DNA from: a virus | DNA: 64,000 nucleotides | UHGV virus genome: UHGV-1374671 | Direction: 5' to 3' (one strand) | Part shown: one piece after another, positions 1-64,000 of the stretch | How positions within the stretch are numbered: position 1 is the stretch's first letter | Layout: each line of letters opens with the position of its first letter | Made by a program: the position numbers and the translations under genes | Notes under the pieces: model-generated | The model's input: only the letters and a program-made list of their open reading frames with translations | Database searches by the model: none | Told to the model about the DNA's origin: nothing

Positions 1-230
1 GCGTTGCCCCGGCGGCGGCTGCGGTTCCGGCAGTGCCCGGCAAGTCGGCCTTCGGCAGTGCGAAGAACTGGCTGAAGAATCGGCGTGCCCTCAAGGAACC
101 GGTTGCGGCTCCCAAGATCGTTCCCACCCAGCCGGACACCAACCAGGTGAAGTCGGCGTCTGCAGAGATGCCGCTGGCGCACCGCATTCTGCTCGGGCTT
201 GCCATTAACGGTATGCCGAAGCCGGAATAA
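1..230 (+). CDS. 3' end of an upstream gene entering the window (frame open from nt 3, stop TAA 228-230)
   Basis: ORF track entry 33..230 is open back to position 3 in the same frame; a terminator hairpin follows. Confidence 0.4.
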   Translation, partial: VAPAAAAVPAVPGKSAFGSAKNWLKNRRALKEPVAAPKIVPTQPDTNQVKSASAEMPLAHRILLGLAINGMPKPE

Positions 231-250
231 ATTATACTCCAAGTATAAAA
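231..250 (+). promoter_or_regulatory. dyad motif copy 0 (ATTATACTCC AAGTATAAAA), near-perfect 9-bp inverted repeat
   Basis: AGTATAAAA is the reverse complement of TTTTATACT; same motif family as copies at 16073, 31275, 44574, 46083 and 61077. Confidence 0.5.
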
Positions 251-253
251 TCG

Positions 254-279
254 AAAGGAGCTCTTCGGGGCTCCTTTTT
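254..279 (+). terminator. rho-independent terminator-like hairpin
   Basis: aaaggagc / tcttcggg / gctccttt gives an 8-bp stem, followed by tt. Confidence 0.6.
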
Positions 280-324
280 GTTTCCACGCTGCGCCTATTT
301 TAAAAAGAAACGACAGGGCTGACT

Positions 325-3300
325 ATGGAATCCGTAATCCCCGTTCATTATCATCAATTACCGCTCATCACCGGGACGGATATTGTCTACGAAGAGGCAC
401 TCCCGCTCTGGGACATGAATGCCAAGCGTATCATAGTCGGAGACGGTGTAACGCCAGGAGGCGTACGCATCCCGAACTTCAATGACGACCTGTCCTATGT
501 GCGCAAGTTCGTACTGGCCGATACTACGGCAGTGACCAAGGACTGGCTGATCTGCACCACTCAGCTTACCGTGAATCTTCCGGAGGATGCCACCGCCATG
601 TCAGTGGTGCGTATCTCCACGCTGGCGGATGTGGAACCGGTTACGGTCAAGACAGGTGATACGGTGGTGCTGACACTTGGTTCCAGCACCACCGTGGAGC
701 TGGTGTACGGAGACACCGGATGGGTTGTCACTGAGAACACCAGTGCGGCGGCGGACATGGGAGAATATCTTAAGCGCGAAGCTCTGATGCTGAACGGAGC
801 AGCGGCCCAGCTGGTGTCCTTCAAGTCCATGACACAGTCCGCATATGACCTCATTACTCCTGTCATCGACGCAGTATATTTCATCAGAGACACCGGTAAA
901 CTGATCTTCAACGGCGTCGTCTACGGCTCAGGAGGTGGTGGCGGTGGAGAGAGTGGCGTTTCCACGTATCTGTATGTGGCGTATGCGGCAGATGATACCG
1001 GAGCCGGGTTCTCGTTGATACCCACGGACGACCTTCCTTATCGTGCCGAGATTCATGTGCATGTCGAAATTCAGAACCCAACGCTGTCCGATTTCGCCGA
1101 TGCCGTGTGGATCAAGTACATCGCCACCGGTGGAGGCGGTGGAGAGGGAGGCGCGCCGCGCCAGGCCTTCACCAAGGACGACGTCACAGTGGAAGCCACC
1201 GGCGACGACCAGAACGCCGCTTATCTGACACTGTCTTCGATGTTCACGGTTGTCGGCATTCTGGACAACGAGGGAGTACAATGGAATCTGCCATCCCAGT
1301 CGGTCAAAAAGTTGGACAACTCCACTCGCGTGGACATATCTAGTGTGTTGGCTGACAAGGGGATAACTGCTGACAAAATTGTGGACATCTGGTATGTCCT
1401 TTTTGCTGCGTCAGAGAGTGGTGGGGGTACCGGAGGATCTGTTGCCTGGAGCGACGTTACAGGGAAGCCTTCCACATATCCTCCTGCTGCGCACACCCAC
1501 ACCATTTCCCAGGTGGATGGTTTGCAGACCGCGCTGGACAACGCCGGCAAGGTGAAGACAGTCAATGGCATTTCTCCGGATGACACCGGTAACATTACCA
1601 TTGAGACTGGCGGCACGGTGAAGACGGTCAACGGAATCTCTCCTGACGAGTCCGGCAATGTCATTATCGACACCGGATCCGATGTGGATGAGAATCGGCT
1701 GCTGCCCACTTCCGCCAATCACGAGGACATGCTGATTTTCGACGCCACCAGTACGGTCGGCGGAGGCAATGACGAAAGCACCAAGTTTCTGATTCAGATA
1801 CCGGCGGGTGGCAGTCTCATCACGGATACGGCAGCAGGCAATCAGGCTGCCGTGCCCATAGAGGACAACGGCGTTCAGGTCAACGCAGAAGGCGAGATGG
1901 TATTCAGCGGTTCCAATTACTTGAAGATCGCGGCTAATACGCTGCCTGCTGATCTGATGGGAACCGACATGGAGTTCACCATTGACATCCTGTACACTGC
2001 CGAGAGCAAGAGTATACAGTGCCTGTTTGGACGCGGGGACAGCCCCCGTATGGATTTCCTGTTGCGCAGCAGCGGTGTCATGGAGATCGGCGGCGGCCCC
2101 AATCTTGGAAGCGGCTGGCCTTTCAATACCCAGACGCTGCTTACCTTTGATTTGTGGAAGCTGGACAATACCTGGAATTATGCTGTGTACCGCAACGGTT
2201 CTGTTGTTACGACAGGCACCTGGGGGACGGCCAATTTCCGTGGATCTGACCTGTGGATCGGATGGGAAGGCAATACCAGTGGCCGAGAGATGACCGGTAA
2301 GATCAAGGCTTTCAGGCTTACCAACAAGGCGCTGTACAAAGGTGTATCGTTCTCTCCGAATTATCCGTGGAGTGTTCCTGTAAATGTCGGAGAATGGGGT
2401 ACTGTCAACAAGTCCGAGTTTGTGACCAAGGACAGCAACCGCCTGTTACCGGCAACAGATACGGTTCCGTCCGCCAACGTGAACAATCCAGTGATCTTCA
2501 AAGCAATCAGTCGGATTGACAAAACGTACTGGCTGTGTCTGCCTCTCAATGAGGATACGCTGGACAGGTCGAACTACGAGGTGCTTACGACTGTGGAGGG
2601 CACTGCTCCCATTGTAAGCAACGCACCCAGCACTCCCGGTGGTTCGATATACTTCAACGGAAGCTCCTGTTTGCATGGAGAGCTGCCGGCTGCGTTTGGT
2701 GTAGGCGATTTCACAGTCCGCATGTGGATGATGGCTCCTTCCATGACCAGTAGCACGTACCCCCGAACGCTTTTCTCCACGCGCAATGGCAATGCTACCA
2801 GCGGCTCCACCTTCGCGCTGCACTGTCAGCCGGACGGGAACCTGTTCATCTACTCCAACACTGACATCACTCCTCGGGACACTGCTCCGCTCAAGTTGCA
2901 AGCCGGTGTCTGGTACCACCTGGCTGTGGTACGTAAGAACGGTGTCATAACGATCTACGTCGACGGCCAGACATATGCGTCCGGCAATATGACCAACGGC
3001 CTGACCCGCCAGGTGTTCAGCATTGGCGCTTCCTGGGGTTACAGCAGTTACAACGAGGCAGGCACTGTGTACATCTCGTCGCTGGACGTGCTGAACTACG
3101 CAGCGTATGACGGTGAGTTTACAACTCCGACTTACCAGCCCGGAATTCTGGCCGGTGCTGGTTACGAAGTAGCGACGGACGACGAAGTCAAAAGCATGCT
3201 CAGCGTGGCAGGAATTGACGAATCGCGACTGCTGCCCGACCCGGCGGCGGTTTCGGCCAGTCTTGCCGGACACCCGGTGGTGTTCGACGTTCAGGAACTG

Positions 3301-5721
3301 GGAGGAACGGGGGATGCGAATACTCTCCTGCTGATGCATTTTGACGATGACACTGTTGATTATTCTCCGAATGCGCACAGCGCAACGAAAACCGGTGATG
3401 TGTCATTCCAGACCGGTAAGTTCGGAAAATGCTTGAAGTTTGCCTCCGCCTCCGGCGGTTCGTATTTGCAGATTCCAAGCTCAACAGCGTTCAATCTGGC
3501 CAACCGGTCTGCTTGGACATTTGATGTTTGGGTATACATCTCGCAGACGCCGGGGTACACTGCAATACTTGCACAACGACAGGCCAGCAGTCCGTGTTCC
3601 TATCAATTCTGTTTCAGCAGCGGTACTCGGAAACCGCAGTTGTACACGGGAAGTGCGTATGTAGCGACAGGAGAAGTGCCGTTGAATACATGGACGCATG
3701 TTGCCTTCACCTATCTGAACGGAACGTTGAAAATCTGGATCGGCGGTCAGCTGGATTCCACCTTTACAAATGTGTCGCTCACTGATTACGACCTGCCGAT
3801 TGAGATCGGATATCACTATTCCAGCACTGACGAGCAGTTCATCGGACTTCTGGACGAACTTCGTCTGAGTTCCTGCGACCGCACCGCCGACCCGACTGAT
3901 CCGATGTACTCCGCGGACGGAACCTCGTTCACGCCGCCCGCCAAGCCGTATGGGGTCACCTCAAACCGGTTCAAAGTTTCAGACGATGTATTGGTGAGCA
4001 GCGTCAATGACGTGAAGCCTGATGCAAAAGGAAACATCACGTTAGATGCGACAGACATTGTGGAAGAATCCAGACTGCTGCCCACATTGGATTCCGTGCC
4101 GGTCGACCGAAGTGGTAATCCGGTCGTGTTTGATTATCAGTCCGGCATTGACGCGGACACGCTTTGTCTGCTGCACCTGGACGACGCCTCCTGGACGGAC
4201 GCCACGGGAAAGAACACGGTGACGCAGAACGGAAGCGTTGCCAAGGTGTCCGCTAATGGGTACTTTGACAATGCCCTTGATCTCAGTGCCAACCTTAACT
4301 CCGGCAGCCTGAGCTGGTTGACGATCCCGTGGCTGGCAGAGTATGAGAACAGCACCTGGACAATGGAGTTTTTCGCCAAGCCCACCAAGGCTGTGGTGAA
4401 CTTCATGTTTTTCAGTTTCGGCAATTCTCAAGGTTCGTACTTGTCGCTGGGATCTCAGAGTCTTACGAACCTTTGGCTCGGCAACGGGTCTGGTACTTAT
4501 ACCGGTTCGATCAATATGCAGCTCAATACCTGGTACTGGTTTGTTGTGCAGTACGACGGCGCTGCTGTTAAGGTCTATGTGGATGGTACTCTGATTGTGC
4601 AGGGTAACTTCGAGCCGAATTACATTGGCCAGGATCTGCAGTTCGGTAATCTGAATCTGGTCAACAACCAAGACAATACCTTCATCGGGTACCTGGATGA
4701 GTTCCGCTGGTCGAAGGGGCTGCGATACCCCACTGGTGTGATGACCAGACCTGAGGAACCGTTTGGCACCCCTACTAAGAGCTACAAGGTGTCGGAAGCG
4801 GATCTGGTGTTTTCAGACAGCACCCGCCTACTGCCGGAGACTCCCGATAATGGTGCAATTCCGTGCTTCAACAGCACTCCGCCAGAGGGTGTCAATTATA
4901 ATGACTCTCATACTGTGATGCTTGTTCAGGGATCCACTACCAATATGGCACTGGGTACGAAGCTGCCGTTTATGGTGACTGGCACAGTCTCTGCGCAAGA
5001 GGACGGTTCTTTGCTATTTCCGTCAGGCAGTGATAAGCTGGTTACTACGAGTGCAGCGGAAGTAAAGAGGGTGTTCGGAGGCGAGTTCACAGTAGACGTC
5101 TATATGAAACCGACACAGTTTAATAACACAAGTAGACAGGACACTAACTTTTTCTACTTAACCGGGCCGTCTACGTATTACATCTATGGCAGTAACTATA
5201 ACGACTCCGGGAGCGCTGTACAGGATAGGTGGGGTGTTTGGGCCTACGCTGGGCAACGGGTTATTACGTTGCCCAATGCCGAGTATCATCATGCAGCGCT
5301 TGATGTGTACCTAGTGAGCGGTAGCAGGAAATACACCATCTACTATGACGGTGTTCCTGTGCTGACCGGTGACTGGTACACAGATGGGTTGGCAACGGCA
5401 GAAGAAACTACAGATGCGGTGATCACGTTCTTCGGGACTTCAGGTGAGGCCAGCCTTACCAATGCCTACGTGAAAGCGCTGCGTGTTTCAGATATCGCCA
5501 GGTACAAGGGAGTACAGTTTACACCGCCTGCTCATGGTACGTATGGCAACCCTCCTGCAGGCTATTGGGATACGATCAACAAATCCGAGTTTAAGGCGAC
5601 AAGGGTGCGCATTCTTTCTCGTGATCCCAGTACCAGACTGGCCGTAGTTCAGCCGCTGAGACTCCGCAATGGTGTATGGGAAACAGATCCGGATGCCCCT
5701 GAGAAAACTGTGAAATATTGA
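325..5721 (+). CDS. tail fibre / receptor-binding protein with five tandem ~260-aa LamG-type (Laminin_G_3 / ConA-like) modules
   Basis: 1798-aa ORF. Five module starts marked by [DE][ES]xRLLP...P[VI][VI]F[DK]. Each module ends with a LamG_3-like motif (LDE[LF]R[LW]S, FRLTNKALYKGV, ALRVSDIARYKG). Gly-run linkers and a tandem 20-aa repeat VKTVNGISPD[DE][TS]GN[IV] lie between nt 1555 and 1680. Confidence 0.7.
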   Translation: MESVIPVHYHQLPLITGTDIVYEEALPLWDMNAKRIIVGDGVTPGGVRIPNFNDDLSYVRKFVLADTTAVTKDWLICTTQLTVNLPEDATAMSVVRISTLADVEPVTVKTGDTVVLTLGSSTTVELVYGDTGWVVTENTSAAADMGEYLKREALMLNGAAAQLVSFKSMTQSAYDLITPVIDAVYFIRDTGKLIFNGVVYGSGGGGGGESGVSTYLYVAYAADDTGAGFSLIPTDDLPYRAEIHVHVEIQNPTLSDFADAVWIKYIATGGGGGEGGAPRQAFTKDDVTVEATGDDQNAAYLTLSSMFTVVGILDNEGVQWNLPSQSVKKLDNSTRVDISSVLADKGITADKIVDIWYVLFAASESGGGTGGSVAWSDVTGKPSTYPPAAHTHTISQVDGLQTALDNAGKVKTVNGISPDDTGNITIETGGTVKTVNGISPDESGNVIIDTGSDVDENRLLPTSANHEDMLIFDATSTVGGGNDESTKFLIQIPAGGSLITDTAAGNQAAVPIEDNGVQVNAEGEMVFSGSNYLKIAANTLPADLMGTDMEFTIDILYTAESKSIQCLFGRGDSPRMDFLLRSSGVMEIGGGPNLGSGWPFNTQTLLTFDLWKLDNTWNYAVYRNGSVVTTGTWGTANFRGSDLWIGWEGNTSGREMTGKIKAFRLTNKALYKGVSFSPNYPWSVPVNVGEWGTVNKSEFVTKDSNRLLPATDTVPSANVNNPVIFKAISRIDKTYWLCLPLNEDTLDRSNYEVLTTVEGTAPIVSNAPSTPGGSIYFNGSSCLHGELPAAFGVGDFTVRMWMMAPSMTSSTYPRTLFSTRNGNATSGSTFALHCQPDGNLFIYSNTDITPRDTAPLKLQAGVWYHLAVVRKNGVITIYVDGQTYASGNMTNGLTRQVFSIGASWGYSSYNEAGTVYISSLDVLNYAAYDGEFTTPTYQPGILAGAGYEVATDDEVKSMLSVAGIDESRLLPDPAAVSASLAGHPVVFDVQELGGTGDANTLLLMHFDDDTVDYSPNAHSATKTGDVSFQTGKFGKCLKFASASGGSYLQIPSSTAFNLANRSAWTFDVWVYISQTPGYTAILAQRQASSPCSYQFCFSSGTRKPQLYTGSAYVATGEVPLNTWTHVAFTYLNGTLKIWIGGQLDSTFTNVSLTDYDLPIEIGYHYSSTDEQFIGLLDELRLSSCDRTADPTDPMYSADGTSFTPPAKPYGVTSNRFKVSDDVLVSSVNDVKPDAKGNITLDATDIVEESRLLPTLDSVPVDRSGNPVVFDYQSGIDADTLCLLHLDDASWTDATGKNTVTQNGSVAKVSANGYFDNALDLSANLNSGSLSWLTIPWLAEYENSTWTMEFFAKPTKAVVNFMFFSFGNSQGSYLSLGSQSLTNLWLGNGSGTYTGSINMQLNTWYWFVVQYDGAAVKVYVDGTLIVQGNFEPNYIGQDLQFGNLNLVNNQDNTFIGYLDEFRWSKGLRYPTGVMTRPEEPFGTPTKSYKVSEADLVFSDSTRLLPETPDNGAIPCFNSTPPEGVNYNDSHTVMLVQGSTTNMALGTKLPFMVTGTVSAQEDGSLLFPSGSDKLVTTSAAEVKRVFGGEFTVDVYMKPTQFNNTSRQDTNFFYLTGPSTYYIYGSNYNDSGSAVQDRWGVWAYAGQRVITLPNAEYHHAALDVYLVSGSRKYTIYYDGVPVLTGDWYTDGLATAEETTDAVITFFGTSGEASLTNAYVKALRVSDIARYKGVQFTPPAHGTYGNPPAGYWDTINKSEFKATRVRILSRDPSTRLAVVQPLRLRNGVWETDPDAPEKTVKY

Positions 5722-5731
5722 GGTACATACA

Positions 5732-7078
5732 ATGAGTTTGATAGGAAGAACGAGTACAGACGGTACCTCCAGTGCGGTTGTTCTGGATGACGGTACGCTT
5801 TGGGTTGTCGGTAATAATGGCTACGGACAGCTCGGCCTTGGCGACAAGACAACCCGCTCTGATTGGACCCAGGTAGGTACCGACACTGACTGGGCCAAGG
5901 TATACATGGGCGGAAGTAACCTCTTTGCGATTAAAACCGACGGTACCTTGTACGGGGCCGGGCGCAATGCGGCCGGTACACTTGGACTTGGAAGCGCGGA
6001 TGTAGAAGTCCTTACGTTAACCAAGATCACCAGTGCACCGAAGACACTGGATATCGCTGCATCCACTTTTCAGACTTTATTGTGCGGAATGGGTGGAGGG
6101 TCTGTACATGCTGCCGGAGACGCGAGTATGTATCTTGGATACAGCGATGTTACGGAAGGCAATGTTACCACTTTTGCGAAGACCCTGAGTGGCGCGTATA
6201 AGAACGTATTCATAGTCTTAAACAACAAGTTTGGATTGGAGTACCCGGGATCGCTGGAGGTTTGGGGTAACGGCAACAACGGGCAGCTCGGGAACGGTAG
6301 TACAACACCCATAGCGACACCGACAGCTTTCTTCAGTGACCTTACGTTTTCTGATATCAGTGCACAGACCGCCAGTATCAGTACGTTTTTGATCTTTGGT
6401 GTTACCACTGGTGGTGATCTGTATTACTGGGGTAAACAGAACACAGGTACCATTGCGTCTCCTACTTTCCTGATGAGCGGGGTGAAGGCTGCTGCCAATA
6501 GACATATCATCAAGACAGATGGCTCTTTGTGGGCTCAGGATGGCTCCGATAGCACAACGTTCAAACAAGTAGACCCGGGTCCCTGGACTGCCGTGCATGA
6601 CGGAGGTACCGCTGTCATACTGGAGAAAGAAGACGGCACTTTATGGGGGTACGGCTCCTCCAATACGGCATTAGGCCTCACAGAAGAAACTACGGTGCCG
6701 ACCCTGCTGCCTATCTCAACAGTACCTTCCGAGTATGGGATCATTGTCGGGGATTTGTTGGTATACACTGAAGGGGAAGATGACACAGAAAACAAGGACA
6801 ATGCTGTTTGGCATGTACTGAGCGATAGTCCGGCGATCGCATTGGACCGTGCCAACGGGGAGCTTCAGAAGGTCATACTGACGCAGGATTGCACTTTGAC
6901 TGCGCCAATCTTGACTAAAGACAGGTCCACGCTGCTGTTACAGGTAACCACATCATCGAACAGTACGCAAGTCATTGTCGGAGGCACCATTGTTGTGCAG
7001 GAGCTCGGTATTCACCAAATCGGCTGGTTCTTTGATGGTTCTACTACCCGTAGATATCCAACTGTGAAGGTGGTGTAA
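5732..7078 (+). CDS. RCC1-repeat (beta-propeller) protein
   Basis: Repeated GxNxxGQLGxG blades (GNNGYGQLGLGD, GRNAAGTLGLGS, GNGNNGQLGNGS); RBS gagg upstream. Confidence 0.7.
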   Translation: MSLIGRTSTDGTSSAVVLDDGTLWVVGNNGYGQLGLGDKTTRSDWTQVGTDTDWAKVYMGGSNLFAIKTDGTLYGAGRNAAGTLGLGSADVEVLTLTKITSAPKTLDIAASTFQTLLCGMGGGSVHAAGDASMYLGYSDVTEGNVTTFAKTLSGAYKNVFIVLNNKFGLEYPGSLEVWGNGNNGQLGNGSTTPIATPTAFFSDLTFSDISAQTASISTFLIFGVTTGGDLYYWGKQNTGTIASPTFLMSGVKAAANRHIIKTDGSLWAQDGSDSTTFKQVDPGPWTAVHDGGTAVILEKEDGTLWGYGSSNTALGLTEETTVPTLLPISTVPSEYGIIVGDLLVYTEGEDDTENKDNAVWHVLSDSPAIALDRANGELQKVILTQDCTLTAPILTKDRSTLLLQVTTSSNSTQVIVGGTIVVQELGIHQIGWFFDGSTTRRYPTVKVV

Positions 7079-7515
7079 TGGTCAGTAAGGTGTTTGAGCT
7101 GTATAGACGCGCTGCAATGGGGGATGGGAATTTAGGTACTCCTGTACCCCGTCCTGCTATCCAGATACTGTCTGTTACGGCGGCAGACAGCATGCACGGA
7201 GAGGTGATCATTACAATCACAGCCAAAAACACAGGTATGGCTAACGGTCAGTTTTTTGTGACCGCACATGGTACATATCAAGTAGGAGATGACTCCACCT
7301 ACACAGGAGACATTGTATTCAAAAGCAGTGGTAGTACATTGCGCTTGACTCCGCAAGAGGAGCAGACAATATCCTTGCAATCTGACAGGTTCGCAAGCGC
7401 TGGACTAAAAGGAACAGGCAACGTAACTGTTGTTTTTGTGGGGGATATTGTTGGGCCTGTTGAGAGGTCTCTTGCTTTCAGTTGGAATTATCCGGGTATG
7501 GGAACTGGAGATTGA
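7078..7515 (+). CDS. hypothetical protein
   Basis: ATG overlaps the TAA of the upstream gene; 145 aa. Confidence 0.55.
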   Translation: MVSKVFELYRRAAMGDGNLGTPVPRPAIQILSVTAADSMHGEVIITITAKNTGMANGQFFVTAHGTYQVGDDSTYTGDIVFKSSGSTLRLTPQEEQTISLQSDRFASAGLKGTGNVTVVFVGDIVGPVERSLAFSWNYPGMGTGD

Positions 7516-7596
7516 GTGTATGCACCGCTGCGCAATAGTAGAGAGTCCCGGCACTGCTTTGGGTATTTATATGTCATATCATGACTGGAGGACATA

Positions 7597-8157
7597 ATGA
7601 TTTGGTCTCAACTTAAGACAGCGGCCCAGATGGCTTCTGCACTTGTCCGCAAAGGATATCTGGCCACCTGGTATGAAAAGGACACAAACGGCAGCATCCT
7701 GCACAAGTACAAGGATGAGACTGGGGCAATCGGACTTATCTCCGGAGGTGGAAGCAGCCCAGCTCCAGCTGCATCTGCAGGTCGTTTCTACGTCCCGATA
7801 CCGACCGGCGATGGTAGCACCATCACTGAGCTCTATGTGGAGATGCTGTTCTCGGAGTCAGGAAATTTTGCCACGGACGGCATCAGTGTCAACATGCAGA
7901 ACGCTGCGTCTGCTATGAAGGGCGTGACTACGGTTATCGAAGATGACGGCTCCAGCAAGCCGGAACTGGTGTCCATGACGTCAGCTGGTGTACCCGTCGA
8001 GTTCTTCAGTACATCGCTGATTGTGGACATGGAAGATCTCGGCTCCGGAGGTTTGAACCTGCTGGATACCAGCAAGACCTACTACGGAGCTTACCGATGG
8101 AGGTCCACAATGGAGAACGACACCACCAACACCCCGTGGCGGGCTATCACATTCTAA
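7597..8157 (+). CDS. hypothetical protein
   Basis: RBS ggagga 7 nt upstream; 186 aa. Confidence 0.6.
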   Translation: MIWSQLKTAAQMASALVRKGYLATWYEKDTNGSILHKYKDETGAIGLISGGGSSPAPAASAGRFYVPIPTGDGSTITELYVEMLFSESGNFATDGISVNMQNAASAMKGVTTVIEDDGSSKPELVSMTSAGVPVEFFSTSLIVDMEDLGSGGLNLLDTSKTYYGAYRWRSTMENDTTNTPWRAITF

Positions 8158-8170
8158 ACAGGAGGCCAAT

Positions 8171-8776
8171 ATGAAAAGATTTCTGATCAGTGCCTTGCTG
8201 CTGGCAAATACGGCGTTGTTCGCTTGCTGGGGCACGGCCGAGGACTACGACAAGGCGTTTATCTACGCGGTCAACAACTTTGTCCGCACCCAGCTGGTGA
8301 GCCTCACGTATCCGCCCACGTTTCAGAACGGAGGTAACGTATCCTTCCCGGCGACGATCAACGTGCGCATCAGCCCCAACGAAACCGGCAACCCTGTTAC
8401 GAAAGCCGTGCTTCAGTACCGCGTCGGAGAATCCGGGGAATGGACCACGGCTGTTACACTGGACAATCCGAAGTGGGAACTTGACATCATGACTCCCAGG
8501 CCGGTGTTCGGTATTGACGTGATCAAGATCAACCCGATCCCAGCACAGGGGACCAGGGTGTACATCCGTATGTATCTCACAGACGGTGTGTACGAGACCT
8601 TTGATCTGGAGAGCAACGAGACACCGCTGGGTGCCTTCTCCTGCTACGTGACCAGCACAGGCCGTGCGGTTCCGCAACTGGCCCCTGTGAACGCCTTGAT
8701 CGAGAACGCTGACGGGCAGATACAGCCTGTTCAGCTCGCCTCATTGATGTTTACGAACGAACAGGAGTCGAAATGA
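8171..8776 (+). CDS. secreted hypothetical protein (N-terminal signal peptide)
   Basis: N-terminus MKRFLISALLLANTALFACWG is signal-peptide-like; RBS caggagg. Confidence 0.6.
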   Translation: MKRFLISALLLANTALFACWGTAEDYDKAFIYAVNNFVRTQLVSLTYPPTFQNGGNVSFPATINVRISPNETGNPVTKAVLQYRVGESGEWTTAVTLDNPKWELDIMTPRPVFGIDVIKINPIPAQGTRVYIRMYLTDGVYETFDLESNETPLGAFSCYVTSTGRAVPQLAPVNALIENADGQIQPVQLASLMFTNEQESK

Positions 8777-10122
8777 ACGCAATCGGTAAAATCTCAGCGG
8801 CAGTGACTGCCGCTGCAGCCGCCACGGTAGGTACTGTCCTGTATGTCAACGACGATACCACCAACACGGCAGTCGACCAAGAAGTCAACACCAGGAACGC
8901 CATTGTTGAGGTTTGGGAGCCGCAGCTGGTTGATCTCGGCATCGTTGATATTGAAGCCAGTCTGGTGGATGTGACGGAAGGGCAGATCACGACGTACCAG
9001 CCTCCGGCGCTTACGGATCTCAATAGCTACACGCCAACTGTGCTGAAAAGCGGTGAAGGAGACGTGCTGGACATTGCAGTTGTGAGAGTGTCCGGCGACG
9101 TACTGGACCTGTCCAGAAATGCGGAAGCCGTGCGCAAGGTGGCCAATATGTTCATGGATACGCGCAACGCCACGTTTGATCCCACCATGATGAACGACGC
9201 ACACATTCTTGAAGCCTGGTACGAGGTCTACCATCAGGAAGCGCAGCCAATCAACAAGATCGCGCTTCCCAATGATATCCGGATGGTGGCGGAAGTGAGG
9301 GTACCCGACAATGGGGAACAGTATGCGACGCTGGTGGAGAACCTGGAGCACTACAAGGATCTCGGATACAACTCGGTGCTGCTGGTGTTCCATACCCAGG
9401 AATCCCTGGACTCGTTGAAGAGTACCATCAAGCTGATCAGAGATCATGACATGGGTGTCTGGTTCGCATTTGCAGGGGCCACTTCCAAAGTGGATGGCAT
9501 GACGTACCTGGAAGATACCAAGTCCGTGTTCCCGCATCCGGAGCTGCTGAAGAAGTACCTGGTGGATCTGGCGCCGCTGTGCGACGGTTTCATCGGCATG
9601 TGGAAGCGCACCAGCGCTCACTTCTTCGTACAGGATCAGCCTTATATGGACTACCTGGCACGGTGTGTCAGGGAAGGGAACCCGAACATCCCGGTGCTGG
9701 GTGAGATCTACTTCGGCCCCACTGCGGACGTCCCGGAAGTGGACGGCATCAAGAAGCTGAACTCCGGCACCAACCAGTTCAATTATCTGATTCCCCGCAA
9801 GGCCAACAATGCGTCAGGATACCTGGTCGTGAATCTCGGGTATTCCAACGTGAATGTGAAGGGTGTGTTGAATGGCCTTCTGTCAGGACAGAAAGAGGAT
9901 GATAAGTTGGTGCTGATCTCAGGACCGAACCCGGTGTTCATTTCCACCGGCAGGCCCGTGCTTACTTACAAGCAGCTCCGCAGCGTATACACAGGGCTTG
10001 AGCAGCGTTGGCTGACCGCTGGAGCCAGAGGAGTTGTCCTGTTGCACGGTGAGATGTCGGATGGCAGTGCTACGGATAAGATCAGCAACAATTTGTCTGT
10101 TTCCAAATATTTTAACAAGTAA
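8773..10122 (+). CDS. hypothetical protein
   Basis: ATGA start/stop overlap with the upstream gene; 449 aa. Confidence 0.65.
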   Translation: MNAIGKISAAVTAAAAATVGTVLYVNDDTTNTAVDQEVNTRNAIVEVWEPQLVDLGIVDIEASLVDVTEGQITTYQPPALTDLNSYTPTVLKSGEGDVLDIAVVRVSGDVLDLSRNAEAVRKVANMFMDTRNATFDPTMMNDAHILEAWYEVYHQEAQPINKIALPNDIRMVAEVRVPDNGEQYATLVENLEHYKDLGYNSVLLVFHTQESLDSLKSTIKLIRDHDMGVWFAFAGATSKVDGMTYLEDTKSVFPHPELLKKYLVDLAPLCDGFIGMWKRTSAHFFVQDQPYMDYLARCVREGNPNIPVLGEIYFGPTADVPEVDGIKKLNSGTNQFNYLIPRKANNASGYLVVNLGYSNVNVKGVLNGLLSGQKEDDKLVLISGPNPVFISTGRPVLTYKQLRSVYTGLEQRWLTAGARGVVLLHGEMSDGSATDKISNNLSVSKYFNK

Positions 10123-10142
10123 CCCAATAAAGGAGATCTACA

Positions 10143-10922
10143 ATGAAGAAATTGTTGATTGGGCTGTGTGCCCTGTGTGCTCTGGCAGTGAGTGCAGCTG
10201 AGAATCCGATGAACACCGTACGGACGACCAAGAACGTGGAAGAGCTTCCTGCCGTTCTGCAGGCTGCCTCTGCTGAGATTACGCTTCAGTCGCCTGAGAA
10301 CCGTCGCGTTGATCTGTGTGTTGCCTACGGGCTCGCTTACCTGCGCAGCACAGATGTCCCGACCTTCGACGCCTACATCAAGGTCGTACAGGACAAGGCG
10401 ATCGAGCTGAAGTGCTGGGATGCCTGCAAGATCACGGGTAACGTGTTTGAAGTGCTGCGCCCTTGGTGGATCGGCGAAAAGTTTACCAAAGCGCTTACGG
10501 ATCCGGCCATTGAATGGATTGCCGCCAACCCGCACGTGAATCTGTACAGCAAAGCTGCTATCCTGAGTTACGATCACGAGGACTATGCACAGGCAGTCAG
10601 CTGGTGGGAGAAACGCAAGGGCGGCTCGGCGTATGCGATTATTGCGTACGCCAAGCTGGGGCAGCTCGATGCCGGCATCGACTATTTCTACTCCAAGCTG
10701 GGTACGAAAGAGTGGTCTCCCGAGTCCGGTGTAAACGCCTTTAAGAAGGCCTGGGAACTGGTGCTGGAAAAGAGCAAGTCGGACCCGGCGGTGCTGGACA
10801 AATACAAGAAGCTCAACGCCACGTACGCCAGCATGTACACCAACTACCTGTATGACGCATCAGATCCTGCGAAGTCCCCGTGGCGGCCGCTGGTTACCCT
10901 GCTGACCGCCCAGTCCAAGTAA
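10143..10922 (+). CDS. secreted helical-repeat (TPR/Sel1-like) protein, paralog A
   Basis: Signal peptide MKKLLIGLCALCALAVSAAE. C-terminus SPWRPLVTLLTAQSK matches that of the next gene. Confidence 0.7.
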   Translation: MKKLLIGLCALCALAVSAAENPMNTVRTTKNVEELPAVLQAASAEITLQSPENRRVDLCVAYGLAYLRSTDVPTFDAYIKVVQDKAIELKCWDACKITGNVFEVLRPWWIGEKFTKALTDPAIEWIAANPHVNLYSKAAILSYDHEDYAQAVSWWEKRKGGSAYAIIAYAKLGQLDAGIDYFYSKLGTKEWSPESGVNAFKKAWELVLEKSKSDPAVLDKYKKLNATYASMYTNYLYDASDPAKSPWRPLVTLLTAQSK

Positions 10923-10938
10923 CAGAAGGAACCCTATA

Positions 10939-11730
10939 ATGAAAACTCTTAAGCTGATCACTTGTCTCCTGTTCACGTTTATCGGATGTGTGGGCTTTGC
11001 GGGCTACACTGAAGATTTCCGGATGGCAGACAGCCCGGAAAATATGCAGGCCGTGCTTACCAGATGGGAAGCAGAGTTGCCGAACATGACGAAGGAGGAA
11101 AAGGTCAAGTTCTCCGGTATGAAGATGCTGTACTACTTCCGCACCACTGAGAACCCGACCTATGCTGCCGGACGCCAGATCTACATGGAGCAGATCAAGA
11201 AGCTCGGTGTGGAAAAAGAGGGCATGGAGAGCTCTTTCCTGCTCGGTCCGGTGCATCCGTGGTGGTGCGCCAAGAAGAACGTTGCGCTGATGGAGGAGGC
11301 TCTTGCGTATGTTGAGACGTTGGACAAGGTCACCGCAACGCAGTGGGCGGAGGCCGGACGCATCCTGGCCTTTGCGCTGGACCGCAGGACGGAGGCCATC
11401 GAATATTTCGAGAGCGCCGGACCGAATGGGTATAAGGAGCTGATCCGCGTGTACAAGGAACTCGGCAATGCGGACAAGGCTGTTGAGACTTATTACAAGG
11501 CCGTTGAATCCGAAGGAATGTCCGCGAAGGATGCCGCAGCACAGTTCCAGGTTATCTGGCCGTTGCAGGTTAAGAGCTTCAAGAACGCGGAAGATCGAGC
11601 TGCTGCCAAGTTCCGGCTGCAGACGCTGGTCGACCAGTACACCAACAAGCTGTACACTGATACCAGTGTGAAACCGGAGAACTCTCCGTGGCGCGCGGCG
11701 CTTACGCTGTGGACGGCCAACGCGAAGTAA
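10939..11730 (+). CDS. secreted or lipoprotein-like helical-repeat protein, paralog B
   Basis: Signal with possible lipobox LFTFIGC. Shared internal motifs and C-terminus SPWRAALTLWTANAK. Confidence 0.7.
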   Translation: MKTLKLITCLLFTFIGCVGFAGYTEDFRMADSPENMQAVLTRWEAELPNMTKEEKVKFSGMKMLYYFRTTENPTYAAGRQIYMEQIKKLGVEKEGMESSFLLGPVHPWWCAKKNVALMEEALAYVETLDKVTATQWAEAGRILAFALDRRTEAIEYFESAGPNGYKELIRVYKELGNADKAVETYYKAVESEGMSAKDAAAQFQVIWPLQVKSFKNAEDRAAAKFRLQTLVDQYTNKLYTDTSVKPENSPWRAALTLWTANAK

Positions 11731-11750
11731 ATCGGTACACAGCTTCTCAT

Positions 11751-11797
11751 AACGGGCTTATTGGTCGGATCACGGTCAGTAAGCCCGTTGTATTGTT
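11751..11797 (+). terminator. terminator-like hairpin
   Basis: aacgggctta and taagcccgtt form a 10-bp stem around a 19-nt loop, followed by gtattgttgtg. Confidence 0.5.
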
Positions 11798-11856
11798 GTG
11801 GTAAGCACTTCAAATTGATGTAACGCGGAGCCTGAAATAAAGAGGACACACACAAC

Positions 11857-12486
11857 ATGACATACGCGGAATTCGAGAAACAGGCTGCCTTGTTGGACGT
11901 CGGGATCGATACGGATCCGGATAAGCCGATGAAAGTTGAGGTTGACAAAGAGATCCCGGTAGGTATCGAAAAGGAAATCAATGTCAGGCTACGGCAGCCT
12001 ATCGACATCAATCTGATACCCTCACAGATTACCCCGGAGAACGCCGCTCTTATTGGCGCACTTGGCGGTGGTACTCTTGGATACCTGTTCGGACCTGAAA
12101 AGAAACTGCCCAAGCTGATTGCCACATTGGCGACCGCAGGAGCCGGCGGACTTGGTGGTTACTACGGTGCGAAGCTGCTGCGGAAAAGCGCTTCTATTGG
12201 ATTCCTGAACAAGCTGGCCGCCGTCAGACCGTTCCAGGTGGACAAGGTGCTGGACCGGCAGGAGAAGAAGGAACGTAAGCGCACTGTAAAAGCCAGCCCC
12301 ACGTTGATTCAAATGATCCGCCAATTCAGTGCCCCGGATGTCAACCCTGGTATTCGATATACGAGATCCGGCCTTGAGGGACTGACCCAGGAAGAGCTGG
12401 AAGACCTCTATATGCGGGACATGGCTGTAGCCGCACTTCAGGAGCGGGCTGTCAGCGCAGGTACCAACGATAGCACATCGAACTAA
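11857..12486 (+). CDS. membrane protein with glycine-zipper segment
   Basis: ALIGALGGGTLGYLFG and ATLATAGAGGLGGYYGA hydrophobic Gly-rich stretches. RBS aaagagga. Conserved leader AGGACACACACAACATG. Confidence 0.6.
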   Translation: MTYAEFEKQAALLDVGIDTDPDKPMKVEVDKEIPVGIEKEINVRLRQPIDINLIPSQITPENAALIGALGGGTLGYLFGPEKKLPKLIATLATAGAGGLGGYYGAKLLRKSASIGFLNKLAAVRPFQVDKVLDRQEKKERKRTVKASPTLIQMIRQFSAPDVNPGIRYTRSGLEGLTQEELEDLYMRDMAVAALQERAVSAGTNDSTSN

Positions 12487-12504
12487 TGATAGGAAGTGTT
12501 GATT

Positions 12505-13122
12505 ATGTTGTTCAACGATTTTGTCAAGATGGCGGAAGAAGAAAACACCGACAATAAGAAGCCCGATATCGAGGGCGCGGTTCCAGTTTCTCAGAAAGAT
12601 CTTAACGTCACCTCTCCCAGTAACGTGGAGAAGGGACGCCACGGAATGGAACACGGGAAAGAGGACAACCCCGACAACGACCATGCCCTCGTCATGAACC
12701 TGCTGTACAAGGCGCTGGCTGATGAGCTGCTCGCCTGGTATCAATACTGGGTGTGCCGTAACCTGTCCCGTGGTCCTGGCAAGTTCGACGTGGATCCCGA
12801 GTTCGAGGAGCACATGAAAGAGGAATGGGAACATGTCGACTGGGTGATGGAGCGCATCAAGGAGCTCGGCGGCGCTCCCTACACCAATCCGAACCAGTGG
12901 TTGCCGAATGCGAACCCGTGGCCGGAAGTCACTGAAACCTCCGTACCCGCTCAGCTGGACAAGACCATCGAAGCCGAGAATACCGCGATCAAGTTCTACA
13001 AAGAAGCCTGCGAGGCGGTCCGGCATGTCGATCTCACCACGTACACGCTGTTCAAAAAGATTCTTGGTGAGGAAGAAAAGCATGCCTACGATCTGCACAT
13101 GCTGAAGGAAGCCGTGCAGTAA
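12505..13122 (+). CDS. ferritin-like superfamily di-iron protein (Dps / bacterioferritin / rubrerythrin-like)
   Basis: Two ExxH motifs (EEWEH and EEEKH) in a ~140-aa helical region, after a ~60-aa charged N-terminal tail. RBS aggaag. Confidence 0.55.
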   Translation: MLFNDFVKMAEEENTDNKKPDIEGAVPVSQKDLNVTSPSNVEKGRHGMEHGKEDNPDNDHALVMNLLYKALADELLAWYQYWVCRNLSRGPGKFDVDPEFEEHMKEEWEHVDWVMERIKELGGAPYTNPNQWLPNANPWPEVTETSVPAQLDKTIEAENTAIKFYKEACEAVRHVDLTTYTLFKKILGEEEKHAYDLHMLKEAVQ

Positions 13123-13168
13123 GCTACGGCAATACAGTAGACTCGAACGATATAGGAAGCAAGCCCTT

Positions 13169-16100
13169 ATGGATGATATCAACGTGACGCCTGTTTTGGC
13201 GGACAGCTCCACAGTGGAGAACATTCAGGTTCGCCCGCAGCGTCCTCCCAAAACGGCAGCTGACTGGGTGCGCGACATGCGCATGTCTCCTGAAGTGAAC
13301 AAGACCACTGTCGGTGTGGAGACGGACCGGATAACTCCTGAGTTGCTGATGGCCACGTCGTCCAAGCTGCTTGGTATCTCCAGACGGGAGCAGGATCCGG
13401 ATCCCAAGGATTCCCTGCTCTTCCAGCGCTTCTACGGGCCGGCCGAATACTTTGCAGAACACATTCTGCGGGACGGCAACAAGGTGGCCCGTAACCTGCT
13501 GTGGAAAGCAACCAACAAGGGCAAGATTGACTTCGTACCGTCAGGAGCATTGGATCAGCACGTCAGCGATGTGTTCTACAGCAGCAAGCTGGCCCAGATG
13601 ATCGACGGGTCGTCTCCTTTGGAAACGGTGGACGCTTCCTTCAAGACCACCCGTATCGGCGAGGGCGGCGTCGCAGATGTGCAGTCGGCTCCTGATGAGA
13701 TGCGTACAGTGCAGCCTTCCTACTTCGGATACCTAGACTCCGTGCGCTGCTATTCGGACGATACCGAACTCATGACCAAAAATGGCTGGAAATTCGTTAC
13801 CGATATTACGGAAGACGATGAGCTTGCATGTTATATGGACGGCAGGTTGGAGTACCACAAACCAACCGCATTGAATGTATACGACTACAAGGGCAAGATG
13901 TACGGATACAAAGGTACGCATATCTCGTACCTGGTGACACCGAATCACCGGATGCATTCCAGATGTTATGGAGAACTCAGAGATGGGCGTCCTTGTGGTT
14001 ATAACATTCGTACAGCTGAGAGCATTCACGGTAAGAACAGGGTTGTAGATTCTGCCTGCCATTTGCCGTTACTGTGCAATGAGGATCAGAAATACTTTGA
14101 GCTCCCTGTGGTAGGTCCTAATCTGAAGAAAGAGCAGGTTCATGGCAATCCGCCAATGGGCGCCAGCTTGAAGAACGTGGACAAAGTGGACATCGTGAAG
14201 TTTGCCGAGTTCCTCGGATGGTACCTGGCTGAGGGTTCCTATGTGATCAATGAAACCAAAGGATACTACCGCGTTGATATTGCACAGTCCCCGGAAGTCA
14301 GTGCGGAAAACTACGAGCATATCAGACAGCTGATAGAATCTCTTCCCTTCAACGCAACCAATCCAGGTGCCGAGGAAAAAGCAAAAAGGGGCGGGCATGC
14401 CTTGTCCATCGCCAGAAAACAGCTGACCATATACGTCAGTCAGTTTGGAAAGTGCGAAGACAAGTACATACCTGAGTGGATTTTCTCAGCTCCGTTACAG
14501 GCCCGCAAAGCGTTTTGTTGGGCCCTTCTGCAAGGAGATGGACGGGAACAGAGACATCTCTGCACAAAGTCAAAGCGACTGGCTACTGACTTTGCCCGCC
14601 TGCTTTTTGAATTGGGTGAATCTGCCAAAGTATACCACGAAAAAGAAACCAGATATGAAAACCATCCTGGTATCTGGAATGTTTACTGGCACACCCGCAA
14701 AGAACGTCTTTTGGCTGGAAAAACACATAAGCACAAGGAAGGTGAATATTTCACTGAAGACTATACCGGCAAAGTGTACTGCCCGACCATACCTGGCGGT
14801 CTGGTGTACTGCCGCAGAGGCGAAAAGAGCGTTGGTTTCTGGTGCGGTAATAGTCCGGAGAGGTTACGCGTCGGATTGGATATGTATATGACCAAGAATG
14901 TGGTCAAGGGATCCGATGGAAAGCTGTACCAGAGATTCATCAACGCGCGTACCGGCAAGGAGGAGCTGGTTGACTCCGTAACAGCTTCCAGATCCATTGT
15001 GGCAGCGCCTGAGATGATGGACGCCGATACCAAGTCCATCTTCGCTCTTGGTGGTCGTACTGGCGTACGTATCGTACCCAAGGATAAGGTTGATTATTAT
15101 TTACCCAGAGCCGACGATGCGTACAGCATGTCGTCCAATATGGTGCCCATGTTCAATGGTGTGAAGGAAATGCGCCTGCTGATGGGATGCCTGCATCCGG
15201 GTACTCCGTTGATCACCATATCGGCGAAGAACGAGATCAACATCAAGCCGGCGAAATCCATTGGCAAGAATGCTTATGGAGTGCCTGGCTGCGATGCCAA
15301 AGGCAAGTCGCTGGGGTATCTGATCCGTAACAGCATTGCCAAGTTTCCCCAGAAGCGCAAGTGGTTCAAGAAGGTCGTGCTGATGTCGGGGCGGTCCCTG
15401 ATCACCAGCTACGATCACAGATGGCCAGTGCTGCGGGACGACAAGCTGGAGCTGGTGAACGCATCCGATCTTCAGCCCGGGGACAAGGTGCTCAGATCCA
15501 CGTTCAAGGATCTGCCCAATCGACGCACCTTTTTGCGCGGCGTACTGGTGAACAAGGATGTTGCCACGCTGCTGGGCTGCATCGTAAGGTCGGTCACCAA
15601 ACCTGACCCGGACAAGCTCCGGGTGGTGTACCAGCCTTCTCAGAAGAAGTTCATCGAGGCAGCCATCGAACGGCTCAAACTGGAGAACTCCCGCTTCTAC
15701 GCCAATGCCGGCGAGAAGTGCCTTGCCATTCATGACAGCAACTTCATCCAGTGGGTGGAGAAGGAGATCTGTCTGGAGCCGGAAGAGCGCAAGGTCCCCA
15801 CTGTGATTCTCAGTGCGTGCCTGGACATTGCGTCTCACTTCATCGACGCTTACACGGCCGACACCACCAAGGTCGGCATCGACAGCAACGAGGACATGTG
15901 GATCCTGGATATCCCCAGCATGATCTGCCGTGACGGTCTTGCGTTGCTGCTTGCCAGAATGCAGACGGATACCCTGTACCGGGATGCTGTGCGGGCAGAC
16001 GGAGTCAATCTGGCGTTGAAGCTGGTGGAACAGACCCCCACCTTCGGGGATTCCATTGTGGACGAGGTGAAAATTATACTCGAAGTAGAAAAGGTCCCGC

Positions 16101-19100
16101 TCATGATTGACATCGATATCGATGACAACATGTATGCGACCGCCAATGGAATCATCACACACAACTCCAAGTACCCGTTGCAGGCCATCTCCCTGCTGGA
16201 GCGGGAAGCTCCTTTGGTGAGAGGGCTGGATGAGGCGTCCGGCAGGGACATCCCGTCGTTGGCAGGCAAGTATCTCGGCGCCAGATTCGCCAACCAGGGC
16301 GGCACCGTCACCGCTGTGCGCAAGGACCGCATCGACGTCGTCTACGACGACGGCACCAAGGGCAGCGTTTCCCTGTACCAGAATTTCCCGATGAACGCCA
16401 AGGGGTACATCACCAACACGCCTGTGGTGAAAGCGGGACAGTCCTTCAAGAAGGGAGATGTATTAGCGGCGTCGAACTATACAGACGACAAAGGCGTGGC
16501 GGCCATCGGCAAGAATCTGAGATCCGGCTGGCTGTCCTGGAAGGGCGGCACCTATGAAGACGCTGTTGTAATCTCCGAATCAGCCGCCAAGAAGTTGACC
16601 AGCCGTACCATGTACAAATCGGCAGTCGACCTCGACAAGACAGTCAGTTTGGGAAAGAAGAACTACGTCTCCTGGAAGCCGTCCGAGTACACCAAGGACC
16701 AGCTGTCGGCGCTGGATGACAACGGAATCATTAAGCCGGGTTCCGTGCTTCGCAAAGGAGACCCGATGATTCTGGCGGTGCAGACATCCGAACCCTCTCC
16801 CGGGACGCTTGGCAAGCGCGTGCTGACGGATATCTCCGAGACCTGGGAACACGACCATCCGGGTGTGGTCACTGACGTGGTCAAGACCAGGAAGGGTGTG
16901 AAGGTGTTTGCCATTGTGGAAGCACCTGCGGAAGTGGGGGACAAGGTAAGCGGGAACTTCGGCAACAAGGGAGTAGTCTCGCAGCTTGGTAGAGAGTCCC
17001 AGGAAGAACAGGACGACGAGAACCAGGACTTCCAGATCCAGAAGATCGTACCGGACGCCATGATGCCCATTGGAGAGGACGGCAAGCCTCTGGATCTGCT
17101 GTTCAGTCCTCTTGGGCTTATCTCCCGTACGAACGCTTCCCAGATCCACGAGGCTCTTCTGGGCAAGATCGCCCGTAAGACTGGAAAACCGTTCGTCATG
17201 CCGGCCTTCTACAAGGGCGACCTTACGGAGTTCGTGGAGAACCAGCTGAAACAGAACAAGGTCAGCGACACGGAAGACCTGACGGATCCTTATACCGGCA
17301 GGAAGATCCCCAAAGTGCTGACCGGTGTGTCGTACATCTACAAGCTCAAGCACCAGGCCGAGTCCAAGCTGTCCGCACGCGGTACTGCCGAGTACACTGC
17401 CGAGGGCACGCCGGGTGGTTCTGGACTCACTGGGAGCAAAAGGTACGGAACTTTGGAGCAGTCCGCGATGGTCGGCCACGGTGCGTTTGACAACCTGCTT
17501 GATGCGAAACTCCTGCGTGGCCAGTCGAACTCGGATTTCTGGCGCAGCATCCGTACTGGAGAGATCCCGACGATTCCTGGAGAGCCCCTGGTGCACAAGA
17601 AGTTCTTCGCCCACCTTACAGGCTCCGGTGTGAACGTGCGCAAAACCCCGAAGGGCATCAGCGTGTTCTCGTTGTCCAACGACGATGTGAAAGAACTTGC
17701 CGGCCCCCGTGAGCTGAAATCCAAGGACACCTACGAAGCCAAGACATTCCGTCCCATCGATGGAGGACTCTTTGGTCAGGACCTGTTCGGCCCCAATGGA
17801 GACCGCTGGGCATACATCCAGCTGGACGAACCTCTGCCGAACCCTGTAATGGAGGAGCCTCTGGCGCGTCTTCTCAGAATGTCCACCAAGGACTTCATGG
17901 CAGTGGCCGCCGGCAAGGCTGAAGTGAATGGAATGAAATCCTCCGCCGACATCAAGGAACGCCTGTCCAGGATCAACTTGAAGGCCGAGGAACAGCAGGC
18001 CAAGCAGGAGTTCAAGGACGCCCCGATGTCTAAGAAGGACGCGGCGCTGAAGCGTTATCGGGACATCGCCCGCATGGCTGCGAATGAAGTGTCCCCTGAC
18101 CAGTACATGCTGGATAGGATTCCGGTGCTGCCTCCTGTCTTCCGTCCTGTCAGTACGCACAACGGACTGACCATGGTGGCCGACAGCAACTACCTGTATG
18201 CGCAGATGCTGGACGCCAGAGACGACGCCCGGGAAGCCCGCAACCTGCCCAAGGAATACCAGCAGCAGGCCAGGGAAAACCTGTACCGAAGCTGGAAGGA
18301 GCTGACCGGCATGTACGAGCCCGAGAACGTGAAGCTGAAGAACAAGCACGTGCGGGGGCTTCTGAAGTGGGCGCTTGGTGACAGTCCAAAATGGTCCGCG
18401 TTTCAGAGAAAGGTATTGGGCTCCACGGTGGACACGGTAGGCCGTGGTGTTATCACTCCGGATCCGCGCCTGAAGCTGAACCAGCTCGGCGTTCCTCTGC
18501 CGATGGCGTTGGGCATCTATGAGCCGTTCGTTGCTCGATCCATGGTCAAGCAGGGGTACTCTCCTGTGGAAGCCATGAAGATGATCAAGGTCCAGGACAA
18601 GCGCGTGATACCAGTGCTGCTTAACGTGATGAAGAACAGCCCTGTGCAGCTGAATCGGGCACCTTCGCTCCACAAGCTGAACATCATGGGATTCGAGCCT
18701 GTGCTCACTGCCGGGCACGCTGTCCGGGTAAACCCGTCCATTGTGGTGCCCTTTGCGGCGGACTTCGACGGCAACTGCTGCGATTTTGATAGTGTAATTT
18801 TCCTAAAATTATCAAAATCTGCGCTTGAAAAAACTGCTTTTATGTGCTATGTTGATCATAGTAACAAACCCGAACAAAACAAGGAGGTTTCTATGATCAC
18901 GGAAGACACAAGAGTCGTGGTGTTCAACCCGGATGAGACTGACCCGGATACTGTGTACTGCTCTATGAAGATCGGGGAGTTCCCGCGTAAGGGGGTGCCG
19001 GTGAAAGACCGGAACGGTGCTTTGGTGTACCCGGTTCCAGAAGGGGTAAGCGTACTGTCCTGCGACCCAGTTACAGGTGCTCCGAAGTTCTGCCCTGTGT

Positions 19101-20542
19101 CGGCTGTAACAGTGGAGGAGAACTGCCATACGGTAGAGTTGACTCTCGGCAGCAGAAAGATCATCGTGTCGGATAACGAATCCCTGGCCGCGTTCGACAG
19201 CAAGGCAGGTACGTTGATCAAAGTGTCCCCGGCAGAGATCGGAGATCGGATGATTCCTGTTCTGAAAAAGCAGCAGCTGCCATATGGCCCGTTCGGCACC
19301 AGGGACCTCGGCTGGATGTTCGGTGCGTTCATCTCCGATGGCTGGGTCACGCACAATATGGTGGGATACGCCAAAGTGGAAGCCAACAAGCGTGCTGAGT
19401 TCGTCAGGATCATGCGTGCGTATCACGAGAACTTTACTTGCAACGAATACACTGATCGTCCGCAGGCTGGAAAGAACAAGTTGGGCGCCTCCGTTAAGTT
19501 GCACCTGTGCAGCAAATCCCTGGCAGACTGGATGCGCAACTGGCAGCTCATAAACGAGGACTGTCCTGCGGCAGAGCGTGCTGCGCTGCGGAAGCAGATA
19601 AACAGCAAGATGATTCAGTACGGCTCCGAGGACTTCCTGTGGGGGCTGTTCTCCGGTCTCCTGGACGGTGACGGGTCCATCAGCAAAAACACGACGATGG
19701 AGAAGCCGCGCTTTACAGCCAGATTCAGCACCTCCAGCAAACAGCTGGCGGACGACATCTGCGCACTGTGTTATCGACTGGGTCTGCGTTACTCCATGAC
19801 CGTGGTACCTCCCAGAGGATTCTCCAATACGGCATACATCATCATCCCGTCCACTATTGACTTGCATGCCAAGCTGGACAAGCTCACCTGTATTGGTGAG
19901 CGGGAGATTCAGCTTATCTCGGAATGGAAGCAGCAGCCGTCGTACAAAGACACCAAAGACATGATCCCGCTGTCTGTTAAAGAAGCGGAAGTGCTGATTA
20001 AGCTGGCGAACGCCAGGAAAGACGTAGGAGTGTCCTCCGGGATCTACAAGACTAGAAAGAAGTCCTGTATCTACGGTGGTCGTGTTGGGCTGATGCGTTA
20101 CTGCGAGGAAATCAAGGAGATGTTCCCTGAGTTATACGCCCGTATTAAAAACGAGGACACCATTTGGCAGACTGTCACTTCCGTGGAGGACGCCGGCAAT
20201 CGCCAGGTGTTCGACTTGATGGTTGAGGGTACGAAAGTGTTTGCCATCAACAACGGCGTGATTATCTGGGACACCGCCAACGTGCACGTACCGGTATCCG
20301 ACAACGCCAGACGGGAGACCTATGAGAAGATGTTCCCGGAACGCAATCTGATCTCCATGCGTGAGCGCAAGGTGCTGTACAAGCCCGAAAAGGAGTACAT
20401 GCAGGGGATCTACGTGGCGACCCGCATGAAGAAGGGCAAGGATGTCCGACCGAAGATCTTCGGATCTGTGGAAGAAGCGCGTCAAGCGTTACGCAAGGGC
20501 ATTATTGATATTGATGATCCTATTGAAATACGCAAGCAATAA
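13169..20542 (+). CDS. RNA polymerase beta (C-terminal half) fused to beta-prime N-terminal half; precursor carrying two inteins
   Basis: GDKVSGNFGNKGVVSQ...PLDLLFSPLG matches beta GDKMAGRHGNKGVIS...NPLGVPSRMN. NRAPSLHKLNIMGFEPVL...AADFDG...NVHVP matches beta-prime NRAPTLHRLGIQAFEPVL...NADFDGDQMAVHVP. Ends after an IYVATRM segment that aligns with E. coli LYYMTR. Confidence 0.8.
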   Translation: MDDINVTPVLADSSTVENIQVRPQRPPKTAADWVRDMRMSPEVNKTTVGVETDRITPELLMATSSKLLGISRREQDPDPKDSLLFQRFYGPAEYFAEHILRDGNKVARNLLWKATNKGKIDFVPSGALDQHVSDVFYSSKLAQMIDGSSPLETVDASFKTTRIGEGGVADVQSAPDEMRTVQPSYFGYLDSVRCYSDDTELMTKNGWKFVTDITEDDELACYMDGRLEYHKPTALNVYDYKGKMYGYKGTHISYLVTPNHRMHSRCYGELRDGRPCGYNIRTAESIHGKNRVVDSACHLPLLCNEDQKYFELPVVGPNLKKEQVHGNPPMGASLKNVDKVDIVKFAEFLGWYLAEGSYVINETKGYYRVDIAQSPEVSAENYEHIRQLIESLPFNATNPGAEEKAKRGGHALSIARKQLTIYVSQFGKCEDKYIPEWIFSAPLQARKAFCWALLQGDGREQRHLCTKSKRLATDFARLLFELGESAKVYHEKETRYENHPGIWNVYWHTRKERLLAGKTHKHKEGEYFTEDYTGKVYCPTIPGGLVYCRRGEKSVGFWCGNSPERLRVGLDMYMTKNVVKGSDGKLYQRFINARTGKEELVDSVTASRSIVAAPEMMDADTKSIFALGGRTGVRIVPKDKVDYYLPRADDAYSMSSNMVPMFNGVKEMRLLMGCLHPGTPLITISAKNEINIKPAKSIGKNAYGVPGCDAKGKSLGYLIRNSIAKFPQKRKWFKKVVLMSGRSLITSYDHRWPVLRDDKLELVNASDLQPGDKVLRSTFKDLPNRRTFLRGVLVNKDVATLLGCIVRSVTKPDPDKLRVVYQPSQKKFIEAAIERLKLENSRFYANAGEKCLAIHDSNFIQWVEKEICLEPEERKVPTVILSACLDIASHFIDAYTADTTKVGIDSNEDMWILDIPSMICRDGLALLLARMQTDTLYRDAVRADGVNLALKLVEQTPTFGDSIVDEVKIILEVEKVPLMIDIDIDDNMYATANGIITHNSKYPLQAISLLEREAPLVRGLDEASGRDIPSLAGKYLGARFANQGGTVTAVRKDRIDVVYDDGTKGSVSLYQNFPMNAKGYITNTPVVKAGQSFKKGDVLAASNYTDDKGVAAIGKNLRSGWLSWKGGTYEDAVVISESAAKKLTSRTMYKSAVDLDKTVSLGKKNYVSWKPSEYTKDQLSALDDNGIIKPGSVLRKGDPMILAVQTSEPSPGTLGKRVLTDISETWEHDHPGVVTDVVKTRKGVKVFAIVEAPAEVGDKVSGNFGNKGVVSQLGRESQEEQDDENQDFQIQKIVPDAMMPIGEDGKPLDLLFSPLGLISRTNASQIHEALLGKIARKTGKPFVMPAFYKGDLTEFVENQLKQNKVSDTEDLTDPYTGRKIPKVLTGVSYIYKLKHQAESKLSARGTAEYTAEGTPGGSGLTGSKRYGTLEQSAMVGHGAFDNLLDAKLLRGQSNSDFWRSIRTGEIPTIPGEPLVHKKFFAHLTGSGVNVRKTPKGISVFSLSNDDVKELAGPRELKSKDTYEAKTFRPIDGGLFGQDLFGPNGDRWAYIQLDEPLPNPVMEEPLARLLRMSTKDFMAVAAGKAEVNGMKSSADIKERLSRINLKAEEQQAKQEFKDAPMSKKDAALKRYRDIARMAANEVSPDQYMLDRIPVLPPVFRPVSTHNGLTMVADSNYLYAQMLDARDDAREARNLPKEYQQQARENLYRSWKELTGMYEPENVKLKNKHVRGLLKWALGDSPKWSAFQRKVLGSTVDTVGRGVITPDPRLKLNQLGVPLPMALGIYEPFVARSMVKQGYSPVEAMKMIKVQDKRVIPVLLNVMKNSPVQLNRAPSLHKLNIMGFEPVLTAGHAVRVNPSIVVPFAADFDGNCCDFDSVIFLKLSKSALEKTAFMCYVDHSNKPEQNKEVSMITEDTRVVVFNPDETDPDTVYCSMKIGEFPRKGVPVKDRNGALVYPVPEGVSVLSCDPVTGAPKFCPVSAVTVEENCHTVELTLGSRKIIVSDNESLAAFDSKAGTLIKVSPAEIGDRMIPVLKKQQLPYGPFGTRDLGWMFGAFISDGWVTHNMVGYAKVEANKRAEFVRIMRAYHENFTCNEYTDRPQAGKNKLGASVKLHLCSKSLADWMRNWQLINEDCPAAERAALRKQINSKMIQYGSEDFLWGLFSGLLDGDGSISKNTTMEKPRFTARFSTSSKQLADDICALCYRLGLRYSMTVVPPRGFSNTAYIIIPSTIDLHAKLDKLTCIGEREIQLISEWKQQPSYKDTKDMIPLSVKEAEVLIKLANARKDVGVSSGIYKTRKKSCIYGGRVGLMRYCEEIKEMFPELYARIKNEDTIWQTVTSVEDAGNRQVFDLMVEGTKVFAINNGVIIWDTANVHVPVSDNARRETYEKMFPERNLISMRERKVLYKPEKEYMQGIYVATRMKKGKDVRPKIFGSVEEARQALRKGIIDIDDPIEIRKQ
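13748..16165 (+). mobile_element. intein 1 (806 aa) with LAGLIDADG homing endonuclease, inserted in the beta subunit
   Basis: Starts CYSDDTELM (block A) with TPNH (block B). LAGLIDADG blocks LGWYLAEGS and WALLQGDGRE. Ends NGIITHN before +1 Ser. Confidence 0.8.
16073..16092 (+). promoter_or_regulatory. dyad motif copy 1 (AATTATACTCGAAGTAGAAAA), followed by palindrome CATCGATATCGATG
   Basis: Sequence match to the motif family; sits in frame inside intein 1 (KIILEVEK). Confidence 0.45.
18784..18817 (+). repeat. AT-rich interrupted palindrome (ttttgata-gtg-taatttt-cct-aaaatta-tcaaaa)
   Basis: 8-bp and 7-bp paired arms; local GC about 30% versus about 58% genome-wide. Confidence 0.6.
18825..18853 (+). 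promoter_or_regulatory. sigma70-like promoter TTGAAA-N17-TATGTT embedded in frame in the intein 2 coding sequence
   Basis: Exact -35 TTGAAA (18825-18830), 17-nt spacer, -10 TATGTT (18848-18853). Followed by SD AAGGAGG (18881-18887) and in-frame ATG 18893. Confidence 0.5.
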
Positions 20543-20562
20543 CCCGAAGTGAGGCACAGCAT

Positions 20563-20751
20563 ATGCAGAGTATGAGACATCTCTACGGACTCGACAAACA
20601 GGCGGCTCAGAAGAAACAGGCCTTCGCCAAGAAGCTCGCCGACTTCATGCGTCACCAGCGCATGGAGGCGCAGCAGAAAGCCGCTGCTGCCGTCGAACGC
20701 GGTAAGAACAACGTCCTGGCCATGATCCGTCAGGCCTGCAACAGCAAATAA
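20563..20751 (+). CDS. small basic protein (62 aa) sharing N-terminal RHLYGL motif with the next gene
   Basis: MQSMRHLYGLDKQAAQ compared with MSEKYRHLYGLGKAAV; RBS gaggca. Confidence 0.5.
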   Translation: MQSMRHLYGLDKQAAQKKQAFAKKLADFMRHQRMEAQQKAAAAVERGKNNVLAMIRQACNSK

Positions 20752-20762
20752 GGAGCGCGGCA

Positions 20763-21746
20763 ATGAGTGAGAAATACAGACATCTCTACGGACTGGGTAA
20801 AGCGGCTGTGGCTGTACTTACTCCGGAAGCAGAGCAAGCGGCTGTTCAGCCTCCGATGGACCCTGCCATGGCTGGCGGCGCTCCTCCGATGGATCCGATG
20901 GCGGCCGGAGGAATGCCTCCGCAGGGCGGCGCTGGAGCTCCTCCGATGGGTGGCGCTCCGATGCCGCCGCCGGCAGGCGGACAGATCCCGCCGGAAATCC
21001 TCCAGGACCAGATGTTCATCCAGTTTCTGCAGGAGGCGCTGGGGGTGTCCCTTGATCCGGCGTCGGGCATGTTCATGGGCCCGAATGGCGAACAGATCCC
21101 GCCCCAGCTTATCATTGAGGCCTACCAGGAGTTCCAGACGATGCAGGCCCAGGGCGGCATGCCGCCTGCAGGAGCTGGGGCTCCGCCTGCGGCAGGCATG
21201 GATCCGGCTATGGCAGCAGGTGGTGCTCCGATGCCGGCAGGAGCCCCGCCGATGGATCCCATGGCTGCGGGAATGCCTCCGGAAGCGGCTGGTGGAGTTC
21301 CTCCGGAAATGGGAGGAACCCCTGAAGAAGTGCCTCCGGAAATGGGCGCTGCACCTGAAGCAGGTGCTCCTGCGCCGGCTGCTGGACCGGAAGCGATGAT
21401 GCAGGAACTGCTGTCTGGAGTAGAGGCCGTGCTGCAGTCCTTCTCCGGAAAGCTGGACAAGCAGCTCAGTGCCATCCAGGACAAGATCGAGGCTCTGAAG
21501 ATGGATGTCGAATCACTGCGGGACACCACGGACCAGCGCACCAAGATGGAAGAGGACGAGGCTGCCCGTATCCGGGAAGAGCTGGAAGCAGAGCTTGTGC
21601 CCACCGCCGTTGCCCAGAAGGAGGCCAGCATTTCCATTCCGGCTCCGCAGCCGATCAAGATGCCGACCGTTGAGAACAAGCCGAGCACCAGGAAGCGTAC
21701 CGGCACTCCGAACCTGTTCTCCGTGATCCAGGGAGGAAAACGATGA
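20763..21746 (+). CDS. Pro/Ala/Gly/Met-rich repeat protein with C-terminal coiled coil
   Basis: Two copies of the module [PAGM-rich]-(Q)IPP(E/Q)(I)L...QEF; RBS aaggag. Confidence 0.65.
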   Translation: MSEKYRHLYGLGKAAVAVLTPEAEQAAVQPPMDPAMAGGAPPMDPMAAGGMPPQGGAGAPPMGGAPMPPPAGGQIPPEILQDQMFIQFLQEALGVSLDPASGMFMGPNGEQIPPQLIIEAYQEFQTMQAQGGMPPAGAGAPPAAGMDPAMAAGGAPMPAGAPPMDPMAAGMPPEAAGGVPPEMGGTPEEVPPEMGAAPEAGAPAPAAGPEAMMQELLSGVEAVLQSFSGKLDKQLSAIQDKIEALKMDVESLRDTTDQRTKMEEDEAARIREELEAELVPTAVAQKEASISIPAPQPIKMPTVENKPSTRKRTGTPNLFSVIQGGKR

Positions 21747-22585
21747 ACTATATCGAAGTACAGAAGATGCGGAAAGAAGCCGCATCGGAATCCAGTCTTG
21801 ACAAGTTCTTGATGAATCACGAGACTCTCGGCAAGCCCTACATGGAAAAAATGTCACCGCAGGAAATGCTGTATCACGGCGTAGGGGCCGTGGGCGGTGG
21901 AGCCCTCGGTTACATGCTGTCTCGTATGATCCATCGTAAGCCCAGCGGCATGCTGCGCGCCCTGTATACGCTGGGAGGCGCGGCTGCCGGTGGTGTTGCC
22001 CCGTACTATCTGCTGCGGGCCAAGAAGGATGAACAGGGGCTGACGGAAGCGGATCGCATGCGCCTCCAGGACGCTTGGGCGCATGCGCCCAAGGCACTGC
22101 AGGAAGCGCGCAATCAGGCAGAGGGACTGAAGCCCAATGGTGAGGAGCTGCCCAACGAGAAACCTATTCAGACCCGTATCGCGGATGCTATTCCCGGCAA
22201 TATATGGTGGTACGGCGGTGCTGGTGCGGCCATCGATGCCGGCAGATTCGCAAAAGAGCGTCTTAACATTTTTGAGCAGAACCGGAAGCTCCAGCCGAAC
22301 GAAGTGAAAGTAACGGTTAAGCCTCCCAAAGGCAAACCTACGACCACCACTACAACCGAGACTGCTGCCGAGAAACCGTATCCGCGTTTCTTCCCCACAA
22401 AGGAAGAGTTCAAGAAGACACCTGTGGCCGCTACCAACTACACGTTGTTTAAGCGCCTCAGAGGTACACTTGGCGGCGTCACGTTAGGTACGGTACTGGC
22501 GCTTCTCCGCAGCAAGGCAGGAGACAATCAAGTTCTTGACCCGCTGTCCAAGGAGAACTTGGACCAAGCGCTGCAGAACAAGTAA
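21743..22585 (+). CDS. hypothetical protein with Gly-rich hydrophobic segments
   Basis: ATGA overlap with upstream gene; GVGAVGGGALGYMLS and GGAAAGGVAPYYLL. Confidence 0.6.
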   Translation: MNYIEVQKMRKEAASESSLDKFLMNHETLGKPYMEKMSPQEMLYHGVGAVGGGALGYMLSRMIHRKPSGMLRALYTLGGAAAGGVAPYYLLRAKKDEQGLTEADRMRLQDAWAHAPKALQEARNQAEGLKPNGEELPNEKPIQTRIADAIPGNIWWYGGAGAAIDAGRFAKERLNIFEQNRKLQPNEVKVTVKPPKGKPTTTTTTETAAEKPYPRFFPTKEEFKKTPVAATNYTLFKRLRGTLGGVTLGTVLALLRSKAGDNQVLDPLSKENLDQALQNK

Positions 22586-22600
22586 GCAGAAACAGGGATT

Positions 22601-24907
22601 GTGACCATGTTGACGACACTGGGCAGAGAACTGATTCGGGCAAAGCTCCCCGAGAAGTACAAGGGGTACGCGGATCAGGTTCTGGACAAGAAAACACTGA
22701 CCAATCTGATGACCGAGATCGCCAGAGAGGATCCGGAAGGGTACATCGACGTTCTGCAGGATCTCAACAACATTGGACAGGAAGTCGTGTCCACATACGG
22801 ACGGGACACCTCGCTCTCGTATGCAGACCTGAAAGTCGACAATGAGATCAAAGCCCTGAACAAGCGCCTGCGGCAGGTCATCAAGGGAGTCCTCAATGAC
22901 GATTCCCTTACCAGCGAGCAGAAGGAAGAGAAGATCAAGGAACTGGGATACAAGTACACGCAGAAGGTGCAGGACGCGGTATTCCAGGACAACGACAAGC
23001 GAGGAACGTCGCTGGCCTCCCAGATCAACTCAGGCTCTCGTGGAAATAAAACCCAGTTGATGCAGCTCCAGTTCGGCAACATGCTGATGAAAGATGCACT
23101 CAACCGGGACATTCCTTATCTGATGATAGACCCGTTCGTCCATGGTGCGTCACCGATGTCGTACTGGGTGTCCGCGTCCAGTGGGCGCAAGGGGTTCTTC
23201 GATGTGCAGGCCGCCACCGGACAGGCCGGATATCTGGGCAAGCAGGTGACAGCCGCCACACACAGAACCACCATTGAGAAAGAGGACTGCGGCACCACCG
23301 ACACCGGAGTGCCGTTTCCTGCCAACAGCACGAAGAACGTGGGCGCGGTTCTGCTGCGCCCCTTCCACAAATACCCGGCAGGCACGGTTGTCACTGAGAA
23401 GATGGTTGCCGAGGCCGATGACGACGAGGAGATGATTCTGCGCAGTCCAACCACCTGCAAGTGCAAGGACGGCATCTGCGCCAAGTGCAATGGGCTGGGA
23501 GAGAATGGGAAGTTTCCGGCAGTGGGCGAGTATGTGCCGCTGAATGCTGCGCGTTCTTTTGTTGAGCCGGTTACGCAAGGAGGGATCTCGTGTCTGCATC
23601 CTGGAACACAGGTACGTATGGCAGACTGGTCTATCAAAGCACTGCGTGATATCAGGGTAGGCGATCGCGTTATGGGCGTTCACACCGATGGTTCTTATGA
23701 ACCCGCCCTCGTCACCCGGACGTTCGATAATGGCATTGTTCCGATGTACTTGACAAAGTTCCGTAAGGGCACTGATAAGATTGCCGTGCTGATGTCCACC
23801 ACATGTCACAAAATGCTCTTATCTGTCGACGGGGATGCTCCTGCCATTCTTCCTGTAGGTACAGATGGCCAGCTCAGCGCGTGTCAGACTATCGGACCTG
23901 CAGGGTATACTGATAAGCAGATTAAGATGTCACACTTCAAACGCATCTCTCAGGAATATATCGGAGACATGCAATCGCTGGATATTGAGATCGACAACGA
24001 CTCCCATCTGTTTCTGTTGGCCAATGGCCTGGTGGTTTCCAATTCCAAACATGGCGCGGGTATTGGAGGCAAGCGATGGGTCGATCCCGAGGGGCCTGAC
24101 CAGCCGCACGGGTTCCGTGCCCTTGAGCGTCTGTTCATGGCTCCCAGCAACTTCCCGGGCGGAGCCGTACTTGCCCCGCAGGACGGCACGGTAAGCAACA
24201 TTCAGAAGGCCTCCCAGGGCGGCCATTACATCACGGTGGGCAACAAGACGCTGTACTGCTCTCCAGATCGCACTATGAAAGTCAAAGTCGGGGACAAGGT
24301 GTCCGCCGGCGACGTACTTACCAATGGTGTGCCCAATCCTGCCGAGGTGATGGATCTCAAAGGACTGGGAGAGGGCCGGCATTACTTCGTCAACAAATTG
24401 AACGAAACCTTGAAGGCACAGGGCTGGGCAACAGACCGCAGAAATATCGAGGCGTTTACACGCAGCATGATTAGTAAGGTCAAAATCACCGACCCTGACG
24501 GATACAAGTCGTATCTGCCTGGTGATATTGCCGATTACAACGAGATCATGGCTGACTGGGAGCCCAGGGAAGGATCCGTCACAGTGAAAGCGGATCAGGC
24601 GCTGAACAAGTACCTGGAGAAACCGACCCTGTACTTCAGCGTCGGCACCAGGATCACCCCGTCAGTTGTGCAGCAGTTGAAGAAATACAAGTTTGATACT
24701 GTGACGGTGTCGGATAAGGAGCCTCCTTTCAAAGCTCAGTTCCTGCGTCCTGCTGTTGTGCTGCAGAACGACAAGAACTGGTTGCCCAGGCTGGCGGGAG
24801 AGCGGCTGCAGCCAGCACTGTTTGATGCAGCGCAGAAGGGCATCACCGACGAGTACGACTCGCCGAGTTACGTTGACAAAATCGTGGCGGCGCCATTTAA
24901 ACCATAA
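22601..24907 (+). CDS. RNA polymerase beta-prime C-terminal half; precursor carrying a mini-intein
   Basis: N-terminus continues the beta-prime alignment (GRELIRAKLPEKY...YADQVL compared with E. coli GRAILWMIVPKGLPY...FADQIM). AARSFVEPVTQGGIS|intein|SKHGAGIGG compared with [23 protein letters not shown]. Confidence 0.8.
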   Translation: MTMLTTLGRELIRAKLPEKYKGYADQVLDKKTLTNLMTEIAREDPEGYIDVLQDLNNIGQEVVSTYGRDTSLSYADLKVDNEIKALNKRLRQVIKGVLNDDSLTSEQKEEKIKELGYKYTQKVQDAVFQDNDKRGTSLASQINSGSRGNKTQLMQLQFGNMLMKDALNRDIPYLMIDPFVHGASPMSYWVSASSGRKGFFDVQAATGQAGYLGKQVTAATHRTTIEKEDCGTTDTGVPFPANSTKNVGAVLLRPFHKYPAGTVVTEKMVAEADDDEEMILRSPTTCKCKDGICAKCNGLGENGKFPAVGEYVPLNAARSFVEPVTQGGISCLHPGTQVRMADWSIKALRDIRVGDRVMGVHTDGSYEPALVTRTFDNGIVPMYLTKFRKGTDKIAVLMSTTCHKMLLSVDGDAPAILPVGTDGQLSACQTIGPAGYTDKQIKMSHFKRISQEYIGDMQSLDIEIDNDSHLFLLANGLVVSNSKHGAGIGGKRWVDPEGPDQPHGFRALERLFMAPSNFPGGAVLAPQDGTVSNIQKASQGGHYITVGNKTLYCSPDRTMKVKVGDKVSAGDVLTNGVPNPAEVMDLKGLGEGRHYFVNKLNETLKAQGWATDRRNIEAFTRSMISKVKITDPDGYKSYLPGDIADYNEIMADWEPREGSVTVKADQALNKYLEKPTLYFSVGTRITPSVVQQLKKYKFDTVTVSDKEPPFKAQFLRPAVVLQNDKNWLPRLAGERLQPALFDAAQKGITDEYDSPSYVDKIVAAPFKP
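23591..24043 (+). mobile_element. intein 3 (151-aa mini-intein) in the beta-prime trigger-loop region
   Basis: CLHPGTQVRMADWSIKALRDIRVGDRVMG (block A), TTCH (block B), ends NGLVVSN before +1 Ser. Confidence 0.8.
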
Positions 24908-24921
24908 GAGGTAGACAAGTT

Positions 24922-27120
24922 ATGCACAAATTGATCGTAAGACAAGGTATCATGAAACACGCTGCCGAGGAGGATGGTCCGTCTTTCGAGCAGCAGTTCG
25001 GCATTCTGGCCAATGCTATGGTGACTGACAAGTTCCCGCAGCTGGACAACATGAAACTCGCATTTCAGTTGATCGAGAAGTCCGACGACAATCAGGATGC
25101 CTGTGGTGCTTCTGTCTATCTGGTCGGCCGCACTGTCATTTTCATTCCGGCGTTCTTCCGCAACAACAAGCTGAAGACCGGTGATATGATGTTCTCCGCG
25201 CAGTCCCAGTCTTTCCTCCCTCTGTCCGATCCGTGGCTGGCATGGATCAAGAACAAGGACCTGGACGATGGCGGCAAGGAAGTTCCGTCCTCGGTTGCGG
25301 ACAACCGCAGCAACCCGAAGGGCGTCACCATTCGCGAGATCTCGGATCCGATCATGAAGACCGCGTCCGTGTTCCTCAAGGGACTGCTGCATGTGGAACC
25401 GTCACTGGAGGCCAAGCTCAATGACGTCAGCATCCTGGACACCGCGATCCGCATGGGCAAGCAGGCCTCCGAGAACCTGCTCGACAAGCTGCTCCAGGAT
25501 CAGGACTATCTCAATGCGACGCTGACCTTTTATACCGGCAATGACCTGGACAAATTCGCCAAGCAGGCAGCCGCACTGGCCGAGCCTGTGGTGAAGGCTG
25601 AGCTGATTCTGCCGCTGGACAAGAAGGCGCATACGCTGAACGAGGTCGAACTCAAGGCGCTGTACAAGGACGGGTTCTTCATCCGCAAGACTGCCGCCTC
25701 CAAGAACAATCCCAATGTGATCCGCTACAAGCAGATCTCCGGCATGTTCAGTGCGCTGTCCGACATCGGGCGGGTTCAGCTGCTGGTTGCCGGCGGTGAT
25801 TTGAAGGACTGTCTGGTTCTCCGCAAAGCCAACTGGAAGGACATCGGCACCGACACCTACGACGATTGCTGTTGTTCCCCATACGACAATCGCGGTACGA
25901 AAACCGACCCTGCCATGACTGCATCCGGATATATGGGCGGTGCAAAAGACGCCGGGTTTGTTGTTTTGGACGAGAAAGGCAAGCCGCTTAATCTGCCGGC
26001 TGGAGTGATGGTGCTGGCCAACAGCAAGGAGAAGTTCGACAAGGACATGATCAAGGACATCGGACATGCCCTTACGCCTGACAGCATCAAGAGCATTCCG
26101 TGGGGTGCGTCCATCATTCTGCCCACCGGAGAAGTCCGCAGAGCGCTTGGACACATGCAGAAGGCCGTCAACGGCAAGGGCTGGGTCAACGAGGACAGGT
26201 CCATCAGCATCTCCGACAATCCGGATCTGAAACGTCCCATCGGCAGCGGCAACGCAGTCATCCTTCCGCAGGGCTGTCGCATCGTGTTCTGTCCTGTTGA
26301 GTACAACGAGGACGGTACGGAGCGCAGCTACGAGGAGCGGGACAAGATGCACAGTGAGGCCCAGAAGGCTCCCAGTGCTTCCCCGGCGTTTGTCACCATG
26401 GGAACGCTGGATGCGTTCATCACCGACTTCTGCAACAAGCGGTACGACGTTACCAAGATTTACAGCAACGGGCAGGAGTTCGTCATCAGCGACAAGCTGG
26501 ATATGAGCAACCCGCCCATGAGCATCAAGGAAGCCGCGTTCACACTGGTTGACCGCTATGAGATCGATCCGGCCATCGCCAAGGTCATGCTCAAGGAAGC
26601 CAACAACGGCGCCACTTACGACCACCCGCGCTCGACCCAGTATTTCCTGGAGAAGCGGGCCGACGAGATGTGGGACGACGCCAACATCCCGATGACCAAG
26701 ATGCCGAACAAGCCGCCGCGCACCGAGTTCCAGGATATGCCGACCACGTTGGAAGATCCGGCTCAGCTGCAGAAGGCCATCACCACGGCCGCGCAGAACG
26801 GCATCAAGGAAGTGTTCGACGTCACCACGCTCAAGCTGCTGGTGCGCCAGAACCGTTTCTTCGACGAGATCAGTGACGACATCCCGCTGTTCATGCGCAC
26901 GCTGGACAGCCTGTGTCGCAAACTGTTCCAGTTCTACTGGCATACGGACAAAATGGAAGAAAAGTACGGTATGGTGAAAATGAAAGCGCTGGAAGAGAGC
27001 CTCAAGTGCACGATTGACAGTCTTTCAGAACTCACCGTGTTCTTCAAGCTGCGTACTGTCGATGGCTCCGGTACTGTTGGAGACAGTAACGGTGACCTGA
27101 TGACAGGCAATATGCTGTAA
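24922..27120 (+). CDS. hypothetical virion protein (portal candidate by position and size only)
   Basis: 732-aa ORF at the head of a protease / scaffold / capsid-like gene run; no recognisable motif. Confidence 0.6.
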   Translation: MHKLIVRQGIMKHAAEEDGPSFEQQFGILANAMVTDKFPQLDNMKLAFQLIEKSDDNQDACGASVYLVGRTVIFIPAFFRNNKLKTGDMMFSAQSQSFLPLSDPWLAWIKNKDLDDGGKEVPSSVADNRSNPKGVTIREISDPIMKTASVFLKGLLHVEPSLEAKLNDVSILDTAIRMGKQASENLLDKLLQDQDYLNATLTFYTGNDLDKFAKQAAALAEPVVKAELILPLDKKAHTLNEVELKALYKDGFFIRKTAASKNNPNVIRYKQISGMFSALSDIGRVQLLVAGGDLKDCLVLRKANWKDIGTDTYDDCCCSPYDNRGTKTDPAMTASGYMGGAKDAGFVVLDEKGKPLNLPAGVMVLANSKEKFDKDMIKDIGHALTPDSIKSIPWGASIILPTGEVRRALGHMQKAVNGKGWVNEDRSISISDNPDLKRPIGSGNAVILPQGCRIVFCPVEYNEDGTERSYEERDKMHSEAQKAPSASPAFVTMGTLDAFITDFCNKRYDVTKIYSNGQEFVISDKLDMSNPPMSIKEAAFTLVDRYEIDPAIAKVMLKEANNGATYDHPRSTQYFLEKRADEMWDDANIPMTKMPNKPPRTEFQDMPTTLEDPAQLQKAITTAAQNGIKEVFDVTTLKLLVRQNRFFDEISDDIPLFMRTLDSLCRKLFQFYWHTDKMEEKYGMVKMKALEESLKCTIDSLSELTVFFKLRTVDGSGTVGDSNGDLMTGNML

Positions 27121-27128
27121 GGAACCGT

Positions 27129-28043
27129 ATGGACGAAACTGCCACCATAGTGGACGCGGAGCTGCTCGATGTTCAGGCACCTCCGCCGTCCGAAAAAACT
27201 CCCTCCAACACAAGGGAGTTTTTTCTTAGACCGCCGGACTGGCGTTACCAGGAAGCCAGCAAGTATTTGAACGAGGAGCGGGACGGTTTTGTCCCGTCCA
27301 TCCCCTCTGATGTGTTTGTCCAGTTTGCCGTGCGCGGCATTCGGGCTATGAGAAGTCCGCGAACCAGGGACGTGCTGCTCGCCAAGAACTACAACCTGGC
27401 GGCGGCTCTGTACTGCGGGGTGACCGCCAGACACAGCTCCCTGGTGGCCGAAATGGAAGCACTCATCATAGGTGGCTACACCAGGGACACGCTGTCGAAG
27501 GCAACCACCAGAATCAACAAGGACATATTCGAGCTGTACAGGAGAATCTTCTTCGACCTGACAGGCATCACTGCGATGCACTCCTGGATTAACCATTTTC
27601 TATTTGAGCCTGAGAGATATGCAGAGAGTCCGATTCTGTTGCGTTCCAGACTCCTGGCTTATTACAGCTCGGTGCAGGACGGTGTGGATGCCGCGAACAT
27701 GCAGCCATTGAGCAAGGAAGCGCGTGACTGCATGCAGTCCATCATGGAGAATGAGCGGCATAAGAAGATCTTTGATTATGTCGTAAAGGTTGCGCACCTG
27801 GAGCCTGAGAAGTATGCCGAAATCATGGAGGCGGCCATCAAGTCCGCTTCCGACCGCGCGTTTGTGGAACGCATGAAGGAACGGGAAGAGAGCGGGTCGG
27901 CTTCCTTGGAAGAACTGGCCACCGGACTGGAAGAAGGCATCCGGGCATTCAGCCTCGACGAGCTGGAAGCCTCGAAGCAGGATAAAATTGGTCTTGATTT
28001 CGACAACAAGTATATAAGTGCAATCCTGAGAAAGGATCAATAA
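27129..28043 (+). CDS. hypothetical protein
   Basis: 304-aa ORF, tightly packed. Confidence 0.6.
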   Translation: MDETATIVDAELLDVQAPPPSEKTPSNTREFFLRPPDWRYQEASKYLNEERDGFVPSIPSDVFVQFAVRGIRAMRSPRTRDVLLAKNYNLAAALYCGVTARHSSLVAEMEALIIGGYTRDTLSKATTRINKDIFELYRRIFFDLTGITAMHSWINHFLFEPERYAESPILLRSRLLAYYSSVQDGVDAANMQPLSKEARDCMQSIMENERHKKIFDYVVKVAHLEPEKYAEIMEAAIKSASDRAFVERMKEREESGSASLEELATGLEEGIRAFSLDELEASKQDKIGLDFDNKYISAILRKDQ

Positions 28044-28044
28044 G

Positions 28045-29898
28045 ATGGAACAGGTTATCTCCGCAATCGAATCCGCCCGGCTTACCGGAGCGATCGAAAA
28101 AGCCGCTACGCTGGCTACGCTGCACGAAGAGCAGGACCGCAGCGAGCTGCTGGCCAATCAGCTGAAGGAGGCGAACGTCGACGCCAAGTTTGCCAAAGTC
28201 GCGTCGCAGGCCTTCAACAAGCGACTCACCGTGCTGACCTTCCGCAAGACGGCGGACGAACACAGAGCCGAGCCTTTTCCGCTCTCCGACTCCGATCGTG
28301 TGCATGCTCTGATGACCGGCGAAGCGGAGGCCCAGGAAAAGAAAGCCTCGCTGAGTGACGCGAATTTTAAATTCAACTTTGAAATTGCGCGGCCCCCGAT
28401 GCAGAAAGCCGCTTCCGTGTCCGGTTATCAGCGCCCGCTGTACGAGGACACTGTGGACTACAAGACATTCAGTCAGCACATCGACAGCATGCTGGAGAAG
28501 CATGCCGCTCGTGTCAGTGTGCTGTCCGGGATGATCGAGTCGCTGGATTCCAAGGTCCAGGACGAGACCAGGGAGCTGGCCGACTACTTCAGCAAGTCCG
28601 CGTATTCCTCCTACGAGTTCACCACGCTGAACAACTACTATGGAGAGCTGTTCCGGGATGCGCTCAAGGATTCAATGCCGTCCCATGTGGAATTCAAGAA
28701 AACCGCGTCGGCGGCCATTCTCCCGGACAAGGAAGTGTACCGCAAAACCGCTGCCCTTATCCGGGACCGCCAGGCGCTGCAGGACATGAAGGACTTCATG
28801 GCTGACTATGGCAAAGGACTCAACGAATTTGCCAAGACTGCGGCCGCGTTCGGGGATTTCGTTCAGCAGTGCGAATACGACGGCATCCACAAGAAAGCAG
28901 CCCAGAGCTACGTCGGGCAGACAATGCGCGGACTGGGACTGGCTGGGCTTACCACAGTTCAGGCATTGGAAGCTGTACGGCGTTCCGGTCAGGAAGCCAC
29001 GAACACCGGCTTCGGCAATGCTCGCAGACTGTATAACGCCGGCACTGACAACTCCGCTTCGCCGTCTTCGGCGCTGGATGCTGACTTCCTGGTGAAGGAC
29101 CGGTTCCGCGACCGCATGATGGGATGGTCGGACATGTCCGCCGATCCGCAGTTCTCCATGTATCCGGCTGAGCAGGTGTTCCAGGCCACCAACAAGGCCA
29201 TGGATCTTGACACTTCGCTGGAGCGGCCTGATCGTCGTGAACTTCTCCGCGCTCAGGTGGGTCAGTTGCTCGCGCAGAACAACCGTGCAAGCACTGCTGA
29301 CCTCGCCGCGCTGGCCACCACGTTGAAAGGACTGTCCAGTGCGGGCGGTTCGGCTGCCTCCATTGCAGCCGCCCCGGTCGCCGCCATGGACAAGGTCGTC
29401 GCTCCGGAACCGGCGCAGCTCGATCACATCACTGATGCGATTCCGGCCAATAGCCCGTTCCTTGCCAAGGACTTCATTACGCAGTATAGCAACCAGATGG
29501 AAGCTGCGCGACTGCAGGATCAGAAAGAGGACGAGGCCGAGCTGGCGGAACTCAAGAAGCAGCGTGACGCTGCGATCGACCGCAAACTCAAGGAACAGGA
29601 CAAGGAAGAAGAGCGCAAGTACAGAGAGCTGCAGGCCGCCAGTGCCGAACAGCGGAACAAGGCTATACAGAACAGGTCACAGTACGAGAGGGCTCGACAA
29701 GCCGCAATCGGGCATGTGCTTAAGGCTTATGACCTGCATTACAACACGTCTGACAAGGTCTTTGAAGACAGACACGGGGCCCGGTACACACCGGATACCG
29801 TGGCCCAGATGGCTACTGCATACATGACTGGTATGGATGATCTCAATACCCAGATCGACAGCAAGCTGCCGTCTCCTCCGCCGGCGCCTGTGAACTGA
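28045..29898 (+). CDS. hypothetical protein (coiled-coil rich)
   Basis: 617-aa ORF; start is 1 nt after the upstream stop. Confidence 0.6.
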   Translation: MEQVISAIESARLTGAIEKAATLATLHEEQDRSELLANQLKEANVDAKFAKVASQAFNKRLTVLTFRKTADEHRAEPFPLSDSDRVHALMTGEAEAQEKKASLSDANFKFNFEIARPPMQKAASVSGYQRPLYEDTVDYKTFSQHIDSMLEKHAARVSVLSGMIESLDSKVQDETRELADYFSKSAYSSYEFTTLNNYYGELFRDALKDSMPSHVEFKKTASAAILPDKEVYRKTAALIRDRQALQDMKDFMADYGKGLNEFAKTAAAFGDFVQQCEYDGIHKKAAQSYVGQTMRGLGLAGLTTVQALEAVRRSGQEATNTGFGNARRLYNAGTDNSASPSSALDADFLVKDRFRDRMMGWSDMSADPQFSMYPAEQVFQATNKAMDLDTSLERPDRRELLRAQVGQLLAQNNRASTADLAALATTLKGLSSAGGSAASIAAAPVAAMDKVVAPEPAQLDHITDAIPANSPFLAKDFITQYSNQMEAARLQDQKEDEAELAELKKQRDAAIDRKLKEQDKEEERKYRELQAASAEQRNKAIQNRSQYERARQAAIGHVLKAYDLHYNTSDKVFEDRHGARYTPDTVAQMATAYMTGMDDLNTQIDSKLPSPPPAPVN

Positions 29899-29916
29899 TG
29901 AAACGGGGAATGCAAG

Positions 29917-31797
29917 ATGAAGAAACACTTTCTTCCTGAGAGCTTCGATTTTGGGATGCCGTCCGTTGAGCTGATCGGAGTCGGTACCAAAGGACTGGAC
30001 AAGACTGCCATGGTGAAGCGGGCCAGCGCGTTCGACGATGTGATCGGGGATCTGAAAAAGAAACCCAATCGCGAGTACCTGCATGTGATCACCACCGGCG
30101 CGTTTGAGAAGTACGGCGCCAACGCCAACTGTTTCATTGGTGAAACCCCTGTCCTGACCACACTGACTGGGAAACGCAAAAAGATCAAGGACATCAAAGA
30201 GGGCGATCTGGTGCTGACCGGCAAAGGTCGTTTGCGTCCTGTTACCAAGGTCTATGTCAGGAAGTATGCCGGAGAGATCATTGAGGTATGGGGTACGGAA
30301 TGGAAAAGCAAAGTATCCATGACAGCAGAGCACCCGGTGCAGGTGGTCAACCCCGGTAACCGGGAAACGCTGGACGGCAAGTTCGTGAAAGCGTGTACGC
30401 TTACGATCAATGACGAACTGGTGGTGCCGGCCATGGACCATGTTAAGAGCGGTAATAAGGAGTTTCACGACAAAGTCGCTCTTGTCAGATCTCGAAATGC
30501 CAAATGTTCCACGGTGTTCAATCTTGAGGTGGAGGAAGACCACACGTACTGCATTCCGTTCGTGGTGCACAACTGCGACGGCTGGAATGGTGAGTCGTTT
30601 GATCTGGAATTCCCGCATCCAGAAGACCAGAAAAAGAAAAAGATCACGTTGGACGGCGGGTTGTCCAAGTACCATGACGATACCTACATGAAGAACGGTG
30701 CCGTGTACCAGGAACACAAGACCAAGCGTGCCGGCGTCGATCCCAGCGGGGAAGTCGTAGCTGCACGGTACAACCCGATCATGAAGCGCGGTGAGTTAAT
30801 TATCAGCGTGGACACTGGCAAATGGGCTTCCCGCCTGCAGAAGAAAGCGCAGGGCAAGGATATCTATCTCAGCATCGGGGCCGACGTGCCGCATGACATT
30901 TGTAACATCTGTGGACGCATCGCCAAGACCGCAAGCCAGCACTGCGATCACTTCAAGAAGCACCGTGGCCAGGTGTACGACTCCGGTGTGCGTGCCTGTG
31001 TGATGAACGACTCCCCGAGTTTCTACGACATCAGCGGAGTCGACGTTCCGGCTGATCAAATCGCTTTTGTTCTCAGCAAGGTGGCCAGCGGCTCTACGGC
31101 CAAGGAGGCCGCGCTGGAAGTGCTGAGCGTCTGCACTCCCCGTCGCCCGATGCTGTACACCAAAGCGGCTGCCATTTTGGACAAGCTCTCCAAGATGGAG
31201 AAACAGCTGGTCGGCATGGTGGAGGGAGACAAACAGGAGCCCGCTTTCCATGACGATGACGAAGTCGCCAAAGATTTTATACTCAAAGTAGAAAACTTCC
31301 CCAGCGACGAAATCATCGACAGCTGTAATCGGAAAGGCATCCTGTTGTCCCCCGGCATGCTGTTCAAGATCATGGGCAAGGACTGCACGGAGGACTCCGA
31401 CAAGGAGATGCTGTGCGGACTGGATGACGACTGCTGCGGGGATTGCTCCACGATGTTCGAGGACATGGAAGAGGATGAGTGCTGCAACGAGGAACTGCTG
31501 GACGGCAGCTTTGACGAGCACCTCCCGGCTGACCTGTCGTTGGACGCCATCCTTGAGAAGTTCGTACCGGAGTTCGGTGTCACCCAGCCGGCTATGCAAG
31601 GCAAGATCATCACCGTCACCATCACCGGGCGCAAGGGGAAAGAGCCCAAGCAGGAGTCCAAAGAGGCTTCTCTTAATAAGCAGGCACAGGAAGCTCTCCG
31701 GCGCACGTATGCCAGGTACGTCATCAGTTTCGCCGAACGAAATGACGACGCAACCTGTTACAATGCGCTGAGAAAAATAGCAGTTTACGGCAAATAA
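29917..31797 (+). CDS. intein-containing protein of unknown function (a prohead-protease role is only a guess from gene order); acidic Cys-rich C-terminus
   Basis: 626-aa ORF; extein junction FEKYGANAN|...|CDGWNGESF; C-terminal DDDCCGDCSTMFEDMEEDECCNEE. Confidence 0.65.
   Translation: MKKHFLPESFDFGMPSVELIGVGTKGLDKTAMVKRASAFDDVIGDLKKKPNREYLHVITTGAFEKYGANANCFIGETPVLTTLTGKRKKIKDIKEGDLVLTGKGRLRPVTKVYVRKYAGEIIEVWGTEWKSKVSMTAEHPVQVVNPGNRETLDGKFVKACTLTINDELVVPAMDHVKSGNKEFHDKVALVRSRNAKCSTVFNLEVEEDHTYCIPFVVHNCDGWNGESFDLEFPHPEDQKKKKITLDGGLSKYHDDTYMKNGAVYQEHKTKRAGVDPSGEVVAARYNPIMKRGELIISVDTGKWASRLQKKAQGKDIYLSIGADVPHDICNICGRIAKTASQHCDHFKKHRGQVYDSGVRACVMNDSPSFYDISGVDVPADQIAFVLSKVASGSTAKEAALEVLSVCTPRRPMLYTKAAAILDKLSKMEKQLVGMVEGDKQEPAFHDDDEVAKDFILKVENFPSDEIIDSCNRKGILLSPGMLFKIMGKDCTEDSDKEMLCGLDDDCCGDCSTMFEDMEEDECCNEELLDGSFDEHLPADLSLDAILEKFVPEFGVTQPAMQGKIITVTITGRKGKEPKQESKEASLNKQAQEALRRTYARYVISFAERNDDATCYNALRKIAVYGK
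30130..30573 (+). mobile_element. intein 4 (148-aa mini-intein, no endonuclease)
   Basis: CFIGETPVLT...GDLVLT (A), TAEHP (B), FNLEVEEDHTY (F), FVVHN|C (G). Confidence 0.75.
31275..31295 (+). promoter_or_regulatory. dyad motif copy 2 (TTTTATACTCAAAGTAGAAAA)
   Basis: Sequence match; sits in frame in the coding sequence (DFILKVEN). Confidence 0.45.
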
Positions 31798-31815
31798 GCC
31801 GTTTTCTTGAACGTG

Positions 31816-31836
31816 GCGGCCTCTGTGTAAGGCCGC
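31816..31836 (+). terminator. hairpin gcggcct-ctgtgta-aggccgc (no U-tract)
   Basis: 7-bp stem immediately after the stop of the upstream gene. Confidence 0.3.
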
Positions 31837-31873
31837 AAAACAGTGAATCCACAAAGATAAGGACACGCACAAC

Positions 31874-33088
31874 ATGAGCAACCAACTTCAGACGAAGGCC
31901 GCGTCTCTGGCGCAGATTCTGGCAGCCAACAAGCTGACCAAGTCCGCTGAACAGGAAATTACGCATACCGAGCCGACTGCCCAGACCGATCTCGGCAAGG
32001 AGCAGACGCAGGAGATCAAGAAGTACGTCGAAGGGGATCTGGCGTTCACCGACGCTGCGAAGAACACCCCGAAGGATCAGGTCCAGGAAATCCCGGGCGC
32101 CCAGTCGCTGAATGCGACCCCGGAAAGCGCTCTGGCCGCCACCGGCACCAAGGTTGAGAACATCACCGCCGACGGCTGCCCGACCGGCACCCCGCAGGAA
32201 CAGGCGAAAAAGGCGTCCGATTATCGTGCGCAGCTCGCCGGTATTCTGAAGCAGACCCAGCAGAAGAAGGCCGCCCAGGTTCAGAAGCAGGCTTCTTTTA
32301 CCGAAGCCGACTTCCGCACCGGCACTGAGGTCATGGAAAAGTTCGCGTCGCTGACCCCGAATTCCACCCAGGAGGACATCCTCGCTGCGCAGGAAGATCT
32401 GATCAAGCTGGCGAACACCAACCCGATCTTCGGCATCATTCGCGATCGCATCATCCAGACCAAGATGGCTGCGGACATTGATGCGCTGGCGGAAGCCGAG
32501 GGAATCTCTCCGGAAGAAGCCGCTGCGGAGATGCAGGCCGCTGCGGACGCTGACCCGTCCATGATGGCGGCGCTGGAAGACGAGGCGAACGGTGAAGCCG
32601 TGGCCGAGCTGGCAGAAGCCGAGGAAGCGACCGACGGACTGATGACCGAGATCCAGGGCATGGCCGACGCCGCGTCCCAGACCCTTGGCGAGGAAGTCAC
32701 CCCGGACGACATCGTCGCCGCTGCTGAAGAGACCGACCGCATGGCTGCTGAACTCGGCGTTCCGCCGGAAGTGCTGATTCAGGCCGCGCTTGACGAGATG
32801 ACCGGCGAAGCGGCCGCTGCGGAAGTTACCCCGGAAGACGAAGCCAACGCCCAGCAGATTCTCGATGCTGCCGCCGCCGAAGGCATCTCTCCGGAAGAAG
32901 TGATCCAGATGGCCACCAACGAGCTGGAAGGCGGCTCGGCGGTGGAGGAAGACGCTGCTGCGGCCCCGGCTGCGGAAGAGCCCAAAGAAGAACCCACCGA
33001 GAAGGCAGCCAGTCTGCAGAAACGTGCGGGGACCTTGCGTGCGGAGTTCGTCCGTCAGATGCGCGCTCAGCGGCGGAGTCAGAAGTAA
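31874..33088 (+). CDS. acidic Ala/Glu-rich scaffold-like protein
   Basis: Low-complexity AAAE/EEA repeats. Position precedes the capsid candidates. Conserved leader AGGACACGCACAACATG. Confidence 0.6.
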   Translation: MSNQLQTKAASLAQILAANKLTKSAEQEITHTEPTAQTDLGKEQTQEIKKYVEGDLAFTDAAKNTPKDQVQEIPGAQSLNATPESALAATGTKVENITADGCPTGTPQEQAKKASDYRAQLAGILKQTQQKKAAQVQKQASFTEADFRTGTEVMEKFASLTPNSTQEDILAAQEDLIKLANTNPIFGIIRDRIIQTKMAADIDALAEAEGISPEEAAAEMQAAADADPSMMAALEDEANGEAVAELAEAEEATDGLMTEIQGMADAASQTLGEEVTPDDIVAAAEETDRMAAELGVPPEVLIQAALDEMTGEAAAAEVTPEDEANAQQILDAAAAEGISPEEVIQMATNELEGGSAVEEDAAAAPAAEEPKEEPTEKAASLQKRAGTLRAEFVRQMRAQRRSQK

Positions 33089-33104
33089 GGGAAGGAGGTC
33101 TGTA

Positions 33105-33557
33105 ATGGACTCGAATATGGATGCCCTTACAAAGCTGGCATCTGAGCTTACCGACCGCGTCGAAGCTCTTGAGAAGCAGAACGCACAGCTCTGCTCCGAG
33201 AACAAGGCGCTGAAGGAAAGCCAGGTGAAGCAGGCGGCTGCCACCGTGGTCTCGGAAGAGGTTGCGGCGAAAACCTGCGAACTGCTGGTGAAAGCCGGCA
33301 GCATCCAGCAGGATCAGGTGGAAGCGACCAAGCAGGCGTTTCTGCACGATCCGGAAGCAGCGCACCGCACAATTGAGGGTTTTGTTGACGCTCTCACTCA
33401 GGAGAAGGCAGCATCGAGCTCGGAAGAGCAGGAAGCTGACGACGTGAGTGGAGGTCGTCTGGCGGCTCCGTTGAGCGGTCAGGAAAAGACCGCCGAGGAT
33501 TCATGCCTCGACCGGATGTCCCAGATCCTCAACATGGGACACAGCAATCGCTGGTAA
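33105..33557 (+). CDS. coiled-coil protein
   Basis: RBS ggaaggagg; ATG 33105 is in frame with track ORF 33024. Confidence 0.55.
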   Translation: MDSNMDALTKLASELTDRVEALEKQNAQLCSENKALKESQVKQAAATVVSEEVAAKTCELLVKAGSIQQDQVEATKQAFLHDPEAAHRTIEGFVDALTQEKAASSSEEQEADDVSGGRLAAPLSGQEKTAEDSCLDRMSQILNMGHSNRW

Positions 33558-33586
33558 CAGCAGAAACAATAAGGAAGGGTAATCAA

Positions 33587-34171
33587 ATGTCTGCGATTAC
33601 GAGAACCGACTTTACTCGGCAGTATGAGCACGTGGCGGCCATCGCGCACGGCGCCCACCCTGAGTATCGCCTTGAGTTCGATGCCTTCGTGAAGAACGAA
33701 GCGGCCTCGAAGGGCATCTATCAGGGTTCCGTTGTCAGCCTCAACGCTGACGGCGAGTACGTCATCGGCTGCGGAGCCGGTACCGGAATGAACTTCCCGG
33801 TCCCCTGCATCTCGATGAAGAACATCTTTGATCCGGATGTGACGGCCGGCGTTAAGGGCAAGACCTATCAGTCTTCGACCTACAGCGCCATTGGCGGCAA
33901 GATCACCGCGATCCCGTGCACCGGTGGATATGAGATCGAGACCACGGAGTTCAAGACCGACTCGACCTATCACCCGAACGACGCGCTCACCGCGCTGACC
34001 GGGGCTGATATCGGCAAGATCGGACTGGCTACCAAGCAGCCGGGTGACACCGAGCCGTATGTCGGTTTCGTGTCCCAGGTGCCGTACACGGACCGCAACA
34101 CCAACGGTTCGCGTCTGTCGTTCTGGACGAATTTCATCCCGGCCCGGTTCGCAACTGCTGCTGGCGCGTAA
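33587..34171 (+). CDS. hypothetical structural protein (head decoration candidate)
   Basis: RBS aaggaaggg; ATG 33587 is in frame with track ORF 33503. Confidence 0.55.
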   Translation: MSAITRTDFTRQYEHVAAIAHGAHPEYRLEFDAFVKNEAASKGIYQGSVVSLNADGEYVIGCGAGTGMNFPVPCISMKNIFDPDVTAGVKGKTYQSSTYSAIGGKITAIPCTGGYEIETTEFKTDSTYHPNDALTALTGADIGKIGLATKQPGDTEPYVGFVSQVPYTDRNTNGSRLSFWTNFIPARFATAAGA

Positions 34172-34187
34172 GGAAGGAGCATAAGAA

Positions 34188-35150
34188 ATGTATAACCAGG
34201 AAAAACTCGCTTCCATTTCGGAAGACATCAAGGCGAAGCTGCTCTCCGGCGATAAAGAGCTGCAGAAGACCGCCGGCCTTGCCGCCAGCGAATACTTCCG
34301 CACGGAAATCCGTGAAAACGGTATCCGCCGCCAGATCACCCCGCCGACCACTGTGACCCGTGAGAACTTCGACACCGTCGAAGACACGGACTTCCCGGTC
34401 ATGTTCGTTGAAATTGCGCCGAAATCGGCGGGCGCTCGCAAGGTGTCCTTCGAGACCGGTCCGCGCGGCAATGTCATTCACGGGAAGAAAGCCCGTGTCG
34501 AGTTTGCGCGTATCATGACGGAGAAGTACTCCATCGACAAGATCCGCCTCGAGACCTACAAGATGCCGATCCTCGACATCTTCTACGACCTGATGCTCAA
34601 AGACATCATGGACGTGGAAGACGAGGTCACCCTTGCGGTCGACAACGACATCGTCGGTACCGTCGACACCGTGAACGACGAGATGGGCTGCTGCCGTTTC
34701 GTCCATGCCGGCCCGCTCAGCCGCGATGCGATGGTCCACCTCAAGAAAGGCATGAAGGTCGCCCCGGGCAACCTGCAGCCGGCCAAGTTCCTGATGAACG
34801 ACCTGACCCACTGCGACTTCGGCGTCTTCGGACGTGACGTCGTCGGCGGTGACATGGCCCAGGAAATGTTCATCAACGGCGTCACCCTGACCAAGGTCCA
34901 GGGCGTCGACACCGTCGTCACGACCAAGAAGAACCTGGTCAAGGCCGACGAAGTGTTCATCTACACCGATCCGCGCTACTACGGTGGGTTCTACACCTAC
35001 AAAGACGTGGCGATGGTCGTGGACGAGAAGGACGACATCTGGTTGACCTTCTTCGCGCACGAAACGGTCGGTGCGTCGGTCATCAACGCCGCTGGCGTCG
35101 CCAAGGCGCTGCTCAACGGCACGCTGAAGGACTGGTACACCGGTCAGTAA
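34188..35150 (+). CDS. major capsid protein candidate (by position and strong terminator only)
   Basis: Strong RBS aaggaagga. Followed by the best terminator in the window. Sits after the scaffold-like gene. Confidence 0.35.
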   Translation: MYNQEKLASISEDIKAKLLSGDKELQKTAGLAASEYFRTEIRENGIRRQITPPTTVTRENFDTVEDTDFPVMFVEIAPKSAGARKVSFETGPRGNVIHGKKARVEFARIMTEKYSIDKIRLETYKMPILDIFYDLMLKDIMDVEDEVTLAVDNDIVGTVDTVNDEMGCCRFVHAGPLSRDAMVHLKKGMKVAPGNLQPAKFLMNDLTHCDFGVFGRDVVGGDMAQEMFINGVTLTKVQGVDTVVTTKKNLVKADEVFIYTDPRYYGGFYTYKDVAMVVDEKDDIWLTFFAHETVGASVINAAGVAKALLNGTLKDWYTGQ

Positions 35151-35180
35151 GCGCACATTGATCTGACAAGATCGCAAATG

Positions 35181-35222
35181 AGGGGCTCTCGCTGCTGTAA
35201 ACAGTAAGAGCCCCTTATTTTG
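35181..35222 (+). terminator. rho-independent terminator
   Basis: aggggctct and agagcccct form a 9-bp stem with a nested ctgt/acag stem, followed by tattttg. Confidence 0.7.
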
Positions 35223-35269
35223 TCCGTTATAGTAGGACTGCAATTCCCTATCACAGAAAGGATGTTACA

Positions 35270-36115
35270 ATGAATCAGTCTCCGATTTACACCGTGGTCA
35301 AAAACAACTCCAACGTCGACCGTACGATCCGCTGGACCGGTGAGGCGCCCATCTGGATCGGGGCCGGTGCAACCGTTGAAATTCCCTATGAGGCTTGGTC
35401 CAAAGCCGACCGCAACAAGCGCACTTCCATGATCGCCGACCTTCAGTCCGGAGCCACTTCCGTGTCTCTGAAAGTCCTGCAGGCGGATGGCTCCTATCTG
35501 GCTGTTCCGTATTCCGTGCCCACCATCATGACCAGCAAGTGCAGAGGCACTGCGACTGTCACGGTGAAGGACAAAGCTCTTGCCTTCAACGAGGACGACT
35601 CCCGTCACAATATCAAAGTCAAGTCCGGAGATGCTGAGAAGGCCGCTGAACATTACGGAGCCACCAAAGCCGCTGAAGAGCCCGTTACCGGAACTCGCAT
35701 CGAAGGTGCCAGCACCGATGGCTTCCAGAAGGACACTGATACGCTGGTGAAAAGCACCCGGGAAACGATTGCCGAAAGCGAGGCCCGTATGAAGGCCGAA
35801 GAAGAAGAGACCGCCGAGAAAGAGTCCCAGGCTGTTGAATCTGACACCGGAAAGCCTGTTGACGACGACAAGGATGACGAAAAGAACGATACCCAGGACA
35901 GCGCTTCCGATGGCGATGATGATGACAAGGAGGCCGAGCTGCCCGAGGATGCCGCCCGTAAGATCTTCGCTGAAAGCATCGCTGCGAAGAACTGGGAAGG
36001 AGCTCGTGGCGTCATGTGCACGTACTTTGGAGAGGACAAGGTCACCTTCAGCGCCAAGACCGTGTCTGCGATGAAGGACTGGGACGCCATTGTCGCCAAG
36101 TACAAGCTGGCGTAA
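35270..36115 (+). CDS. hypothetical protein with acidic C-terminal half
   Basis: RBS aaagga; 281 aa. Confidence 0.6.
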   Translation: MNQSPIYTVVKNNSNVDRTIRWTGEAPIWIGAGATVEIPYEAWSKADRNKRTSMIADLQSGATSVSLKVLQADGSYLAVPYSVPTIMTSKCRGTATVTVKDKALAFNEDDSRHNIKVKSGDAEKAAEHYGATKAAEEPVTGTRIEGASTDGFQKDTDTLVKSTRETIAESEARMKAEEEETAEKESQAVESDTGKPVDDDKDDEKNDTQDSASDGDDDDKEAELPEDAARKIFAESIAAKNWEGARGVMCTYFGEDKVTFSAKTVSAMKDWDAIVAKYKLA

Positions 36116-36132
36116 CCTGATCAGGTAACCAG

Positions 36133-36183
36133 GTGTGCCCGGGTATCTGTTCCAGTGCGGAGCTGCCCGGGCACGTTTGTTTC
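36133..36183 (+). terminator. rho-independent terminator
   Basis: gtgcccggg and cccgggcac form a 9-bp stem, followed by gtttgtttcc. Confidence 0.6.
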
Positions 36184-36246
36184 CTGACCCGTAAGCACTG
36201 GTAAAGTGCATTTTATTTTAAAGCTAAATACCTCAAGGAGGATAAC

Positions 36247-36525
36247 ATGGCGAGAGACATTTTTGGGCGTAAGCGCGGGGCTTCCGACCGTCAGGATCAC
36301 CCGGTTCCGTACGAGATCGACTCCAGTACCGGAGAGGGTGGCACCGTCAGATACACGCGGTTCTTCGACATGGGAGATGAGCCTTGCGGAATCATGAAGG
36401 AAGAATATACGGGTGAAATGCCCAATCCCACCTTCTATCGCTGCACTTGGGCCTTTGATAAATGGGACAACCGCACTAAAGCCACGTACATTCCGATTAA
36501 CCAGTGCTGGGACTACGAGAACTAA
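36247..36525 (+). CDS. small hypothetical protein
   Basis: RBS caaggagga; 92 aa. Confidence 0.55.
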   Translation: MARDIFGRKRGASDRQDHPVPYEIDSSTGEGGTVRYTRFFDMGDEPCGIMKEEYTGEMPNPTFYRCTWAFDKWDNRTKATYIPINQCWDYEN

Positions 36526-36537
36526 CGGGGGTTCCGT

Positions 36538-39500
36538 ATGGCGGAACAGGCCAAATACATAACTCTGAAGGACAACAAGCTCTCGTTAAAAGACTTGTTG
36601 ACTCAGATCAGTGCAGTGCTGGAAGATGGTGTTCCCGTACTGAAGATCACCAGCTCCATTCAGTTCTCCGATCAGGTGTCTGGTGTGGTTGGCGGTCTTC
36701 GGTACAACATGGAGACCTCCTCCGTCGAATACTCCAACGACGGAGGCGCCACATGGAATGCGCTGTCTTCGGAGTCGTTCTGGTGGGAGGCTGGAAAGTC
36801 TTACACAGTGGGCACTGTCGTACTGCACGCCACTGGCTGGTATGTATGCCGGATTGCAACGAACAACGCAATCCCAGGAACGTCCGCCGAATGGAACCTG
36901 CTCACTCCTGGCACGATTTTCCAATATGTCACCAGCTCTGCGCAACTGAAAGCGGCGCTGGAAACGGCGACCTCCAAAGTGACCATTATCATGAAGGGGG
37001 ACATCACCACTGCCGTCAGCGCCACTGTGACAGCCGGTACCGTTACGATTTATTCTGACGAGGCCACCACGATACGCAGCACGCTGACCATCGCGGCTCC
37101 GTCCAACGGTAACATTTACTGGCACTCTCAAGGAACCGAATTCAGTGGCGGTTCCATCACGATCACCAGCGGCACGCTGTGGATCGACAGGCTCAAGTGC
37201 ACGGTTGGCACCCAGGCAACGCTTACCGGCGACATCAAATATCAGCGCATCGACGGAACCTTCACCGGCGGCACAATCAACCGCTGGGTGGACATGGGAG
37301 TCGACGACCTGGTTCCTAAAGACCTGTCGACGCTGGAAGAGGTCGCTTACGCGGACGCGCTGAAGTTGTACGTGGACGCCGGCAACCAGTACGGGTATCT
37401 CACAATGGCCAGCTTTGCCACCAGAGTGGCCGAGCTGGCTGCGGCGTACTTCAACATTGATCTTACCGGCCCCCTCAGCTTGAAACCCAGTACGGCTCCC
37501 CGTGGCTATATCTTCTATGCCACGGACACTGGAGATTTGTACATCATGGGCGAGAACAACGTATGGGGGCCGCCCATTCATATCCAGGGGCCTGCTGGCG
37601 CTCAGGGGCAGATCGGCTACACCGTCATGCCAGCTGTCGACGCGGACGGCAATCTGTCCTGGAAGGCGATGCTCATCAACCAGACGGAAACTGGCCCTGA
37701 AGTGCCTCAGCCCGTCAACATCAAAGGCGCTGACGGCAAATCGGCTTTTGTGATCTGGAAAGAGGAGATGGGCAACCCAGGCAGCACCGTGGACGACTTC
37801 CTTGAAGCGCTGGGCATCGGTAATCGCCGCATGATCTTCACATATCTGGATGTGGTGGAACCCGACAAGAACGTCACCTTTCTTACCAAGTACCCGTTTA
37901 TCGCGGTGCTCGACAATATTGGTCTCCAATGGGAGCTGGCAAACGGTCGCGTTCATTACAACGACGATTCCGTCACCATCAACCTGACCGATGTGTACCA
38001 GGCCAAGGGGTTGGTGGATTCTCCTGCCAGCATCGACACAGGACTGGGAACATACGCACGGGACGTCACCAAGGATGCGGAAGGGGCTTTCGCCTGGTAT
38101 AATGCCCAGGTCGAGACTTCCACGCTGTTCACGGCCCTGCAAGAGCCTGCTGTGGCCTCGTATGCGTACACCAACCCTGAGCTTACTGAAAACCCTGTTG
38201 TCGTCAACGCGTACACACCGGAAGTCAAGTCTCCGACCATCGAAGGCAACTGGTACGGGTTGTTTGGCGGGGGTGGCGGCAATGATGGTGGTACCGGTGA
38301 TGTTGAGATCGTTGGAGTGGAAACCCTGCCCACCGGGTCCGACGCCACGTTGAAAGACACCCAGGAGAGCACCTCTCTTCATCGGAAGTACATCCTGGGC
38401 ATACCGGCGGGACCTACCGGATATTCATACAGCACTCCCAAGCCGTTCGATCTGACGGAAACGTATTATCCTCCCAGTGACGACCGCAGGTACTACACCA
38501 CGGTGCTGCACCAGGGAGGCACCTGGGTCTACATCGCCACCGAGGCATCCAGCGGACACACGCCTCCGGAGCTGCCTGCCACCAGCAATGAATGGTGGCA
38601 GCTGATAGCCAAACCTGGAGAAGACGGAGAGGATATCGGCAACGGGATCTCGGTTCATAAGTTCCAGACCAAGAAGCCGTCCTCCCAGTTGCAGCTTCAT
38701 CTCCAGATGATGCGGTCCCCGACTGGTGTGATCTCAGAGGCTGTGCTGTTCCTGGATACGCTGAACACGGCGGAAGACCGTGCAAAGGTACGGTGCTGGA
38801 ATCCGGAAACCACAGACTGGGAACTGATCACGGCAAACGGGTTCGGTCCGGTGTACAACAACAATCCGGTTAATGTGGACATGTCAGATACGAAACAGGA
38901 GCGATACCTGTTCTATCGCTGGGTAACAGCATCCAACACGTCGGCCACCTGGCAGTCCGCGATTTTCCCGAACTCAGGCACAATCGATTACCTGAACTCG
39001 CTTACGCCTGATGGGCATATCGACTTCACAGCGGCCAACCTGACGGACGGCAGGTATCTGCATCTGACTCCTGCCAGATTTGTACTGGCAGTCATCGACA
39101 ACAATGGAAAACAGTGGCCGTTGGCTTCCGATGAGGTCTCTTATGATTTCGTTACAGACGAGGTCATCGTTGATCTCCAGGGCGTGATGACCAGGTCTGG
39201 TGTGGAATCCATTGTCGGCACCTGGAAGCTGATCACCAACGTAGGTATCATGGAACAGCCTATTGTCGGGGATCACACGCACGACAACAAGCCGGCGCTT
39301 GATCTGATCGGGATCGACCTGCATGGGAACATCACCATCGACGGCGCCATCGTGGTTCCAGCCAACGAGCGCGGAGGCGGTCTGTATCTGATCGACCCGG
39401 AAAACTATGCCGACACCACTACGCTTGTGGATCCCGGCGAGTTTGCGGTGTCCATCGAGCTGGTGCGGCCAGGGGACTACAATGCCATCCGTATGTACCA

Positions 39501-39609
39501 GCAGCTGCACAGCGAAACCTACAACATCAGAATGGACATTCTGAATCCGTTTTCATACAACACTACGATCCCGCGTGTGAATCCCGGGGTCTTGCCTGAA
39601 GGAGAATAA
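36538..39609 (+). CDS. tail fibre / spike protein with collagen-like segment
   Basis: GPPIHIQGPAGAQGQIGYT and KGADGKSAF collagen-like bits; 1023 aa. Confidence 0.6.
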   Translation: MAEQAKYITLKDNKLSLKDLLTQISAVLEDGVPVLKITSSIQFSDQVSGVVGGLRYNMETSSVEYSNDGGATWNALSSESFWWEAGKSYTVGTVVLHATGWYVCRIATNNAIPGTSAEWNLLTPGTIFQYVTSSAQLKAALETATSKVTIIMKGDITTAVSATVTAGTVTIYSDEATTIRSTLTIAAPSNGNIYWHSQGTEFSGGSITITSGTLWIDRLKCTVGTQATLTGDIKYQRIDGTFTGGTINRWVDMGVDDLVPKDLSTLEEVAYADALKLYVDAGNQYGYLTMASFATRVAELAAAYFNIDLTGPLSLKPSTAPRGYIFYATDTGDLYIMGENNVWGPPIHIQGPAGAQGQIGYTVMPAVDADGNLSWKAMLINQTETGPEVPQPVNIKGADGKSAFVIWKEEMGNPGSTVDDFLEALGIGNRRMIFTYLDVVEPDKNVTFLTKYPFIAVLDNIGLQWELANGRVHYNDDSVTINLTDVYQAKGLVDSPASIDTGLGTYARDVTKDAEGAFAWYNAQVETSTLFTALQEPAVASYAYTNPELTENPVVVNAYTPEVKSPTIEGNWYGLFGGGGGNDGGTGDVEIVGVETLPTGSDATLKDTQESTSLHRKYILGIPAGPTGYSYSTPKPFDLTETYYPPSDDRRYYTTVLHQGGTWVYIATEASSGHTPPELPATSNEWWQLIAKPGEDGEDIGNGISVHKFQTKKPSSQLQLHLQMMRSPTGVISEAVLFLDTLNTAEDRAKVRCWNPETTDWELITANGFGPVYNNNPVNVDMSDTKQERYLFYRWVTASNTSATWQSAIFPNSGTIDYLNSLTPDGHIDFTAANLTDGRYLHLTPARFVLAVIDNNGKQWPLASDEVSYDFVTDEVIVDLQGVMTRSGVESIVGTWKLITNVGIMEQPIVGDHTHDNKPALDLIGIDLHGNITIDGAIVVPANERGGGLYLIDPENYADTTTLVDPGEFAVSIELVRPGDYNAIRMYQQLHSETYNIRMDILNPFSYNTTIPRVNPGVLPEGE

Positions 39610-39610
39610 A

Positions 39611-40027
39611 ATGGCAATCGAGACTCACATTCACGCCTTCCCTTTGCTGGCTCCGGTGGATACCATCTACCCGGACGCGGTTGCCGTATGGGATCATGAC
39701 AGGAAGCGCGTGATCATCGGGGACGGCGTTACGATCAACGGCGTCAGGGTCGCCATGATGGAAGACCTGGTGGCGGCTACATCCGTTTTTCTTGAACAGG
39801 AGTTCGCGTCGTTGACCGCCACAGGGGACGCAGGATTCAACGGCGAGCTGTATGTACACCATCTGGTGGCGCCGTCCGGGACAATCTACACTGTGGCTTC
39901 CGGGGACTGTTACTGGAAGGAGGGATACACCTACGTGAAGATGGCTTCGTACATGCAGGCAGAGAATATGCCTACGTTTACCGGAACCTGGATCGCGGTC
40001 TACAACCCGCGTCCTACTGCGTCTTGA
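39611..40027 (+). CDS. fibre N-terminal-domain paralog (138 aa)
   Basis: MAIETHIHAFPLLAPVDTIYPDAVAVWDHDRKRVIIGDGVTINGVRV aligns with the N-terminus of the 1798-aa fibre (MESVIPVHYHQLPLITGTDIVYEEALPLWDMNAKRIIVGDGVTPGGVRI). Confidence 0.65.
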   Translation: MAIETHIHAFPLLAPVDTIYPDAVAVWDHDRKRVIIGDGVTINGVRVAMMEDLVAATSVFLEQEFASLTATGDAGFNGELYVHHLVAPSGTIYTVASGDCYWKEGYTYVKMASYMQAENMPTFTGTWIAVYNPRPTAS

Positions 40028-40037
40028 AAAAGGAGAG

Positions 40038-40065
40038 CCTGCCGGCGCTTCGGAACCGGCAGGCC
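40038..40065 (-). terminator. hairpin gcctgccgg / cgcttcggaa / ccggcaggc whose T-tract lies on the minus-strand side
   Basis: 9-bp stem; preceded on + by gaaaaaggagag, so the U-run follows the stem only on the minus strand. Confidence 0.35.
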
Positions 40066-40178
40066 TGGAGGATAATGGATGCTTCGACCATCTCTGTTAT
40101 TACATATACGTCAAGTCCTGCTTAACCCGGCGTGTTTGGTAGGATAAAGAAAATAAACACGTCAGTTGGAGATATAAC

Positions 40179-40493
40179 ATGAGCTTATCCCCAGAGCAAT
40201 TCGAGGCACTTCTTCGAGCACTACGGTCACCGGAGGGATCCAATATTTCTATGTTGGTGTTTACAGGCATTATCGCGACAGTTGCTTTGCTCGGTGTCGT
40301 ATGGTTTATTATCAACCTCAGAATGAAACCGGTGGAACGTTTGGAAAAGCAGCTCGAAAGCATCCAGAAATTGCTGACGGAACTGACGTCCAAGATGTGG
40401 ACCACGGAGAACTTGGAAAACAAGGTGCGCGTCATTGTGCAGGAACATATTGGAAAGCACGAGAACTCCTGTCCTTATCGGAAAACCCGGTGA
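40179..40493 (+). CDS. small single-pass membrane protein with coiled coil (holin/spanin-like, speculative)
   Basis: TM segment MLVFTGIIATVALLGVVWFIINL, then a coiled coil. Confidence 0.5.
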   Translation: MSLSPEQFEALLRALRSPEGSNISMLVFTGIIATVALLGVVWFIINLRMKPVERLEKQLESIQKLLTELTSKMWTTENLENKVRVIVQEHIGKHENSCPYRKTR

Positions 40494-40511
40494 CAATTCC
40501 CTGTTCAGTAT

Positions 40512-40554
40512 AGGACCGCTTGCCGCAATATCGTAGGTAGGCGGTCTTTTTATT
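40512..40554 (+). terminator. rho-independent terminator
   Basis: aggaccgc and gcggtctt pair around a 21-nt loop, followed by tttatt. Confidence 0.5.
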
Positions 40555-40559
40555 GGAGA

Positions 40560-42188
40560 ATGCAAATGGCGGAAGACGATTCTTATCTCGATATACCAGA
40601 AGGTTACAAACCCTGGGTACTCGAAGAGGAGACAAAGGACGAGGACGGCAAGCCCATCACAATCCAGAAGCTCATCCTGGACGAGAACGGCAAGGTCATT
40701 CTCTGTGATGAGTGTCCGTGCCTGAAAAAGTGCTGGTGGCTGTACGAATCCACCTGCGAGATCGAGCAGGACCATGAGACAGGGGAGAAGACCGTCATAT
40801 GGGCGGAGCCTGAGTTGATCGCCGTGAACTGTATGCCGTCCCCTGAGATCGCCAACAAATGGTACTGGGTCAGCTACGGAACTGTATGGCAGTACGTTAC
40901 CAACGACCAGCAGTGCAAGGAATCCCTGAATCTTTGTGAGGAATTCACACCGCCCACGGTAGAGAAGCCGGATTTTGAGGATTGCTGCGAGTTCAACTAT
41001 GTCGGGGGTGGACCTACTGAGCTGCCGTTCGAGTGGGACCAGATCTTCGACAGGTTTGAAGAGGATGAGGAAGGATCCCTGTACCCAGTCTTCCGCCCCA
41101 TTAAAAAGTACAGGGACCTGACCAACGACGACAACGTCGTAATCGGCAGCGCAACGTCAGGGGACTGCGAGTGGTCGGAATGGACTGTGGAGTTCGAGAA
41201 CTTCCAAGGAACTCTCAATGCCAGGATCATTTTTCCGTGCGAGAATGCCGAGCCCAGGATCATGCAGCTTGGATCGGCCGAAGGAGGTCCATTATCAGCC
41301 AAGATCAATCTGTGTCCCACCTGGAAAGCGGAACTGTTCGTCACCACTGACTATGCTTGGAAATATAACACTGACTGGGAAGACCCGGAAGGCGTGCATG
41401 AGGACGCCAGATGGTGGGCGCTTGGCCTGCTCAAGTCACAGCGCTGCGCCAAGTACTGCTTTCTTGAATTCTTCGCACAGTGTCTCAGTCCACAAGGATT
41501 GGAGTTGTCCTGGTGCAAGGAGAACACCGCTCCTATCGTGCTTGGCCCCTTCAGTTCGGAATTCAATCCCCCGTTTCCATATAATCGTGGAGGATGGCTG
41601 GTACCGGATCCGGATAACCCGGACGGGCCATGGATACCGCCCATCACAGATGGCGACGAACCGAGCCAGGTAGCAACACTGGTTCAACTTATGTGCGCAT
41701 CCACGCACTTTCCGAACTGGCTGAAGAACAACTGCACTATTGAAATCACCTGCGAAGATTGGGAAACCCCGAAGCAGTGCGAAGAGCCGGAACCGGATAA
41801 CCAGTGCCCTGGATGGGCGAATCTGGCGTGTACCTGCTGCCACAATCCGTATTTCATGGGATTCAAGACCAATATGCGCTACCGCACTTGCGTCGGTTTC
41901 GACCATGACACCTGCACGTCGGTGTACGGGGGGTATACTGCGGTAGTGGATGAGAACGATCCGTGTTACTGCACAATCACAGCGTCTGATTCTGACTACG
42001 CCGATCGTTGGCCAGTGGGGAGCAGACATTCGTGCGACGCCGTAAGAACGGCCATGGGTGGAGAGCCCATTACCGACACGCTGTATGCCTGGGATGGGTG
42101 CGGCCCTGAGAACTCGATTGGCACCAGACTCAGTGGTGCCGTAACAGACATAAATTGGGATGAGTGGGATGCCGAACACAATAACTAA
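40560..42188 (+). CDS. Cys/Trp-rich protein (542 aa)
   Basis: Dozens of Cys including CDECPCLKKCWW, DCCEF and CTCCHNPYF; no signal peptide. Confidence 0.65.
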   Translation: MQMAEDDSYLDIPEGYKPWVLEEETKDEDGKPITIQKLILDENGKVILCDECPCLKKCWWLYESTCEIEQDHETGEKTVIWAEPELIAVNCMPSPEIANKWYWVSYGTVWQYVTNDQQCKESLNLCEEFTPPTVEKPDFEDCCEFNYVGGGPTELPFEWDQIFDRFEEDEEGSLYPVFRPIKKYRDLTNDDNVVIGSATSGDCEWSEWTVEFENFQGTLNARIIFPCENAEPRIMQLGSAEGGPLSAKINLCPTWKAELFVTTDYAWKYNTDWEDPEGVHEDARWWALGLLKSQRCAKYCFLEFFAQCLSPQGLELSWCKENTAPIVLGPFSSEFNPPFPYNRGGWLVPDPDNPDGPWIPPITDGDEPSQVATLVQLMCASTHFPNWLKNNCTIEITCEDWETPKQCEEPEPDNQCPGWANLACTCCHNPYFMGFKTNMRYRTCVGFDHDTCTSVYGGYTAVVDENDPCYCTITASDSDYADRWPVGSRHSCDAVRTAMGGEPITDTLYAWDGCGPENSIGTRLSGAVTDINWDEWDAEHNN

Positions 42189-42816
42189 AGATGTATGGAT
42201 GGGACACATCAAGGACCTGACCGGATGGGATGATTTTTCGATCAAGGTTCCTGTGATAGGTTTCCCGGACTGCAAGCAGCTGCCGCTGGGTTGGTTGGTG
42301 TCGTACACGACCACTGGCAAACACGGGTTTCAGTTCGACGTATGCACGGTCACCAAAACAGGCCAGTTGTACATGGTGCCCAGCAACGCCCCTGGAGTAT
42401 GCTTTTCGGATACCATGTACTGCCTGTCAGATCATTCTTCCAACAATCCCTGCAATTCTTATTTCTGGCATAACGAGGACAAGCAGTGGAAGTTCAAGAT
42501 AGAGGACGCTGTATTGGTGCAGAGCGTGTCGTTCGTGGACAAGGACACGCTGCTGGTGGTGTATCTGAGTTACAGCAATCAGATCGAGTCGTGCGTGGTC
42601 ACAGAACACGACGCCTGGTTTGTGGAATCCGTACATGGCGACTACATCTGGGCCCTGTGGAAAGACGGTGTGGACTGGATGGGCATAGATCATCTTGGAA
42701 ACACTGTGCGTTGCGAGCCCATATCCATTAACGGCAAGTTCAGCATAGGACCCTGGAAAAGCGGGTTCCTTCTCAATACCAATCCACTGGCGGCGTTGCC
42801 GCCCGATCTTCAATAG
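42160..42816 (+). CDS. hypothetical protein (start uncertain)
   Basis: ORF overlaps the upstream gene by 29 nt; alternative ATG at 42169. Confidence 0.5.
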   Translation: MSGMPNTITKDVWMGHIKDLTGWDDFSIKVPVIGFPDCKQLPLGWLVSYTTTGKHGFQFDVCTVTKTGQLYMVPSNAPGVCFSDTMYCLSDHSSNNPCNSYFWHNEDKQWKFKIEDAVLVQSVSFVDKDTLLVVYLSYSNQIESCVVTEHDAWFVESVHGDYIWALWKDGVDWMGIDHLGNTVRCEPISINGKFSIGPWKSGFLLNTNPLAALPPDLQ

Positions 42817-42825
42817 GAGGACGCA

Positions 42826-43539
42826 ATGGCGTGTTCTTGCAGAAAGCATACAAAAGAAGAGATAACCAGACCCAGGACTGTGAACATCCCGCATGTCGTG
42901 AAACCTGGAGAGTCCTGCATGTTCTGTGCGGAGAAGCATGTGGCCGTAGCCTGTGCAACGTTGCTGGCCGAGCAGCTGAGACCCTACACCAGGCAGGTCG
43001 TCATCGGGGAGCTGGAATGTGCCCGTAGGCACACCTTTCTGGAATACGGATCAGAGTGTGCCGTCATAACGGCCGCATTGAGGGCGTTTCTGTTGCGCAA
43101 TCCAGAAGCTACCGACATACTGACCGAAGCGCAGAAGGTGCTGAACAAGACGGTGTCCCGTATTGAGGCCGGAGAGGATACTGCCGGCAACCGCATGTAT
43201 GTGCCGAAGGACGGTCTGGACAGGGCAGCGCATCCTCTCATCGGGGAGCTTTACTTCTGCGCGGCATTTCGACTTGCCTTTGAGTGCGGGTACGAGTCCG
43301 TGAACCGGTCCATGATTGTCGGAGACCTGTCACTGGCCCAGGTTCACCTGTTTCGGTACAACTACAACTTTGCGGAACGTATCAGGGACATCCGGCACCG
43401 TATCCAACGCTCCGAGTTCAACAGCGTGACCAAGGATTGGATTATCCTGGCGCAGAACATGGACGTCACGCTCACTCCGAACATCGAGAAAATAACGGAA
43501 ACGTACGGGAAGGATCTGTCCTGGTATTTGGGGAATTGA
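42826..43539 (+). CDS. hypothetical protein
   Basis: RBS aggagga; 237 aa. Confidence 0.6.
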   Translation: MACSCRKHTKEEITRPRTVNIPHVVKPGESCMFCAEKHVAVACATLLAEQLRPYTRQVVIGELECARRHTFLEYGSECAVITAALRAFLLRNPEATDILTEAQKVLNKTVSRIEAGEDTAGNRMYVPKDGLDRAAHPLIGELYFCAAFRLAFECGYESVNRSMIVGDLSLAQVHLFRYNYNFAERIRDIRHRIQRSEFNSVTKDWIILAQNMDVTLTPNIEKITETYGKDLSWYLGN

Positions 43540-43554
43540 CCTTAATGCTTCTAT

Positions 43555-44472
43555 ATGGAGGCCAACATGATTTGTATTGCAGAAAACAGCGGTGGAAAAG
43601 GTGGCGTGGCAGGCGGTGGCGGTTCCGCAGGGCAGAGTTCCGGAGTGGCATCCGGTGCGGCTGCGCACGGCTATGGATGGCCCGTGCTGGAAGTTGTGAC
43701 CGGTATGACCACCGATCTCACTGTTCAGCTTACCAAGGACTACAGCGGGGAGGTTGCCTCTGATCTGTCAGGCATAAAGCATGTCATTTTCCGCTGCCGT
43801 CCGTCCATGTGGTCCTTCAACAAGAAGATCCAGGTGGAGTGCGTGTATACTGAGGACGGTGTTGTCACAGTGCATCTCACTCCGAAAGAGCTGAACTACA
43901 ACAACGGCGTCTGGTACGCGGAGTTCCTCTGCTATGCGGACGATGAGATGAAAGTTCTGGTTCAGGACTATCGTGCGTATTTGTGCATCCGCAAGGGCAT
44001 GGACGGAAGTACCGAAGGGCCGAACACAATCACGGTCATGGACGTCAGGCTGGCGGTTATGGATACGTCTCCTGAAGCGAATTCGTTGCTCGACGACCTG
44101 GAGTTCTCCGATATGATGATCCTGCATGCAGTGGAGCGCTGTGTGAACGAATGGAACGAAACCCCGCCAGGGCTGTCCAAGACGTTCGACATGACCACGT
44201 TCCCGTACAAGGAGCATCTGATCAAGGGTGCGGTTGGCTTCCTGATGCAGGAAGTCGCCTATCGCTACACCCGGAACAGGATGCAGTATTCCGCTTCCGG
44301 GCTGCAGTTGGACACCAACGACAAGGGCCCGATGTACGTCCAGCTGGCGCAGGTCGCCAGACAGGAATGGAAGAACTTCGTCGCCCAGAAGAAGACGGAG
44401 CTCAACATGCACGAATGCTTCGGCACGTTCTCGCTGCCGTACTTCGGCAACAAATGGTACCTGGGTTGGTAA
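43555..44472 (+). CDS. hypothetical protein with Gly-rich N-terminus
   Basis: RBS ggagg; 305 aa. Confidence 0.6.
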   Translation: MEANMICIAENSGGKGGVAGGGGSAGQSSGVASGAAAHGYGWPVLEVVTGMTTDLTVQLTKDYSGEVASDLSGIKHVIFRCRPSMWSFNKKIQVECVYTEDGVVTVHLTPKELNYNNGVWYAEFLCYADDEMKVLVQDYRAYLCIRKGMDGSTEGPNTITVMDVRLAVMDTSPEANSLLDDLEFSDMMILHAVERCVNEWNETPPGLSKTFDMTTFPYKEHLIKGAVGFLMQEVAYRYTRNRMQYSASGLQLDTNDKGPMYVQLAQVARQEWKNFVAQKKTELNMHECFGTFSLPYFGNKWYLGW

Positions 44473-44475
44473 CAG

Positions 44476-45405
44476 ATGGCAAATCCGTTTACATCATTGG
44501 AGTGCGCGATCCGGTATGACAATGCCAGGGTGCTGACCTGGGAAATGCTGCCGGGCGCCAACTATCCTCCTGATTTTATACTTCAAGTAGAAAATTCCAG
44601 GGCCGGCGGCCCATGGGAAGTACTGGCCACCGGATTGCGGGATGTATGCGCATTTGTGGATACGAGGCGCAGAAACTACAACAAGCAGATGAACGAGTAT
44701 TACCGGGTGCGTTTACTGTCCAAATGTACCGGTGACAACTGGGTGTCTGAAGTTGTGGAGTCCGGTAATTCCAAAGTGTACCCTTTCAGCACCGAAGCTC
44801 AGAATGTACTGAAACAGGTAGAGAAGGCTATCGAGTTGTCAGGATGCACCGGGGTCCTTCTGAAAAAGAAGACCTGGGGCTGCCGTTGCCCTATGTGCAC
44901 GGACTTTGACAATCAGTCCACTGTGAATGAGCACTGCCCGAACTGTTTCGGAACCGGCATCGACGGCGGTTTCTACAATGGAATAACCATGAACGTCATA
45001 AAGGATTCCATTAACTCCAGTGACGGGCCTACCGCGCATGGATACGGACAGTCCGAGATTGTTAAGGCCAGGTGCATTGCGTATCCCTGGATTCACTTTG
45101 GGGACATCTGGTGCGAGGACATCACCAACAACCGGTTCTACATCCTGGATGCCACGCCGACGTCGTCCTACAAACACATTCCGCTGATCTACTCGATCAC
45201 GATGTCCAGACTGGAGATGACGGATGCGCTCTACACTCCTCCGGCGGATGACAAGGTTCTTTTGAAGGATGTGTGGGAATCCTCGCAGGTGGAGTACACA
45301 CCGGAAACTTTGAAGAAGGAAGAAACACAGTCTGCGATCATGGCCGGCAATCCGGTGCCTCCGCCTCCGAGCGACTGGGATAAAGGACTGGGTGAATGTC
45401 TATAG
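44476..45405 (+). CDS. hypothetical protein with zinc-ribbon-like Cys cluster
   Basis: CRCPMCTDFDNQSTVNEHCPNCFG; also contains dyad motif copy 3. Confidence 0.6.
   Translation: MANPFTSLECAIRYDNARVLTWEMLPGANYPPDFILQVENSRAGGPWEVLATGLRDVCAFVDTRRRNYNKQMNEYYRVRLLSKCTGDNWVSEVVESGNSKVYPFSTEAQNVLKQVEKAIELSGCTGVLLKKKTWGCRCPMCTDFDNQSTVNEHCPNCFGTGIDGGFYNGITMNVIKDSINSSDGPTAHGYGQSEIVKARCIAYPWIHFGDIWCEDITNNRFYILDATPTSSYKHIPLIYSITMSRLEMTDALYTPPADDKVLLKDVWESSQVEYTPETLKKEETQSAIMAGNPVPPPPSDWDKGLGECL
44574..44594 (+). promoter_or_regulatory. dyad motif copy 3 (TTTTATACTTCAAGTAGAAAA), followed by palindrome GGGCCGGCGGCCC
   Basis: Sequence match; sits in frame (DFILQVEN). Confidence 0.45.
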
Positions 45406-46067
45406 TCACAGATTACACGAAAGAGGCAACCACAAACACGATGGCTCCAGGCACCCTGCAGCAGTACCGGGCCATCCACTGGCTTCGCGGTGTGTTGCAG
45501 AACTTCATGACGGATCCGATCAACATCAAGGACGAGCGCCTCTGCGGGCTGCTCAAGATGCAGGACGGCATGAGCGATACGCAGTTGAGCGCCCTGTTCT
45601 CCGTTGGAGGTCCTTATTCTCAGAACTCGAAGAAGGCCGGTATCACTCCACAGATCCTGGTAGGCCTGGGTGCCACGTCGTACCCGATGCGCCCGATCAA
45701 TGACTTTGTAGGGGATGCTCAGGTGTCCCAGTTCGTGTACAACCCGCAGGGCGCTTCCTATCGAACCATCGAGATGACCGTGACAGTGGTCACTGAATCC
45801 TACGACGGTACGATCCTTCTTTGCGGCTTCATCGAGGACTTCCTGCTTATCAATGCCCAGGTGCTGGCTGCGGACAGCAGGATTCTGTCAACCATCAATG
45901 TGGCTGGAACCAGTGCACCGCAGGAGATCACGGCAGAACAGATCAAGAACGCAAAACCCATTTACCAGCAGGTGATCGGATTGCGTGCCACCGGAGGACT
46001 CAGCTGGACCACTGATACGCAGGGTCCGGTGTTCAGGGGCATTCATTTGTCGCAAAAACTCATTTAA
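45396..46067 (+). CDS. hypothetical protein
   Basis: Overlaps upstream stop; 223 aa. Confidence 0.6.
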   Translation: MSIVTDYTKEATTNTMAPGTLQQYRAIHWLRGVLQNFMTDPINIKDERLCGLLKMQDGMSDTQLSALFSVGGPYSQNSKKAGITPQILVGLGATSYPMRPINDFVGDAQVSQFVYNPQGASYRTIEMTVTVVTESYDGTILLCGFIEDFLLINAQVLAADSRILSTINVAGTSAPQEITAEQIKNAKPIYQQVIGLRATGGLSWTTDTQGPVFRGIHLSQKLI

Positions 46068-46082
46068 GTTTTACCGTGCAGC

Positions 46083-46101
46083 TTTATTGAAAAGTAGAAA
46101 A
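46083..46101 (+). promoter_or_regulatory. dyad motif copy 4 (CTTTATTGAAAAAGTAGAAAA, left half degenerate), intergenic upstream of the sheath candidate
   Basis: AAGTAGAAAAC as in copy 2; followed by hairpin gcgcgagcag...ctgctcaagcgc spanning the ATG. Confidence 0.4.
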
Positions 46102-46126
46102 CGGATATCAAAGGCGCGAGCAGTGC

Positions 46127-48133
46127 ATGCTGACACCTGCTCAAGCGCAAATCGTCAGCAGAACGGGTACAATCATGGCACTTCAAAACTTTGACTTCCC
46201 CGGCGTGACTCTGAGACAGGAGTTTGCCGAGGCGTCCACTGGTACTACCAGTACGCTGGCTGTTGCCTGCGTAGGTCCGCAGTACAATCTGCACCGTGCT
46301 GACGTGGCCACTGAGGCTGCGAAGATCCCTCAGGAGAGCACTCAGTACGACCCTGACTCCGGTCTTACGGTAGCATCGCTTCCAGGCCGGGTAACGGATG
46401 CAACGCTCGACACCACTCCCAGCACCCAGCGGCTGGTGGTGAAGAACGGTGTGTTCACCTATACGGATTCACTCACTCCCACGCTCCAGGCTAACGGCAC
46501 GATCAAGTTCCCGCAGCCGGTTGCGGATGGCGGCGGTTTCACGGCCGCTGCCGCGTTCGGTACCCGGGGGGTCAAGGTGGGCGACCCGGTCATTCTGGAC
46601 TGGGGAACCACCAAGGTCAATACCGAGATCATTGGACTGGTTTCGGAAACCGGCAAGGGGTACAACACCATCGTGGTCAAGGAGCTCGACCAGCCGGATA
46701 GCGCCACACTGAGCAAAGTCAACTTCGGCGTCTATCAGGACGCTACCTTCCAGGCCGGTTCCGATACGTTCTCCATTGCGGCGAACGGAGCAATGACGAT
46801 TCAGGGCGGACTCACCGCTCCGATCAACGAGCTGTCCGGTATGGAGGGGACTCTGCAAGCCGGTGACTTCTATGTGGAGTACCGGGAGCTGACGCAGAAA
46901 TATGTCGGAAAACTGGGATCGGTTTCCAGCGCCGCCGACGTCGAGGCTGTTCTTGGCGGCGTCACTGCGGAGAACCCGCTGGCGCTGGCCACCTACTTTG
47001 CGGCGATGGCGTCCAAAGGCGTGACGGTGTACTTCTCCGCTACCCGGGACGATTCCTCGCAGTCATACCTGGACGCCATGGACTTCCTGGAAAAGTACAC
47101 TGCGGTGTACAGTGTGGTTCCGACCACGGAGGATAAGGACGTCATTCTGGCCGCCGCCGGTTCGGTGGTTGCGGTGTCCGAAGACGAGGAAAGCAAGATC
47201 CGTCGCACACTGTGGTTCGGAAACACCATCCCGGATCAGGTTCAGATCTGGGAGGGCAAGGGCACCCCGGCTGCGGTTGTCGAGGAAAATCCTCAGGTCG
47301 TCACCATGGAAGAGAACGTGTTCTACGAGCATCCGTTCCGCAAGGGCGATTACCTGATCAACAATGCCGACGGCAAGGCCTATGAAATCGCATCCACGGA
47401 CGGGATGTCCAAGGCCACGCTGGTAGCCGGTGCAGAAATTGCCGGTACGTCTCCGCTGAGTTTCCGCCTGGTGCGCGGCAACCCGCTGAACGAAGACCTG
47501 ATTGATGTGATTATCAGTCAGCGTTACGTGTCCAGCTACCGCGTTCAGTGCGTATGGGCAGACAACATCCTGTTCAACGGGGAGGTTGTCCCGAACTTCG
47601 CCGGAGCGGCAGCTGCAGCTGGTATGCGCGCTTACGAGGCTCCGCATCGTCCGCTGTCGAACCTGGGATACGTGTTCTTCTCCATCGAGGAGCCGCACGG
47701 ATTTACCCGGTCGCAGCTGAAGACCATCGGTTCCAACGGTATCTGGATCATCGCCAACAATGAAGACGGCACCCCGATCAATATGAAGCAGATCACCACC
47801 GCGATGCAGAACAACGTCAACGTCGACGAGGAAAGCATCGTGGCTAACGCAGACGAAATTGCGCTCGATCTGGTTCATGCCGGTGAGACCAGAGTCGGCA
47901 ACAGCAACATCAGCCCGGCGCTGATTGCTGCGCTCGATATGGAGATCACCACCCGCATGGAATCTCGCCTGCGGAACACCAGCGGAAGTGCTTATGTCGG
48001 TCCGCAGCTGCTCAGCTGGGAACTGCTCAACATCTATCAGGATACTGTCAATCTCGATTGGGTGTGGGCTGAGATCGAGTGCGAGCCGCCGAAACCGTTT
48101 AACAAGTTCAAAATGGTCATGCGGATCATCTAA
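46127..48133 (+). CDS. tail sheath protein candidate (start may be 46176)
   Basis: 668 aa, immediately upstream of a 176-aa tube-sized gene; myovirus gene order. Confidence 0.45.
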   Translation: MLTPAQAQIVSRTGTIMALQNFDFPGVTLRQEFAEASTGTTSTLAVACVGPQYNLHRADVATEAAKIPQESTQYDPDSGLTVASLPGRVTDATLDTTPSTQRLVVKNGVFTYTDSLTPTLQANGTIKFPQPVADGGGFTAAAAFGTRGVKVGDPVILDWGTTKVNTEIIGLVSETGKGYNTIVVKELDQPDSATLSKVNFGVYQDATFQAGSDTFSIAANGAMTIQGGLTAPINELSGMEGTLQAGDFYVEYRELTQKYVGKLGSVSSAADVEAVLGGVTAENPLALATYFAAMASKGVTVYFSATRDDSSQSYLDAMDFLEKYTAVYSVVPTTEDKDVILAAAGSVVAVSEDEESKIRRTLWFGNTIPDQVQIWEGKGTPAAVVEENPQVVTMEENVFYEHPFRKGDYLINNADGKAYEIASTDGMSKATLVAGAEIAGTSPLSFRLVRGNPLNEDLIDVIISQRYVSSYRVQCVWADNILFNGEVVPNFAGAAAAAGMRAYEAPHRPLSNLGYVFFSIEEPHGFTRSQLKTIGSNGIWIIANNEDGTPINMKQITTAMQNNVNVDEESIVANADEIALDLVHAGETRVGNSNISPALIAALDMEITTRMESRLRNTSGSAYVGPQLLSWELLNIYQDTVNLDWVWAEIECEPPKPFNKFKMVMRII

Positions 48134-48147
48134 AGGAGGCTCTCACA

Positions 48148-48678
48148 ATGAACGTCTTTACCAATCCTTACAACTCCACCCAAACCTGGTCCGCTCAGGG
48201 GGCCATTGTTACGTGGGGCGTTGGAAGCGGAGATGCCAACAGTCTCGGAGGATCTCAGATTCCGCTTATGATGCTGAATCTGAACATGTCGTATCAGCGT
48301 CAGGTTGCCAAGTTCTACCCGGTCAACGGGGATGCACAAGGCAACATGACAAAGTACAACATCAGCGGTGCCCCACAGGGCATGCTGCAGGTCGGAAGTA
48401 TTTACGGCCCGTCCAACTCCGGTCTGAGTGCATTTATTGAAGCTGTTGCCAAGGACTGCAAGCAGGACTCTGACACGGTACTGATCAAGATTCAGCCGTT
48501 TGGCAATCTGAACTGTTCCAGCTCCGGAGGTGGAAACACCTTTAACAATAGCAAGAACAGTTTCCTGCTGCGAGGTCTGGAACTGGAATCTCTCGGTATG
48601 CAGATCCAGGGCGGCGAAGTCGCTGTGGTGAACATGCCGCTGACTTTCAGCTTCACGTCTTTGGTCTGGGATATCTGA
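48148..48678 (+). CDS. tail tube protein candidate
   Basis: 176 aa directly after the sheath candidate; RBS aaaggagg. Confidence 0.45.
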   Translation: MNVFTNPYNSTQTWSAQGAIVTWGVGSGDANSLGGSQIPLMMLNLNMSYQRQVAKFYPVNGDAQGNMTKYNISGAPQGMLQVGSIYGPSNSGLSAFIEAVAKDCKQDSDTVLIKIQPFGNLNCSSSGGGNTFNNSKNSFLLRGLELESLGMQIQGGEVAVVNMPLTFSFTSLVWDI

Positions 48679-48770
48679 GCTGATTAACAGTGACCTGCAC
48701 CTGGTCCCCCTTACTGCGGCCAACGCTAACGTAAGGGGGATCATTTATTTTGAACTGAAAGGGATACATT

Positions 48771-51281
48771 ATGGCGGATTCCTTGTTTGTCGGCACCATT
48801 GCTGCCAGCGCTCCTGACTACGGTGTCGTTCTGGTGTCCAGAGGACATACCACAATTGGCCTGGGCGATCTCGTAATCGCTCATCTGCCATACAGTGACG
48901 GGCAGTTCGGGGCCGTTCCCAAGATCGCGTTCCCAACAGGAACCGATGTGCTGTGCTGGCAGAACGAAAGCTCCTCTCATCTGGCTTACGTGCTGGGAGC
49001 CGCCAACAAGATGATCAGCGACAATGAGGAGTACACAGGCGGCAATCTGCTGTACCATATCGACAAGTTCCTGACCGGTGACGCCCGTGCGTTTGAGGAC
49101 ATGCTGAACGGTCTCATCAGCCAGTACAGAACCTATTTCAGGAATCACTCCCAGGGGGCCGACAGGGACATCCTTCCAGGGGACTTCGACGCACTGGATA
49201 GGGAAGGCCTGGCCGGACTGCACGTGGGTCGTCTGCTTGCCACACTGCGGGGCTCATCGGTGTCCTGCATTGACGTGTCGTCACTGACCAACGCGATACG
49301 CTCCATCGGCGTCACAATAGAGGAGCACACACTCAGGACAGAACGCGTGGTGGATAATGGCATAACGGCCAACAACAGGGCGCTGTCCACCAGTGAGGCA
49401 TTCGGCCTGAGAACCGGTGCCATTATGGAACAGTCCCCTGATGGAACCTCCTTGAGCCCAGTCAATCCCAGCGCCATACCGCTATACCGGTTCCAGTCAG
49501 TGGAAGGAGAAGCGCTACATGGGTCAGAAGATCTGGTTGTCAGTTTCCCGCAGGATACCGAGGTGCATGATTCCGGTACGGAGCCTCCTATTCTGGCCAG
49601 GGAAAGGACGGATCTTGGAGGGGCTATATCCAAAGCCAGTTCGCAAGGCATCCTAATGGCGAAGACTCCGCTCATTCCCGGCATTCATCAACTCGGATAT
49701 GGTGAGCAATCCGCGAAGTCTCCTGACAGCGGCACGTTCTACGATCTCAGGGAACCCTATGAAGCAGGAGACGAGGGCGAGGAAACCACGGAAGAAAAAG
49801 ACGCTTCACCGGAAGAGAAGGTGGACGACGCAGCACTCAACAAGCTGATTGAAACCCTGCTGTCAGAGGACTACAAGGCGCTGCTCAAGGAGAAGCTGGC
49901 TGCCAAAGGCCTGAAGCTGTCCACCATTGACAGCTCCATCTACGGCAAGATGGAGGAGCCGGATGAGATTAGCGGGATCACTACTGAAGCGGCGTATCCG
50001 TTGCCGAAGACGCTGACCCTGGTGGATCCTGCCACTGGAAACGAGCAGCTGTACTATGCGTCAGCGTCGTTCATCTCCCAGGAGTCCGACGGCAGCATCC
50101 TGATCTGTGACGGGTACGGCAGCGAGATCCGCATGTCCCGTGGTAACATCTACATCGCATCCGCACTGGATACCTTTATTCGGCCTGGCCGCGACCTAAG
50201 TGCCATGGTGCCGAGACATCAGTCGTTCAATTCGCAGGGTTCCTGTACGATCAACAGTTCGGACGCCATGTTTGTCAGAGCCGTCAACAGTCTGAAGATT
50301 GCAGGAGCCACTGGAGGTACCGGAGTGGTGACTCTGGAAAGCAAATCCACCCAGGCCGTGGACGTTCCAGGTGGTCTGGTGATCAAATCGAACTCGAATC
50401 TGTCCGTGACCGGCAAGGATCTCTATATCGGCAGAAACGCGCATGAAGGCAAAGCTCAGAACAGGGTAACCGAGCCGGAAGAACAGGGCATGATCATCCT
50501 GGACGCCGGCAGCAACGGCACCATCCTGGAGCGCAGTTTGGCACACACCATGGACTCCATGGAAGTAACGGTGGGCTCGCTGCAGGGATACAGCAACGCG
50601 GCGCTGGTGGTGAGACAGGGCAACATCGGACTCCTGGCAAGGTATGTGCAGATACCTGCGAATGTCGCTATTCAGGGCCTGAACGGACTCGCCACTGTTT
50701 CCGTCTATCGGGACGGGGACATGGTAGATCTTGCGCTGACCACATCCTCTGTATGCGGGGTCACCGTAAACGGCAGCATGATTGTGGACAAGGATTTCCA
50801 GGTCAACGACAGTATGAAGGTTGTCAACACATTGCTGGCCAAAAAGATAGGTTCTACATCCGAACTAAACGGATTGATAGAGTCCAAGGAAGCCGACAAG
50901 GTGTTCCGCAAAGAAGGGCTCGGCTCATCCGTTGCACCGTCCAGTGTCGGCCGTACCGTGTCCGGTATGCTGAAGCAGAGATCGAATACCCTGTATCAGG
51001 ATTACTTCGTGACCGGCAACCAGTTCTCGTTCCCGAAGGACTACGGGATCAGCTCCACCTTGCGTTTCCCAGGCATGGTATGGCAGGCCAGGGACTTCAG
51101 GTACAGCACATCTGAAGTGGTGTGGACAGAACAGTACATTAAGGACGCCAACAACGAGGAAACTGCTTGCTACCCAGGATATAATGTCTGGGAAGAAGCC
51201 ACGCTGTCCGTGACCGGCTATGAAACCAAAAAGCTGAAGGACAGCTACGTCATCAATGCTGAAAGGACTCCTGTAAGATGA
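48771..51281 (+). CDS. hypothetical tail protein (836 aa)
   Basis: Long ORF; RBS gaaaggga. Confidence 0.6.
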   Translation: MADSLFVGTIAASAPDYGVVLVSRGHTTIGLGDLVIAHLPYSDGQFGAVPKIAFPTGTDVLCWQNESSSHLAYVLGAANKMISDNEEYTGGNLLYHIDKFLTGDARAFEDMLNGLISQYRTYFRNHSQGADRDILPGDFDALDREGLAGLHVGRLLATLRGSSVSCIDVSSLTNAIRSIGVTIEEHTLRTERVVDNGITANNRALSTSEAFGLRTGAIMEQSPDGTSLSPVNPSAIPLYRFQSVEGEALHGSEDLVVSFPQDTEVHDSGTEPPILARERTDLGGAISKASSQGILMAKTPLIPGIHQLGYGEQSAKSPDSGTFYDLREPYEAGDEGEETTEEKDASPEEKVDDAALNKLIETLLSEDYKALLKEKLAAKGLKLSTIDSSIYGKMEEPDEISGITTEAAYPLPKTLTLVDPATGNEQLYYASASFISQESDGSILICDGYGSEIRMSRGNIYIASALDTFIRPGRDLSAMVPRHQSFNSQGSCTINSSDAMFVRAVNSLKIAGATGGTGVVTLESKSTQAVDVPGGLVIKSNSNLSVTGKDLYIGRNAHEGKAQNRVTEPEEQGMIILDAGSNGTILERSLAHTMDSMEVTVGSLQGYSNAALVVRQGNIGLLARYVQIPANVAIQGLNGLATVSVYRDGDMVDLALTTSSVCGVTVNGSMIVDKDFQVNDSMKVVNTLLAKKIGSTSELNGLIESKEADKVFRKEGLGSSVAPSSVGRTVSGMLKQRSNTLYQDYFVTGNQFSFPKDYGISSTLRFPGMVWQARDFRYSTSEVVWTEQYIKDANNEETACYPGYNVWEEATLSVTGYETKKLKDSYVINAERTPVR

Positions 51282-52018
51282 TCGAGCAAGATATGTATGA
51301 GAAGGGACTGGAAATGATGGCAGCCGCTCATGAACAGGCAGCTGCCAGCCAGGCCAGGGAAGCCAATGCCGAACCCAAGTCGGACGACAAGGAGCAGCCC
51401 AAAAAGGACGAACCTGAACTGATGCTGTGTCCGTGCTGCAATAAGAGAACCCTGGTACGTCCTATCGAGGTGAAAGGGGAGCTGCTGGATCACTACATGG
51501 CCTGCATCCTGTCCGGAGAGCCTTTCTGGCGTGAGTACCCGATTTACAGGGGCCATATGCTGGTTACGGTGTCTCAGATCAACTCAGAGGATCAGGAGCT
51601 GATGGAAGCCGGGATCTCCTCGCTTGATTCTCTGTCCGCACTGTTGAACAAGGCCGCGAAGGTGGAACTCAACAAGCTGCAGTACCTGCAGAACCTGATC
51701 AAGCTCTACGGCAGTATCCAGACTATCAAAGTCAAGAGCAAGGACGGGTTTAAGGCGTTCCTTCCCAAATCGCATGTGCTGTCCGTCTGCGAAGGATTAA
51801 AAGACCTGGCGCTAAAACTGGTGACAGAGGAGGTCACCCCAGAGGACGCGATGCTGGAGGTGGACAAGGCGCACAAGGTGCTCACCAACCAGCAGCTGCT
51901 GTCGGCTGCCCCGCATCCGTTGCTGATGTCGGTTGTCGAGAGCCACAACTATCTGTACAATCTTCTGCTGGCGTCAGGATTCGACACAAATTTTTGGGAA
52001 GGTATCGAGTTAGCCTGA
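51278..52018 (+). CDS. tail assembly chaperone (G-like) with -1 frameshift site near its 3' end
   Basis: ATGA overlap with upstream gene. Slippery A_AAT_TTT at 51988-51994 lies 22 nt before the stop. The next ORF is in the -1 frame. Confidence 0.55.
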   Translation: MIEQDMYEKGLEMMAAAHEQAAASQAREANAEPKSDDKEQPKKDEPELMLCPCCNKRTLVRPIEVKGELLDHYMACILSGEPFWREYPIYRGHMLVTVSQINSEDQELMEAGISSLDSLSALLNKAAKVELNKLQYLQNLIKLYGSIQTIKVKSKDGFKAFLPKSHVLSVCEGLKDLALKLVTEEVTPEDAMLEVDKAHKVLTNQQLLSAAPHPLLMSVVESHNYLYNLLLASGFDTNFWEGIELA

Positions 52019-52044
52019 TCCTGGCCATGCCTGAATTCGATACC
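51988..52044 (+). promoter_or_regulatory. programmed -1 ribosomal frameshift signal: heptamer AAATTTT, 6-nt spacer, stem GGTATCGA...TCGATACC
   Basis: X_XXY_YYZ fits the 0 frame of ORF 51278. The 8-bp stem starts at 52001. The -1 frame is open for 130 codons. Confidence 0.55.
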
Positions 52045-52386
52045 GCCGGTACGATTCGCAGATTCGCCAAAGACCCGAAGAATCTGGGAAACAAACAGGC
52101 ATGGAGATTTCTGCAGCGCAGAGCAAGGCTTTCTGTGAGCTGGGACGGTTTCCGCGCCGGCGGCGTGGATAATATGGAGCTGCTGTCCCAGATGCGACTG
52201 GGGGCGTATACTTCAGTCAACGACACCATATCCTCCGGGCCTTCCGGCAACGACATCACCACGGACAAAATTCTGGAAATGGATCCGAAGGAACGGGATG
52301 ACTGGTTCATCAGAATCTGCGACTCGGTGGGTGTCAAAGTTGACCCGGAAGCATTGATAAATGCACGTAAGGGTACGCAACAGTGA
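51994..52386 (+). CDS. frameshift extension (GT-like C-terminal part), not independently initiated
   Basis: No ATG or RBS; in -1 frame relative to 51278..52018; ends 4 nt into the tape-measure candidate. Confidence 0.45.
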   Translation: MGRYRVSLILAMPEFDTAGTIRRFAKDPKNLGNKQAWRFLQRRARLSVSWDGFRAGGVDNMELLSQMRLGAYTSVNDTISSGPSGNDITTDKILEMDPKERDDWFIRICDSVGVKVDPEALINARKGTQQ

Positions 52387-55304
52387 GCTATCAATTTACC
52401 AATTTCAATCCGAGCGCTGCGTCCGTAACGACAGGCTCTGATTTGTTCAACCAAGGACTGGCTAAGGTTCTTGGTTCCATTATTCCCGGTGGGGAAGCTA
52501 TGGCGGGATTGGCGTCTCCTTTCCTGCAGCGCATGCTGGGCATACAGAACGACGTCCTGATGAACTCCGTCATCATGTCCAACATGACCACTTACGGAAC
52601 GTACCAGCAGAACATGAGCCGCATGGCCTCCATGATCGGACAGCAGAGCGCTGCTCCGTTCATGAACGCAGCTCAGAATCAGTTCCTGCAGGGCATCGCC
52701 CGTACCATGACGTCCGAGGAGGCCTACCGGCAGAAGTTTATTGAGGGCAAGACGAACGCCCCCACCTACCAGGCCTACATCAATAGCGAAGTGCAGGGAC
52801 TGAAGAACAACCCAATCACCAGCACCCTGTATAGCATGTTGGATCCGATGAGTATGAACGACGCCGGCAGGTATATGGGATACACTGCCACCAACATGAT
52901 CCAGGCTGGACTGGCCGCTGGCAACCGCAATGCGTTCGCCAATGTCAAGACGGTCATGCGCGGTCTGTTCCAGGACGAGAATGGGAATTACAATTTCAGC
53001 TCCAGTGATTACGGTGGCATGGGACAGACCGAAGTGACGGCTCTGATGGCGGCTCTCACCAAGAACACGGATTTCCTGAAAGACGCTGATCTGACCAAGG
53101 CCGGATCTCTTGGTGACGCAGCCAAGAGATTGAAGGACACTGTGCAGGAGTATGCCAAAGCGCTGGCCCCTCTGAAGGACGTGTTTGGAAAAGACATCCC
53201 AGGCATGCTCCAGTCCATTGAGGAGCTCACCGGACAGAGCATAGCCACCATGGATCCGGAAAGAGCCCGTTCCGTGGCCATCAGGGCCATCGACAGCACC
53301 AGCACGGGTAGATACTCGCTGCAGCACCTGACAGCGATCTCCGGAGTTATGAATCAGCAAATGAGAGGCATGAATGTTCCTACCCTGAACCGGCTGAACG
53401 CCACGCTGTATGCCAGCCGTGCATTGGACTACATGAAAGGAGGTGTCATGCCGAATTTCATGACTGCAGACGACTTCAACAACGCTGCGGCGAACCTCGC
53501 GCTGTCCACTGCCAGCTCCAATGGCGCGGACATGTTCGATCAGGCGTACTCACTGTGGGCTCACAACCAGGAAATGGCCGGCAAGGATTCCAGCATAGAC
53601 ACCTTCAAAGACATGGTGCAGAAAACGGCTGGTCCCAATGGAAATATGCTGAAGGCCGCCATGGCTGTCGCTGGTGCGAACAGTTCCATGGACCTGGAAC
53701 GCGGCATGAACTATTCAGGGTACAGGAACGCAAAAGAAACCGGACTGGGACAGGGCATGGCCTTCGATTCATACCTGAAGCAGGAGGGCAGAGTCGCCAC
53801 GGACTACGTGGCAGGCAACAAAGGGCTGCGTCAGTCCCTGGGAGCCATTGCCGGCAGGGAGATCGGATACGAAGAAACGTACCAAATGTTCCAGAAGACA
53901 CTGGATCTGGTTGACAAGGATGTCAGTCTTCTCAACATGAACGACACACAGCGCAGAGCCGCGTTGAAGCAACAGGGACTGACCGACGCCGAGATCAACA
54001 TGCAGAACGTCCTCATGACCCGTATCACCCAGGACTCCTGGTTCACGCCGTTTGTAGGACAGCTGTTCATGGTGGACGGCTTCCGCAAGCAGGAGCAGGC
54101 TCGCAACAAGGCGGCCGAGCGCAGAAGTCTGATAGAGTCCCTGGACGTCAGCATTGCACAGGACGAGAAAGGATTGTTCCGCAAGCTGTTCGTAGACGGC
54201 GGAAAAGGGTTGCGCGACGGCGCTGTCACTGATATGCTGGCCAATGTGCAGCGGCTCGGTCTGGCAGGCTCGAAAGAAGCCGTGCAGGAAATGGAAGCGC
54301 TTCTGGTGATTGGTGCCAGGGAGGCTAACAGAACCATCGGAACCATAGACGGGCGGGCCAAGACACTTGCTGATTACGGGAAAGAAGTCAGAGAACTGTA
54401 CAGCGAGGATTCTGACACATACAAGACCTGGGTCAGGATGCAGGAAGCGAAACAGAGAATGGGTGGTTCAAGGACTCCCATCACGTATGAGCGTTTCGTT
54501 TCCATCCGTGCCCAGGCCATGAAGGCACGTGACGAGAAGGCGAGACAGAATGCAGCCAGAGATCTGGGCGTGTACGGCAGCGATGTTGCCGGTTTGAGCA
54601 ATGCCGGGTTCCGCACCAATCTGGAAAGGTGGATGCAGCTGTCCCAGAAAGAGAATCTGACGGACGCCGAGAAAGAGGAAATGAACACCGCCGAGAGCAT
54701 GGTTGTTCTGTACAGGGATCTTGGCGAGGACGCTCTCACCAGGCATATAGAGTCGTACACGGATGAGGTGACCTCGGATGACGAGCGCAAGAGGATGCAG
54801 TTGTCCGCTGAGAAGGAACTGGCCACCGTCTACCGGAAGCACGGTCGACAGGCCACTCTGAACTTTGTACAGCGCCGCGCCATTGAGAACAAACTGTCGG
54901 ACATGAAGGACTCCTCGCAGCTACTTGAGATGTGGGCTAAGGCGCAGGATTATGCCGGGATTACGGAACAGACCTCCAGCATCGACGCGGACAAGATGAA
55001 CGAAGCCTATAAGCGCATGGAAGCGGATTACAAGGCTGGGCGCAATCTTGGAGGCAGGACCAAGGAGCAGGCGCTGGCTGACCTTGAACAGCTGCGTCAG
55101 GGTGTGAACGAGGCGTCCACGGCGGTGGGACTGGGCGCCGGCCAGCAGGGAGATCAATTCAATGTGCTGGCAACGGCCATTCAGGACCTTGTCGAGTGGC
55201 TGAAAACCAACAAGACAGTCAACACCAACAGCGCCACCAACACAAGCAATACGAGTAAGGAAGTGAAGCCAAACGCCGGCAGCGGCGCGTCCGGTACATG
55301 GTAA
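52383..55304 (+). CDS. tape measure protein candidate
   Basis: 973-aa helical Q/N/M-rich protein directly after the chaperone frameshift pair. Confidence 0.5.
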   Translation: MSYQFTNFNPSAASVTTGSDLFNQGLAKVLGSIIPGGEAMAGLASPFLQRMLGIQNDVLMNSVIMSNMTTYGTYQQNMSRMASMIGQQSAAPFMNAAQNQFLQGIARTMTSEEAYRQKFIEGKTNAPTYQAYINSEVQGLKNNPITSTLYSMLDPMSMNDAGRYMGYTATNMIQAGLAAGNRNAFANVKTVMRGLFQDENGNYNFSSSDYGGMGQTEVTALMAALTKNTDFLKDADLTKAGSLGDAAKRLKDTVQEYAKALAPLKDVFGKDIPGMLQSIEELTGQSIATMDPERARSVAIRAIDSTSTGRYSLQHLTAISGVMNQQMRGMNVPTLNRLNATLYASRALDYMKGGVMPNFMTADDFNNAAANLALSTASSNGADMFDQAYSLWAHNQEMAGKDSSIDTFKDMVQKTAGPNGNMLKAAMAVAGANSSMDLERGMNYSGYRNAKETGLGQGMAFDSYLKQEGRVATDYVAGNKGLRQSLGAIAGREIGYEETYQMFQKTLDLVDKDVSLLNMNDTQRRAALKQQGLTDAEINMQNVLMTRITQDSWFTPFVGQLFMVDGFRKQEQARNKAAERRSLIESLDVSIAQDEKGLFRKLFVDGGKGLRDGAVTDMLANVQRLGLAGSKEAVQEMEALLVIGAREANRTIGTIDGRAKTLADYGKEVRELYSEDSDTYKTWVRMQEAKQRMGGSRTPITYERFVSIRAQAMKARDEKARQNAARDLGVYGSDVAGLSNAGFRTNLERWMQLSQKENLTDAEKEEMNTAESMVVLYRDLGEDALTRHIESYTDEVTSDDERKRMQLSAEKELATVYRKHGRQATLNFVQRRAIENKLSDMKDSSQLLEMWAKAQDYAGITEQTSSIDADKMNEAYKRMEADYKAGRNLGGRTKEQALADLEQLRQGVNEASTAVGLGAGQQGDQFNVLATAIQDLVEWLKTNKTVNTNSATNTSNTSKEVKPNAGSGASGTW

Positions 55305-55323
55305 ACAAGGGGCGGTAACAGTA

Positions 55324-55803
55324 ATGGCACTACAGCTTTTCAATTCAGGTATGGGAACAGTAAGCAAGACCGTGCTGGGTCAGCGTACTGCGTTCATCAC
55401 CTTTACAGATACGTTGAGAAAGGTTATCACAGCCACTGCTCCGGTTACCGGGGTGCGTGTTATGCAGCGGGTGGATTTTTCGGTTACGAAGTCGCTCAGC
55501 AAAGATTTCTTGATCTCGGCGTTCGGTGACCAGCCTGTGCAGATCGTGATTTCTGGAATGAGCATCTTCGCTGCCGGCTGTTCGGATGACGGCGACTCCT
55601 CAAACGCAATCCCGAAGTTCTACAGACAGAATCGAATCAGTACAGACCTGGATAAGCGTGTACAGGTCGGTATAGCCGGGCTGGGAAGCTCCAGTCAGGC
55701 GTTCAATTGCGCAGTGGTCGGGCTTGATTTGGAGGCGAACTCTGAGAACGCACAGGCCGGTACCAATACATACACGCTGACACTGGTTGGAGTTGAACTA
55801 TGA
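55324..55803 (+). CDS. hypothetical protein
   Basis: 159-aa ORF. Confidence 0.55.
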   Translation: MALQLFNSGMGTVSKTVLGQRTAFITFTDTLRKVITATAPVTGVRVMQRVDFSVTKSLSKDFLISAFGDQPVQIVISGMSIFAAGCSDDGDSSNAIPKFYRQNRISTDLDKRVQVGIAGLGSSSQAFNCAVVGLDLEANSENAQAGTNTYTLTLVGVEL

Positions 55804-56234
55804 CGAATCGCTTATACGGACTGCTGACCTACGGGCACAACCTGGAAGGTTCCTATTACAAAAAGCTGCATACTCCCGTTTTTCCTACGAATAATGGGAT
55901 TGAAATCCAGAAAATCATACTTTCCGGTGTACCTGAGGAAAGAATTCCAATGCTGGCCTGCTTTCTCTGCTACGAGGTGATGTTCACCGAATTCGGAGCT
56001 GAGATCAGGGAGCTGGACGGAAACAACACATACAACCCGGTGTCGAAGAACCCGAGTCTTGGTGTTCTTGACCAGAACAACCTGCTGCATGACCTGACAG
56101 GTCCAGTGTCCGACTACAAGTTCATGTATCGATATCTTGCGGATGATATTGTTTCCAGACTGTCCGTTCCTACCTGGCTGGACCTGATGGCGGCTGGTTG
56201 CCTGCAAATGCTGAGGGAAACGGAGAACAGCTGA
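55800..56234 (+). CDS. hypothetical protein
   Basis: ATGA overlap; 144 aa. Confidence 0.55.
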   Translation: MTNRLYGLLTYGHNLEGSYYKKLHTPVFPTNNGIEIQKIILSGVPEERIPMLACFLCYEVMFTEFGAEIRELDGNNTYNPVSKNPSLGVLDQNNLLHDLTGPVSDYKFMYRYLADDIVSRLSVPTWLDLMAAGCLQMLRETENS

Positions 56235-56235
56235 T

Positions 56236-57924
56236 ATGCCTGTTGTGAAGTCAAATCTGTCCAGTGATGCTGTTGGCATAATCCGACTTACCGCCGGTGG
56301 TTCCTCTTTTGTATGTACTGCCTTGCAGTATACGATGCGGATGAACAACATCCCGGTCGCAACTGTCACCATTGGAAGCGGAGCGTCTCTGCGGTCACCA
56401 GGAGGTCGTTATCAGACTCCGGAGGAATTGTTGTCCGCAGTGCTGGACAAGCGCAAGGCTGCGTACTCCGACATGGTTGAATGCGCTATGGAAGAGGTCA
56501 TCAACATTGGTGGAGTAAGGCGTACCACTACGATATTCAAAGGCGTGATCGTAACTGGGTCCCCTGTTTACAGGGCCGGCACCCCTACCACCAGAATGAT
56601 CCGGTTCATGTGCATGAACAAGGTCTGCAAGCTCTACACCAAGCCGTTGACCGAGTATGTCAACATGGCAGGCACAGAAGTGATCCAGAAATGGCAGAAG
56701 CGTGACCCGTTCGCAGTGGCCGGAGCTATGGAGCATAACAACCTGTACAGCACAGGAAAACTCAGCGTACCGCAGCTGCTGGAACGTTATGCGTCCAAGC
56801 TGAAGGATGCTACTGTTGTGGAGCGCGTTTCCACCATCACCGGAGCCGTGTTGAATGCAGCTTCCTATCAGGAGAGGGGTGAGACCACTGATTTCAACAT
56901 CGGCGAATACTTCTGCGGAAAGGCCAGGCCGAACACTGATGATTACGGAGATCAGTGTGGAGATGAGTTCAACTCCACATTCTGTCAATACTTGATCCAG
57001 GCCATGCAGAATTCCTCCATTTACGACGCCCTGCAGAGTGTGCTGACATCCGAGTCCTATATGTTGGATCTGCTTCCCAGATGGGACGGCGAGTCGAAAG
57101 AGGACTTCCGTATGGAGATCAGACCTTCCGAGGCCTGGAATCCTAGCGAACCGATCACCATCAAGGAATCTTCCGTCATCGGTATAGACTCCAATTACAA
57201 TCCGATTGCGTGTGTGAACACGCCTGAGGTGTTCATTGTGAACTTCAGTGACGCTGTCGAGTTTGCCATGGACAACATGCCGAACGGCCGTATTGGCCTG
57301 AACGGGGTGTACGCGATGAATGAGACCCTGTGCAACGCGCTCAAGCAGCGCTATCGGAGCGGGAACTCCTGGCTGTCGGCCGAAGATGGAAAACGCATGT
57401 ACAGGGCAAAGTTGTACACGGCCCCGTTCTGGATGCAGCCTGCCATTATCGACCCCAAAAAGGCGAGGAAAGGCACAGACGGCAAGAACTCGGTCAAGAA
57501 CGAGCTTCCTCCTATGGACCCGAAATCTGACAACGAGCAGCCAGATACTCCGGAACCCGCATCCGAGACCCAGAAAAGACTCAATGACATCGCAGACGAC
57601 ATTGCCGAGTCCCTGTTCGCGTTTATTTACGGGAGACAGGACAGATCCATAGTCAGTCTGTACCCGTCACTGCGTTTCGGATACGGTGACGTGTCCCTGG
57701 AAAACAATCTGGGAAAGGCGGTCGACATCGAGTTCACGCCGGACAGCAGAAACAGCTCTTCCGCTGCGAAATCCGTTATGAATATCAGGGGTATTCTGGA
57801 AGCTGTTCAGTACGATTACACCGCAGGACAGTCCACTTCCGCATCGTACACCATAGAACTGAAGTGCGTCCGTCCGCTGGACAAAAACGAGCCGGCTGTA
57901 CCTTGCAAGTTATACAAAGAATAA
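56236..57924 (+). CDS. hypothetical protein (562 aa)
   Basis: Tightly packed ORF. Confidence 0.6.
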   Translation: MPVVKSNLSSDAVGIIRLTAGGSSFVCTALQYTMRMNNIPVATVTIGSGASLRSPGGRYQTPEELLSAVLDKRKAAYSDMVECAMEEVINIGGVRRTTTIFKGVIVTGSPVYRAGTPTTRMIRFMCMNKVCKLYTKPLTEYVNMAGTEVIQKWQKRDPFAVAGAMEHNNLYSTGKLSVPQLLERYASKLKDATVVERVSTITGAVLNAASYQERGETTDFNIGEYFCGKARPNTDDYGDQCGDEFNSTFCQYLIQAMQNSSIYDALQSVLTSESYMLDLLPRWDGESKEDFRMEIRPSEAWNPSEPITIKESSVIGIDSNYNPIACVNTPEVFIVNFSDAVEFAMDNMPNGRIGLNGVYAMNETLCNALKQRYRSGNSWLSAEDGKRMYRAKLYTAPFWMQPAIIDPKKARKGTDGKNSVKNELPPMDPKSDNEQPDTPEPASETQKRLNDIADDIAESLFAFIYGRQDRSIVSLYPSLRFGYGDVSLENNLGKAVDIEFTPDSRNSSSAAKSVMNIRGILEAVQYDYTAGQSTSASYTIELKCVRPLDKNEPAVPCKLYKE

Positions 57925-57935
57925 GGAATACCGGC

Positions 57936-58742
57936 ATGGAAAATCTATTTGATCGAATTGTCAAAACCGTACCGCCGCCGAAGCCGGAAGACGTGGCTAA
58001 GCTCAACGAATTGGATGCAGCAAAGCAGCCCGACCCGACAAAACCGCTTCCGTTGAAGGACCTGGTTGCACGGTGGCAGAAAAACCCGACTTCGGAGGAC
58101 ACTTCCGAGATCCTTCATCAGCTGCAGCCTACCATCAAGTCAGCTATGACCAGTTACGCTCCTGGCATGGATAAACAACTGTCCATCAAGGCGGCCACAC
58201 TTGCGCTGGATGCAATGAAGACATACAATCCGGATAAAGGCGCCGATCCTACTACGCATGCGTTTCACAATCTGAAACGACTCAGCCGGCTCAGCGCCGA
58301 CAGGAACAGCATCATTCCGCAACCGGAGGGGGCCAGGTTGGAGACTCAGCGGTTGATGGAACTTGCGGCGCGTTTCGAGGACGAGAGGGGTCGTGAGCCC
58401 TCCTTTGGAGAGCTGGCGGACATGACAGGCCTGAGCACCAAGCGCGTTGCCAAGCTGATGAGCGGCAATACAGTCATCAACGACACCAGCAGTCTGTCGG
58501 AGGAATCCAAGGAGTCCACGTTCACTCAGAAGGATCTCACTGACGAGGACTATTTCGAGTATGTGTACTCCTCTGTCGGACCTGTTGATCAGAAGATCAT
58601 GGAATGGACGTCAGGAATGCATGGCAGACCGCAGCTGAGCAACGGGGAAATCGCCACTAAGCTGGGGATCAGCGCCGCAGCGGTGAGCCAGCGCAAAAAC
58701 AAGATCATGCAGATGATATCGGATGTGAGGGCCGTGCTATGA
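57936..58742 (+). CDS. sigma-70 family sigma factor
   Basis: Region 2-like IKSAMTSYAPGMDKQLSIKAATLALDAMKTYNPDKGADPTTHAFHNLKR and region 4.2-like HTH IATKLGISAAAVSQRKNKIMQMI; RBS aagga. Confidence 0.65.
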   Translation: MENLFDRIVKTVPPPKPEDVAKLNELDAAKQPDPTKPLPLKDLVARWQKNPTSEDTSEILHQLQPTIKSAMTSYAPGMDKQLSIKAATLALDAMKTYNPDKGADPTTHAFHNLKRLSRLSADRNSIIPQPEGARLETQRLMELAARFEDERGREPSFGELADMTGLSTKRVAKLMSGNTVINDTSSLSEESKESTFTQKDLTDEDYFEYVYSSVGPVDQKIMEWTSGMHGRPQLSNGEIATKLGISAAAVSQRKNKIMQMISDVRAVL

Positions 58743-59104
58743 GTCAAGACGCCGCTATTCTGGCCGCTATAACCAGGGAAGAAGTTCAGGAGATCGATCG
58801 TCTGCTGTGGCCCATCATGTTCGGCACCGAGAAAGAGGTCGAAGAACCCAGCGCTCTTGACTCCACCATGCTGAACCGCGAGGAGGCTGACAAGATAGAC
58901 CAAATCACCGTGGCCACTACGTTGGGAGGAGAGGAGCTGCACGCAGCTTCCAGAGCATACTCCATTGTCCAGGAAGGTCAGCGTGTCCGCAGAGACGTCA
59001 ACATTGCCAGGGCGTCCAGAAAGGATCTGTGGTTCTCCCAGTTGGGCATCATGTTCAAACGGAAACGCCAGCTAGAAGCAAAACTGACCAAGGAGAAGAA
59101 ATGA
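58739..59104 (+). CDS. hypothetical protein
   Basis: ATGA overlaps on both sides; 121 aa. Confidence 0.5.
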   Translation: MSQDAAILAAITREEVQEIDRLLWPIMFGTEKEVEEPSALDSTMLNREEADKIDQITVATTLGGEELHAASRAYSIVQEGQRVRRDVNIARASRKDLWFSQLGIMFKRKRQLEAKLTKEKK

Positions 59105-59472
59105 GCAAGGACATTCTGATGATACCAGACCAGTCCGGCGATGTTTCGTTCTCCATATTGGGAGAGCAGAACGATACCGGGTTGTCGCTGCTGCAGCGTC
59201 TGTACGTGATTCTGCTGTCTCCCAGCGGGGATGCTTACAGAGGCGGTTCCGGCATGTCGCTGCTTCAGTTCGCAGAGGGTGCCAACACCCCGCCTGATTC
59301 TGTGTTGAACTCGATGCTTGCTATTGCCTGCGCCAACGCGCTGAACCAGCTGGACGACGAGGACGCCCGTCATGTTTCGTCGTTCTCAGGTACGGCGTTG
59401 GATGCCAATATAACATTCGTGCTGGAGCTGACGGATGGAACCACAGTGAAAGGACTGCTGACAAATGCCTGA
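59101..59472 (+). CDS. baseplate W / gp25-like protein candidate
   Basis: About 124 aa, directly upstream of a J-like gene; position only. Confidence 0.4.
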   Translation: MSKDILMIPDQSGDVSFSILGEQNDTGLSLLQRLYVILLSPSGDAYRGGSGMSLLQFAEGANTPPDSVLNSMLAIACANALNQLDDEDARHVSSFSGTALDANITFVLELTDGTTVKGLLTNA

Positions 59473-61012
59473 TACGTATATAGAACCTACACAGACTGAA
59501 TTCGATACCGCCGAACAGGTGGCCATCGATGTCGTGAACACCAATTCTCCTTCCGTGATGACCAAAACCGGTTCTGTGATCCGTGAGCTGGTGGTCCGGC
59601 CGCTCTCGTACCTGTTTGCCTGGTCGTCGAGCAACATAGCCAATCTGCAGGAAAAGTCCAGTGTCGAATATTTGATGACGTCGCAGGCCACTGACAATCC
59701 GCTGGCTGACCAGGTGGCGTCCAACTACTTCGTAACACGTAACACCGGTACGAGATCGAAAGGAATCATAACGCTGACGCTGAACACCGGGGTCACCAGA
59801 ATCGCCCAGGGATCCACATTCCAGGCCGGTGATCAGAAATTGATCACTGATGATCAGATTATTGTCACGTCCACTGAGATGACCGACGTTATCGAAGGCG
59901 TCACTTATGTGAAGTCCATTCCTCTTGGAGACGCGTACCTGGCGAACATCCCCGTGGTGGCTACCGCCGTCGGGAAGATCGAAGTTCCGGTAGGAACCCC
60001 TGTCGAAGTGGAGTTCATCAACGGCGTCGTCCTGGACGCGGAGCTGACGTCGGCGGTCACTGGCGGTTCCGACACTGAAACGGATGCATCCATGATGAAG
60101 CGAGCCAGGTACAATACGGCGGAGTCCGGCATCGGCTCCTATTTCGGGTTGAAGAAGAAGTTCTCAAAAGCTCCGGTCACTGTACTGGGGCTGTCCGTGG
60201 TAGCAGGCGAGGACACCCCGATGTTCCGCGCCAGATACAACAACGTGAATGTCAACCCTGGAGGGTTCGTGGACACGTACCTGAAGACACAGGTGCAGCC
60301 GTCCACCACCTCTGTGGTCGTCACTGCCACCAAAGGGTCCGACGGTCGCTATTCAGCACTCCTTACCGGAGACACCTGCTCCGGGTTCTACAGAGTCGTA
60401 TCCGTTGTCGCCGGCGGCGAGTATGTGGATTCCTTCTCGGTCGAGTTCGGAACGGCCAACAATATGTCCAACGCCGAGGGCAGCAGACTGTCCGTGGATC
60501 AGACGGCCACTGTCACGTTCACCAGTACAGCGACGGACGCTACGCTTGAGACCAGCATCATGGTCGAATACATGCCAGGCATCAGCCAGCTGCAGGAATA
60601 CATCGACAGCGACAACGAGCGCTTCATCGGACAGGACATCAAGGCCAAAGCCGCCGTACCTGTTGTCGTATCGTTCGACTGCGCGGTGCGCGGACAGGAA
60701 GAACTTTCCGAAGCCGACGTGGCGCTGCTGAAGCAGGCGATTGTGGATTACGTGAACAGCATCGAAGTCGGCACCAAAACCGTAAACTTCTCCGACATCA
60801 GAAAAGCCTGTCAAACCGTGCTGCCGACTGCGGAGCTGCGACTGCCGTGCATCATGTCGGCAGAGATGGTTCTCAAGGACGGTACGCTGGACACCTTCTA
60901 CACCAGAACCGGCATCCTTGACATCGGCAATCAGGCCAACGAAGGCTACTGGGATCCGCTGATGTGCTTCTTCAGCTTAACCTTGGACAAGGTCAGGATT
61001 TCGCAGATATGA
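59465..61012 (+). CDS. baseplate J-like protein candidate
   Basis: 515 aa in a W-J-I-like run before a fibre gene; position and size only. Confidence 0.4.
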   Translation: MPDTYIEPTQTEFDTAEQVAIDVVNTNSPSVMTKTGSVIRELVVRPLSYLFAWSSSNIANLQEKSSVEYLMTSQATDNPLADQVASNYFVTRNTGTRSKGIITLTLNTGVTRIAQGSTFQAGDQKLITDDQIIVTSTEMTDVIEGVTYVKSIPLGDAYLANIPVVATAVGKIEVPVGTPVEVEFINGVVLDAELTSAVTGGSDTETDASMMKRARYNTAESGIGSYFGLKKKFSKAPVTVLGLSVVAGEDTPMFRARYNNVNVNPGGFVDTYLKTQVQPSTTSVVVTATKGSDGRYSALLTGDTCSGFYRVVSVVAGGEYVDSFSVEFGTANNMSNAEGSRLSVDQTATVTFTSTATDATLETSIMVEYMPGISQLQEYIDSDNERFIGQDIKAKAAVPVVVSFDCAVRGQEELSEADVALLKQAIVDYVNSIEVGTKTVNFSDIRKACQTVLPTAELRLPCIMSAEMVLKDGTLDTFYTRTGILDIGNQANEGYWDPLMCFFSLTLDKVRISQI

Positions 61013-62331
61013 ATTGGATCGCCAAAACAAAGTACATACTGGGCAAGTTCTGGGTCACGTTATTTGGTGACTCTGATTTTATACTTGGAGTAGAAAAGCT
61101 CCATGCACTGTTCGGGCGGCTGAAGGAGAACTCGCTGTTTAACTTCAAAGAAGGCAAAATCTCTCGCAGCAAAGCGTTTAAGCAGGATATAGCCCCGGTT
61201 GTCATCTACATAGACTCCCTTCAAGTCAGGGCTCCTTATTCCTCCGTGGATTCCATCTTGAACGGGGGTACGATTGGGGGGTCACAGCAGAACGCCGGCT
61301 GGGTGGCCGAGTGTACTGCGGATATTGCGTACCCTGACTACCTTACCGATCACGCGGTGGACTTCACCAAAACACTGTTTGCCGGTATTGACTACGAAGT
61401 GAAGGGACGACAGTTCCTGTTCTATGTTGATCCGTCCACAATCGGGTTCCCAACTGTCAAGAGATCTGATCCAGACGGGACGCTGCATGTCTACTATGTC
61501 GTTTTCGGATGGCGTCGCCGCACGTATGCACAGAAGGACGCCGTTGCCGGTTTCCTGGACCCTGCGCTGTCTCCTTACGCGGACAAGGCCTGGGACGTGT
61601 ATATGAACGGCGCGACCTATTACAACACGAAGATGCTGCTCGGCGCCATCACCGGCGCCGTGATCTGCGAGAATGACGGTGTTGTAGATCATCTGTGGCA
61701 GGAACAGGATTACTGGTGCATGCTGGTGGGAGACAAGGTGTACAGCGCCAAGAACGGTATTCAGATCAACTTCGATCACGGCGACGACGTGAAACAAGGG
61801 GACATCCTGTTTGGAAGCATGCGTTTCTACAGCGGACGAGATCTTCCTCCCTATTCCGAGGTTCCTGGAATCCGTGTTCGTACTGATGTAGGCGGGATGA
61901 TCGCACCCAACAACGACACGGCAGCGTACCAGGTGGAAGGAGAGAACATTCTTCCGCTTACCGAGAGCGCTTCCAGGGTTCAGCTGTACAAGGACAGGGC
62001 ATATGAACTGTCCCAGGATCAGAAATGCCCGTATACGTCGATTCCAGCCACTGTGAACCCCTTCAAATTCATCATGCAGGATATGAGACGGGGTCGTGGT
62101 TGTTTTGCAATGCTGACCACCGACAGGCTTCAGAGCATTAATCCTGCCTTGCAGGTGATCCGGGAAGGGATCTGCGCGTCCGGCATCCTCAATGTATTTG
62201 TAAAGGCTGAAGGAGACACCGTAGGGGTCACTGTATCCGACTTCACAGCTGAAACTGGGAATGCGGCGGTGTCTGTGGATGCCACAATTACAATTCAGGA
62301 AGCCTCGGTTGAGGCAAGGGTGTTCATATGA
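61009..62331 (+). CDS. baseplate I-like / tail protein candidate
   Basis: ATGA overlap start at 61009; carries dyad motif copy 5 63 nt downstream. Confidence 0.5.
   Translation: MNWIAKTKYILGKFWVTLFGDSDFILGVEKLHALFGRLKENSLFNFKEGKISRSKAFKQDIAPVVIYIDSLQVRAPYSSVDSILNGGTIGGSQQNAGWVAECTADIAYPDYLTDHAVDFTKTLFAGIDYEVKGRQFLFYVDPSTIGFPTVKRSDPDGTLHVYYVVFGWRRRTYAQKDAVAGFLDPALSPYADKAWDVYMNGATYYNTKMLLGAITGAVICENDGVVDHLWQEQDYWCMLVGDKVYSAKNGIQINFDHGDDVKQGDILFGSMRFYSGRDLPPYSEVPGIRVRTDVGGMIAPNNDTAAYQVEGENILPLTESASRVQLYKDRAYELSQDQKCPYTSIPATVNPFKFIMQDMRRGRGCFAMLTTDRLQSINPALQVIREGICASGILNVFVKAEGDTVGVTVSDFTAETGNAAVSVDATITIQEASVEARVFI
61077..61097 (+). promoter_or_regulatory. dyad motif copy 5 (TTTTATACTTGGAGTAGAAAA)
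   Basis: Sequence match; sits in frame (DFILGVEK). Confidence 0.45.
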
Positions 62332-62771
62332 TGTCGCAATGGCTAAAGGACGGCAAACGCTTTATCTCGGAACTCATAGCAGGCTCTCAAAAGAAAATCA
62401 ACGGCATGTATATCGAGTACAGGCCGTTTAAGGAAAACGGCGGACTTAATAAGGACGCGGCATACTATGAGAACCTGTTGAAAAGTCCGGATTCAGGCTT
62501 TGCTCGTATCGCCATCCAGAGTGCGACAGTCGGTACGGACGGCGTCATTCAGTTCACCGCTTTGCTTACAACAGAAGACCTGAAAGGCGGCGCTATCACG
62601 GAGAATACCGTTCTGACCAGCGCCACCCTGGTGCATATGCCGTCAGAGTGCATGGTCGACGATGTGCTGATCTATAATGCCCTGTTCGGCGGTCGGTACG
62701 GCAACCTTCCCATCAAAGTGGTCAAGGGCGCCTATACAACTGTGAATGTACGCCTATCGTTAGGAGATTGA
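62328..62771 (+). CDS. hypothetical protein
   Basis: ATGA overlap; 147 aa. Confidence 0.55.
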   Translation: MMSQWLKDGKRFISELIAGSQKKINGMYIEYRPFKENGGLNKDAAYYENLLKSPDSGFARIAIQSATVGTDGVIQFTALLTTEDLKGGAITENTVLTSATLVHMPSECMVDDVLIYNALFGGRYGNLPIKVVKGAYTTVNVRLSLGD

Positions 62772-62772
62772 C

Positions 62773-64000
62773 ATGGCCGAAAATGACACTTTCACGCTGC
62801 CGAGGATTTCGGCCGGCGTTTCCGGAGAAGCTGCCATCGATGCGCTAAACGCGCCTGTTGAAGCCACCGAGGATGCACTCAACCAGCTGAGCGCCCGTAT
62901 CAGCAATCAGAACAACAAAAGCGCAGTCATCCGCCAGTACGTGCCCATTGCGGAAGGAGTGCTTCCCGGCACGCTGGTGTACTACGACACCGAGACCGCC
63001 AGGTTCGCGCCGGCCATTGCCGAGCTGCTCGGAACGCCCGGTGAGAACGGGGCGTCTGTCGAGTCCCCGAAAGCGCGCTGCGAAGGGTTGATCCTGTCGA
63101 TTGATTCCAGTGGAGTCACCGGTACGATGCTCTGCGGTGGGTACTATGAGTCTGTATCAGTGGCTCAGGCCTGTCTGGGCGTTAACGCGGTTGCCGGCAC
63201 GTATTACCTATCCCCGTTCAACGCAGGCAAGGCCGTGACCGACACCTATGGTCATTTGCGACAGGCCATCCTCTCGTACTACGGAAACGGAAAGTTCAAT
63301 CTGAACGTGTTCTATCTGGCGCACGACAACCACTTTCACGGCAGCTCAGTGCTGTCAGGAATGTGGGTCGCGGCAGATCACTTCGAGGACAAGGGCGTGA
63401 CTCCGCCGGAAGGAGCTGCGTATGTGTACGACGGAGCAGGTGACCTGAGCTTCGACAACCTGGGACAGCTTACGGCTGCCACGACTGCCGTGTTCTACAA
63501 GGGCGTGCTGCAGGTACCTGGAAGCGACTTCCTGGTGGACAAGGGATACCTGTGGTACAAGGGAAGCACACCTCCTGGCACGAACGAGGTCACCATCTTC
63601 AACCACTACCCGTTCGCATACAACAGCCCGATTGTCAGAAGCGTGGAGTCCATGAACGCCGCGCTGTCCGTCACCAACCGCAACGGACTGATCCAGCTTA
63701 CGATGTCGGATTTCGTTGCCGGCACTGTCGCCAAGAACGCCATGGCGATCTCCGCGATTTCCGGCAACCGCATTTTGTACACTCCTGTGGTTACGGAAGC
63801 GAACCAGGGACCCGGCATTCTGGTGACCAGAGCTGCCGACGGCAGCGTAACCATTGCCGCATCCAACCTGGTTGGCAACCCGATCGACGCGTACAGCATC
63901 AATCACAACGGAACCAATATGACCAGTGACGGTACGTTTACTTACGTCACGTTCCCCAGGACCCGCAGCAGCGAGTTCGTAATGTCGCTCCCGGTGAAAG
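62773..64000 (+). CDS. tail fibre / baseplate protein, 5' part (runs off the window)
   Basis: RBS taggaga; frame translated by eye is open to nt 64000. Confidence 0.55.
   Translation, partial: MAENDTFTLPRISAGVSGEAAIDALNAPVEATEDALNQLSARISNQNNKSAVIRQYVPIAEGVLPGTLVYYDTETARFAPAIAELLGTPGENGASVESPKARCEGLILSIDSSGVTGTMLCGGYYESVSVAQACLGVNAVAGTYYLSPFNAGKAVTDTYGHLRQAILSYYGNGKFNLNVFYLAHDNHFHGSSVLSGMWVAADHFEDKGVTPPEGAAYVYDGAGDLSFDNLGQLTAATTAVFYKGVLQVPGSDFLVDKGYLWYKGSTPPGTNEVTIFNHYPFAYNSPIVRSVESMNAALSVTNRNGLIQLTMSDFVAGTVAKNAMAISAISGNRILYTPVVTEANQGPGILVTRAADGSVTIAASNLVGNPIDAYSINHNGTNMTSDGTFTYVTFPRTRSSEFVMSLPVK

What the first reader, a model, noticed from the sequence alone, without database searches (positions are those of the whole stretch)
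231..61097. Six +strand copies of a 21-bp dyad motif wwTTATACTynrAGTAGAAAA, four embedded in coding sequence
Copies lie at 231, 16073, 31275, 44574, 46083 (degenerate left half) and 61077. The two 9-bp arms are imperfect inverted repeats (TTTTATACT / AGTAGAAAA; copy 0 is the near-perfect AGTATAAAA). A specific 9-mer is expected fewer than once per strand in 64 kb. All copies are in the same orientation. Intragenic copies always sit in the one stop-free frame, giving (D)FILxVE(K/N). Four copies are followed within 3-15 nt by a GC-rich palindrome or hairpin: 254-279, CATCGATATCGATG, GGGCCGGCGGCCC, and gcgcgagcag..ctgctc. Candidate meanings are a phage-specific promoter (the TATAAAA-like right arm resembles T4-type late promoters from memory), a site for a dimeric DNA-binding regulator, or an RNA hairpin signal. 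The phage encodes both its own RNAP and a sigma factor, which makes a dedicated promoter class plausible.
Basis: seen in the sequence. Interest (0 to 1): 0.7.

Follow-up and report, generated by a model that had tools for sequence, protein, structure and literature searches.

The report
Dispersed palindromic protein-binding site, gut phage
A 21-23 bp palindrome recurs about every 14 kb in a ~176-kb human-gut phage and is kept base-for-base, even inside genes, in distant relatives, so it is most likely the docking site of an unidentified dimeric DNA-binding protein acting on transcription, not a promoter or RNA hairpin.

Summary
The motif is real. Five clean copies lie in the window (230, 16072, 31275, 44574, 61077), against 0 expected. 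The sixth (46083) is only a half-site. Two more copies flank the window in the same phage, at -10544 and 72203.

The element is a full palindrome, A-TTTT[A/C]TACT-CNG-AGTA[G/T]AAAA-T. All four half-site combinations occur in relatives. The apparent common orientation is a coding artefact: every intragenic copy sits in one frame, and there a T at position 17 would create a TAA stop.

Selection acts on the DNA. In a relative, the 18 arm bases are identical while flanking DNA is 43% identical, and the arms use rare codons.

About half of roughly 19 independent sites are intergenic. Several sit 2-12 nt from an intrinsic terminator, or exactly fill the gap between convergent stop codons.

The predicted RNA hairpin is negligible (-0.3 kcal/mol). 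No -35-like element is conserved, and the base that would be the -10 'A' is the variable one.

Best reading: a dispersed operator or transcription-barrier site for a dimeric phage protein, resembling stoperators and phiC31 conserved inverted repeats. The binder and its function are inferred, not shown. The even spacing (P~2e-4) is not reproduced in relatives.

The parts
230..250 (.). Dyad site, A/A type (AATTATACT CCA AGTATAAAA). Its first base is the last base of the upstream TAA stop codon, and it lies 3-4 nt before an intrinsic terminator.
   Evidence: The same stop-dyad-terminator layout, with identical arms, is present in relative L211 at 20331 (portal 67% identical, GC 43%). A C/C version is in L213 at 19039.
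254..279 (+). Intrinsic terminator hairpin (AAGGAGCTC TTCG GGGCTCCTT followed by TTTGTTT) directly after site 230.
   Evidence: The consensus scan flagged it on the - strand (277..254). The + strand T-run is visible in the sequence.
16072..16092 (.). Dyad site (AATTATACT CGA AGTAGAAAA) inside the fused RNAP beta/beta' gene. It encodes K-I-I-L-E-V-E-K within an intein, about 25 residues before the intein C-terminus ...NGIITHN|S.
   Evidence: (Intein_splicing, E 1.5e-4, below the curated cut-off).
31275..31295 (.). Dyad site (TTTTATACT CAA AGTAGAAAA) in gene 29917-31797, encoding F-I-L-K-V-E-N.
   Evidence: The arms are 18/18 identical in the L090 orthologue. The site is lost in L141 (GAC TTT ATC AAT GCT GTC GTT), which instead has a new intergenic copy about 5.5 kb downstream.
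44574..44594 (.). Dyad site (TTTTATACT TCA AGTAGAAAA) at codons 33-40 of gene 44476-45405, encoding D-F-I-L-Q-V-E-N.
   Evidence: The L141 orthologue is TTTTATATT CCG AGTAGAAAA, with 1 mismatch.
61077..61097 (.). Dyad site (TTTTATACT TGG AGTAGAAAA) at codons 23-30 of gene 61009-62331, which follows the baseplate-wedge gene. It encodes D-F-I-L-G-V-E-K.
   Evidence: The arms are 18/18 identical in L027 (flanks 43% identical) and in L091 (flanks 74%), and 16/18 in L028.
46093..46101 (+). Isolated right half-site AGTAGAAAA in the 59-nt intergenic region, 34 nt upstream of the ATG at 46127. It is not a full dyad, and whether it belongs to the family is uncertain.

Best explanation
The motif is a 23-bp palindromic recognition site on duplex DNA, 5'-A TTTT[A/C]TACT CNG AGTA[G/T]AAAA T-3'. 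I propose it is bound by a dimeric sequence-specific DNA-binding protein of this phage lineage. The binder is not identified; a host protein is less likely.

Sites are scattered through the genome at roughly one per 11-16 kb in this phage. They sit in short intergenic gaps where possible. Otherwise they sit inside genes, always in the one reading frame that turns the site into a tolerable peptide, F-(I/L)-L-x-V-E-(K/N).

Proposed mechanism: the bound dimer acts on transcription as an operator or roadblock. It would reinforce or replace terminators at unit ends and convergent junctions. It would also silence or insulate read-through along the ~83-kb rightward structural-gene block while the protein is present.

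Shown: the palindromic anatomy, selection at the DNA level, positional conservation with turnover, enrichment in intergenic regions, and adjacency to terminators and convergent junctions.

Inferred: that a dimeric protein binds, that it is phage-encoded, and that binding blocks or regulates RNA polymerase.
For: Anatomy:
- Information content in 21 sites is confined to the 21 bp plus A at -1 (19/21) and T at +1 (17/21).
- The spacer tends to C-N-G, so the whole element is a palindrome around one central base.
- All four half-site combinations exist: A/A (window 230, L211 20331), A/C (canonical), C/A (L141 7714, L213 286) and C/C (L213 8767 and 19039).
- The palindromic pattern gives 27 hits with 2 or fewer mismatches in 328 kb of related loci, against 0 in shuffles.

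Selection on DNA:
- Arms are 18/18 identical in L027 where flanks are 43% identical.
- The arms use rare codons (ATA is 10% of Ile codons, GTA 13% of Val). Given the peptide, the probability of these arms from codon usage is about 0.0013 per site.
- In closer homologues that lost the peptide (P0003, P0004, P0006) the protein tolerates other residues.

Context:
- About 9-11 of roughly 19 independent sites are intergenic, although intergenic DNA is only a few percent of the sequence.
- Stop-dyad-terminator layouts occur at window 230, L211 20331, L213 19039, L213 286 and (degenerate) L211 650.
- In L214 at 9019 the dyad fills the whole 22-nt gap between two convergent stop codons.
- L141 carries a copy at the position where this phage has a terminator.
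- L110 shows stop-dyad-ATG.
- Site turnover is seen: 31275 is lost in L141, which has a new intergenic copy nearby. The site upstream of the portal gene is intragenic in this phage and L131 but intergenic in L212.

A gut bacterium (Waltera hominis) has a dyad with the same arms in the divergent promoter region of a TetR-family regulator. This shows the sequence type is operator-like.
Against: - No binder was found. Pfam found no convincing HTH protein next to the sites in the held 93 kb, apart from the marginal sigma-like protein. There is no TetR homologue.
- Operator specificity usually drifts quickly between phages, yet these arms are invariant across relatives with about 45-65% protein identity.
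- Diverged lineages have 2-nt spacers (L212; window-equivalent 72203). A rigid dimer would tolerate this poorly unless the protein co-evolved.
- Constitutive roadblocks inside essential late genes would be harmful, so binding must be regulated or leaky. That is an assumption.
- Most convergent junctions in the held loci lack a dyad.
- Enrichment in intergenic regions would be expected for any costly 21-bp DNA element, not only a transcriptional one.
- Only about half of the 176-kb genome could be read.
Confidence: 0.4

Rival explanations
1. Genome-maintenance site. The palindrome would be bound by a dimeric protein that organises, segregates or replicates the phage chromosome. Examples are a parS/centromere-like site, a matS/NBS-like site, a loop anchor, a replication-fork barrier or an origin element. 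In this reading the site does not regulate transcription.
For: - The palindrome fits dimeric binding.
- Sites are tolerated inside genes and are positionally conserved.
- Spacing in this phage is strikingly even: gaps of 10.8, 15.8, 15.2, 13.3, 16.5 and 11.1 kb. Monte Carlo gives P about 2e-4 for both minimum gap and coefficient of variation.
- The first site is 188 nt inside the first gene of the ~83-kb co-directional block. The last is about 250 nt before the block's end.
- Arm invariance across distant relatives resembles parS conservation (own knowledge).
Against: - Even spacing is not reproduced where relatives can be checked: L141 3.9 kb, L110 0.57 kb, L212 8.75 kb.
- Sites are enriched next to terminators and at convergent junctions, relative to other intergenic space.
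- No ParA/ParB or SMC gene was seen in the held 93 kb. The only hit is a weak HTH_ParB match in a protein of relative L213 that this phage lacks.
Confidence: 0.2
2. Phage-specific promoter for the phage's own multisubunit RNA polymerase and sigma-like factor. An N4-like variant is included, in which the dyad extrudes as a DNA hairpin.
For: - The phage encodes RNAP beta/beta' and a sigma-like protein.
- In the distant relative Arash, beta, beta' and sigma are found in virions (PMC10585845).
- The left arm contains a -10-like TATACT.
- In L212 the layout is terminator, dyad, 80-nt leader, SD, portal ATG. In L058 it is stop, dyad, 56 nt, SD-ATG.
- Promoters inside genes occur in T7 and T4 (own knowledge).
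- The stem-plus-3-nt-loop geometry recalls N4 early promoters (own knowledge).
Against: - The would-be -11 A is the degenerate position. C/C sites read TCTACT on both strands.
- Nothing is conserved from -30 to -3.
- The dyad symmetry is unexplained for a sigma-type promoter.
- Sites at convergent stop-to-stop gaps (L214 9019) and between a stop codon and a terminator (window 230, L211, L213) would fire into terminators or into antisense.
- L110 and L214 6066 leave 0-4 nt before the ATG.
- Other, better-placed promoter-like elements exist after terminators: TATTTTAAA at 296-304 and 36214-36223, conserved in L211.
- The DNA hairpin is only -2.5 kcal/mol and the loop base is not conserved.
Confidence: 0.12
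3. Site-specific nicking or cleavage site of a dimeric phage endonuclease. This would be like the localized single-strand interruptions of T5, phiKMV-like and tf/LUZ24-like phages, or a target of a homing-endonuclease relative in this intein-rich genome.
For: - Known nick consensus sites are 9-19 bp, dispersed, indifferent to gene boundaries, and similarly placed in related phages (PMC3517423).
- The motif contains TACT, as does the tf consensus TACT/RTGMC.
- The genome carries several inteins with LAGLIDADG or Hint endonuclease domains.
- Homodimeric LAGLIDADG enzymes read pseudo-palindromes of about 22 bp (own knowledge).
Against: - Known nick sites are asymmetric and restricted to one strand. 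This site is a palindrome.
- Enrichment in intergenic regions and at terminators is not expected for nick sites.
- Apart from TACT there is no match to the tf or phiKMV consensus.
- Assemblies run through the sites without breaks, but that says little about nicks.
Confidence: 0.1
4. RNA-level element. A hairpin in the mRNA would serve as a processing, stability or protein-binding signal.
For: - The sequence is an inverted repeat, and most copies are transcribed in the sense orientation.
- Two variant copies keep pairing through G-U (L141 C8>T; L028 A13>G).
- Several copies lie in 3' untranslated positions just after stop codons.
Against: - The predicted RNA hairpin is -0.3 kcal/mol for canonical copies and 0.0 for 16072.
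- The arms are sequence-invariant with no compensatory changes among about 20 sites.
- Inverted copies occur.
- There is no Rfam match.
- The decayed L211 9484 copy changed non-compensatorily.
Confidence: 0.03
5. No DNA-level function. The repeat would reflect a shared peptide motif (D)FILxVE(K/N) or chance.
For: The peptide D-F-(I/L/V)-L-G-V-E is also present in very distant homologues of the 440-aa protein that lack the exact DNA motif (L023-L025).
Against: - Zero copies are expected by chance.
- Intergenic copies exist.
- The host proteins are unrelated beyond the 7 residues.
- Synonymous positions are fixed on rare codons.
- The closest non-motif homologues vary the peptide freely.
Confidence: 0.01

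Closest known systems
Stoperators of cluster A mycobacteriophages (L5 gp71-type repressor sites)
   Same: - Many highly conserved copies of one short site are dispersed across the whole phage genome.
- Copies often sit in very short intergenic gaps next to stop and start codons.
- They are proposed to stop transcription elongation as well as initiation (PMC9283540).
   Different: - Stoperators are asymmetric 13-mers bound by a monomer, and they work in only one orientation.
- This site is a 23-bp palindrome, and about half the copies lie inside genes.
- No repressor gene or lysogeny module was identified here, and no binding or silencing has been shown.
Conserved inverted repeats (CIRs) of Streptomyces phage phiC31, and the dispersed C1 operators of phage P1
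   Same: A conserved inverted repeat (17 bp in phiC31), bound by the phage repressor, is found in many near-identical copies in intergenic regions around the genome. P1 likewise has more than a dozen scattered operators. This rests on my own knowledge (Ingham et al. 1994 NAR for phiC31); it could not be retrieved from the paper library.
   Different: - Those phages are temperate and have identified repressors.
- Their sites are essentially intergenic and associated with promoters.
- Here, sites are conserved inside coding sequences, next to terminators and at convergent junctions, in a phage with its own RNA polymerase.
parS and dispersed centromere sites (for example the N15 sopC-like inverted repeats), and matS or Noc-binding sites
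   Same: These are palindromic sites of 13-16 bp for dimeric proteins. They are scattered over a replicon, are often inside genes, and are strongly conserved across relatives (own knowledge).
   Different: - No ParA/ParB-type genes were found in the readable half of the genome.
- Enrichment at terminators and convergent junctions is not a feature of those systems.
- The even spacing is seen only in this one phage.
Phage RNA-polymerase promoters (T7-type 23-bp promoters; T4 late TATAAATA; N4 hairpin promoters)
   Same: These are conserved motifs of about 20 bp, repeated through a phage genome that encodes its own transcription machinery, and sometimes inside genes. N4 early promoters are short hairpins with a 3-nt loop (own knowledge).
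   Different: - Those promoters are asymmetric and directional.
- This site is a palindrome whose '-11 A' equivalent is degenerate.
- It occurs at convergent junctions and upstream of terminators, and it lacks any fixed distance to gene starts.
Localized nick consensus sites (T5, phiKMV-like, tf/LUZ24-like phages)
   Same: Short dispersed consensus sites are indifferent to gene boundaries, occupy similar positions in related phages, and have unknown function (PMC3517423).
   Different: Nick sites are asymmetric and confined to one strand. The consensus sequences differ (TACT/RTGMC; CGACxxxxxCCTA/CTCCGG). Nicks were not testable here.

Membership tests
Sigma70-type or T4-late-type promoter | A -10 element with invariant A(-11) and T(-7). 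| tested here: not met
   The base corresponding to A(-11) of TATACT is the degenerate position of the half-site. It is A in 17 and C in 4 of 21 sites, and G in L023/L025. C/C sites read TCTACT on both strands.
Sigma70-type or T4-late-type promoter | A conserved -35 or upstream element, and a consistent position upstream of gene starts and co-directional with them. | tested here: not met
   Information content is 0.5 bit or less from -30 to -3. Distance to the next start codon ranges from 0 nt to 4.7 kb. Sites occur at convergent junctions and upstream of terminators.
Sigma70-type or T4-late-type promoter | Transcripts initiate at the site. | not testable with these tools
   No transcriptome data exist for this uncultured phage.
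T7-type single-subunit RNAP promoter | A continuous asymmetric block of about 19-23 bp, plus a single-subunit RNAP gene. | tested here: not met
   The block is palindromic with a weakly constrained centre. Only multisubunit RNAP domains were found among the window's large proteins scanned; most small genes, and the flanking DNA, were not scanned. The other half of the genome was not readable.
N4-type hairpin promoter | A 5-7 bp stem with a 3-nt loop and a conserved central purine, extruded from supercoiled DNA and read by a T7-like virion RNAP. | tested here: inconclusive
   The stem-and-3-nt-loop geometry is present, and the DNA hairpin is -2.5 kcal/mol. The loop base is not conserved, and the phage RNAP is multisubunit.
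Stoperator (L5-type) | Many dispersed copies in short intergenic spaces adjoining stop and start codons. | tested here: met
   Examples are window 230, L110 2219, L058, L141 7714, L213 286 and 19039, and L214 6066 and 9019.
Stoperator (L5-type) | An asymmetric site bound by a monomeric repressor, with orientation tied to the direction of transcription. | tested here: not met
   The site is a palindrome, and all four half-site combinations occur. The apparent orientation in genes is explained by avoidance of a TAA stop.
Stoperator (L5-type) | A cognate repressor that blocks elongation. | not testable with these tools
   No binder was identified.
Palindromic operator of a dimeric regulator (phiC31 CIR-like) | An inverted repeat with a poorly conserved centre, and multiple near-identical copies in one genome. 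| tested here: met
Palindromic operator of a dimeric regulator (phiC31 CIR-like) | Demonstrated protein binding and a regulatory effect. | not testable with these tools
   This needs EMSA, DAP-seq or ChIP together with a transcriptome.
parS/centromere-like site | A cognate ParB/ParA (or SopB/SopA) system encoded by the replicon. | tested here: inconclusive
   None appeared among the proteins scanned in the held 93 kb. The only hit is a weak HTH_ParB match in an L213 protein with no counterpart found here. Half of the genome is unread.
Localized nick site | An asymmetric consensus on one strand only. | tested here: not met
   The site is palindromic. The tf and phiKMV consensus sequences differ from it.
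Localized nick site | Physical single-strand breaks in virion DNA. | not testable with these tools
   This requires virion DNA.
Intrinsic terminator or REP-like RNA hairpin | A stable GC-rich RNA hairpin (plus a U-tract for terminators); exclusively extragenic for REP elements. | tested here: not met
   The RNA hairpin is between -0.3 and 0 kcal/mol for canonical copies. Half of the sites are intragenic. There is no Rfam match.

The most novel reading that the evidence does not exclude
The dyads could be regulated barrier or anchor points that divide the ~83-kb co-directional structural-gene block into domains of about 11-16 kb. The first site lies 188 nt into the block and the last about 250 nt before its end. 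One version is protein-mediated, bidirectional terminators or insulators for the phage's own multisubunit RNA polymerase. Another is loop or topological-domain anchors. Either would be a form of long-operon control not described for phages. A more exotic variant is that a host TetR-type regulator reads them, because Waltera hominis carries a dyad with the same arms in front of a TetR gene.
Probability: 0.12. Interest if true: 0.8.

Novelty: new variant of a known kind. Interest (0 to 1): 0.55.

Why it matters
This phage belongs to a large, uncharacterised clade of phages from gut and other metagenomes. The portal search found 154 homologues, many on contigs of roughly 140-200 kb. Members of the clade carry their own multisubunit RNA polymerase.

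The dyad is the first candidate cis-regulatory element for the clade. It is sharply defined and conserved across relatives. It is also directly testable by EMSA or DAP-seq to find the binder, and by Term-seq or dRNA-seq to see its effect.

It also shows a DNA signal overriding codon choice inside essential genes. Coding constraints here made a symmetric site look directional, which is a useful caution for motif-based promoter calls in phage genomes.

Tried and rejected
- **IMG/VR motif scan.** It gave 20 singleton hits, none related by tblastn, so they are chance matches. IMG/VR holds only distant relatives (L023-L025, 36% identity) that lack the exact motif.
- **GTDB genome scan.** It gave 55 singletons and no relatives. 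It was useful only as a background rate.
- **Metagenome scan.** Most hits were chance matches or one recurrent bacterial locus, the TetR-family divergent promoter of Waltera hominis. L074/L060 (reverse transcriptase) and L136 (Na/Pi transporter) were judged bacterial and dropped.
- **Mobile 21-bp insertion.** I considered a mobile 21-bp (7-codon) insertion. It is rejected because homologues without the motif have no gap at these positions.
- **'Reversed at terminators' rule.** I first read the A/A-type sites next to terminators as reversed copies, giving a rule of 'forward in genes, reversed at terminators'. I dropped it once C/C sites showed the site is a true palindrome.
- **Short AGTAGR elements.** I considered these elements upstream of genes as monomeric versions of the site. 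The enrichment is suggestive (4 in about 1.1 kb of intergenic DNA), but only 46093 matches the full half-site, so this is left open.
- **Downstream GC hairpins.** These were rejected as a shared feature, except the terminator at 254-279.
- **Binder search.** Pfam scans of neighbouring small proteins and a TetR tblastn search found no convincing candidate.
- **Rest of the genome.** Walking the remaining ~80 kb of the genome was not possible under the look-up rules.

Full report
**What the window is.** The 64-kb window is 51-59% GC, and its genes all lie on the + strand. It comes from a ~176-kb phage assembled from human-gut metagenomes (ENA ERZ918879 k127_24148 and ERZ28572640 scaffold_126). 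No close relative exists among deposited phages.

Gene 13169-20542 encodes a fused multisubunit RNA-polymerase beta/beta' carrying inteins. Gene 22601-24907 encodes the C-terminal part of beta'. Gene 57936-58742 is a marginal sigma-like/HTH protein. The nearest named relatives, at about 30% identity in RNAP, are Vibrio phage D69 and Salmonella phage Arash. In Arash, beta, beta' and sigma are found in virions (PMC10585845). The portal search found 154 homologues, many on contigs of roughly 140-200 kb, so this is a large uncharacterised clade.

**Checking the observation.** None is expected in shuffles. Nothing else in the window comes closer than 5-6 mismatches.

- The '46083 copy' is only the right arm, AGTAGAAAA at 46093.
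- Reading outward on the phage's own contigs added two copies. One is an exact copy at window-equivalent -10544, in the gene just upstream of the portal gene. The other is a copy with a 2-nt spacer at 72203, AATTATACT GG AGTATAAAA.
- No copy lies in -20103..-10545.

**The site is a palindrome, not a directional motif.** Relatives recovered through protein homologues and a metagenome motif scan carry the same element.

- All four half-site combinations occur: TTTTATACT...AGTATAAAA, TTTTATACT...AGTAGAAAA, TTTTCTACT...AGTATAAAA and TTTTCTACT...AGTAGAAAA.
- The half-site is therefore TTTT[A/C]TACT, with G at the variable position in more distant lineages.
- In 21 aligned sites, information content is confined to the 21 bp plus A at -1 (19/21) and T at +1 (17/21). 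The spacer leans to C-N-G. Positions -30 to -3 carry 0.5 bit or less.
- A scan with TTTTNTACT-N2-4-AGTANAAAA finds 27 hits with 2 or fewer mismatches in 328 kb of related DNA, against none in shuffles.

All eight independent intragenic sites use the same frame, T TTT MTA CTN NNA GTA KAA AA. In that frame a T at position 17 gives GTA TAA, a stop codon, so genes must carry G there.

**Selection acts on DNA.**

- At the 61077 site, the 18 arm bases are identical in L027 although the flanking 159 nt are only 43% identical. They are identical in L091 (flanks 74%) and 16/18 in L028.
- The arms use rare codons. ATA is 10% of Ile codons, GTA 13% of Val and TTT 28% of Phe. Given the peptide, the chance of these arms from codon usage is about 0.0013 per site.
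- Homologues P0003, P0004 and P0006 are closer to this phage than L027, yet they have different residues at this position. The protein therefore does not need the peptide.
- Sites also turn over. Site 31275 is kept in L090 but lost in L141, which has a new intergenic copy about 5.5 kb downstream.
- The site upstream of the portal gene is intragenic in this phage and in L131, decayed in L211, and intergenic in L212.

**Where the sites sit.** Roughly half of about 19 independent sites are intergenic, although intergenic DNA is only a few percent of these genomes. Recurrent layouts are:

- **Stop codon, dyad, 2-6 nt, intrinsic terminator.** This occurs at window 230, L211 20331, L213 19039 and L213 286. 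A degenerate version is at L211 650, and L110 2790 has a gap of about 12 nt.
- **Dyad exactly filling the 22-nt gap between two convergent stop codons.** This is L214 9019. L213 286 and L211 650 also lie at convergent junctions. Site 72203 lies about 250 nt before the convergent end of the + block.
- **Dyad abutting a start codon.** The gaps are 0 nt in L110 2219, 4 nt in L214 6066, 6 nt in L212 18651 and 16 nt in L141 7714.
- **Terminator, dyad, 80-nt leader, portal ATG.** This is in L212.

In L141 the copy sits where this phage has a terminator. After the terminator at 254-279 there is a separate, conserved promoter-like element, ACGCT..TGCG..TATT(T/G)TAAA, at 286-304. It is shared with L211, so the dyad is not needed as the promoter of the downstream gene.

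**Spacing.** In this phage the seven sites are 10.8, 15.8, 15.2, 13.3, 16.5 and 11.1 kb apart. Monte Carlo gives P about 2e-4 for both the minimum gap and the coefficient of variation. Relatives do not show this: 3.9 kb in L141, 0.57 kb in L110 and 8.75 kb in L212. I therefore treat the regularity as notable but unconfirmed.

**Mechanism.** A fully palindromic 23-bp element with invariant arms, symmetric flanks and a loosely constrained centre is the classic footprint of a dimeric DNA-binding protein.

- An RNA hairpin is very unlikely. Stability is -0.3 kcal/mol, there is no covariation, and there is no Rfam match.
- A sigma-type promoter is disfavoured. The '-11 A' is the degenerate base, there is no upstream element, and many sites sit where initiation would be pointless.
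- The pull towards terminators, convergent junctions and stop/start gaps points to transcription.

I therefore commit to a dispersed operator or roadblock that reinforces or replaces termination and insulates or silences the long late block while its protein is present (confidence 0.4). The binding protein and any effect on RNA polymerase are inferred. No candidate binder was found.

Rival explanations, with confidence:

| Rival | Confidence |
|---|---|
| Genome-organisation, partition or replication site | 0.2 |
| Promoter | 0.12 |
| Nicking or cleavage site | 0.1 |
| RNA element | 0.03 |
| Peptide motif or chance | 0.01 |

**Comparison with known systems.** The closest functional analogues are the mycobacteriophage stoperators. 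Also close, from my own knowledge, are the conserved inverted repeats of phiC31 and the scattered C1 operators of P1. The element fails the defining asymmetry and orientation features of stoperators, so it is not a member of that family. It fits the generic class of palindromic operators, but with three unusual traits:

- conservation inside coding sequences;
- coupling to terminators and convergent junctions;
- occurrence in a phage with its own RNA polymerase.

Localized nick sites share dispersal and positional conservation, but they are asymmetric and confined to one strand.

**Verdict.** This is a real, strongly selected cis element conserved across relatives. The promoter-leaning interpretation is largely wrong, but the 'dimeric regulator' alternative is supported. 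It is a new variant of a known kind, with interest 0.55.

Noticed in passing
window 13169-20542, 22601-24907, 29917-31797: The genome is rich in inteins. The fused RNAP beta/beta' gene has one intein ending ...NGIITHN|S near 16170, which contains dyad 16072. It has a second at residues 1996-2365 with a LAGLIDADG domain. The beta' C-terminal gene has Hint and M23-like hits. The 626-aa gene has an intein-like ...FVVHN|C segment that is absent from the L141 homologue.
   Followed up: partly
window 7537, 13136, 35231, 46093; L090 3995; L213 about 19113: Short AGTAG(A/G) elements lie 20-60 nt upstream of start codons, often just after a terminator. Four fall in about 1.1 kb of true intergenic DNA in this phage. 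They could be a promoter or leader element, or monomeric half-sites of the dyad. Only 46093 matches the full half-site.
   Followed up: partly
window 286-304 and 36214-36223; L211 about 20385-20410: A TATT(T/G)TAAA element follows terminators and lies 20-30 nt upstream of start codons. At 286-304 it is preceded by ACGCTGCGCC, and the whole block is conserved in L211. It is a better candidate late promoter than the dyad.
   Followed up: partly
window 11801-11809 and 36191-36199: GTAAGCACT occurs twice on the + strand, both times exactly 56 nt upstream of a start codon, and never on the - strand. It may be another regulatory motif.
   Followed up: no
L124 4655-4675; L156 6094-6114 (Waltera hominis): A common gut Lachnospiraceae bacterium carries TTTTATACT GTC AGTAGAAAA. 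The arms are identical to the phage dyad. It lies in the divergent promoter region of a TetR-family regulator gene, 20 nt before its ATG. This is probably chance (55 such matches in 596 Gb), and no TetR homologue occurs in the phage DNA held.
   Followed up: partly
L213 9168-9884: Relative L213 encodes a 238-aa protein with two HTH regions (HTH_ParB and HTH_3 at the N-terminus, Sigma70_r4/Crp-like at the C-terminus) immediately upstream of the portal gene. The gene at that position in this phage (194 aa, which hosts dyad -10544) has no such hits.
   Followed up: no
window 33089-33502 and 20543-20762: These apparent 'intergenic' gaps look coding. For example, an ORF starting at the ATG at 33105 encodes a coiled-coil, scaffold-like peptide, MDSNMDALTKLASELTDRVEALEKQN... 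The true non-coding fraction is therefore even smaller than the ORF list suggests.
   Followed up: no
window-equivalent -10732 to 72473 (L209, window, L151): A single co-directional gene block of about 83 kb runs from the gene upstream of the portal gene to a 398-aa gene. Minus-strand genes flank it on both sides. It contains several internal intrinsic terminators (after 230, 35150, 36115 and 48678).
   Followed up: partly

What the first reader, a model, noticed from the sequence alone, without database searches (positions are those of the whole stretch)
13169..24907. Phage multisubunit RNA polymerase split as betaC-beta'N fusion plus separate beta'C, carrying three inteins
One 2457-aa reading frame contains both the beta signature and the beta-prime N-terminal signature. 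The beta signature is GDKVSGNFGNKGVVS ... LFSPLGLISRTN. The beta-prime signature is NRAPSLHKLNIMGFEPVL ... ADFDG ... NVHVP ... IYVATRM. The rest of beta-prime resumes in a separate gene, 22601..24907, three small genes downstream. Beta appears to contribute only its C-terminal half, so the N-terminal half is probably elsewhere, as in phiKZ-type split polymerases. Two LAGLIDADG inteins and one mini-intein interrupt the most conserved parts of the enzyme. A beta-beta' junction fusion combined with a beta' split and this intein load is an unusual architecture.
Basis: partly seen in the sequence, partly recalled or inferred. Interest (0 to 1): 0.75.

Follow-up and report, generated by a model that had tools for sequence, protein, structure and literature searches.

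The report
Fused, split, intein-riddled phage RNA polymerase
A 176-kb human-gut phage encodes its own bacterial-type RNA polymerase as three pieces, with the end of beta fused to the start of beta-prime and four self-splicing inteins; one intein cuts the catalytic metal-binding motif and lacks the usual splicing residues.

Summary
ORF 13169..20542 (2457 aa) carries the C-terminal ~85% of RNAP beta fused in frame to the N-terminal half of beta-prime. ORF 22601/22607..24907 carries the rest of beta-prime.

There are four inteins, not three: three in the fusion gene and one in beta-prime-C. Close or distant homologs lacking each intein fix every boundary.

The missing beta N-terminus (230 aa) lies on the same 176-kb scaffold, about 15.2 kb upstream and just outside the window.

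The architecture is not unique and not phiKZ-like. It is one state of a very large phage family, probably the 'mReC' lineage, which includes cultured Salmonella phage Arash. In all 67 loci where both halves were seen, beta is fused to beta-prime. The polyprotein is then left whole or cut at various points. 110 of 121 homolog clusters carry large intein-sized inserts.

A sigma-factor ortholog lies at 57936..58742. Arash proteomics suggest the enzyme is virion-packaged.

The surprising part is intein 3, inside DFDG|D. In 87 of 91 divergent representatives, residue -1 is Asn instead of the catalytic Asp. The intein ends in Trp/Tyr-Asp and has Glu where the block B His should be. Canonical splicing would yield an inactive-looking DFDGN.

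The parts
13169..20542 (+). Precursor gene for the beta-C::beta-prime-N fusion subunit. It is 2457 aa, or 1264 aa after removal of three inteins. Beta exteins: aa 1-193, 562-673 and 1000 to about 1491. Beta-prime exteins: aa about 1497-1869 and 2369-2457.
   Evidence: ORF; translation; Pfam Rpb2_6 and Rpb1_2. PDB phmmer: beta 478-1157 then beta-prime 33-563. More than 400 homologs share the architecture. The same 2457-aa product is called on two assemblies.
13748..14851 (+). Intein 1: 368 aa, C...GN|S, block B TPNH, with a weak LAGLIDADG match. It sits in the beta fork motif GYLDSVR|SPERLRVG.
   Evidence: P0001 (88% identical exteins) reads GYLDPVR|SAERKRVG with no insert. 23 of 121 homolog clusters have an insert in the 193-198 region. 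LAGLIDADG_3 E 2e-4.
15188..16165 (+). Intein 2: 326 aa, C...THN|S, block B SYDH, with an unrecognised central domain. It sits in the beta motif RLLMG|SKYPLQA (equivalent to RALMGANMQRQA).
   Evidence: It is absent in P0116, P0104, P0118, P0069 and P0071. It is present in 92 of 121 clusters; 147-157-aa mini versions occur at the same site. Intein_splicing E 4e-5.
17639..17659 (+). In-frame junction between the beta C-terminus and the beta-prime N-terminus (...GVNVRKTPKGISVFSLSNDD...).
   Evidence: In one search the beta alignment ends at spliced residue 797 and the beta-prime alignment begins at 803. There is no stop codon and no frame change.
18776..20272 (+). Intein 3: 499 aa, a Hint domain plus a LAGLIDADG endonuclease, inserted in the catalytic Mg-binding motif. 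Flanks read DFDG-N|CCDFDS ... VIIWD|TANVHVP. It is non-canonical in four ways: Asn at -1, Glu at the block B His position, penultimate Trp, and C-terminal Asp.
   Evidence: The empty allele P0001 reads ADFDGDTANVHAP. Flanks. Pfam LAGLIDADG_3 7e-9 and Intein_splicing 9e-7. AF2 model pLDDT 79.6. Foldseek best matches are TliVMA intein, PI-PfuI and PI-SceI, E 1e-18 to 1e-12. Family-wide: 87 of 91 N junctions are N|C and all 74 scored C junctions end in Asp before Thr/Ser, 71 of them preceded by Tyr, Trp or Phe.
20563..22585 (+). Three intervening genes. g62 is 20563-20751. g327 is 20763-21746 and is a Pro/Gly/Met-rich low-complexity protein with PPMDP repeats. g280 is 21743-22585 and looks like a Gly-zipper membrane protein. 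None resembles an RNAP subunit.
   Evidence: No Pfam or PHROG hit. A g327 homolog occupies the same position in 20 loci and g280 in fewer. Composition. No terminator-like site on the + strand between 20542 and 22601.
22601..24907 (+). Precursor gene for beta-prime-C. It is 768 aa from GTG 22601; the likely true start is ATG 22607. It is 615-617 aa after splicing.
   Evidence: Pfam Rpb1_5. PDB alignment to bacterial beta-prime from about residue 660 of 8k60_D, where beta-prime-N ended at 628. Homologs start MLTTLGRE.
23591..24043 (+). Intein 4: a 151-aa mini-intein, C...VSN|S, block B TTCH, in the trigger-loop motif TQGGIS|SKHGAG.
   Evidence: Intein-less homologs L004 and Arash gp216 read TQGGLS|SKHSGG and TQMILG|TKHDAK (alignment A1). 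Hom_end_hint E 1e-5.
57936..58742 (+). Candidate sigma70-family initiation factor for this polymerase (268 aa).
   Evidence: Sigma70_r3 24.8 bits and Sigma70_r4 23.5 bits, in the correct order, both just under the Pfam cut-offs. PHROG 351 'RNA polymerase sigma factor' E 6e-9. 26% identity, E 9e-18, to Arash gp10 sigma factor.
24922..27120 (+). Conserved 732-aa gene immediately downstream of beta-prime-C. It is probably a virion protein and its link to the polymerase is uncertain.
   Evidence: Homologs follow beta-prime-C in 51 loci. There is a weak direct match to Arash gp218 'structural protein'. No Pfam or PHROG hit.

Best explanation
This is the catalytic core of a phage-encoded, bacterial-type multisubunit RNA polymerase. 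It belongs to a large family in which beta and beta-prime are ancestrally fused head to tail.

In this phage the polyprotein is cut into three genes:
- beta-N, 230 aa, 15.2 kb upstream and outside the window;
- beta-C::beta-prime-N, 1264 aa after splicing;
- beta-prime-C, about 615 aa after splicing.

Four inteins interrupt active-site motifs: the fork, the RALMG-type motif, the DFDGD Mg loop and the trigger loop. They must excise themselves post-translationally before the pieces can fold into an active enzyme.

Inferred steps:
- The covalent beta-beta-prime link helps assembly in the absence of recognisable alpha and omega subunits.
- The neighbouring sigma70-like protein provides promoter recognition.
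- By analogy with phage Arash, the enzyme is packaged in the virion and injected to transcribe early genes.

Shown: gene structure, homology, intein boundaries, family-wide conservation, the location of beta-N, and the sigma ortholog. Inferred: actual splicing (especially of intein 3), assembly, virion packaging and promoter use.
For: - Domain content and collinear alignment to bacterial beta and beta-prime.
- Each intein is missing at exactly the predicted junction in homologs.
- Inteins 1, 2 and 4 have Cys1, a block B (T/S)xxH motif, a terminal Asn and +1 Ser.
- Intein 3 has a predicted Hint plus LAGLIDADG fold.
- In all 67 loci where both halves were seen, beta-C and beta-prime-N share one ORF. 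The breakdown is 23 (+3 truncated) single-ORF fusions, 25 beta::beta-prime-N plus beta-prime-C, 11 of the window type and 5 with a further split.
- Beta-N was found at L132:6976-7668, E 1e-133, and L132 is 100% identical to the window over 15.7 kb.
- Standalone beta-N genes lie 2.4-5.7 kb upstream of the fusion gene in sister clades. 170 beta-N clusters were found.
- In Arash, gp206 (the fusion, 1525 aa) and gp216 (beta-prime-C) are among the most abundant virion proteins, and sigma gp10 is also in virions.
- A sigma ortholog is present in the window.
- The genes sit among tail and baseplate genes.
Against: - No experiment on this phage exists and its host is unknown.
- Intein 3 lacks the block B His, the penultimate His and the terminal Asn. 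By the canonical mechanism it would leave DFDGN, without the third catalytic Asp, so an active enzyme is not guaranteed.
- No alpha- or omega-like subunit was detected. Most neighbouring genes have no detectable homology, so additional subunits cannot be excluded.
- Virion packaging is extrapolated from a relative with only about 30% identity.
- Only about 84 kb of the 176-kb genome was examined, so a second polymerase gene set is not excluded.
- Assignment to the published mReC clade was not tested by phylogeny.
Confidence: 0.78

Rival explanations
1. The beta/beta-prime fusion is an assembly or sequencing artefact, for example a lost stop codon or frameshift between separate rpoB-like and rpoC-like genes.
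For: Single-contig metagenome assemblies do contain frameshifts. One related locus (L079) shows overlapping ORFs suggestive of one.
Against: The identical 2457-residue product is called on an ENA scaffold and a Logan contig. 417 or more homolog clusters from many samples contain both Rpb2_6 and Rpb1_2. All 67 informative loci keep the junction in one ORF. Cultured phage Arash has the same fusion, gp206, with 100% peptide coverage.
Confidence: 0.02
2. It is a phiKZ/AR9-type split jumbo-phage RNA polymerase: several beta and beta-prime fragments, no sigma, and separate virion and non-virion sets.
For: Beta and beta-prime are both split. The beta-prime split lies just after the catalytic double-psi beta-barrel, as in phiKZ enzymes and cyanobacteria (PMC7598289). 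A virion-packaged enzyme is likely.
Against: Beta and beta-prime are covalently fused here. Similarity to bacterial RNAP is high (E 1e-47) and no phage chain is among the 60 best PDB matches. A sigma70-like factor is encoded nearby. No PHROG match links the neighbours to phiKZ-like core genes. The genome is 176 kb.
Confidence: 0.05
3. The polymerase encoded by alleles carrying intein 3 is catalytically dead or strongly attenuated. Either the intein cannot splice, or it leaves DFDGN. The genes would then persist as a virion structural component, or through selfish endonuclease homing, while transcription relies on host RNAP or on another phage copy.
For: Intein 3 lacks three hallmark splicing residues and carries Asn at -1. 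No intein-free allele has DFDGN: 42 of 42 unique empty alleles among the loci, and all empty ones, read DFDGD. The sigma factor could in principle redirect host RNAP.
Against: The same unusual residues are conserved in 87 of 91 representatives that are as little as 30% identical, all in intact ORFs of 1900-3100 aa. That is the signature of purifying selection on a working element. The exteins of intein-bearing alleles are as conserved as those of empty alleles (88% identity to P0001). The other three inteins in the same enzyme are canonical, which would be pointless if the product were dead.
Confidence: 0.12
4. The insertions are not protein inteins but self-splicing RNA introns carrying in-frame homing-endonuclease ORFs, removed from the mRNA.
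For: Phage genes, including the RNAP genes of AR9-like phages, often contain group I introns with endonuclease ORFs. Intein 3 has atypical protein-splicing residues.
Against: No Rfam family, including group I and II introns, reaches threshold anywhere in the window. All four inserts are in frame with conserved Hint blocks at both ends. The +1 residue is always a nucleophile in occupied alleles but variable in empty ones. Intein 3 has a predicted Hint fold with adjacent termini.
Confidence: 0.03

Closest known systems
Multisubunit-RNAP-encoding Caudovirales ('mReC'; Weinheimer & Aylward 2020, PMC7481178)
   Same: Both are metagenomic tailed phages, some from host-associated samples, with contigs up to about 200 kb. 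Their beta and beta-prime are still recognisable with the cellular COG0085/COG0086 profiles, and the genes sit among structural genes.
   Different: The paper treats beta and beta-prime as two subunits. It does not mention fusion of them, internal splits, inteins or sigma. Membership of this window in their clade is my inference and was not tested by phylogeny.
Salmonella phage Arash gp206 and gp216 (OQ632216; PMC10585845)
   Same: The closest cultured relatives found are Arash and three Vibrio phages (D69, D181, D148), all about 30-31% identical over the fusion; only Arash was examined further. Arash has one ORF with beta fused to beta-prime-N (1525 aa) plus a separate beta-prime-C (606 aa) and a sigma factor (gp10) orthologous to window ORF 57936-58742. 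The genome size is similar (181 kb).
   Different: Arash beta is complete within the fusion, with no separate beta-N. There are no inteins. The genes are annotated simply as 'subunit beta', without noting the fusion. The genes between the two subunits differ.
phiKZ/AR9-type virion and non-virion RNAPs of jumbo phages (PMC7598289, PMC7824862)
   Same: Both are phage-encoded two-barrel RNAPs made of fragments of beta and beta-prime. The beta-prime split lies just after the catalytic barrel. No alpha or omega homologs are found. One enzyme is packaged in virions.
   Different: phiKZ-type enzymes have no beta::beta-prime fusion. They are extremely divergent from bacterial RNAP, lack sigma-like factors and come in two paralogous sets.
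Cyanobacterial and plastid split beta-prime (rpoC1/gamma plus rpoC2) and natural rpoB-rpoC fusions of Helicobacter and Wolbachia (own knowledge)
   Same: They show that beta-prime tolerates a split after the catalytic barrel, and that a covalent beta-to-beta-prime link is compatible with function.
   Different: The phage split is about 65 residues N-terminal of the cyanobacterial one: the fusion ends opposite residue 559 of the 626-aa gamma subunit. No cellular enzyme combines the fusion with splits in both subunits.
Inteins in RNAP large subunits of archaea, eukaryotes and giant viruses (Mja rPol A' and A'', RPB2, RPA2, RPC2; PMC1635734)
   Same: These are LAGLIDADG-containing or mini inteins inserted at the most conserved, active-site-proximal motifs. 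Gly-Asn termini like that of intein 1 are known.
   Different: In this family 110 of 121 homolog clusters carry at least one intein-sized insert, spread over at least seven insertion regions in one protein. I found no paper in the searched library describing an intein inside NADFDGD.
Atypical inteins: C-terminal Asp or Gln inteins (Chy RIR1, CIV RIR1), the Tko CDC21-1 intein lacking the block B His, and class 2/3 inteins (own knowledge, not checked here)
   Same: They give precedent that single canonical residues (terminal Asn, block B His, Cys1) can be replaced while splicing is retained.
   Different: Intein 3 combines three such replacements (Glu for the block B His, Trp/Tyr for the penultimate His, Asp for the terminal Asn). 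It also has an obligatory Asn at -1 where the host enzyme needs Asp.

Membership tests
Bacterial-type multisubunit RNAP catalytic core (beta plus beta-prime) | Beta hybrid-binding domain (Rpb2_6) with the GDKxxxxxGNKG motif | tested here: met
   Pfam Rpb2_6 E 8e-44 on the spliced protein. GDKVSGNFGNKG at aa 1257. Alignment to bacterial beta 478-1157.
Bacterial-type multisubunit RNAP catalytic core (beta plus beta-prime) | Beta-prime catalytic barrel with the NADFDGD Mg-binding triad | tested here: inconclusive
   Rpb1_2 E 7e-26 when the insert is removed between DFDG and DTANVH. The gene itself reads DFDG-N|intein|...D|T. A canonical splice gives DFDGN, not DFDGD.
Bacterial-type multisubunit RNAP catalytic core (beta plus beta-prime) | Beta-prime C-terminal module (Rpb1_5, trigger loop) | tested here: met
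   Rpb1_5 E 2e-17. Alignment to beta-prime residues about 660-1167.
Bacterial-type multisubunit RNAP catalytic core (beta plus beta-prime) | Beta N-terminal (protrusion) module present | tested here: met
   It is not in the window. It is on the same scaffold at L132:6976-7668, E 1e-133, and is 75% identical to the sister-clade beta-N.
Bacterial-type multisubunit RNAP catalytic core (beta plus beta-prime) | Alpha dimer and omega assembly subunits | tested here: not met
   No Pfam or PHROG hit to RpoA or RpoZ among the window ORFs scanned. Remote homologs cannot be excluded.
Class 1 intein (inteins 1, 2 and 4) | Cys/Ser at position 1, block B (T/S)xxH, C-terminal Asn, +1 Ser/Thr/Cys, and precise absence in homologs | tested here: met
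   Intein 1: C...TPNH...GN|S. Intein 2: C...SYDH...HN|S. Intein 4: C...TTCH...SN|S. Empty alleles: P0001, P0116, L004 and Arash.
Class 1 intein (intein 3) | Hint fold with an inserted LAGLIDADG endonuclease | tested here: met
   AF2 model pTM 0.83. Foldseek: 7qss E 1e-18, 1dq3 E 4e-17, PI-SceI. Pfam LAGLIDADG_3 7e-9.
Class 1 intein (intein 3) | Cys1 and a +1 nucleophile | tested here: met
   N|C in 87 of 91 junctions. In all 74 scored C junctions the residue after the final Asp is Thr (72) or Ser (2). In empty alleles that position is T, A, Q, S or N.
Class 1 intein (intein 3) | Block B His, penultimate His and C-terminal Asn | tested here: not met
   Block B reads S-x-N-E-S, with Glu in 26 of 30 matched sequences. 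The terminus is [W/Y/F]-D in 71 of 74.
Class 1 intein (intein 3) | Splicing restores the native host sequence | tested here: not met
   The canonical junctions give DFDGN-T, whereas every empty allele has DFDGD. Actual splicing is not testable with these tools.
phiKZ/AR9-type jumbo-phage RNAP | Beta and beta-prime fragments encoded as separate polypeptides with no beta::beta-prime fusion, and no sigma-like factor | tested here: not met
   The fusion is shown. The sigma-like ORF is shown.
phiKZ/AR9-type jumbo-phage RNAP | Beta-prime split directly after the catalytic double-psi beta-barrel | tested here: met
   The fusion ends about 90 aa after DFDG(D), and beta-prime-C resumes about 30 residues later in bacterial numbering (PMC7598289).
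phiKZ/AR9-type jumbo-phage RNAP | Two paralogous sets (virion and non-virion) | not tested
   Only about 84 of 176 kb were readable (window plus L132 and L134). One set was seen, and Arash has a single match.
mReC lineage (Weinheimer & Aylward 2020) | Monophyletic placement in a concatenated beta/beta-prime tree, together with related capsid and terminase genes | not tested
   No phylogeny was run, and capsid and terminase genes are not in the window. The assignment rests on the description in PMC7481178.

The most novel reading that the evidence does not exclude
The intein family splitting the DFDG|D motif is a new mechanistic class of protein-splicing element. Its features are N|C at the start, Glu at the block B His position, and [W/Y]-D|T at the end; 148 representative clusters match at E <= 1e-30.

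There are two versions of this reading:
- It excises along non-canonical junctions, G|N...W|D. This is the only DNA-level parse that leaves both exteins unmutated.
- It couples splicing to conversion of the -1 Asn into the catalytic Asp, for example through a succinimide, so that the polymerase is made as a chemically masked pro-enzyme.
Probability: 0.25. Interest if true: 0.85.

Novelty: new variant of a known kind. Interest (0 to 1): 0.62.

Why it matters
Three points make this worth following up.

1. **RNAP evolution and assembly.** A very large group of uncultured phages, with a few cultured ones, builds a bacterial-type RNA polymerase from a beta::beta-prime polyprotein. Evolution has cut that polyprotein at different places in different lineages. 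This is a natural experiment on which connections in the RNAP core are dispensable. It also bears on how a core can assemble without recognisable alpha and omega subunits. Published descriptions that I could search treat the genes as ordinary 'beta' and 'beta-prime'.

2. **Intein density.** About 90% of the family's homolog clusters carry intein-sized inserts, spread over at least seven insertion regions. This makes it one of the densest intein hosts known and a rich source of orthogonal splicing domains.

3. **The intein in the Mg-binding loop.** It is conserved with residues that current splicing chemistry cannot reconcile with an active polymerase. Resolving this would reveal one of three things: new protein-splicing chemistry, a tolerated Asp-to-Asn change in a universally conserved catalytic triad, or a post-translational activation switch for a virion enzyme.

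Tried and rejected
- Megablast of the region against GenBank phages found no match.
- I searched the window for the beta N-terminal module in three ways: tblastn with distant and close beta-N sequences, and three HMMs against all six frames. All were negative. It was found only after extending beyond the window edge.
- I considered the three intervening genes, the 732-aa downstream gene and the upstream 209-aa gene as missing RNAP subunits. I rejected this. They have no Pfam or PHROG hits. g327 is a low-complexity PPMDP-repeat protein. g280 and g209 are Gly-zipper-like paralogs.
- Rfam and tRNA scans of the whole window found nothing, so there is no support for RNA introns.
- The promoter and terminator scan of 11.5-28.5 kb showed no enrichment over shuffles.
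- The PDB sequence search with the sigma candidate was only marginal (E 0.19). Comparison with Arash gp10 and PHROG 351 was decisive instead.
- Literature searches for a beta/beta-prime fusion or inteins in this phage group, and for an intein in NADFDGD, found nothing relevant. The PaBG paper was irrelevant.
- I tried to find a second beta-prime-N copy per contig by scanning IMG/VR. The scan saturated at more than 600 stretches and could not answer the question.
- I considered that Asp at -1 is simply incompatible with Cys1 at this site. This is weakened by L081 and L083, which read DFDGD|C in another intein family.

Full report
**Source and context**

The window is 100% identical to part of a 176,044-bp scaffold from a human-gut metagenome. 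The scaffold is ENA ERZ28572640, BENG15-1_SAMEA2784449 scaffold_126. A second assembly of 175,990 bp (ERZ918879) and a Logan contig from run ERR636350 carry the same sequence.

Nearly all genes are on the + strand, and GC is about 55%. Recognisable genes include:
- a 1798-aa Laminin_G_3 tail-fibre-like protein;
- an RCC1-repeat protein;
- a ferritin-like protein;
- a baseplate-J/wedge protein.

Most other ORFs match nothing in Pfam or PHROGs. This is a large, poorly characterised tailed phage. No GenBank phage is similar at the DNA level.

**Check of the observation**

ORF 13169..20542 encodes 2457 aa.

Pfam finds Rpb2_6 (beta) and Rpb1_2 (beta-prime) in this single ORF. It finds Rpb1_5 in ORF 22601..24907. 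Three ORFs of 62, 327 and 280 aa lie between them.

After in-silico removal of the inserts, the 1264-aa product aligns collinearly with bacterial beta residues 478-1157. Six residues later it aligns with beta-prime residues 33-563 (E 4e-47 and 4e-48). None of the 60 best PDB matches is a phage enzyme.

The second gene aligns with beta-prime from about residue 660 of chain 8k60_D. The first gene ended at residue 628 of the same chain. Nothing substantial of beta-prime is therefore missing between them.

The split lies about 90 residues after DFDG(D), just behind the catalytic barrel. That is about 65 residues N-terminal of the cyanobacterial gamma/beta-prime split. A review states that phiKZ-type enzymes and cyanobacteria share a post-barrel split (PMC7598289).

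**The inteins**

There are four inteins in the polymerase genes, not three.

| Intein | Residues | Window nt | Termini | Host motif |
|---|---|---|---|---|
| 1 | aa 194-561 of the fusion ORF | 13748-14851 | C...GN\|S | fork, DSVR\|SPER |
| 2 | aa 674-999 of the fusion ORF | 15188-16165 | C...HN\|S | RLLMG\|SKYPLQ |
| 3 | aa 1870-2368 of the fusion ORF | 18776-20272 | N\|C...WD\|T | DFDG(D)\|T |
| 4 | aa 331-481 of the beta-prime-C ORF | 23591-24043 | C...SN\|S | trigger loop, TQGGIS\|SKHGAG |

Every boundary is fixed by homologs that lack the insert:
- P0001 (88% identical exteins) lacks inteins 1 and 3.
- P0116, P0104, P0069 and others lack intein 2.
- L004 and Arash gp216 lack intein 4.

Inteins 1, 2 and 4 have a block B (T/S)xxH motif and canonical ends.

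Across the 121 closest homolog clusters, large inserts occupy at least seven regions, and 110 clusters have at least one. Counts by position in spliced coordinates:

| Position | Clusters with an insert |
|---|---|
| 305 | 92 |
| DFDG site | 38 |
| 715-728 | 31 |
| 193-198 | 23 |
| 626 | 16 |
| 565-594 | 6 |
| 1047 | 1 |

Inteins in RNAP large subunits are known from archaea, eukaryotes and giant viruses, and they likewise sit at active-site-proximal motifs (PMC1635734).

**The family and its architectures**

The fusion is a family trait. A protein search returned 417 proteins at E <= 1e-10, ranging from 1266 to 2210 aa. An IMG/VR scan with a beta-prime-N profile saturated at more than 600 stretches, of which 550 were confirmed relatives.

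In 88 fetched loci I mapped beta-N, beta-C, beta-prime-N and beta-prime-C onto ORFs:

| Architecture | Loci |
|---|---|
| Whole beta::beta-prime in one ORF of about 2000-2100 aa | 23 (+3 truncated) |
| Complete beta fused to beta-prime-N, plus a separate beta-prime-C | 25 |
| Window type: beta-C::beta-prime-N without beta-N | 11 |
| Cut about 90 residues into beta-prime | 5 |

In none of the 67 informative loci are beta and beta-prime separated at the canonical junction.

The closest cultured relatives found are Salmonella phage Arash (181 kb) and three Vibrio phages, all about 30-31% identical. In Arash, gp206 (1525 aa, annotated only as 'subunit beta') is the fusion and gp216 is beta-prime-C.

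In the Arash virion proteome, gp206 is the most abundant protein by spectral count and gp216 is fifth. A sigma factor, gp10, is also present (PMC10585845).

The group matches the description of the 'mReC' lineage (PMC7481178). That paper does not mention fusion, splits, inteins or sigma. I did not run the phylogeny that would prove membership.

**The missing beta N-terminus**

Longer relatives begin with about 230-250 residues homologous to the bacterial beta N-terminus. Many relatives encode this part as a standalone protein of about 240 aa. 170 such clusters were found, and several sit on contigs whose lengths match those that carry the fusion gene.

In sister clades the beta-N gene lies 2.4-5.7 kb upstream of the fusion gene.

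The window itself contains no such sequence. Extending 10 kb beyond the left edge of the window on the same scaffold revealed it at L132:6976-7668. It is 230 aa, E 1e-133, and 75% identical to the sister-clade protein. It lies 15.2 kb upstream of the fusion gene.

The enzyme of this phage is therefore made of three pieces.

**Accessory genes**

- The three intervening ORFs are not recognisable polymerase parts. g327 is a Pro/Gly/Met-rich repeat protein conserved in this position in 20 loci. g280 is a Gly-zipper-like paralog of the upstream g209.
- The 732-aa gene after beta-prime-C is conserved in 51 loci. It weakly matches Arash gp218, a virion protein.
- ORF 57936..58742 is a sigma70-family candidate. 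Sigma70_r3 and r4 both score just below the Pfam cut-offs and occur in the right order. PHROG 351 'sigma factor' scores E 6e-9. It is 26% identical to Arash gp10, E 9e-18.
- No alpha- or omega-like protein was detected.

**Intein 3, the unresolved part**

Empty alleles read ADFDGD-T/A/Q/S/N.... The window reads GGC AAC | TGC TGC ... TGG GAC | ACC, that is DFDG-N|C C D F D S ... I I W D|T A N V H.

The +1 residue is Thr, or rarely Ser, in all occupied alleles but is variable in empty ones. This marks it as the nucleophile and fixes the C-terminal junction after Asp. The conserved block A Cys fixes the N-terminal junction after Asn.

Hence -1 is Asn instead of the third catalytic Asp. The intein ends in Trp-Asp instead of His-Asn. 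Block B reads S-x-N-E-S, with Glu where His is expected.

An exhaustive HMMER search with this intein found 579 representative clusters, 148 of them at E <= 1e-30. Almost all lie in RNAP-sized proteins of about 1900-3100 aa. Among them:
- the N junction is DFDG-N|C in 87 of 91; the exceptions are three D-S-C and one E-C;
- the C junction is [Y/W/F]-D|[T/S] in 71 of 74;
- the block B position is Glu in 26 of 30.

The predicted structure (pLDDT 79.6, pTM 0.83) is a Hint domain with a LAGLIDADG endonuclease. Its best matches are the TliVMA intein, PI-PfuI and PI-SceI. No RNA intron family is detected.

Two other, unrelated intein families use the same site:
- One starts D|C, D|S or D|T and ends VVQD|T/S.
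- The other starts D|A, D|E or D|Q and ends ILSN|T.

Both keep DFDGD intact.

By the canonical mechanism, intein 3 would yield DFDGN-T. At the DNA level, the only parse that leaves both exteins unmutated places the element between the Gly and Asp codons: [AAC TGC...TGG]. No known splicing chemistry cleaves there.

The possibilities, all inferred, are:
- an Asn at this position is tolerated;
- the Asn is converted to Asp during or after splicing, for example through a succinimide with the Cys1 backbone nitrogen followed by acyl transfers;
- a genuinely new junction chemistry operates;
- these alleles encode an attenuated enzyme.

The strict conservation across sequences only about 30% identical argues for a working, selected mechanism.

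**Mechanism proposed**

Three precursors are translated. No + strand terminator-like site separates the fusion gene from beta-prime-C, which is weak evidence. The four inteins then excise.

Beta-N, beta-C::beta-prime-N and beta-prime-C assemble into a two-barrel core. The covalent beta-beta-prime tether helps this assembly. The sigma-like protein directs initiation.

By analogy with Arash, and given the location among structural genes, the enzyme is probably packaged and injected to start transcription independently of the host.

Gene structure, homology and family conservation are shown. Splicing, assembly, packaging and promoter use are inferred.

**Verdict**

The finding is real. Its core interpretation is right, but its comparison (phiKZ-like), intein count and claim of rarity need correction.

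The architecture is a new, undescribed variant within a known kind: phage multisubunit RNAPs, probably mReC. The conserved non-canonical intein in the catalytic triad is the element most likely to repay experiments.

Noticed in passing
window 30130-30573 (within ORF 29917..31797, +): A fifth intein lies in the window, outside the polymerase genes. It is a 148-aa mini-intein, YGANAN|CFIGETP...PFVVHN|CDGWNGE, in a 626-aa protein of unknown function. The homolog in L001 is 911 aa and also has Hint hits.
   Followed up: partly
window 20563-20751 and 20763-21746: The 62-aa and 327-aa proteins share an N-terminal motif, (M/Y)RHLYGL(D/G)K(Q/A)A. The 327-aa protein then consists of PPMDP/GGAPP low-complexity repeats followed by a coiled-coil-like tail. 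The shared leader might be a virion-targeting or processing signal.
   Followed up: partly
window 11857-12486 and 21743-22585; also L132:7699-9906: g209 and g280 are paralogs with Gly-zipper, membrane-like segments. Two further Gly-zipper proteins lie just after the beta-N gene, left of the window. Such proteins therefore flank the polymerase genes.
   Followed up: partly
window 12496-13122 (+): A ferritin-like (Dps/ferritin fold) gene sits immediately upstream of the polymerase fusion gene (Pfam Ferritin E 5e-25). It is conserved there in the closest relatives (L001-L003) but not in sister clades.
   Followed up: no
window about 17700-17800 (spliced residues about 840-870): The beta-prime N-terminal zinc-binding segment of bacterial enzymes seems to be missing. 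The sequence runs ...GGLFGQDLFGPNGDRWAYIQLDEPLPNPVM, without the CxC...CxxC ribbon between 'FGP' and the next conserved block. The acidic pair of the beta motif before RALMG is also absent (NGVKEMRLLMG).
   Followed up: no
window 11749-11791 (+): A strong hairpin (19-bp stem, 8 GC pairs) lies between ORF 10939..11730 and g209. It is the only convincing terminator-like structure near the polymerase genes, and it may mark the start of the transcription unit containing them.
   Followed up: no
loci L081, L083, L064, L059, L065, L046; protein P0110: At least three unrelated intein families occupy the same DFDGD|T site in different relatives. One family ends in VVQ-D, again a C-terminal Asp. Another begins with a non-nucleophilic Ala, Glu or Gln and ends in SN, which is class 2/3-like.
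   Followed up: partly
locus L079 (IMGVR_UViG_3300020193_000004), 5328-11767: In this relative the polyprotein is spread over two overlapping ORFs (5328-8561 and 7886-11767). This suggests a frameshift, either a sequencing error or programmed, within an otherwise single-ORF beta::beta-prime gene.
   Followed up: no
window 325-7078 (+): A 1798-aa protein has three Laminin_G_3 domains and tail-fibre PHROG matches. It is followed by a 448-aa RCC1-repeat (beta-propeller) protein. Together they look like a host-recognition module, and it is 66-92% identical in L001.
   Followed up: no

What the first reader, a model, noticed from the sequence alone, without database searches (positions are those of the whole stretch)
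18761..20290. Intein splitting the universally conserved NADFDGD Mg-binding motif, with non-canonical junctions
The sequence reads AADFDG-N-CCDFDSVIF ... NGVIIW-D-TANVHVP. Block A (C-x-x-x-D-S-x-I) and block G (NGhhh..) are recognisable, but the C-terminal pair is W-D rather than H-N. There are two possible readings of the splice junction. If the intein runs Cys..Asp, the spliced motif is DFDGN-TANVH and the third catalytic Asp becomes Asn. If it runs Asn..Trp, the motif DFDGD-TANVH is preserved. Either the splicing chemistry is atypical (C-terminal Asp inteins are known but rare) or the catalytic triad is altered.
Basis: partly seen in the sequence, partly recalled or inferred. Interest (0 to 1): 0.7.

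Follow-up and report, generated by a model that had tools for sequence, protein, structure and literature searches.

The report
Odd intein in phage RNA polymerase
A mobile self-splicing protein insert (intein) sits in the magnesium-binding DFDGD motif of a phage RNA polymerase; it has unusual splice-site residues that would leave Asn in place of the third catalytic Asp, and it carries its own hidden promoter and start codon.

Summary
Nt 18776-20272 encode a 499-aa LAGLIDADG homing-endonuclease intein, reading AADFDGN|CCDFDS...IIWD|TANVHVP. A 94%-identical phage lacks it and reads DFDGD|T.

The odd junction marks a family:
- 102 junctions read DGN|C.
- 135 of 137 members end in Asp.
- Position +1 is Thr or Ser.
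- The block B His is replaced, usually by Glu (S-x-N-E).
- No intein-free allele with DFDGN turned up. It was absent from IMG/VR. Only two rpoC genes, both from MAGs, had it among 185,579 species genomes.

Canonical class-1 splicing (Cys1, Thr+1, Asp cyclisation) is the most likely route.

New here: residues 14-47 of the intein are an AT-rich, in-frame, stop-free gene-start module. It contains:
- a conserved hairpin
- a sigma-70-type promoter (near-consensus in relatives)
- a hairpin that sequesters the start codon
- AAGGAGG followed by ATG at 18893

In TAG-recoded relatives the host gene and its other inteins are full of in-frame TAG. The ORF from this ATG has none (0 of about 2,000 codons). 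That indicates stand-alone translation of the endonuclease part. One relative is truly split at this site.

The parts
13169..20542 (+). Host gene: fused RNAP beta plus the N-terminal half of beta' (2457 aa, three inteins)
   Evidence: Pfam RNA_pol_Rpb2_6 at E 5e-43 and RNA_pol_Rpb1_2 at E 8e-19. ORF.
18761..18775 (+). N-extein end, D-F-D-G-N. Asn (AAC) stands where every intein-free relative has the third catalytic Asp.
   Evidence: 102 family junctions read DGN|C.
18776..20272 (+). Intein, 499 aa, from Cys1 to Asp499
   Evidence: Exactly absent from L024.
18776..18802 (+). Block A, CCDFDSVIF (Cys1 nucleophile, first beta-strand)
   Evidence: Cys1 is invariant in A2. Strand 7-13 in the AF2 model.
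18782..18819 (+). Hairpin 1: arms GATTTTGATA (18782-18791) and TATCAAAATC (18810-18819), with an 18-nt loop. It lies just upstream of the -35 element.
   Evidence: A mean of 9.1 of 10 pairs are kept in 14 loci, against 3-5 in slid registers, with compensatory synonymous changes.
18825..18853 (+). Sigma-70-type promoter: -35 TTGAAA (18825-18830), a 17-nt spacer, TG (18845-18846) and -10 TATGTT (18848-18853)
   Evidence: Relatives have TTGACA-17-TATAAT/TATATT/TATAGT at the same offset (49 nt after the Cys1 codon). It is one of only 4 such sites in the 64 kb.
18853..18899 (+). Hairpin 2: 18853-18861 pairs with 18891-18899 and covers the ATG. The 5' arm overlaps the -10/TSS region.
   Evidence: L003, L019 and L044 have the same architecture with different sequences (z -3.8 to -5.2).
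18881..18887 (+). Shine-Dalgarno AAGGAGG, 5 nt before the ATG
   Evidence: An RBS plus in-frame ATG is present in every relative examined.
18893..20542 (+). Nested ORF (549 aa): intein residues 40-499 (endonuclease and most of the Hint domain) plus the 89-aa C-extein
   Evidence: Gene callers start P0001 and others here. The ORF is TAG-free in TAG-recoded relatives.
18842..18916 (+). Linker residues 23-47, predicted disordered. This is the only low-confidence stretch of the model.
   Evidence: pLDDT below 50 only for residues 23-47. The region has GC 0.29-0.33 against 0.55 for the window.
19169..19180 (+). Block B, Ser132-Asp-Asn-Glu135, in place of Thr-x-x-His
   Evidence: MAFFT alignment with canonical inteins. 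S132, N134, E135 and S136 are invariant. Family tally.
19307..19345 (+). LAGLIDADG motif 1 (LGWMFGAFISDGW)
   Evidence: Pfam LAGLIDADG_3. D188 is invariant.
19637..19678 (+). LAGLIDADG motif 2 (LWGLFSGLLDGDGS)
   Evidence: D297/D299 conserved.
20201..20272 (+). Blocks F and G: RQVFDLMVEG...VFAINNGVIIWD (Asp480 at F:4, Trp498-Asp499 in place of His-Asn)
   Evidence: Aligned to the Ssp DnaB intein. D480 and D499 are invariant.
20273..20539 (+). C-extein, beginning with Thr+1 (TANVHVP...), 89 aa
   Evidence: Position +1 is Thr or Ser in about 134 of 137 family members.

Best explanation
Nt 18776-20272 are a mobile LAGLIDADG homing-endonuclease intein. It is inserted at the DFDG(D)|T position of the beta' catalytic loop of a phage multisubunit RNA polymerase.

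It belongs to a large, phage-restricted intein family with a derived catalytic set:
- Cys1
- Ser-x-Asn-Glu in block B, so no block B His
- Asp at F:4
- Trp or Tyr followed by Asp at the C-terminus, so no His-Asn
- Thr or Ser at +1
- an obligatory Asn at extein position -1

The most likely mechanism is inferred, not shown. It is ordinary class-1 splicing: an N-S acyl shift at Asn(-1)-Cys1, transfer to Thr+1, cleavage by cyclisation of Asp499, then an O-N shift. The Asn(-1)/Glu(B:10) pair replaces the Asp(-1)/His(B:10) pair of the sister clade. This route yields ...DFDGN-TANVHVP.... Whether that Asn is used as it stands or is converted to Asp is unresolved.

The intein also carries a complete gene-start module, kept in frame and free of stop codons, in a disordered loop between its first and second strands. 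The module has a hairpin, a sigma-70-type promoter, a second hairpin that can sequester the start codon only on read-through mRNA, a strong RBS, and the ATG at 18893. Full-length translation therefore gives a cis-splicing precursor. Transcripts from the internal promoter give the endonuclease-containing part on its own, much like a free-standing phage homing-endonuclease gene.
For: Intein identity:
- Pfam, AF2 and Foldseek agree, and blocks F/G align to Ssp DnaB.
- There is an exact presence/absence polymorphism with L024, and with P0073 for intein 1.
- Both LAGLIDADG acidic residues are conserved.

Splice boundaries:
- Cys1 is invariant.
- 102 junctions read DGN|C.
- The last residue is Asp in 135 of 137 members.
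- Position +1 is Thr or Ser in about 134 of 137. Close intein-free relatives have Thr, Gln or Ala there.
- Endonuclease-less mini-inteins keep the same junctions (P0019, L008, L022).

Block B reads S-x-N-E.

Covariation:
- The sister clade P0197/P0201/P0207 has DFDGD|S-C, S-x-D-H and [YW]D|T.
- An unrelated intein at the same site (L023) has Asp at -1, Ser1 and His in block B, and also ends in Asp.

Gene-start module:
- It is one of 4 low-GC spots in 64 kb. The other three are gene junctions.
- The promoter sits at a fixed offset and reaches 11-12 of 12 consensus matches in L003, L004, L009, L019 and L042.
- RBS and ATG are kept everywhere, although the peptide sequence is not.
- There are 0 in-frame stops against 17 and 40 in the other two frames. 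The joint shuffle probability is about 2e-11.
- The linker is the only low-pLDDT segment.
- In TAG-recoded relatives, TAG counts per codons for N-extein, linker and the ORF from the ATG are: L003 80/2088, 2/36, 0/452; L042 35/634, 2/37, 0/461; L010 28/1000, 0/37, 0/461; L023 46/1482, 1/55, 0/493.
- Other inteins in the same L003 gene carry 37 TAG in 870 codons.
- The start-codon hairpin covaries between lineages.
- L016 is split exactly here, with an ATGA stop/start overlap.
Against: - No experiment: splicing, promoter activity and internal initiation are all inferred.
- The predicted product DFDGN conflicts with the universal conservation of the third Asp. No intein-free DFDGN allele was found in IMG/VR. 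Only two rpoC genes had it in 185,579 species genomes, and both are MAGs. Either the enzyme tolerates Asn or the simple mechanism is incomplete.
- The intein lacks both catalytic His residues and the terminal Asn, so its efficiency is uncertain.
- The window's own promoter is weaker (9 of 12 plus TG) than those of relatives. On its own it is no better than chance.
- The start-codon hairpin is absent or weak in L004 and L016.
- TAG avoidance could in principle reflect something other than stand-alone translation.
- L016 is a single contig, and its frame change lies in an A-rich run.
Confidence: 0.6

Rival explanations
1. Splicing restores the catalytic Asp. Asn(-1) acts as a masked Asp that is converted during or straight after splicing. 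Possible routes are Glu135/Cys1-assisted deamidation of the Asn side chain, or transfer of the amide group between the spatially adjacent Asn(-1) and the activated (anhydride) Asp499. Either would make the mature enzyme DFDGD-T.
For: - The third Asp is universal. All of about 60 intein-free relatives have it, and DFDGN is essentially absent from 185,579 species genomes.
- The precursor is an exact isomer of a canonical Asp(-1)...Asn(last) precursor.
- The family has persisted through deep divergence (38-95% identity) and through loss of the endonuclease, so the product must be functional.
- An invariant Ser-x-Asn-Glu-Ser cluster sits where block B contacts the -1/+1 junction.
Against: - No precedent in intein chemistry that I know of.
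- Nothing in the sequence demands it.
- The sister clade and the second family show that Asp at -1 is compatible with inteins at this site, so masking would need a reason.
- Spontaneous Asn-Thr deamidation is slow and gives mostly isoAsp (general protein chemistry, from my own knowledge).
Confidence: 0.17
2. The insert cleaves but does not ligate. It acts as an autoprocessing domain. Asn(-1) cyclises onto the Cys1 thioester, and the succinimide opens to isoasparagine. That is an Asp side chain with an amidated C-terminus. Asp499 cyclisation then frees the 89-aa C-fragment. The beta' chain would be left nicked at the active site, with a true carboxylate at the third position.
For: - This route uses only known reactions: cyclisation of Asn thioesters, and opening of C-terminal aminosuccinimide to Asn or isoAsn.
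- beta' is already fragmented in this phage. Its C-terminal half is a separate gene at 22601-24907.
- The C-fragment can be made separately from ATG 18893, and L016 is split.
Against: - Position +1 is Thr or Ser in about 134 of 137 members, although intein-free relatives often have Gln or Ala there. That points to a need for the +1 nucleophile, and so for real splicing.
- Succinimide opening gives mixtures.
- A nick inside the Mg loop of an RNAP has no precedent.
Confidence: 0.07
3. The insert is a degenerate intein that no longer splices. It is either retained as a domain or makes this RNAP copy non-functional.
For: It lacks the block B His, the penultimate His and the terminal Asn. For the insert alone, Pfam Intein_splicing falls below its gathering score.
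Against: - Cys1, Asp F:4, Asp499 and Thr/Ser at +1 are conserved over more than 100 clusters at 50% identity.
- Mini-inteins derived from it keep the junctions.
- The flanking exteins are under obvious purifying selection.
- A 55-kDa domain inside the buried Mg loop is sterically implausible (inference).
- The frame through the AT-rich linker is actively kept open.
Confidence: 0.05
4. The promoter, RBS and ATG are non-functional relics of an ancestral split or fractured gene, and are not an active expression module. Only the full-length precursor is made.
For: - The window's promoter is only 9 of 12 plus TG, and a single scan hit is no better than chance.
- Dassa et al. [quoted passage not shown]
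- Some lineages (L005, L006, L014) have poor -35/-10 matches at the usual offset.
Against: - Near-consensus promoters, RBS and ATG are kept at the same place in many diverged lineages, although the encoded peptide is not conserved.
- TAG is excluded only downstream of the ATG, in four TAG-recoded lineages and in a second intein family. The linker, exteins and other inteins all carry TAG.
- The start-codon hairpin covaries.
Confidence: 0.12

Closest known systems
Class 1 inteins with a LAGLIDADG homing endonuclease (PI-SceI, PI-PfuI, Tli/Pho VMA inteins)
   Same: - Hint splicing fold with a nested two-motif LAGLIDADG domain (Foldseek E 1e-18 to 1e-11)
- Cys1, Asp at F:4 and a Thr+1 nucleophile
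- Insertion in the most conserved site of an essential enzyme
- Presence/absence polymorphism typical of homing
   Different: - Block B is Ser-x-Asn-Glu instead of Thr-x-x-His.
- The C-terminus is Trp/Tyr-Asp instead of His-Asn.
- The extein -1 residue is changed from the host's catalytic Asp to Asn.
- A promoter, RBS and ATG are embedded in the intein.
[quoted passage not shown]
   Same: A C-terminal Asp that can plausibly cyclise to cleave the C-terminal junction.
   Different: - Here Asp is fixed in a whole family (135 of 137).
- It is combined with loss of both catalytic His residues.
- It is combined with an Asn at -1 that mirrors it.
Tko CDC21-1 intein orthologues: the 'very small subset' of inteins lacking the block B His (PMC4031507, PMC6333167)
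   Same: A natural intein family without His at B:10. PMC6333167 shows that the -1 extein residue can compensate functionally for loss of this His.
   Different: - The replacement is an invariant Glu, not a compensating Lys elsewhere.
- The co-varying -1 residue is Asn.
- The host and insertion site are different.
Fractured genes and free-standing phage homing-endonuclease genes (Dassa et al. 2009, PMC2677866)
   Same: - Phage origin
- The endonuclease has its own control elements, including a hairpin at the start codon that overlaps a promoter element
- The arrangement fits the 'missing link' logic between contiguous and split inteins. Their step IIIa predicts that loss of the endonuclease gene's flanks recreates a contiguous gene.
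   Different: - The gene here is not fractured. The control region is translated in frame as a disordered loop of a contiguous intein.
- The endonuclease is a normal internal intein domain, not a separate ORF.
- The control region sits after strand 1, far from the endonuclease insertion point.
[quoted passage not shown] PolB16 OarG with a 15-aa IntN, PMC10189870; artificial S1-type Ssp DnaB, PMC6333167, PMC3443213)
   Same: The linker lies just after the first strand, which is the S1-type split position. Relative L016 is truly split there (46-aa IntN, ATGA overlap).
   Different: - The window's copy is contiguous, and its frame is under selection to stay open.
- The C-fragment retains a full homing-endonuclease domain. 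I know of no natural split intein where this is described.

Membership tests
Intein (Hint-domain protein-splicing element) | Hint fold with recognisable blocks A, B, F and G | tested here: met
   AF2 model with pLDDT 86. Foldseek hits to the TliVMA, PI-PfuI and PI-SceI inteins. Blocks F/G align to Ssp DnaB. Block B aligns with canonical inteins.
Intein (Hint-domain protein-splicing element) | In-frame insertion in a conserved host site, with uninterrupted alleles elsewhere | tested here: met
   L024/P0020 is the same phage without the insert and reads DFDGD|T. 17 further intein-free contigs in IMG/VR.
Intein (Hint-domain protein-splicing element) | Nucleophile (Cys/Ser) at residue 1 and Cys/Ser/Thr at +1 | tested here: met
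   Cys1 is invariant. Position +1 is Thr or Ser in about 134 of 137 members.
Intein (Hint-domain protein-splicing element) | Block B Thr-x-x-His | tested here: not met
   The window has Ser132-Asp-Asn-Glu135. At B:10 the family shows Glu 72, Asp 5, His 3, Gln 2-3 and Ala 2.
Intein (Hint-domain protein-splicing element) | C-terminal His-Asn | tested here: not met
   The window has Trp498-Asp499. In the family the pair is [YWF]-Asp in about 129 of 137 members, and the last residue is Asp in 135 of 137. Terminal Asp is a documented rare alternative (PMC4031507).
Intein (Hint-domain protein-splicing element) | Demonstrated excision with ligation of the exteins | not testable with these tools
   Needs expression and mass spectrometry.
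LAGLIDADG homing endonuclease | Two LAGLIDADG motifs with conserved catalytic acidic residues | tested here: met
   Pfam LAGLIDADG_3 at E 7e-9 to 7e-12, above its cut-off. D188 and D297/D299 are conserved. Foldseek hits to I-OnuI and I-Tsp061I.
LAGLIDADG homing endonuclease | Cleavage of the empty allele, and homing | not testable with these tools
   Only indirect evidence: presence/absence polymorphism at 94% nt identity.
Naturally split intein | The intein coding sequence is divided by a stop codon and a new start into two genes | tested here: not met
   The window frame is open from 18776 to 20272. The frame is kept open in 8 lineages. The feature is met only in relative L016.
Free-standing phage homing-endonuclease gene (own promoter, start-codon hairpin) | Own promoter, RBS and start codon | tested here: met
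   These are sequence elements only, conserved at a fixed position. Their activity was not tested.
Free-standing phage homing-endonuclease gene (own promoter, start-codon hairpin) | Translated independently of the surrounding gene | tested here: inconclusive
   The indirect evidence is strong. There are 0 TAG in 452, 461, 461 and 493 codons after the ATG in TAG-recoded relatives. Exteins and other inteins carry 3-5% TAG. The window's phage is not recoded, so the test cannot be made on the window itself.
Multisubunit RNAP beta' catalytic loop | Asp-x-Asp-Gly-Asp triad | tested here: not met
   The precursor reads DFDGN, and canonical splicing would keep Asn. The intein-free allele meets the feature.

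The most novel reading that the evidence does not exclude
Protein splicing by this family does not simply join DFDGN to T. It regenerates the catalytic aspartate from Asn(-1). This could happen by moving the amide nitrogen to the neighbouring terminal Asp of the intein, or by intein-catalysed deamidation. That would be a new protein-splicing chemistry, in which an essential active-site residue is kept masked until the intein leaves.
Probability: 0.17. Interest if true: 0.92.

Novelty: new variant of a known kind. Interest (0 to 1): 0.75.

Why it matters
1. If the canonical mechanism holds, hundreds of phage lineages run a multisubunit RNA polymerase with Asn in place of the third metal-binding Asp. 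That substitution is essentially never seen in cellular or intein-free phage enzymes. If the mechanism does not hold, the intein performs chemistry not yet described. One mass-spectrometry experiment would settle this.

2. The family offers a natural His-less, Asn-less catalytic solution, with a co-varying extein residue: Asn(-1) with Glu at B:10, against Asp(-1) with His at B:10. This bears directly on how exteins take part in splicing, and on intein engineering.

3. The intein carries a complete endonuclease expression cassette that is translated in frame. One relative is truly split at the same point. This looks like the missing intermediate between contiguous inteins, fractured genes and split inteins. 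I did not find it described: a search of the held literature for inteins with internal promoters returned nothing relevant.

4. The ORF is written in the standard code inside TAG-recoded host genes. That gives a sequence-only way to detect genes that must be expressed before recoding switches on.

5. The S1-type split site with a natural 46-aa IntN (L016) may be useful for making semisynthetic proteins.

Tried and rejected
- **DNA similarity to cultured phages.** There was no match at the DNA level. By protein the best hit is 32% identical, so no annotated relative helps.
- **AT-rich linker as a repeated mobile element.** There is no second copy in the window.
- **Many relatives are split genes.** I first thought this because their proteins start at the internal Met. 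I rejected it for most of them. L001, L002, L043 and L044 are contigs that simply begin inside the linker. L003, L019 and L042 are TAG-recoded, so gene callers stop at sense TAGs. The minus-strand genes called upstream in L042 are artefacts of this.
- **True split.** Only L016 is really split.
- **The Asn..Trp reading** (excision of N-C...W, joining Gly to Asp). It would need an Asp as the +1 nucleophile and cleavage N-terminal to Asp. It conflicts with the block G alignment, and the conserved Thr/Ser after the Asp argues against it. I kept it only as a remote possibility (about 3%).
- **Hairpin 1 as an intrinsic terminator.** There is no U-tract, and the terminator scan did not call it. Its role remains unexplained.
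- **Recent horizontal arrival as the cause of TAG avoidance.** Rejected because the linker, which belongs to the same mobile element, does carry TAGs. Other inteins in the same gene do too.
- **Contiguous DFDGN....HVP in genomes.** The 16 hits were 14 unrelated proteins and two rpoC genes from MAGs.
Full report
**1. The observation**

ORF 13169-20542 (+, 2457 aa) is a fusion of RNAP beta with the N-terminal half of beta'. Pfam gives Rpb2_6 at E 5e-43 and Rpb1_2 at E 8e-19. It reads ...VVPFAADFDGN|CCDFDSVIF...VFAINNGVIIWD|TANVHVPVSD.... The insert is nt 18776-20272 (499 aa).

**2. It is a homing-endonuclease intein**

- The insert scores for LAGLIDADG_3 above the Pfam cut-off. It scores for Intein_splicing just below it.
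- An AlphaFold model built from 16 relatives is confident (pLDDT 86, pTM 0.86).
- The model's best structural matches are endonuclease-bearing inteins: TliVMA 7qss at E 1e-18, PI-PfuI, PI-TkoII-type 2cw7 and PI-SceI.
- A family profile aligns blocks F and G to the Ssp DnaB mini-intein. VFDL falls on VFDL, and ...NNGVIIWD falls on ...ANDIIVHN.
- Contig L024 encodes P0020 and is 93.8% identical at the nucleotide level. It is the same phage without the insert. The alignment is ungapped once 18776-20272 is removed. It reads GGC GAT ACA (G-D-T), where the window has GGC AAC [intein] ACC.
- P0073 is another strain at 90-94% aa identity. It has this intein but lacks intein 1 exactly.
- Both LAGLIDADG acidic residues are conserved. 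Together these points describe an active homing element.

**3. The odd junction is a family trait**

A search of 1.84 billion cluster representatives found 137 members at E below 1e-30. Most sit in 1,900-3,100-aa fused RNAP proteins.

| Feature | Tally |
|---|---|
| N-junction | 102 read D-x-D-G-N\|C |
| Last residue | Asp in 135 of 137 (YD 76, WD 45, FD 8) |
| Position +1 | Thr or Ser in about 134 of 137 |

Close intein-free relatives have Thr, Gln or Ala at +1. All of about 45 intein-free proteins, and 17 IMG/VR contigs, read DFDGD. A contiguous DFDGN....HVP was found in 0 IMG/VR contigs. Among 185,579 species genomes only two rpoC genes had it, and both are MAGs. Asn at the third triad position therefore occurs only together with this intein.

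**4. The catalytic set**

I aligned this intein with the window's three other inteins, which are canonical, and with Npu DnaE, Ssp DnaB and Mtu RecA. Ser132-Asp-Asn-Glu135 falls on Thr-x-x-His. The model has the expected strand-turn-strand at that point.

Position B:10 in the family is Glu 72, Asp 5, His 3, Gln 2-3 and Ala 2. The block B His is described as the single most conserved intein residue, missing only in a very small subset (PMC4031507, PMC6333167). Terminal Asp is a known rare alternative to Asn (PMC4031507).

The three members that do have His at B:10 (P0197, P0201, P0207) form a sister clade. They read DFDGD|S-C..., with block B S-x-D-H, and they end [YW]D|T.

A second, unrelated intein family occupies the same site (L023, P0036, P0051, P0053). 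It has Asp at -1, Ser1 and His in block B, and it ends Gln-Asp.

So the combination (Asp -1, Ser1, His B:10) alternates with (Asn -1, Cys1, Glu B:10). I infer that Asn(-1) is a functional partner of the His-less active site. It may also avoid attack by an Asp(-1) carboxylate on the Cys1 thioester, a side reaction I know from general intein practice.

**5. How it most likely works, and what stays open**

Class-1 splicing at Cys1 and Asp499|Thr is supported by:
- conservation of Cys1, Asp F:4 (D480), Asp499 and Thr/Ser at +1
- the survival of endonuclease-less mini-inteins with the same junctions (P0019, L008, L022)
- purifying selection on the exteins

That route gives DFDGN-T. Either this polymerase works with an Asn ligand, or the Asn becomes Asp by chemistry that has not been described. 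Possible routes are deamidation assisted by the Glu/Cys pair, or an amide swap with the neighbouring activated Asp499. A third option is cleavage only: Asn(-1) cyclisation followed by opening to isoasparagine would give an Asp side chain at a nicked chain end. Sequence analysis cannot decide between these. The mass of the junction peptide would.

**6. A gene start hidden inside the intein**

Nt 18771-18891 have GC 0.29-0.33, against 0.55 for the window. Only four such spots exist in 64 kb, and the other three are gene junctions with ribosome-binding sites. The stretch contains:
- hairpin 1 (18782-18791 pairing with 18810-18819)
- TTGAAA, a 17-nt spacer, then TGcTATGTT (18825-18853)
- AAGGAGG (18881-18887)
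- ATG at 18893

*The signals are conserved.* Relatives have TTGACA-17-TATAGT (L003), TATATT (L004, L009, L019), TATGGT (L043) or a perfect TTGACA-17-TGcTATAAT (L042). All start 49 nt after the Cys1 codon, and all are followed by an RBS and an in-frame ATG. The encoded peptide is not conserved.

*The frame is kept open.* In 8 lineages there are 0 in-frame stops, against 17 and 40 in the other frames. The joint shuffle probability is about 2e-11.

*The peptide is a loop.* Residues 23-47 are the only low-confidence part of the model. The DNA therefore encodes a tolerated loop and expression signals at once.

*A second hairpin covers the start codon.* It pairs 18853-18861 with 18891-18899, which includes the ATG. 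L003, L019 and L044 have the same architecture with different sequences (z -3.8 to -5.2). Its 5' arm overlaps the -10/TSS region. Only read-through mRNA could form it. This is the logic described for free-standing phage endonuclease genes (PMC2677866).

*The strongest evidence is TAG avoidance.* It comes from relatives that read TAG as a sense codon.

| Locus | N-extein (TAG/codons) | Linker | ORF from the ATG |
|---|---|---|---|
| L003 | 80/2088 | 2/36 | 0/452 |
| L042 | 35/634 | 2/37 | 0/461 |
| L010 | 28/1000 | 0/37 | 0/461 |
| L023 (second family) | 46/1482 | 1/55 | 0/493 |

Three other inteins in the same L003 gene carry 37 TAG in 870 codons. The ORF that starts at the internal ATG is therefore written in the standard code. 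It must be translatable when TAG means stop, that is, on its own.

*One relative is split.* In L016 the frame changes at this point. The stop of the upstream gene overlaps the ATG (ATGA). This gives a natural split intein with a 46-aa N-fragment.

In the window, sigma-70-like sites are rare (4 in 64 kb). The RNAP genes lie in a tail/baseplate module. A host-type promoter there is consistent with endonuclease expression being uncoupled from a late host gene. That last point is an inference.

**7. Comparison with what is known**

This works like a class-1 LAGLIDADG intein, and I file it as an intein. It fails two textbook motif tests (block B His and terminal His-Asn), and it alters a catalytic residue of its host.

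- It resembles Asp/Gln-ending inteins, and the Tko CDC21-1 group that lacks the block B His. It combines both traits with a co-varying extein residue.
- Its embedded control region and its split relative place it between contiguous inteins, fractured genes (PMC2677866) and atypically split inteins (PMC10189870).
- I found no description of an intein with an internal promoter and start codon in the held literature.

**8. Limits**

- Everything about activity is inferred.
- The window's own promoter is weaker than those of its relatives.
- The TAG argument cannot be applied to the window's phage, because it is not recoded.
- L016 is a single contig.
- Family tallies count cluster representatives, not independent evolutionary events.

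Noticed in passing
window 13748-14851, 15188-16165, 23591-24043: There are three more inteins in the RNAP genes. Intein 1 (368 aa, LAGLIDADG) reads CYSDDT..TPNH..FWCGN|S and sits in beta before SPE. Intein 2 (326 aa) reads CLHPGT..SYDH..ITHN|S. Intein 4 (151-aa mini) sits in beta'-C and reads ..TTCH..VVSN|S. All three have the canonical block B His and terminal Asn. Inteins make up 1193 of the 2457 aa of ORF 13169-20542.
   Followed up: partly
window 13748-14851 versus P0073: P0073 is the same phage (90-94% aa identity). It lacks intein 1 exactly but keeps intein 3. L024 lacks intein 3. Intein content is therefore mosaic within one phage population.
   Followed up: yes
window 13169-20542 and 22601-24907: Beta and the N-terminal half of beta' are fused in one ORF that ends 89 aa after DFDGD. 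The C-terminal half of beta' (Rpb1_5) is a separate gene 2 kb downstream. Both lie inside a tail/baseplate module, which suggests a virion-associated polymerase. The closest cultured phage is only 32% identical.
   Followed up: partly
L023 4448-6145 (also P0036, P0051, P0053): A second, unrelated intein family occupies the same DFDGD|T site. It has Ser1, His in block B and Asp at -1, and it ends Gln-Asp. It carries the same kind of in-frame TTGACT-17-TATATT promoter, RBS and ATG. It has 0 TAG in 493 codons inside a TAG-recoded gene.
   Followed up: partly
P0197, P0201, P0207: This is a sister clade of the intein family. It reads DFDGD|S-C..., has block B S-x-D-H, and ends [YW]D|T. The third Asp and the block B His are kept together.
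   Followed up: partly
L016 1738-1880: A relative is truly split in the linker. The N gene ends ...CTDFDST...HTERKAS with a TGA that overlaps the ATG of the C gene (MTEDRKIV...). This gives a 46-aa IntN and an IntC that still holds the endonuclease. It is a single contig, and the frame change lies in an A-rich run.
   Followed up: partly
L003, L010, L019, L023, L042: Several relatives use TAG as a sense codon at 3-5% of RNAP codons. Standard gene callers therefore fragment the RNAP gene and even call spurious opposite-strand genes.
   Followed up: yes
window 18782-18819: A 10-12-bp hairpin is formed by the DFD and (I/L)SKS codons, just upstream of the -35 element. It is conserved in 14 loci, with compensatory synonymous changes. 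It has no U-tract, and its function is unknown.
   Followed up: partly
L001, L002, L043, L044 (contig starts): Four independent assemblies have a contig end within the first ~120 nt of the intein. L001 begins one base before the Cys1 codon. This is probably graph breakage at a hypervariable or polymorphic spot. I did not examine it further.
   Followed up: no
P0158: A related intein sits in a different, non-RNAP host protein, at ...TPDFDGE|CVIGDT... and ...IIVWD|TQLRLETCETC. Its block B reads T-K-N-Q. The same DFDG context appears in another gene.
   Followed up: no
L055 2085-2119, L059 230-264: Two bacterial MAG rpoC genes (Deinococcaceae and Pseudomonadota) read NADFDGNQMA[IV]HVP. These are likely assembly errors, but they were the only DFDGN rpoC genes among 185,579 species genomes.
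   Followed up: no
window 20763-21746: This ORF encodes a Pro/Ala/Gly/Met-rich low-complexity protein with repeated PPMDPMAAGG-like units. Local GC reaches 0.75. It lies between the two RNAP genes and is conserved in L024.
   Followed up: no
L003 1629-7892; L023: Relatives carry further intein sites in beta: GGEHG|C...CSN|SKRFG, GDKM|C...SGN|SG and GIISR|C...LGN|TNPSQ. That makes up to six or seven inteins per RNAP gene set.
   Followed up: no
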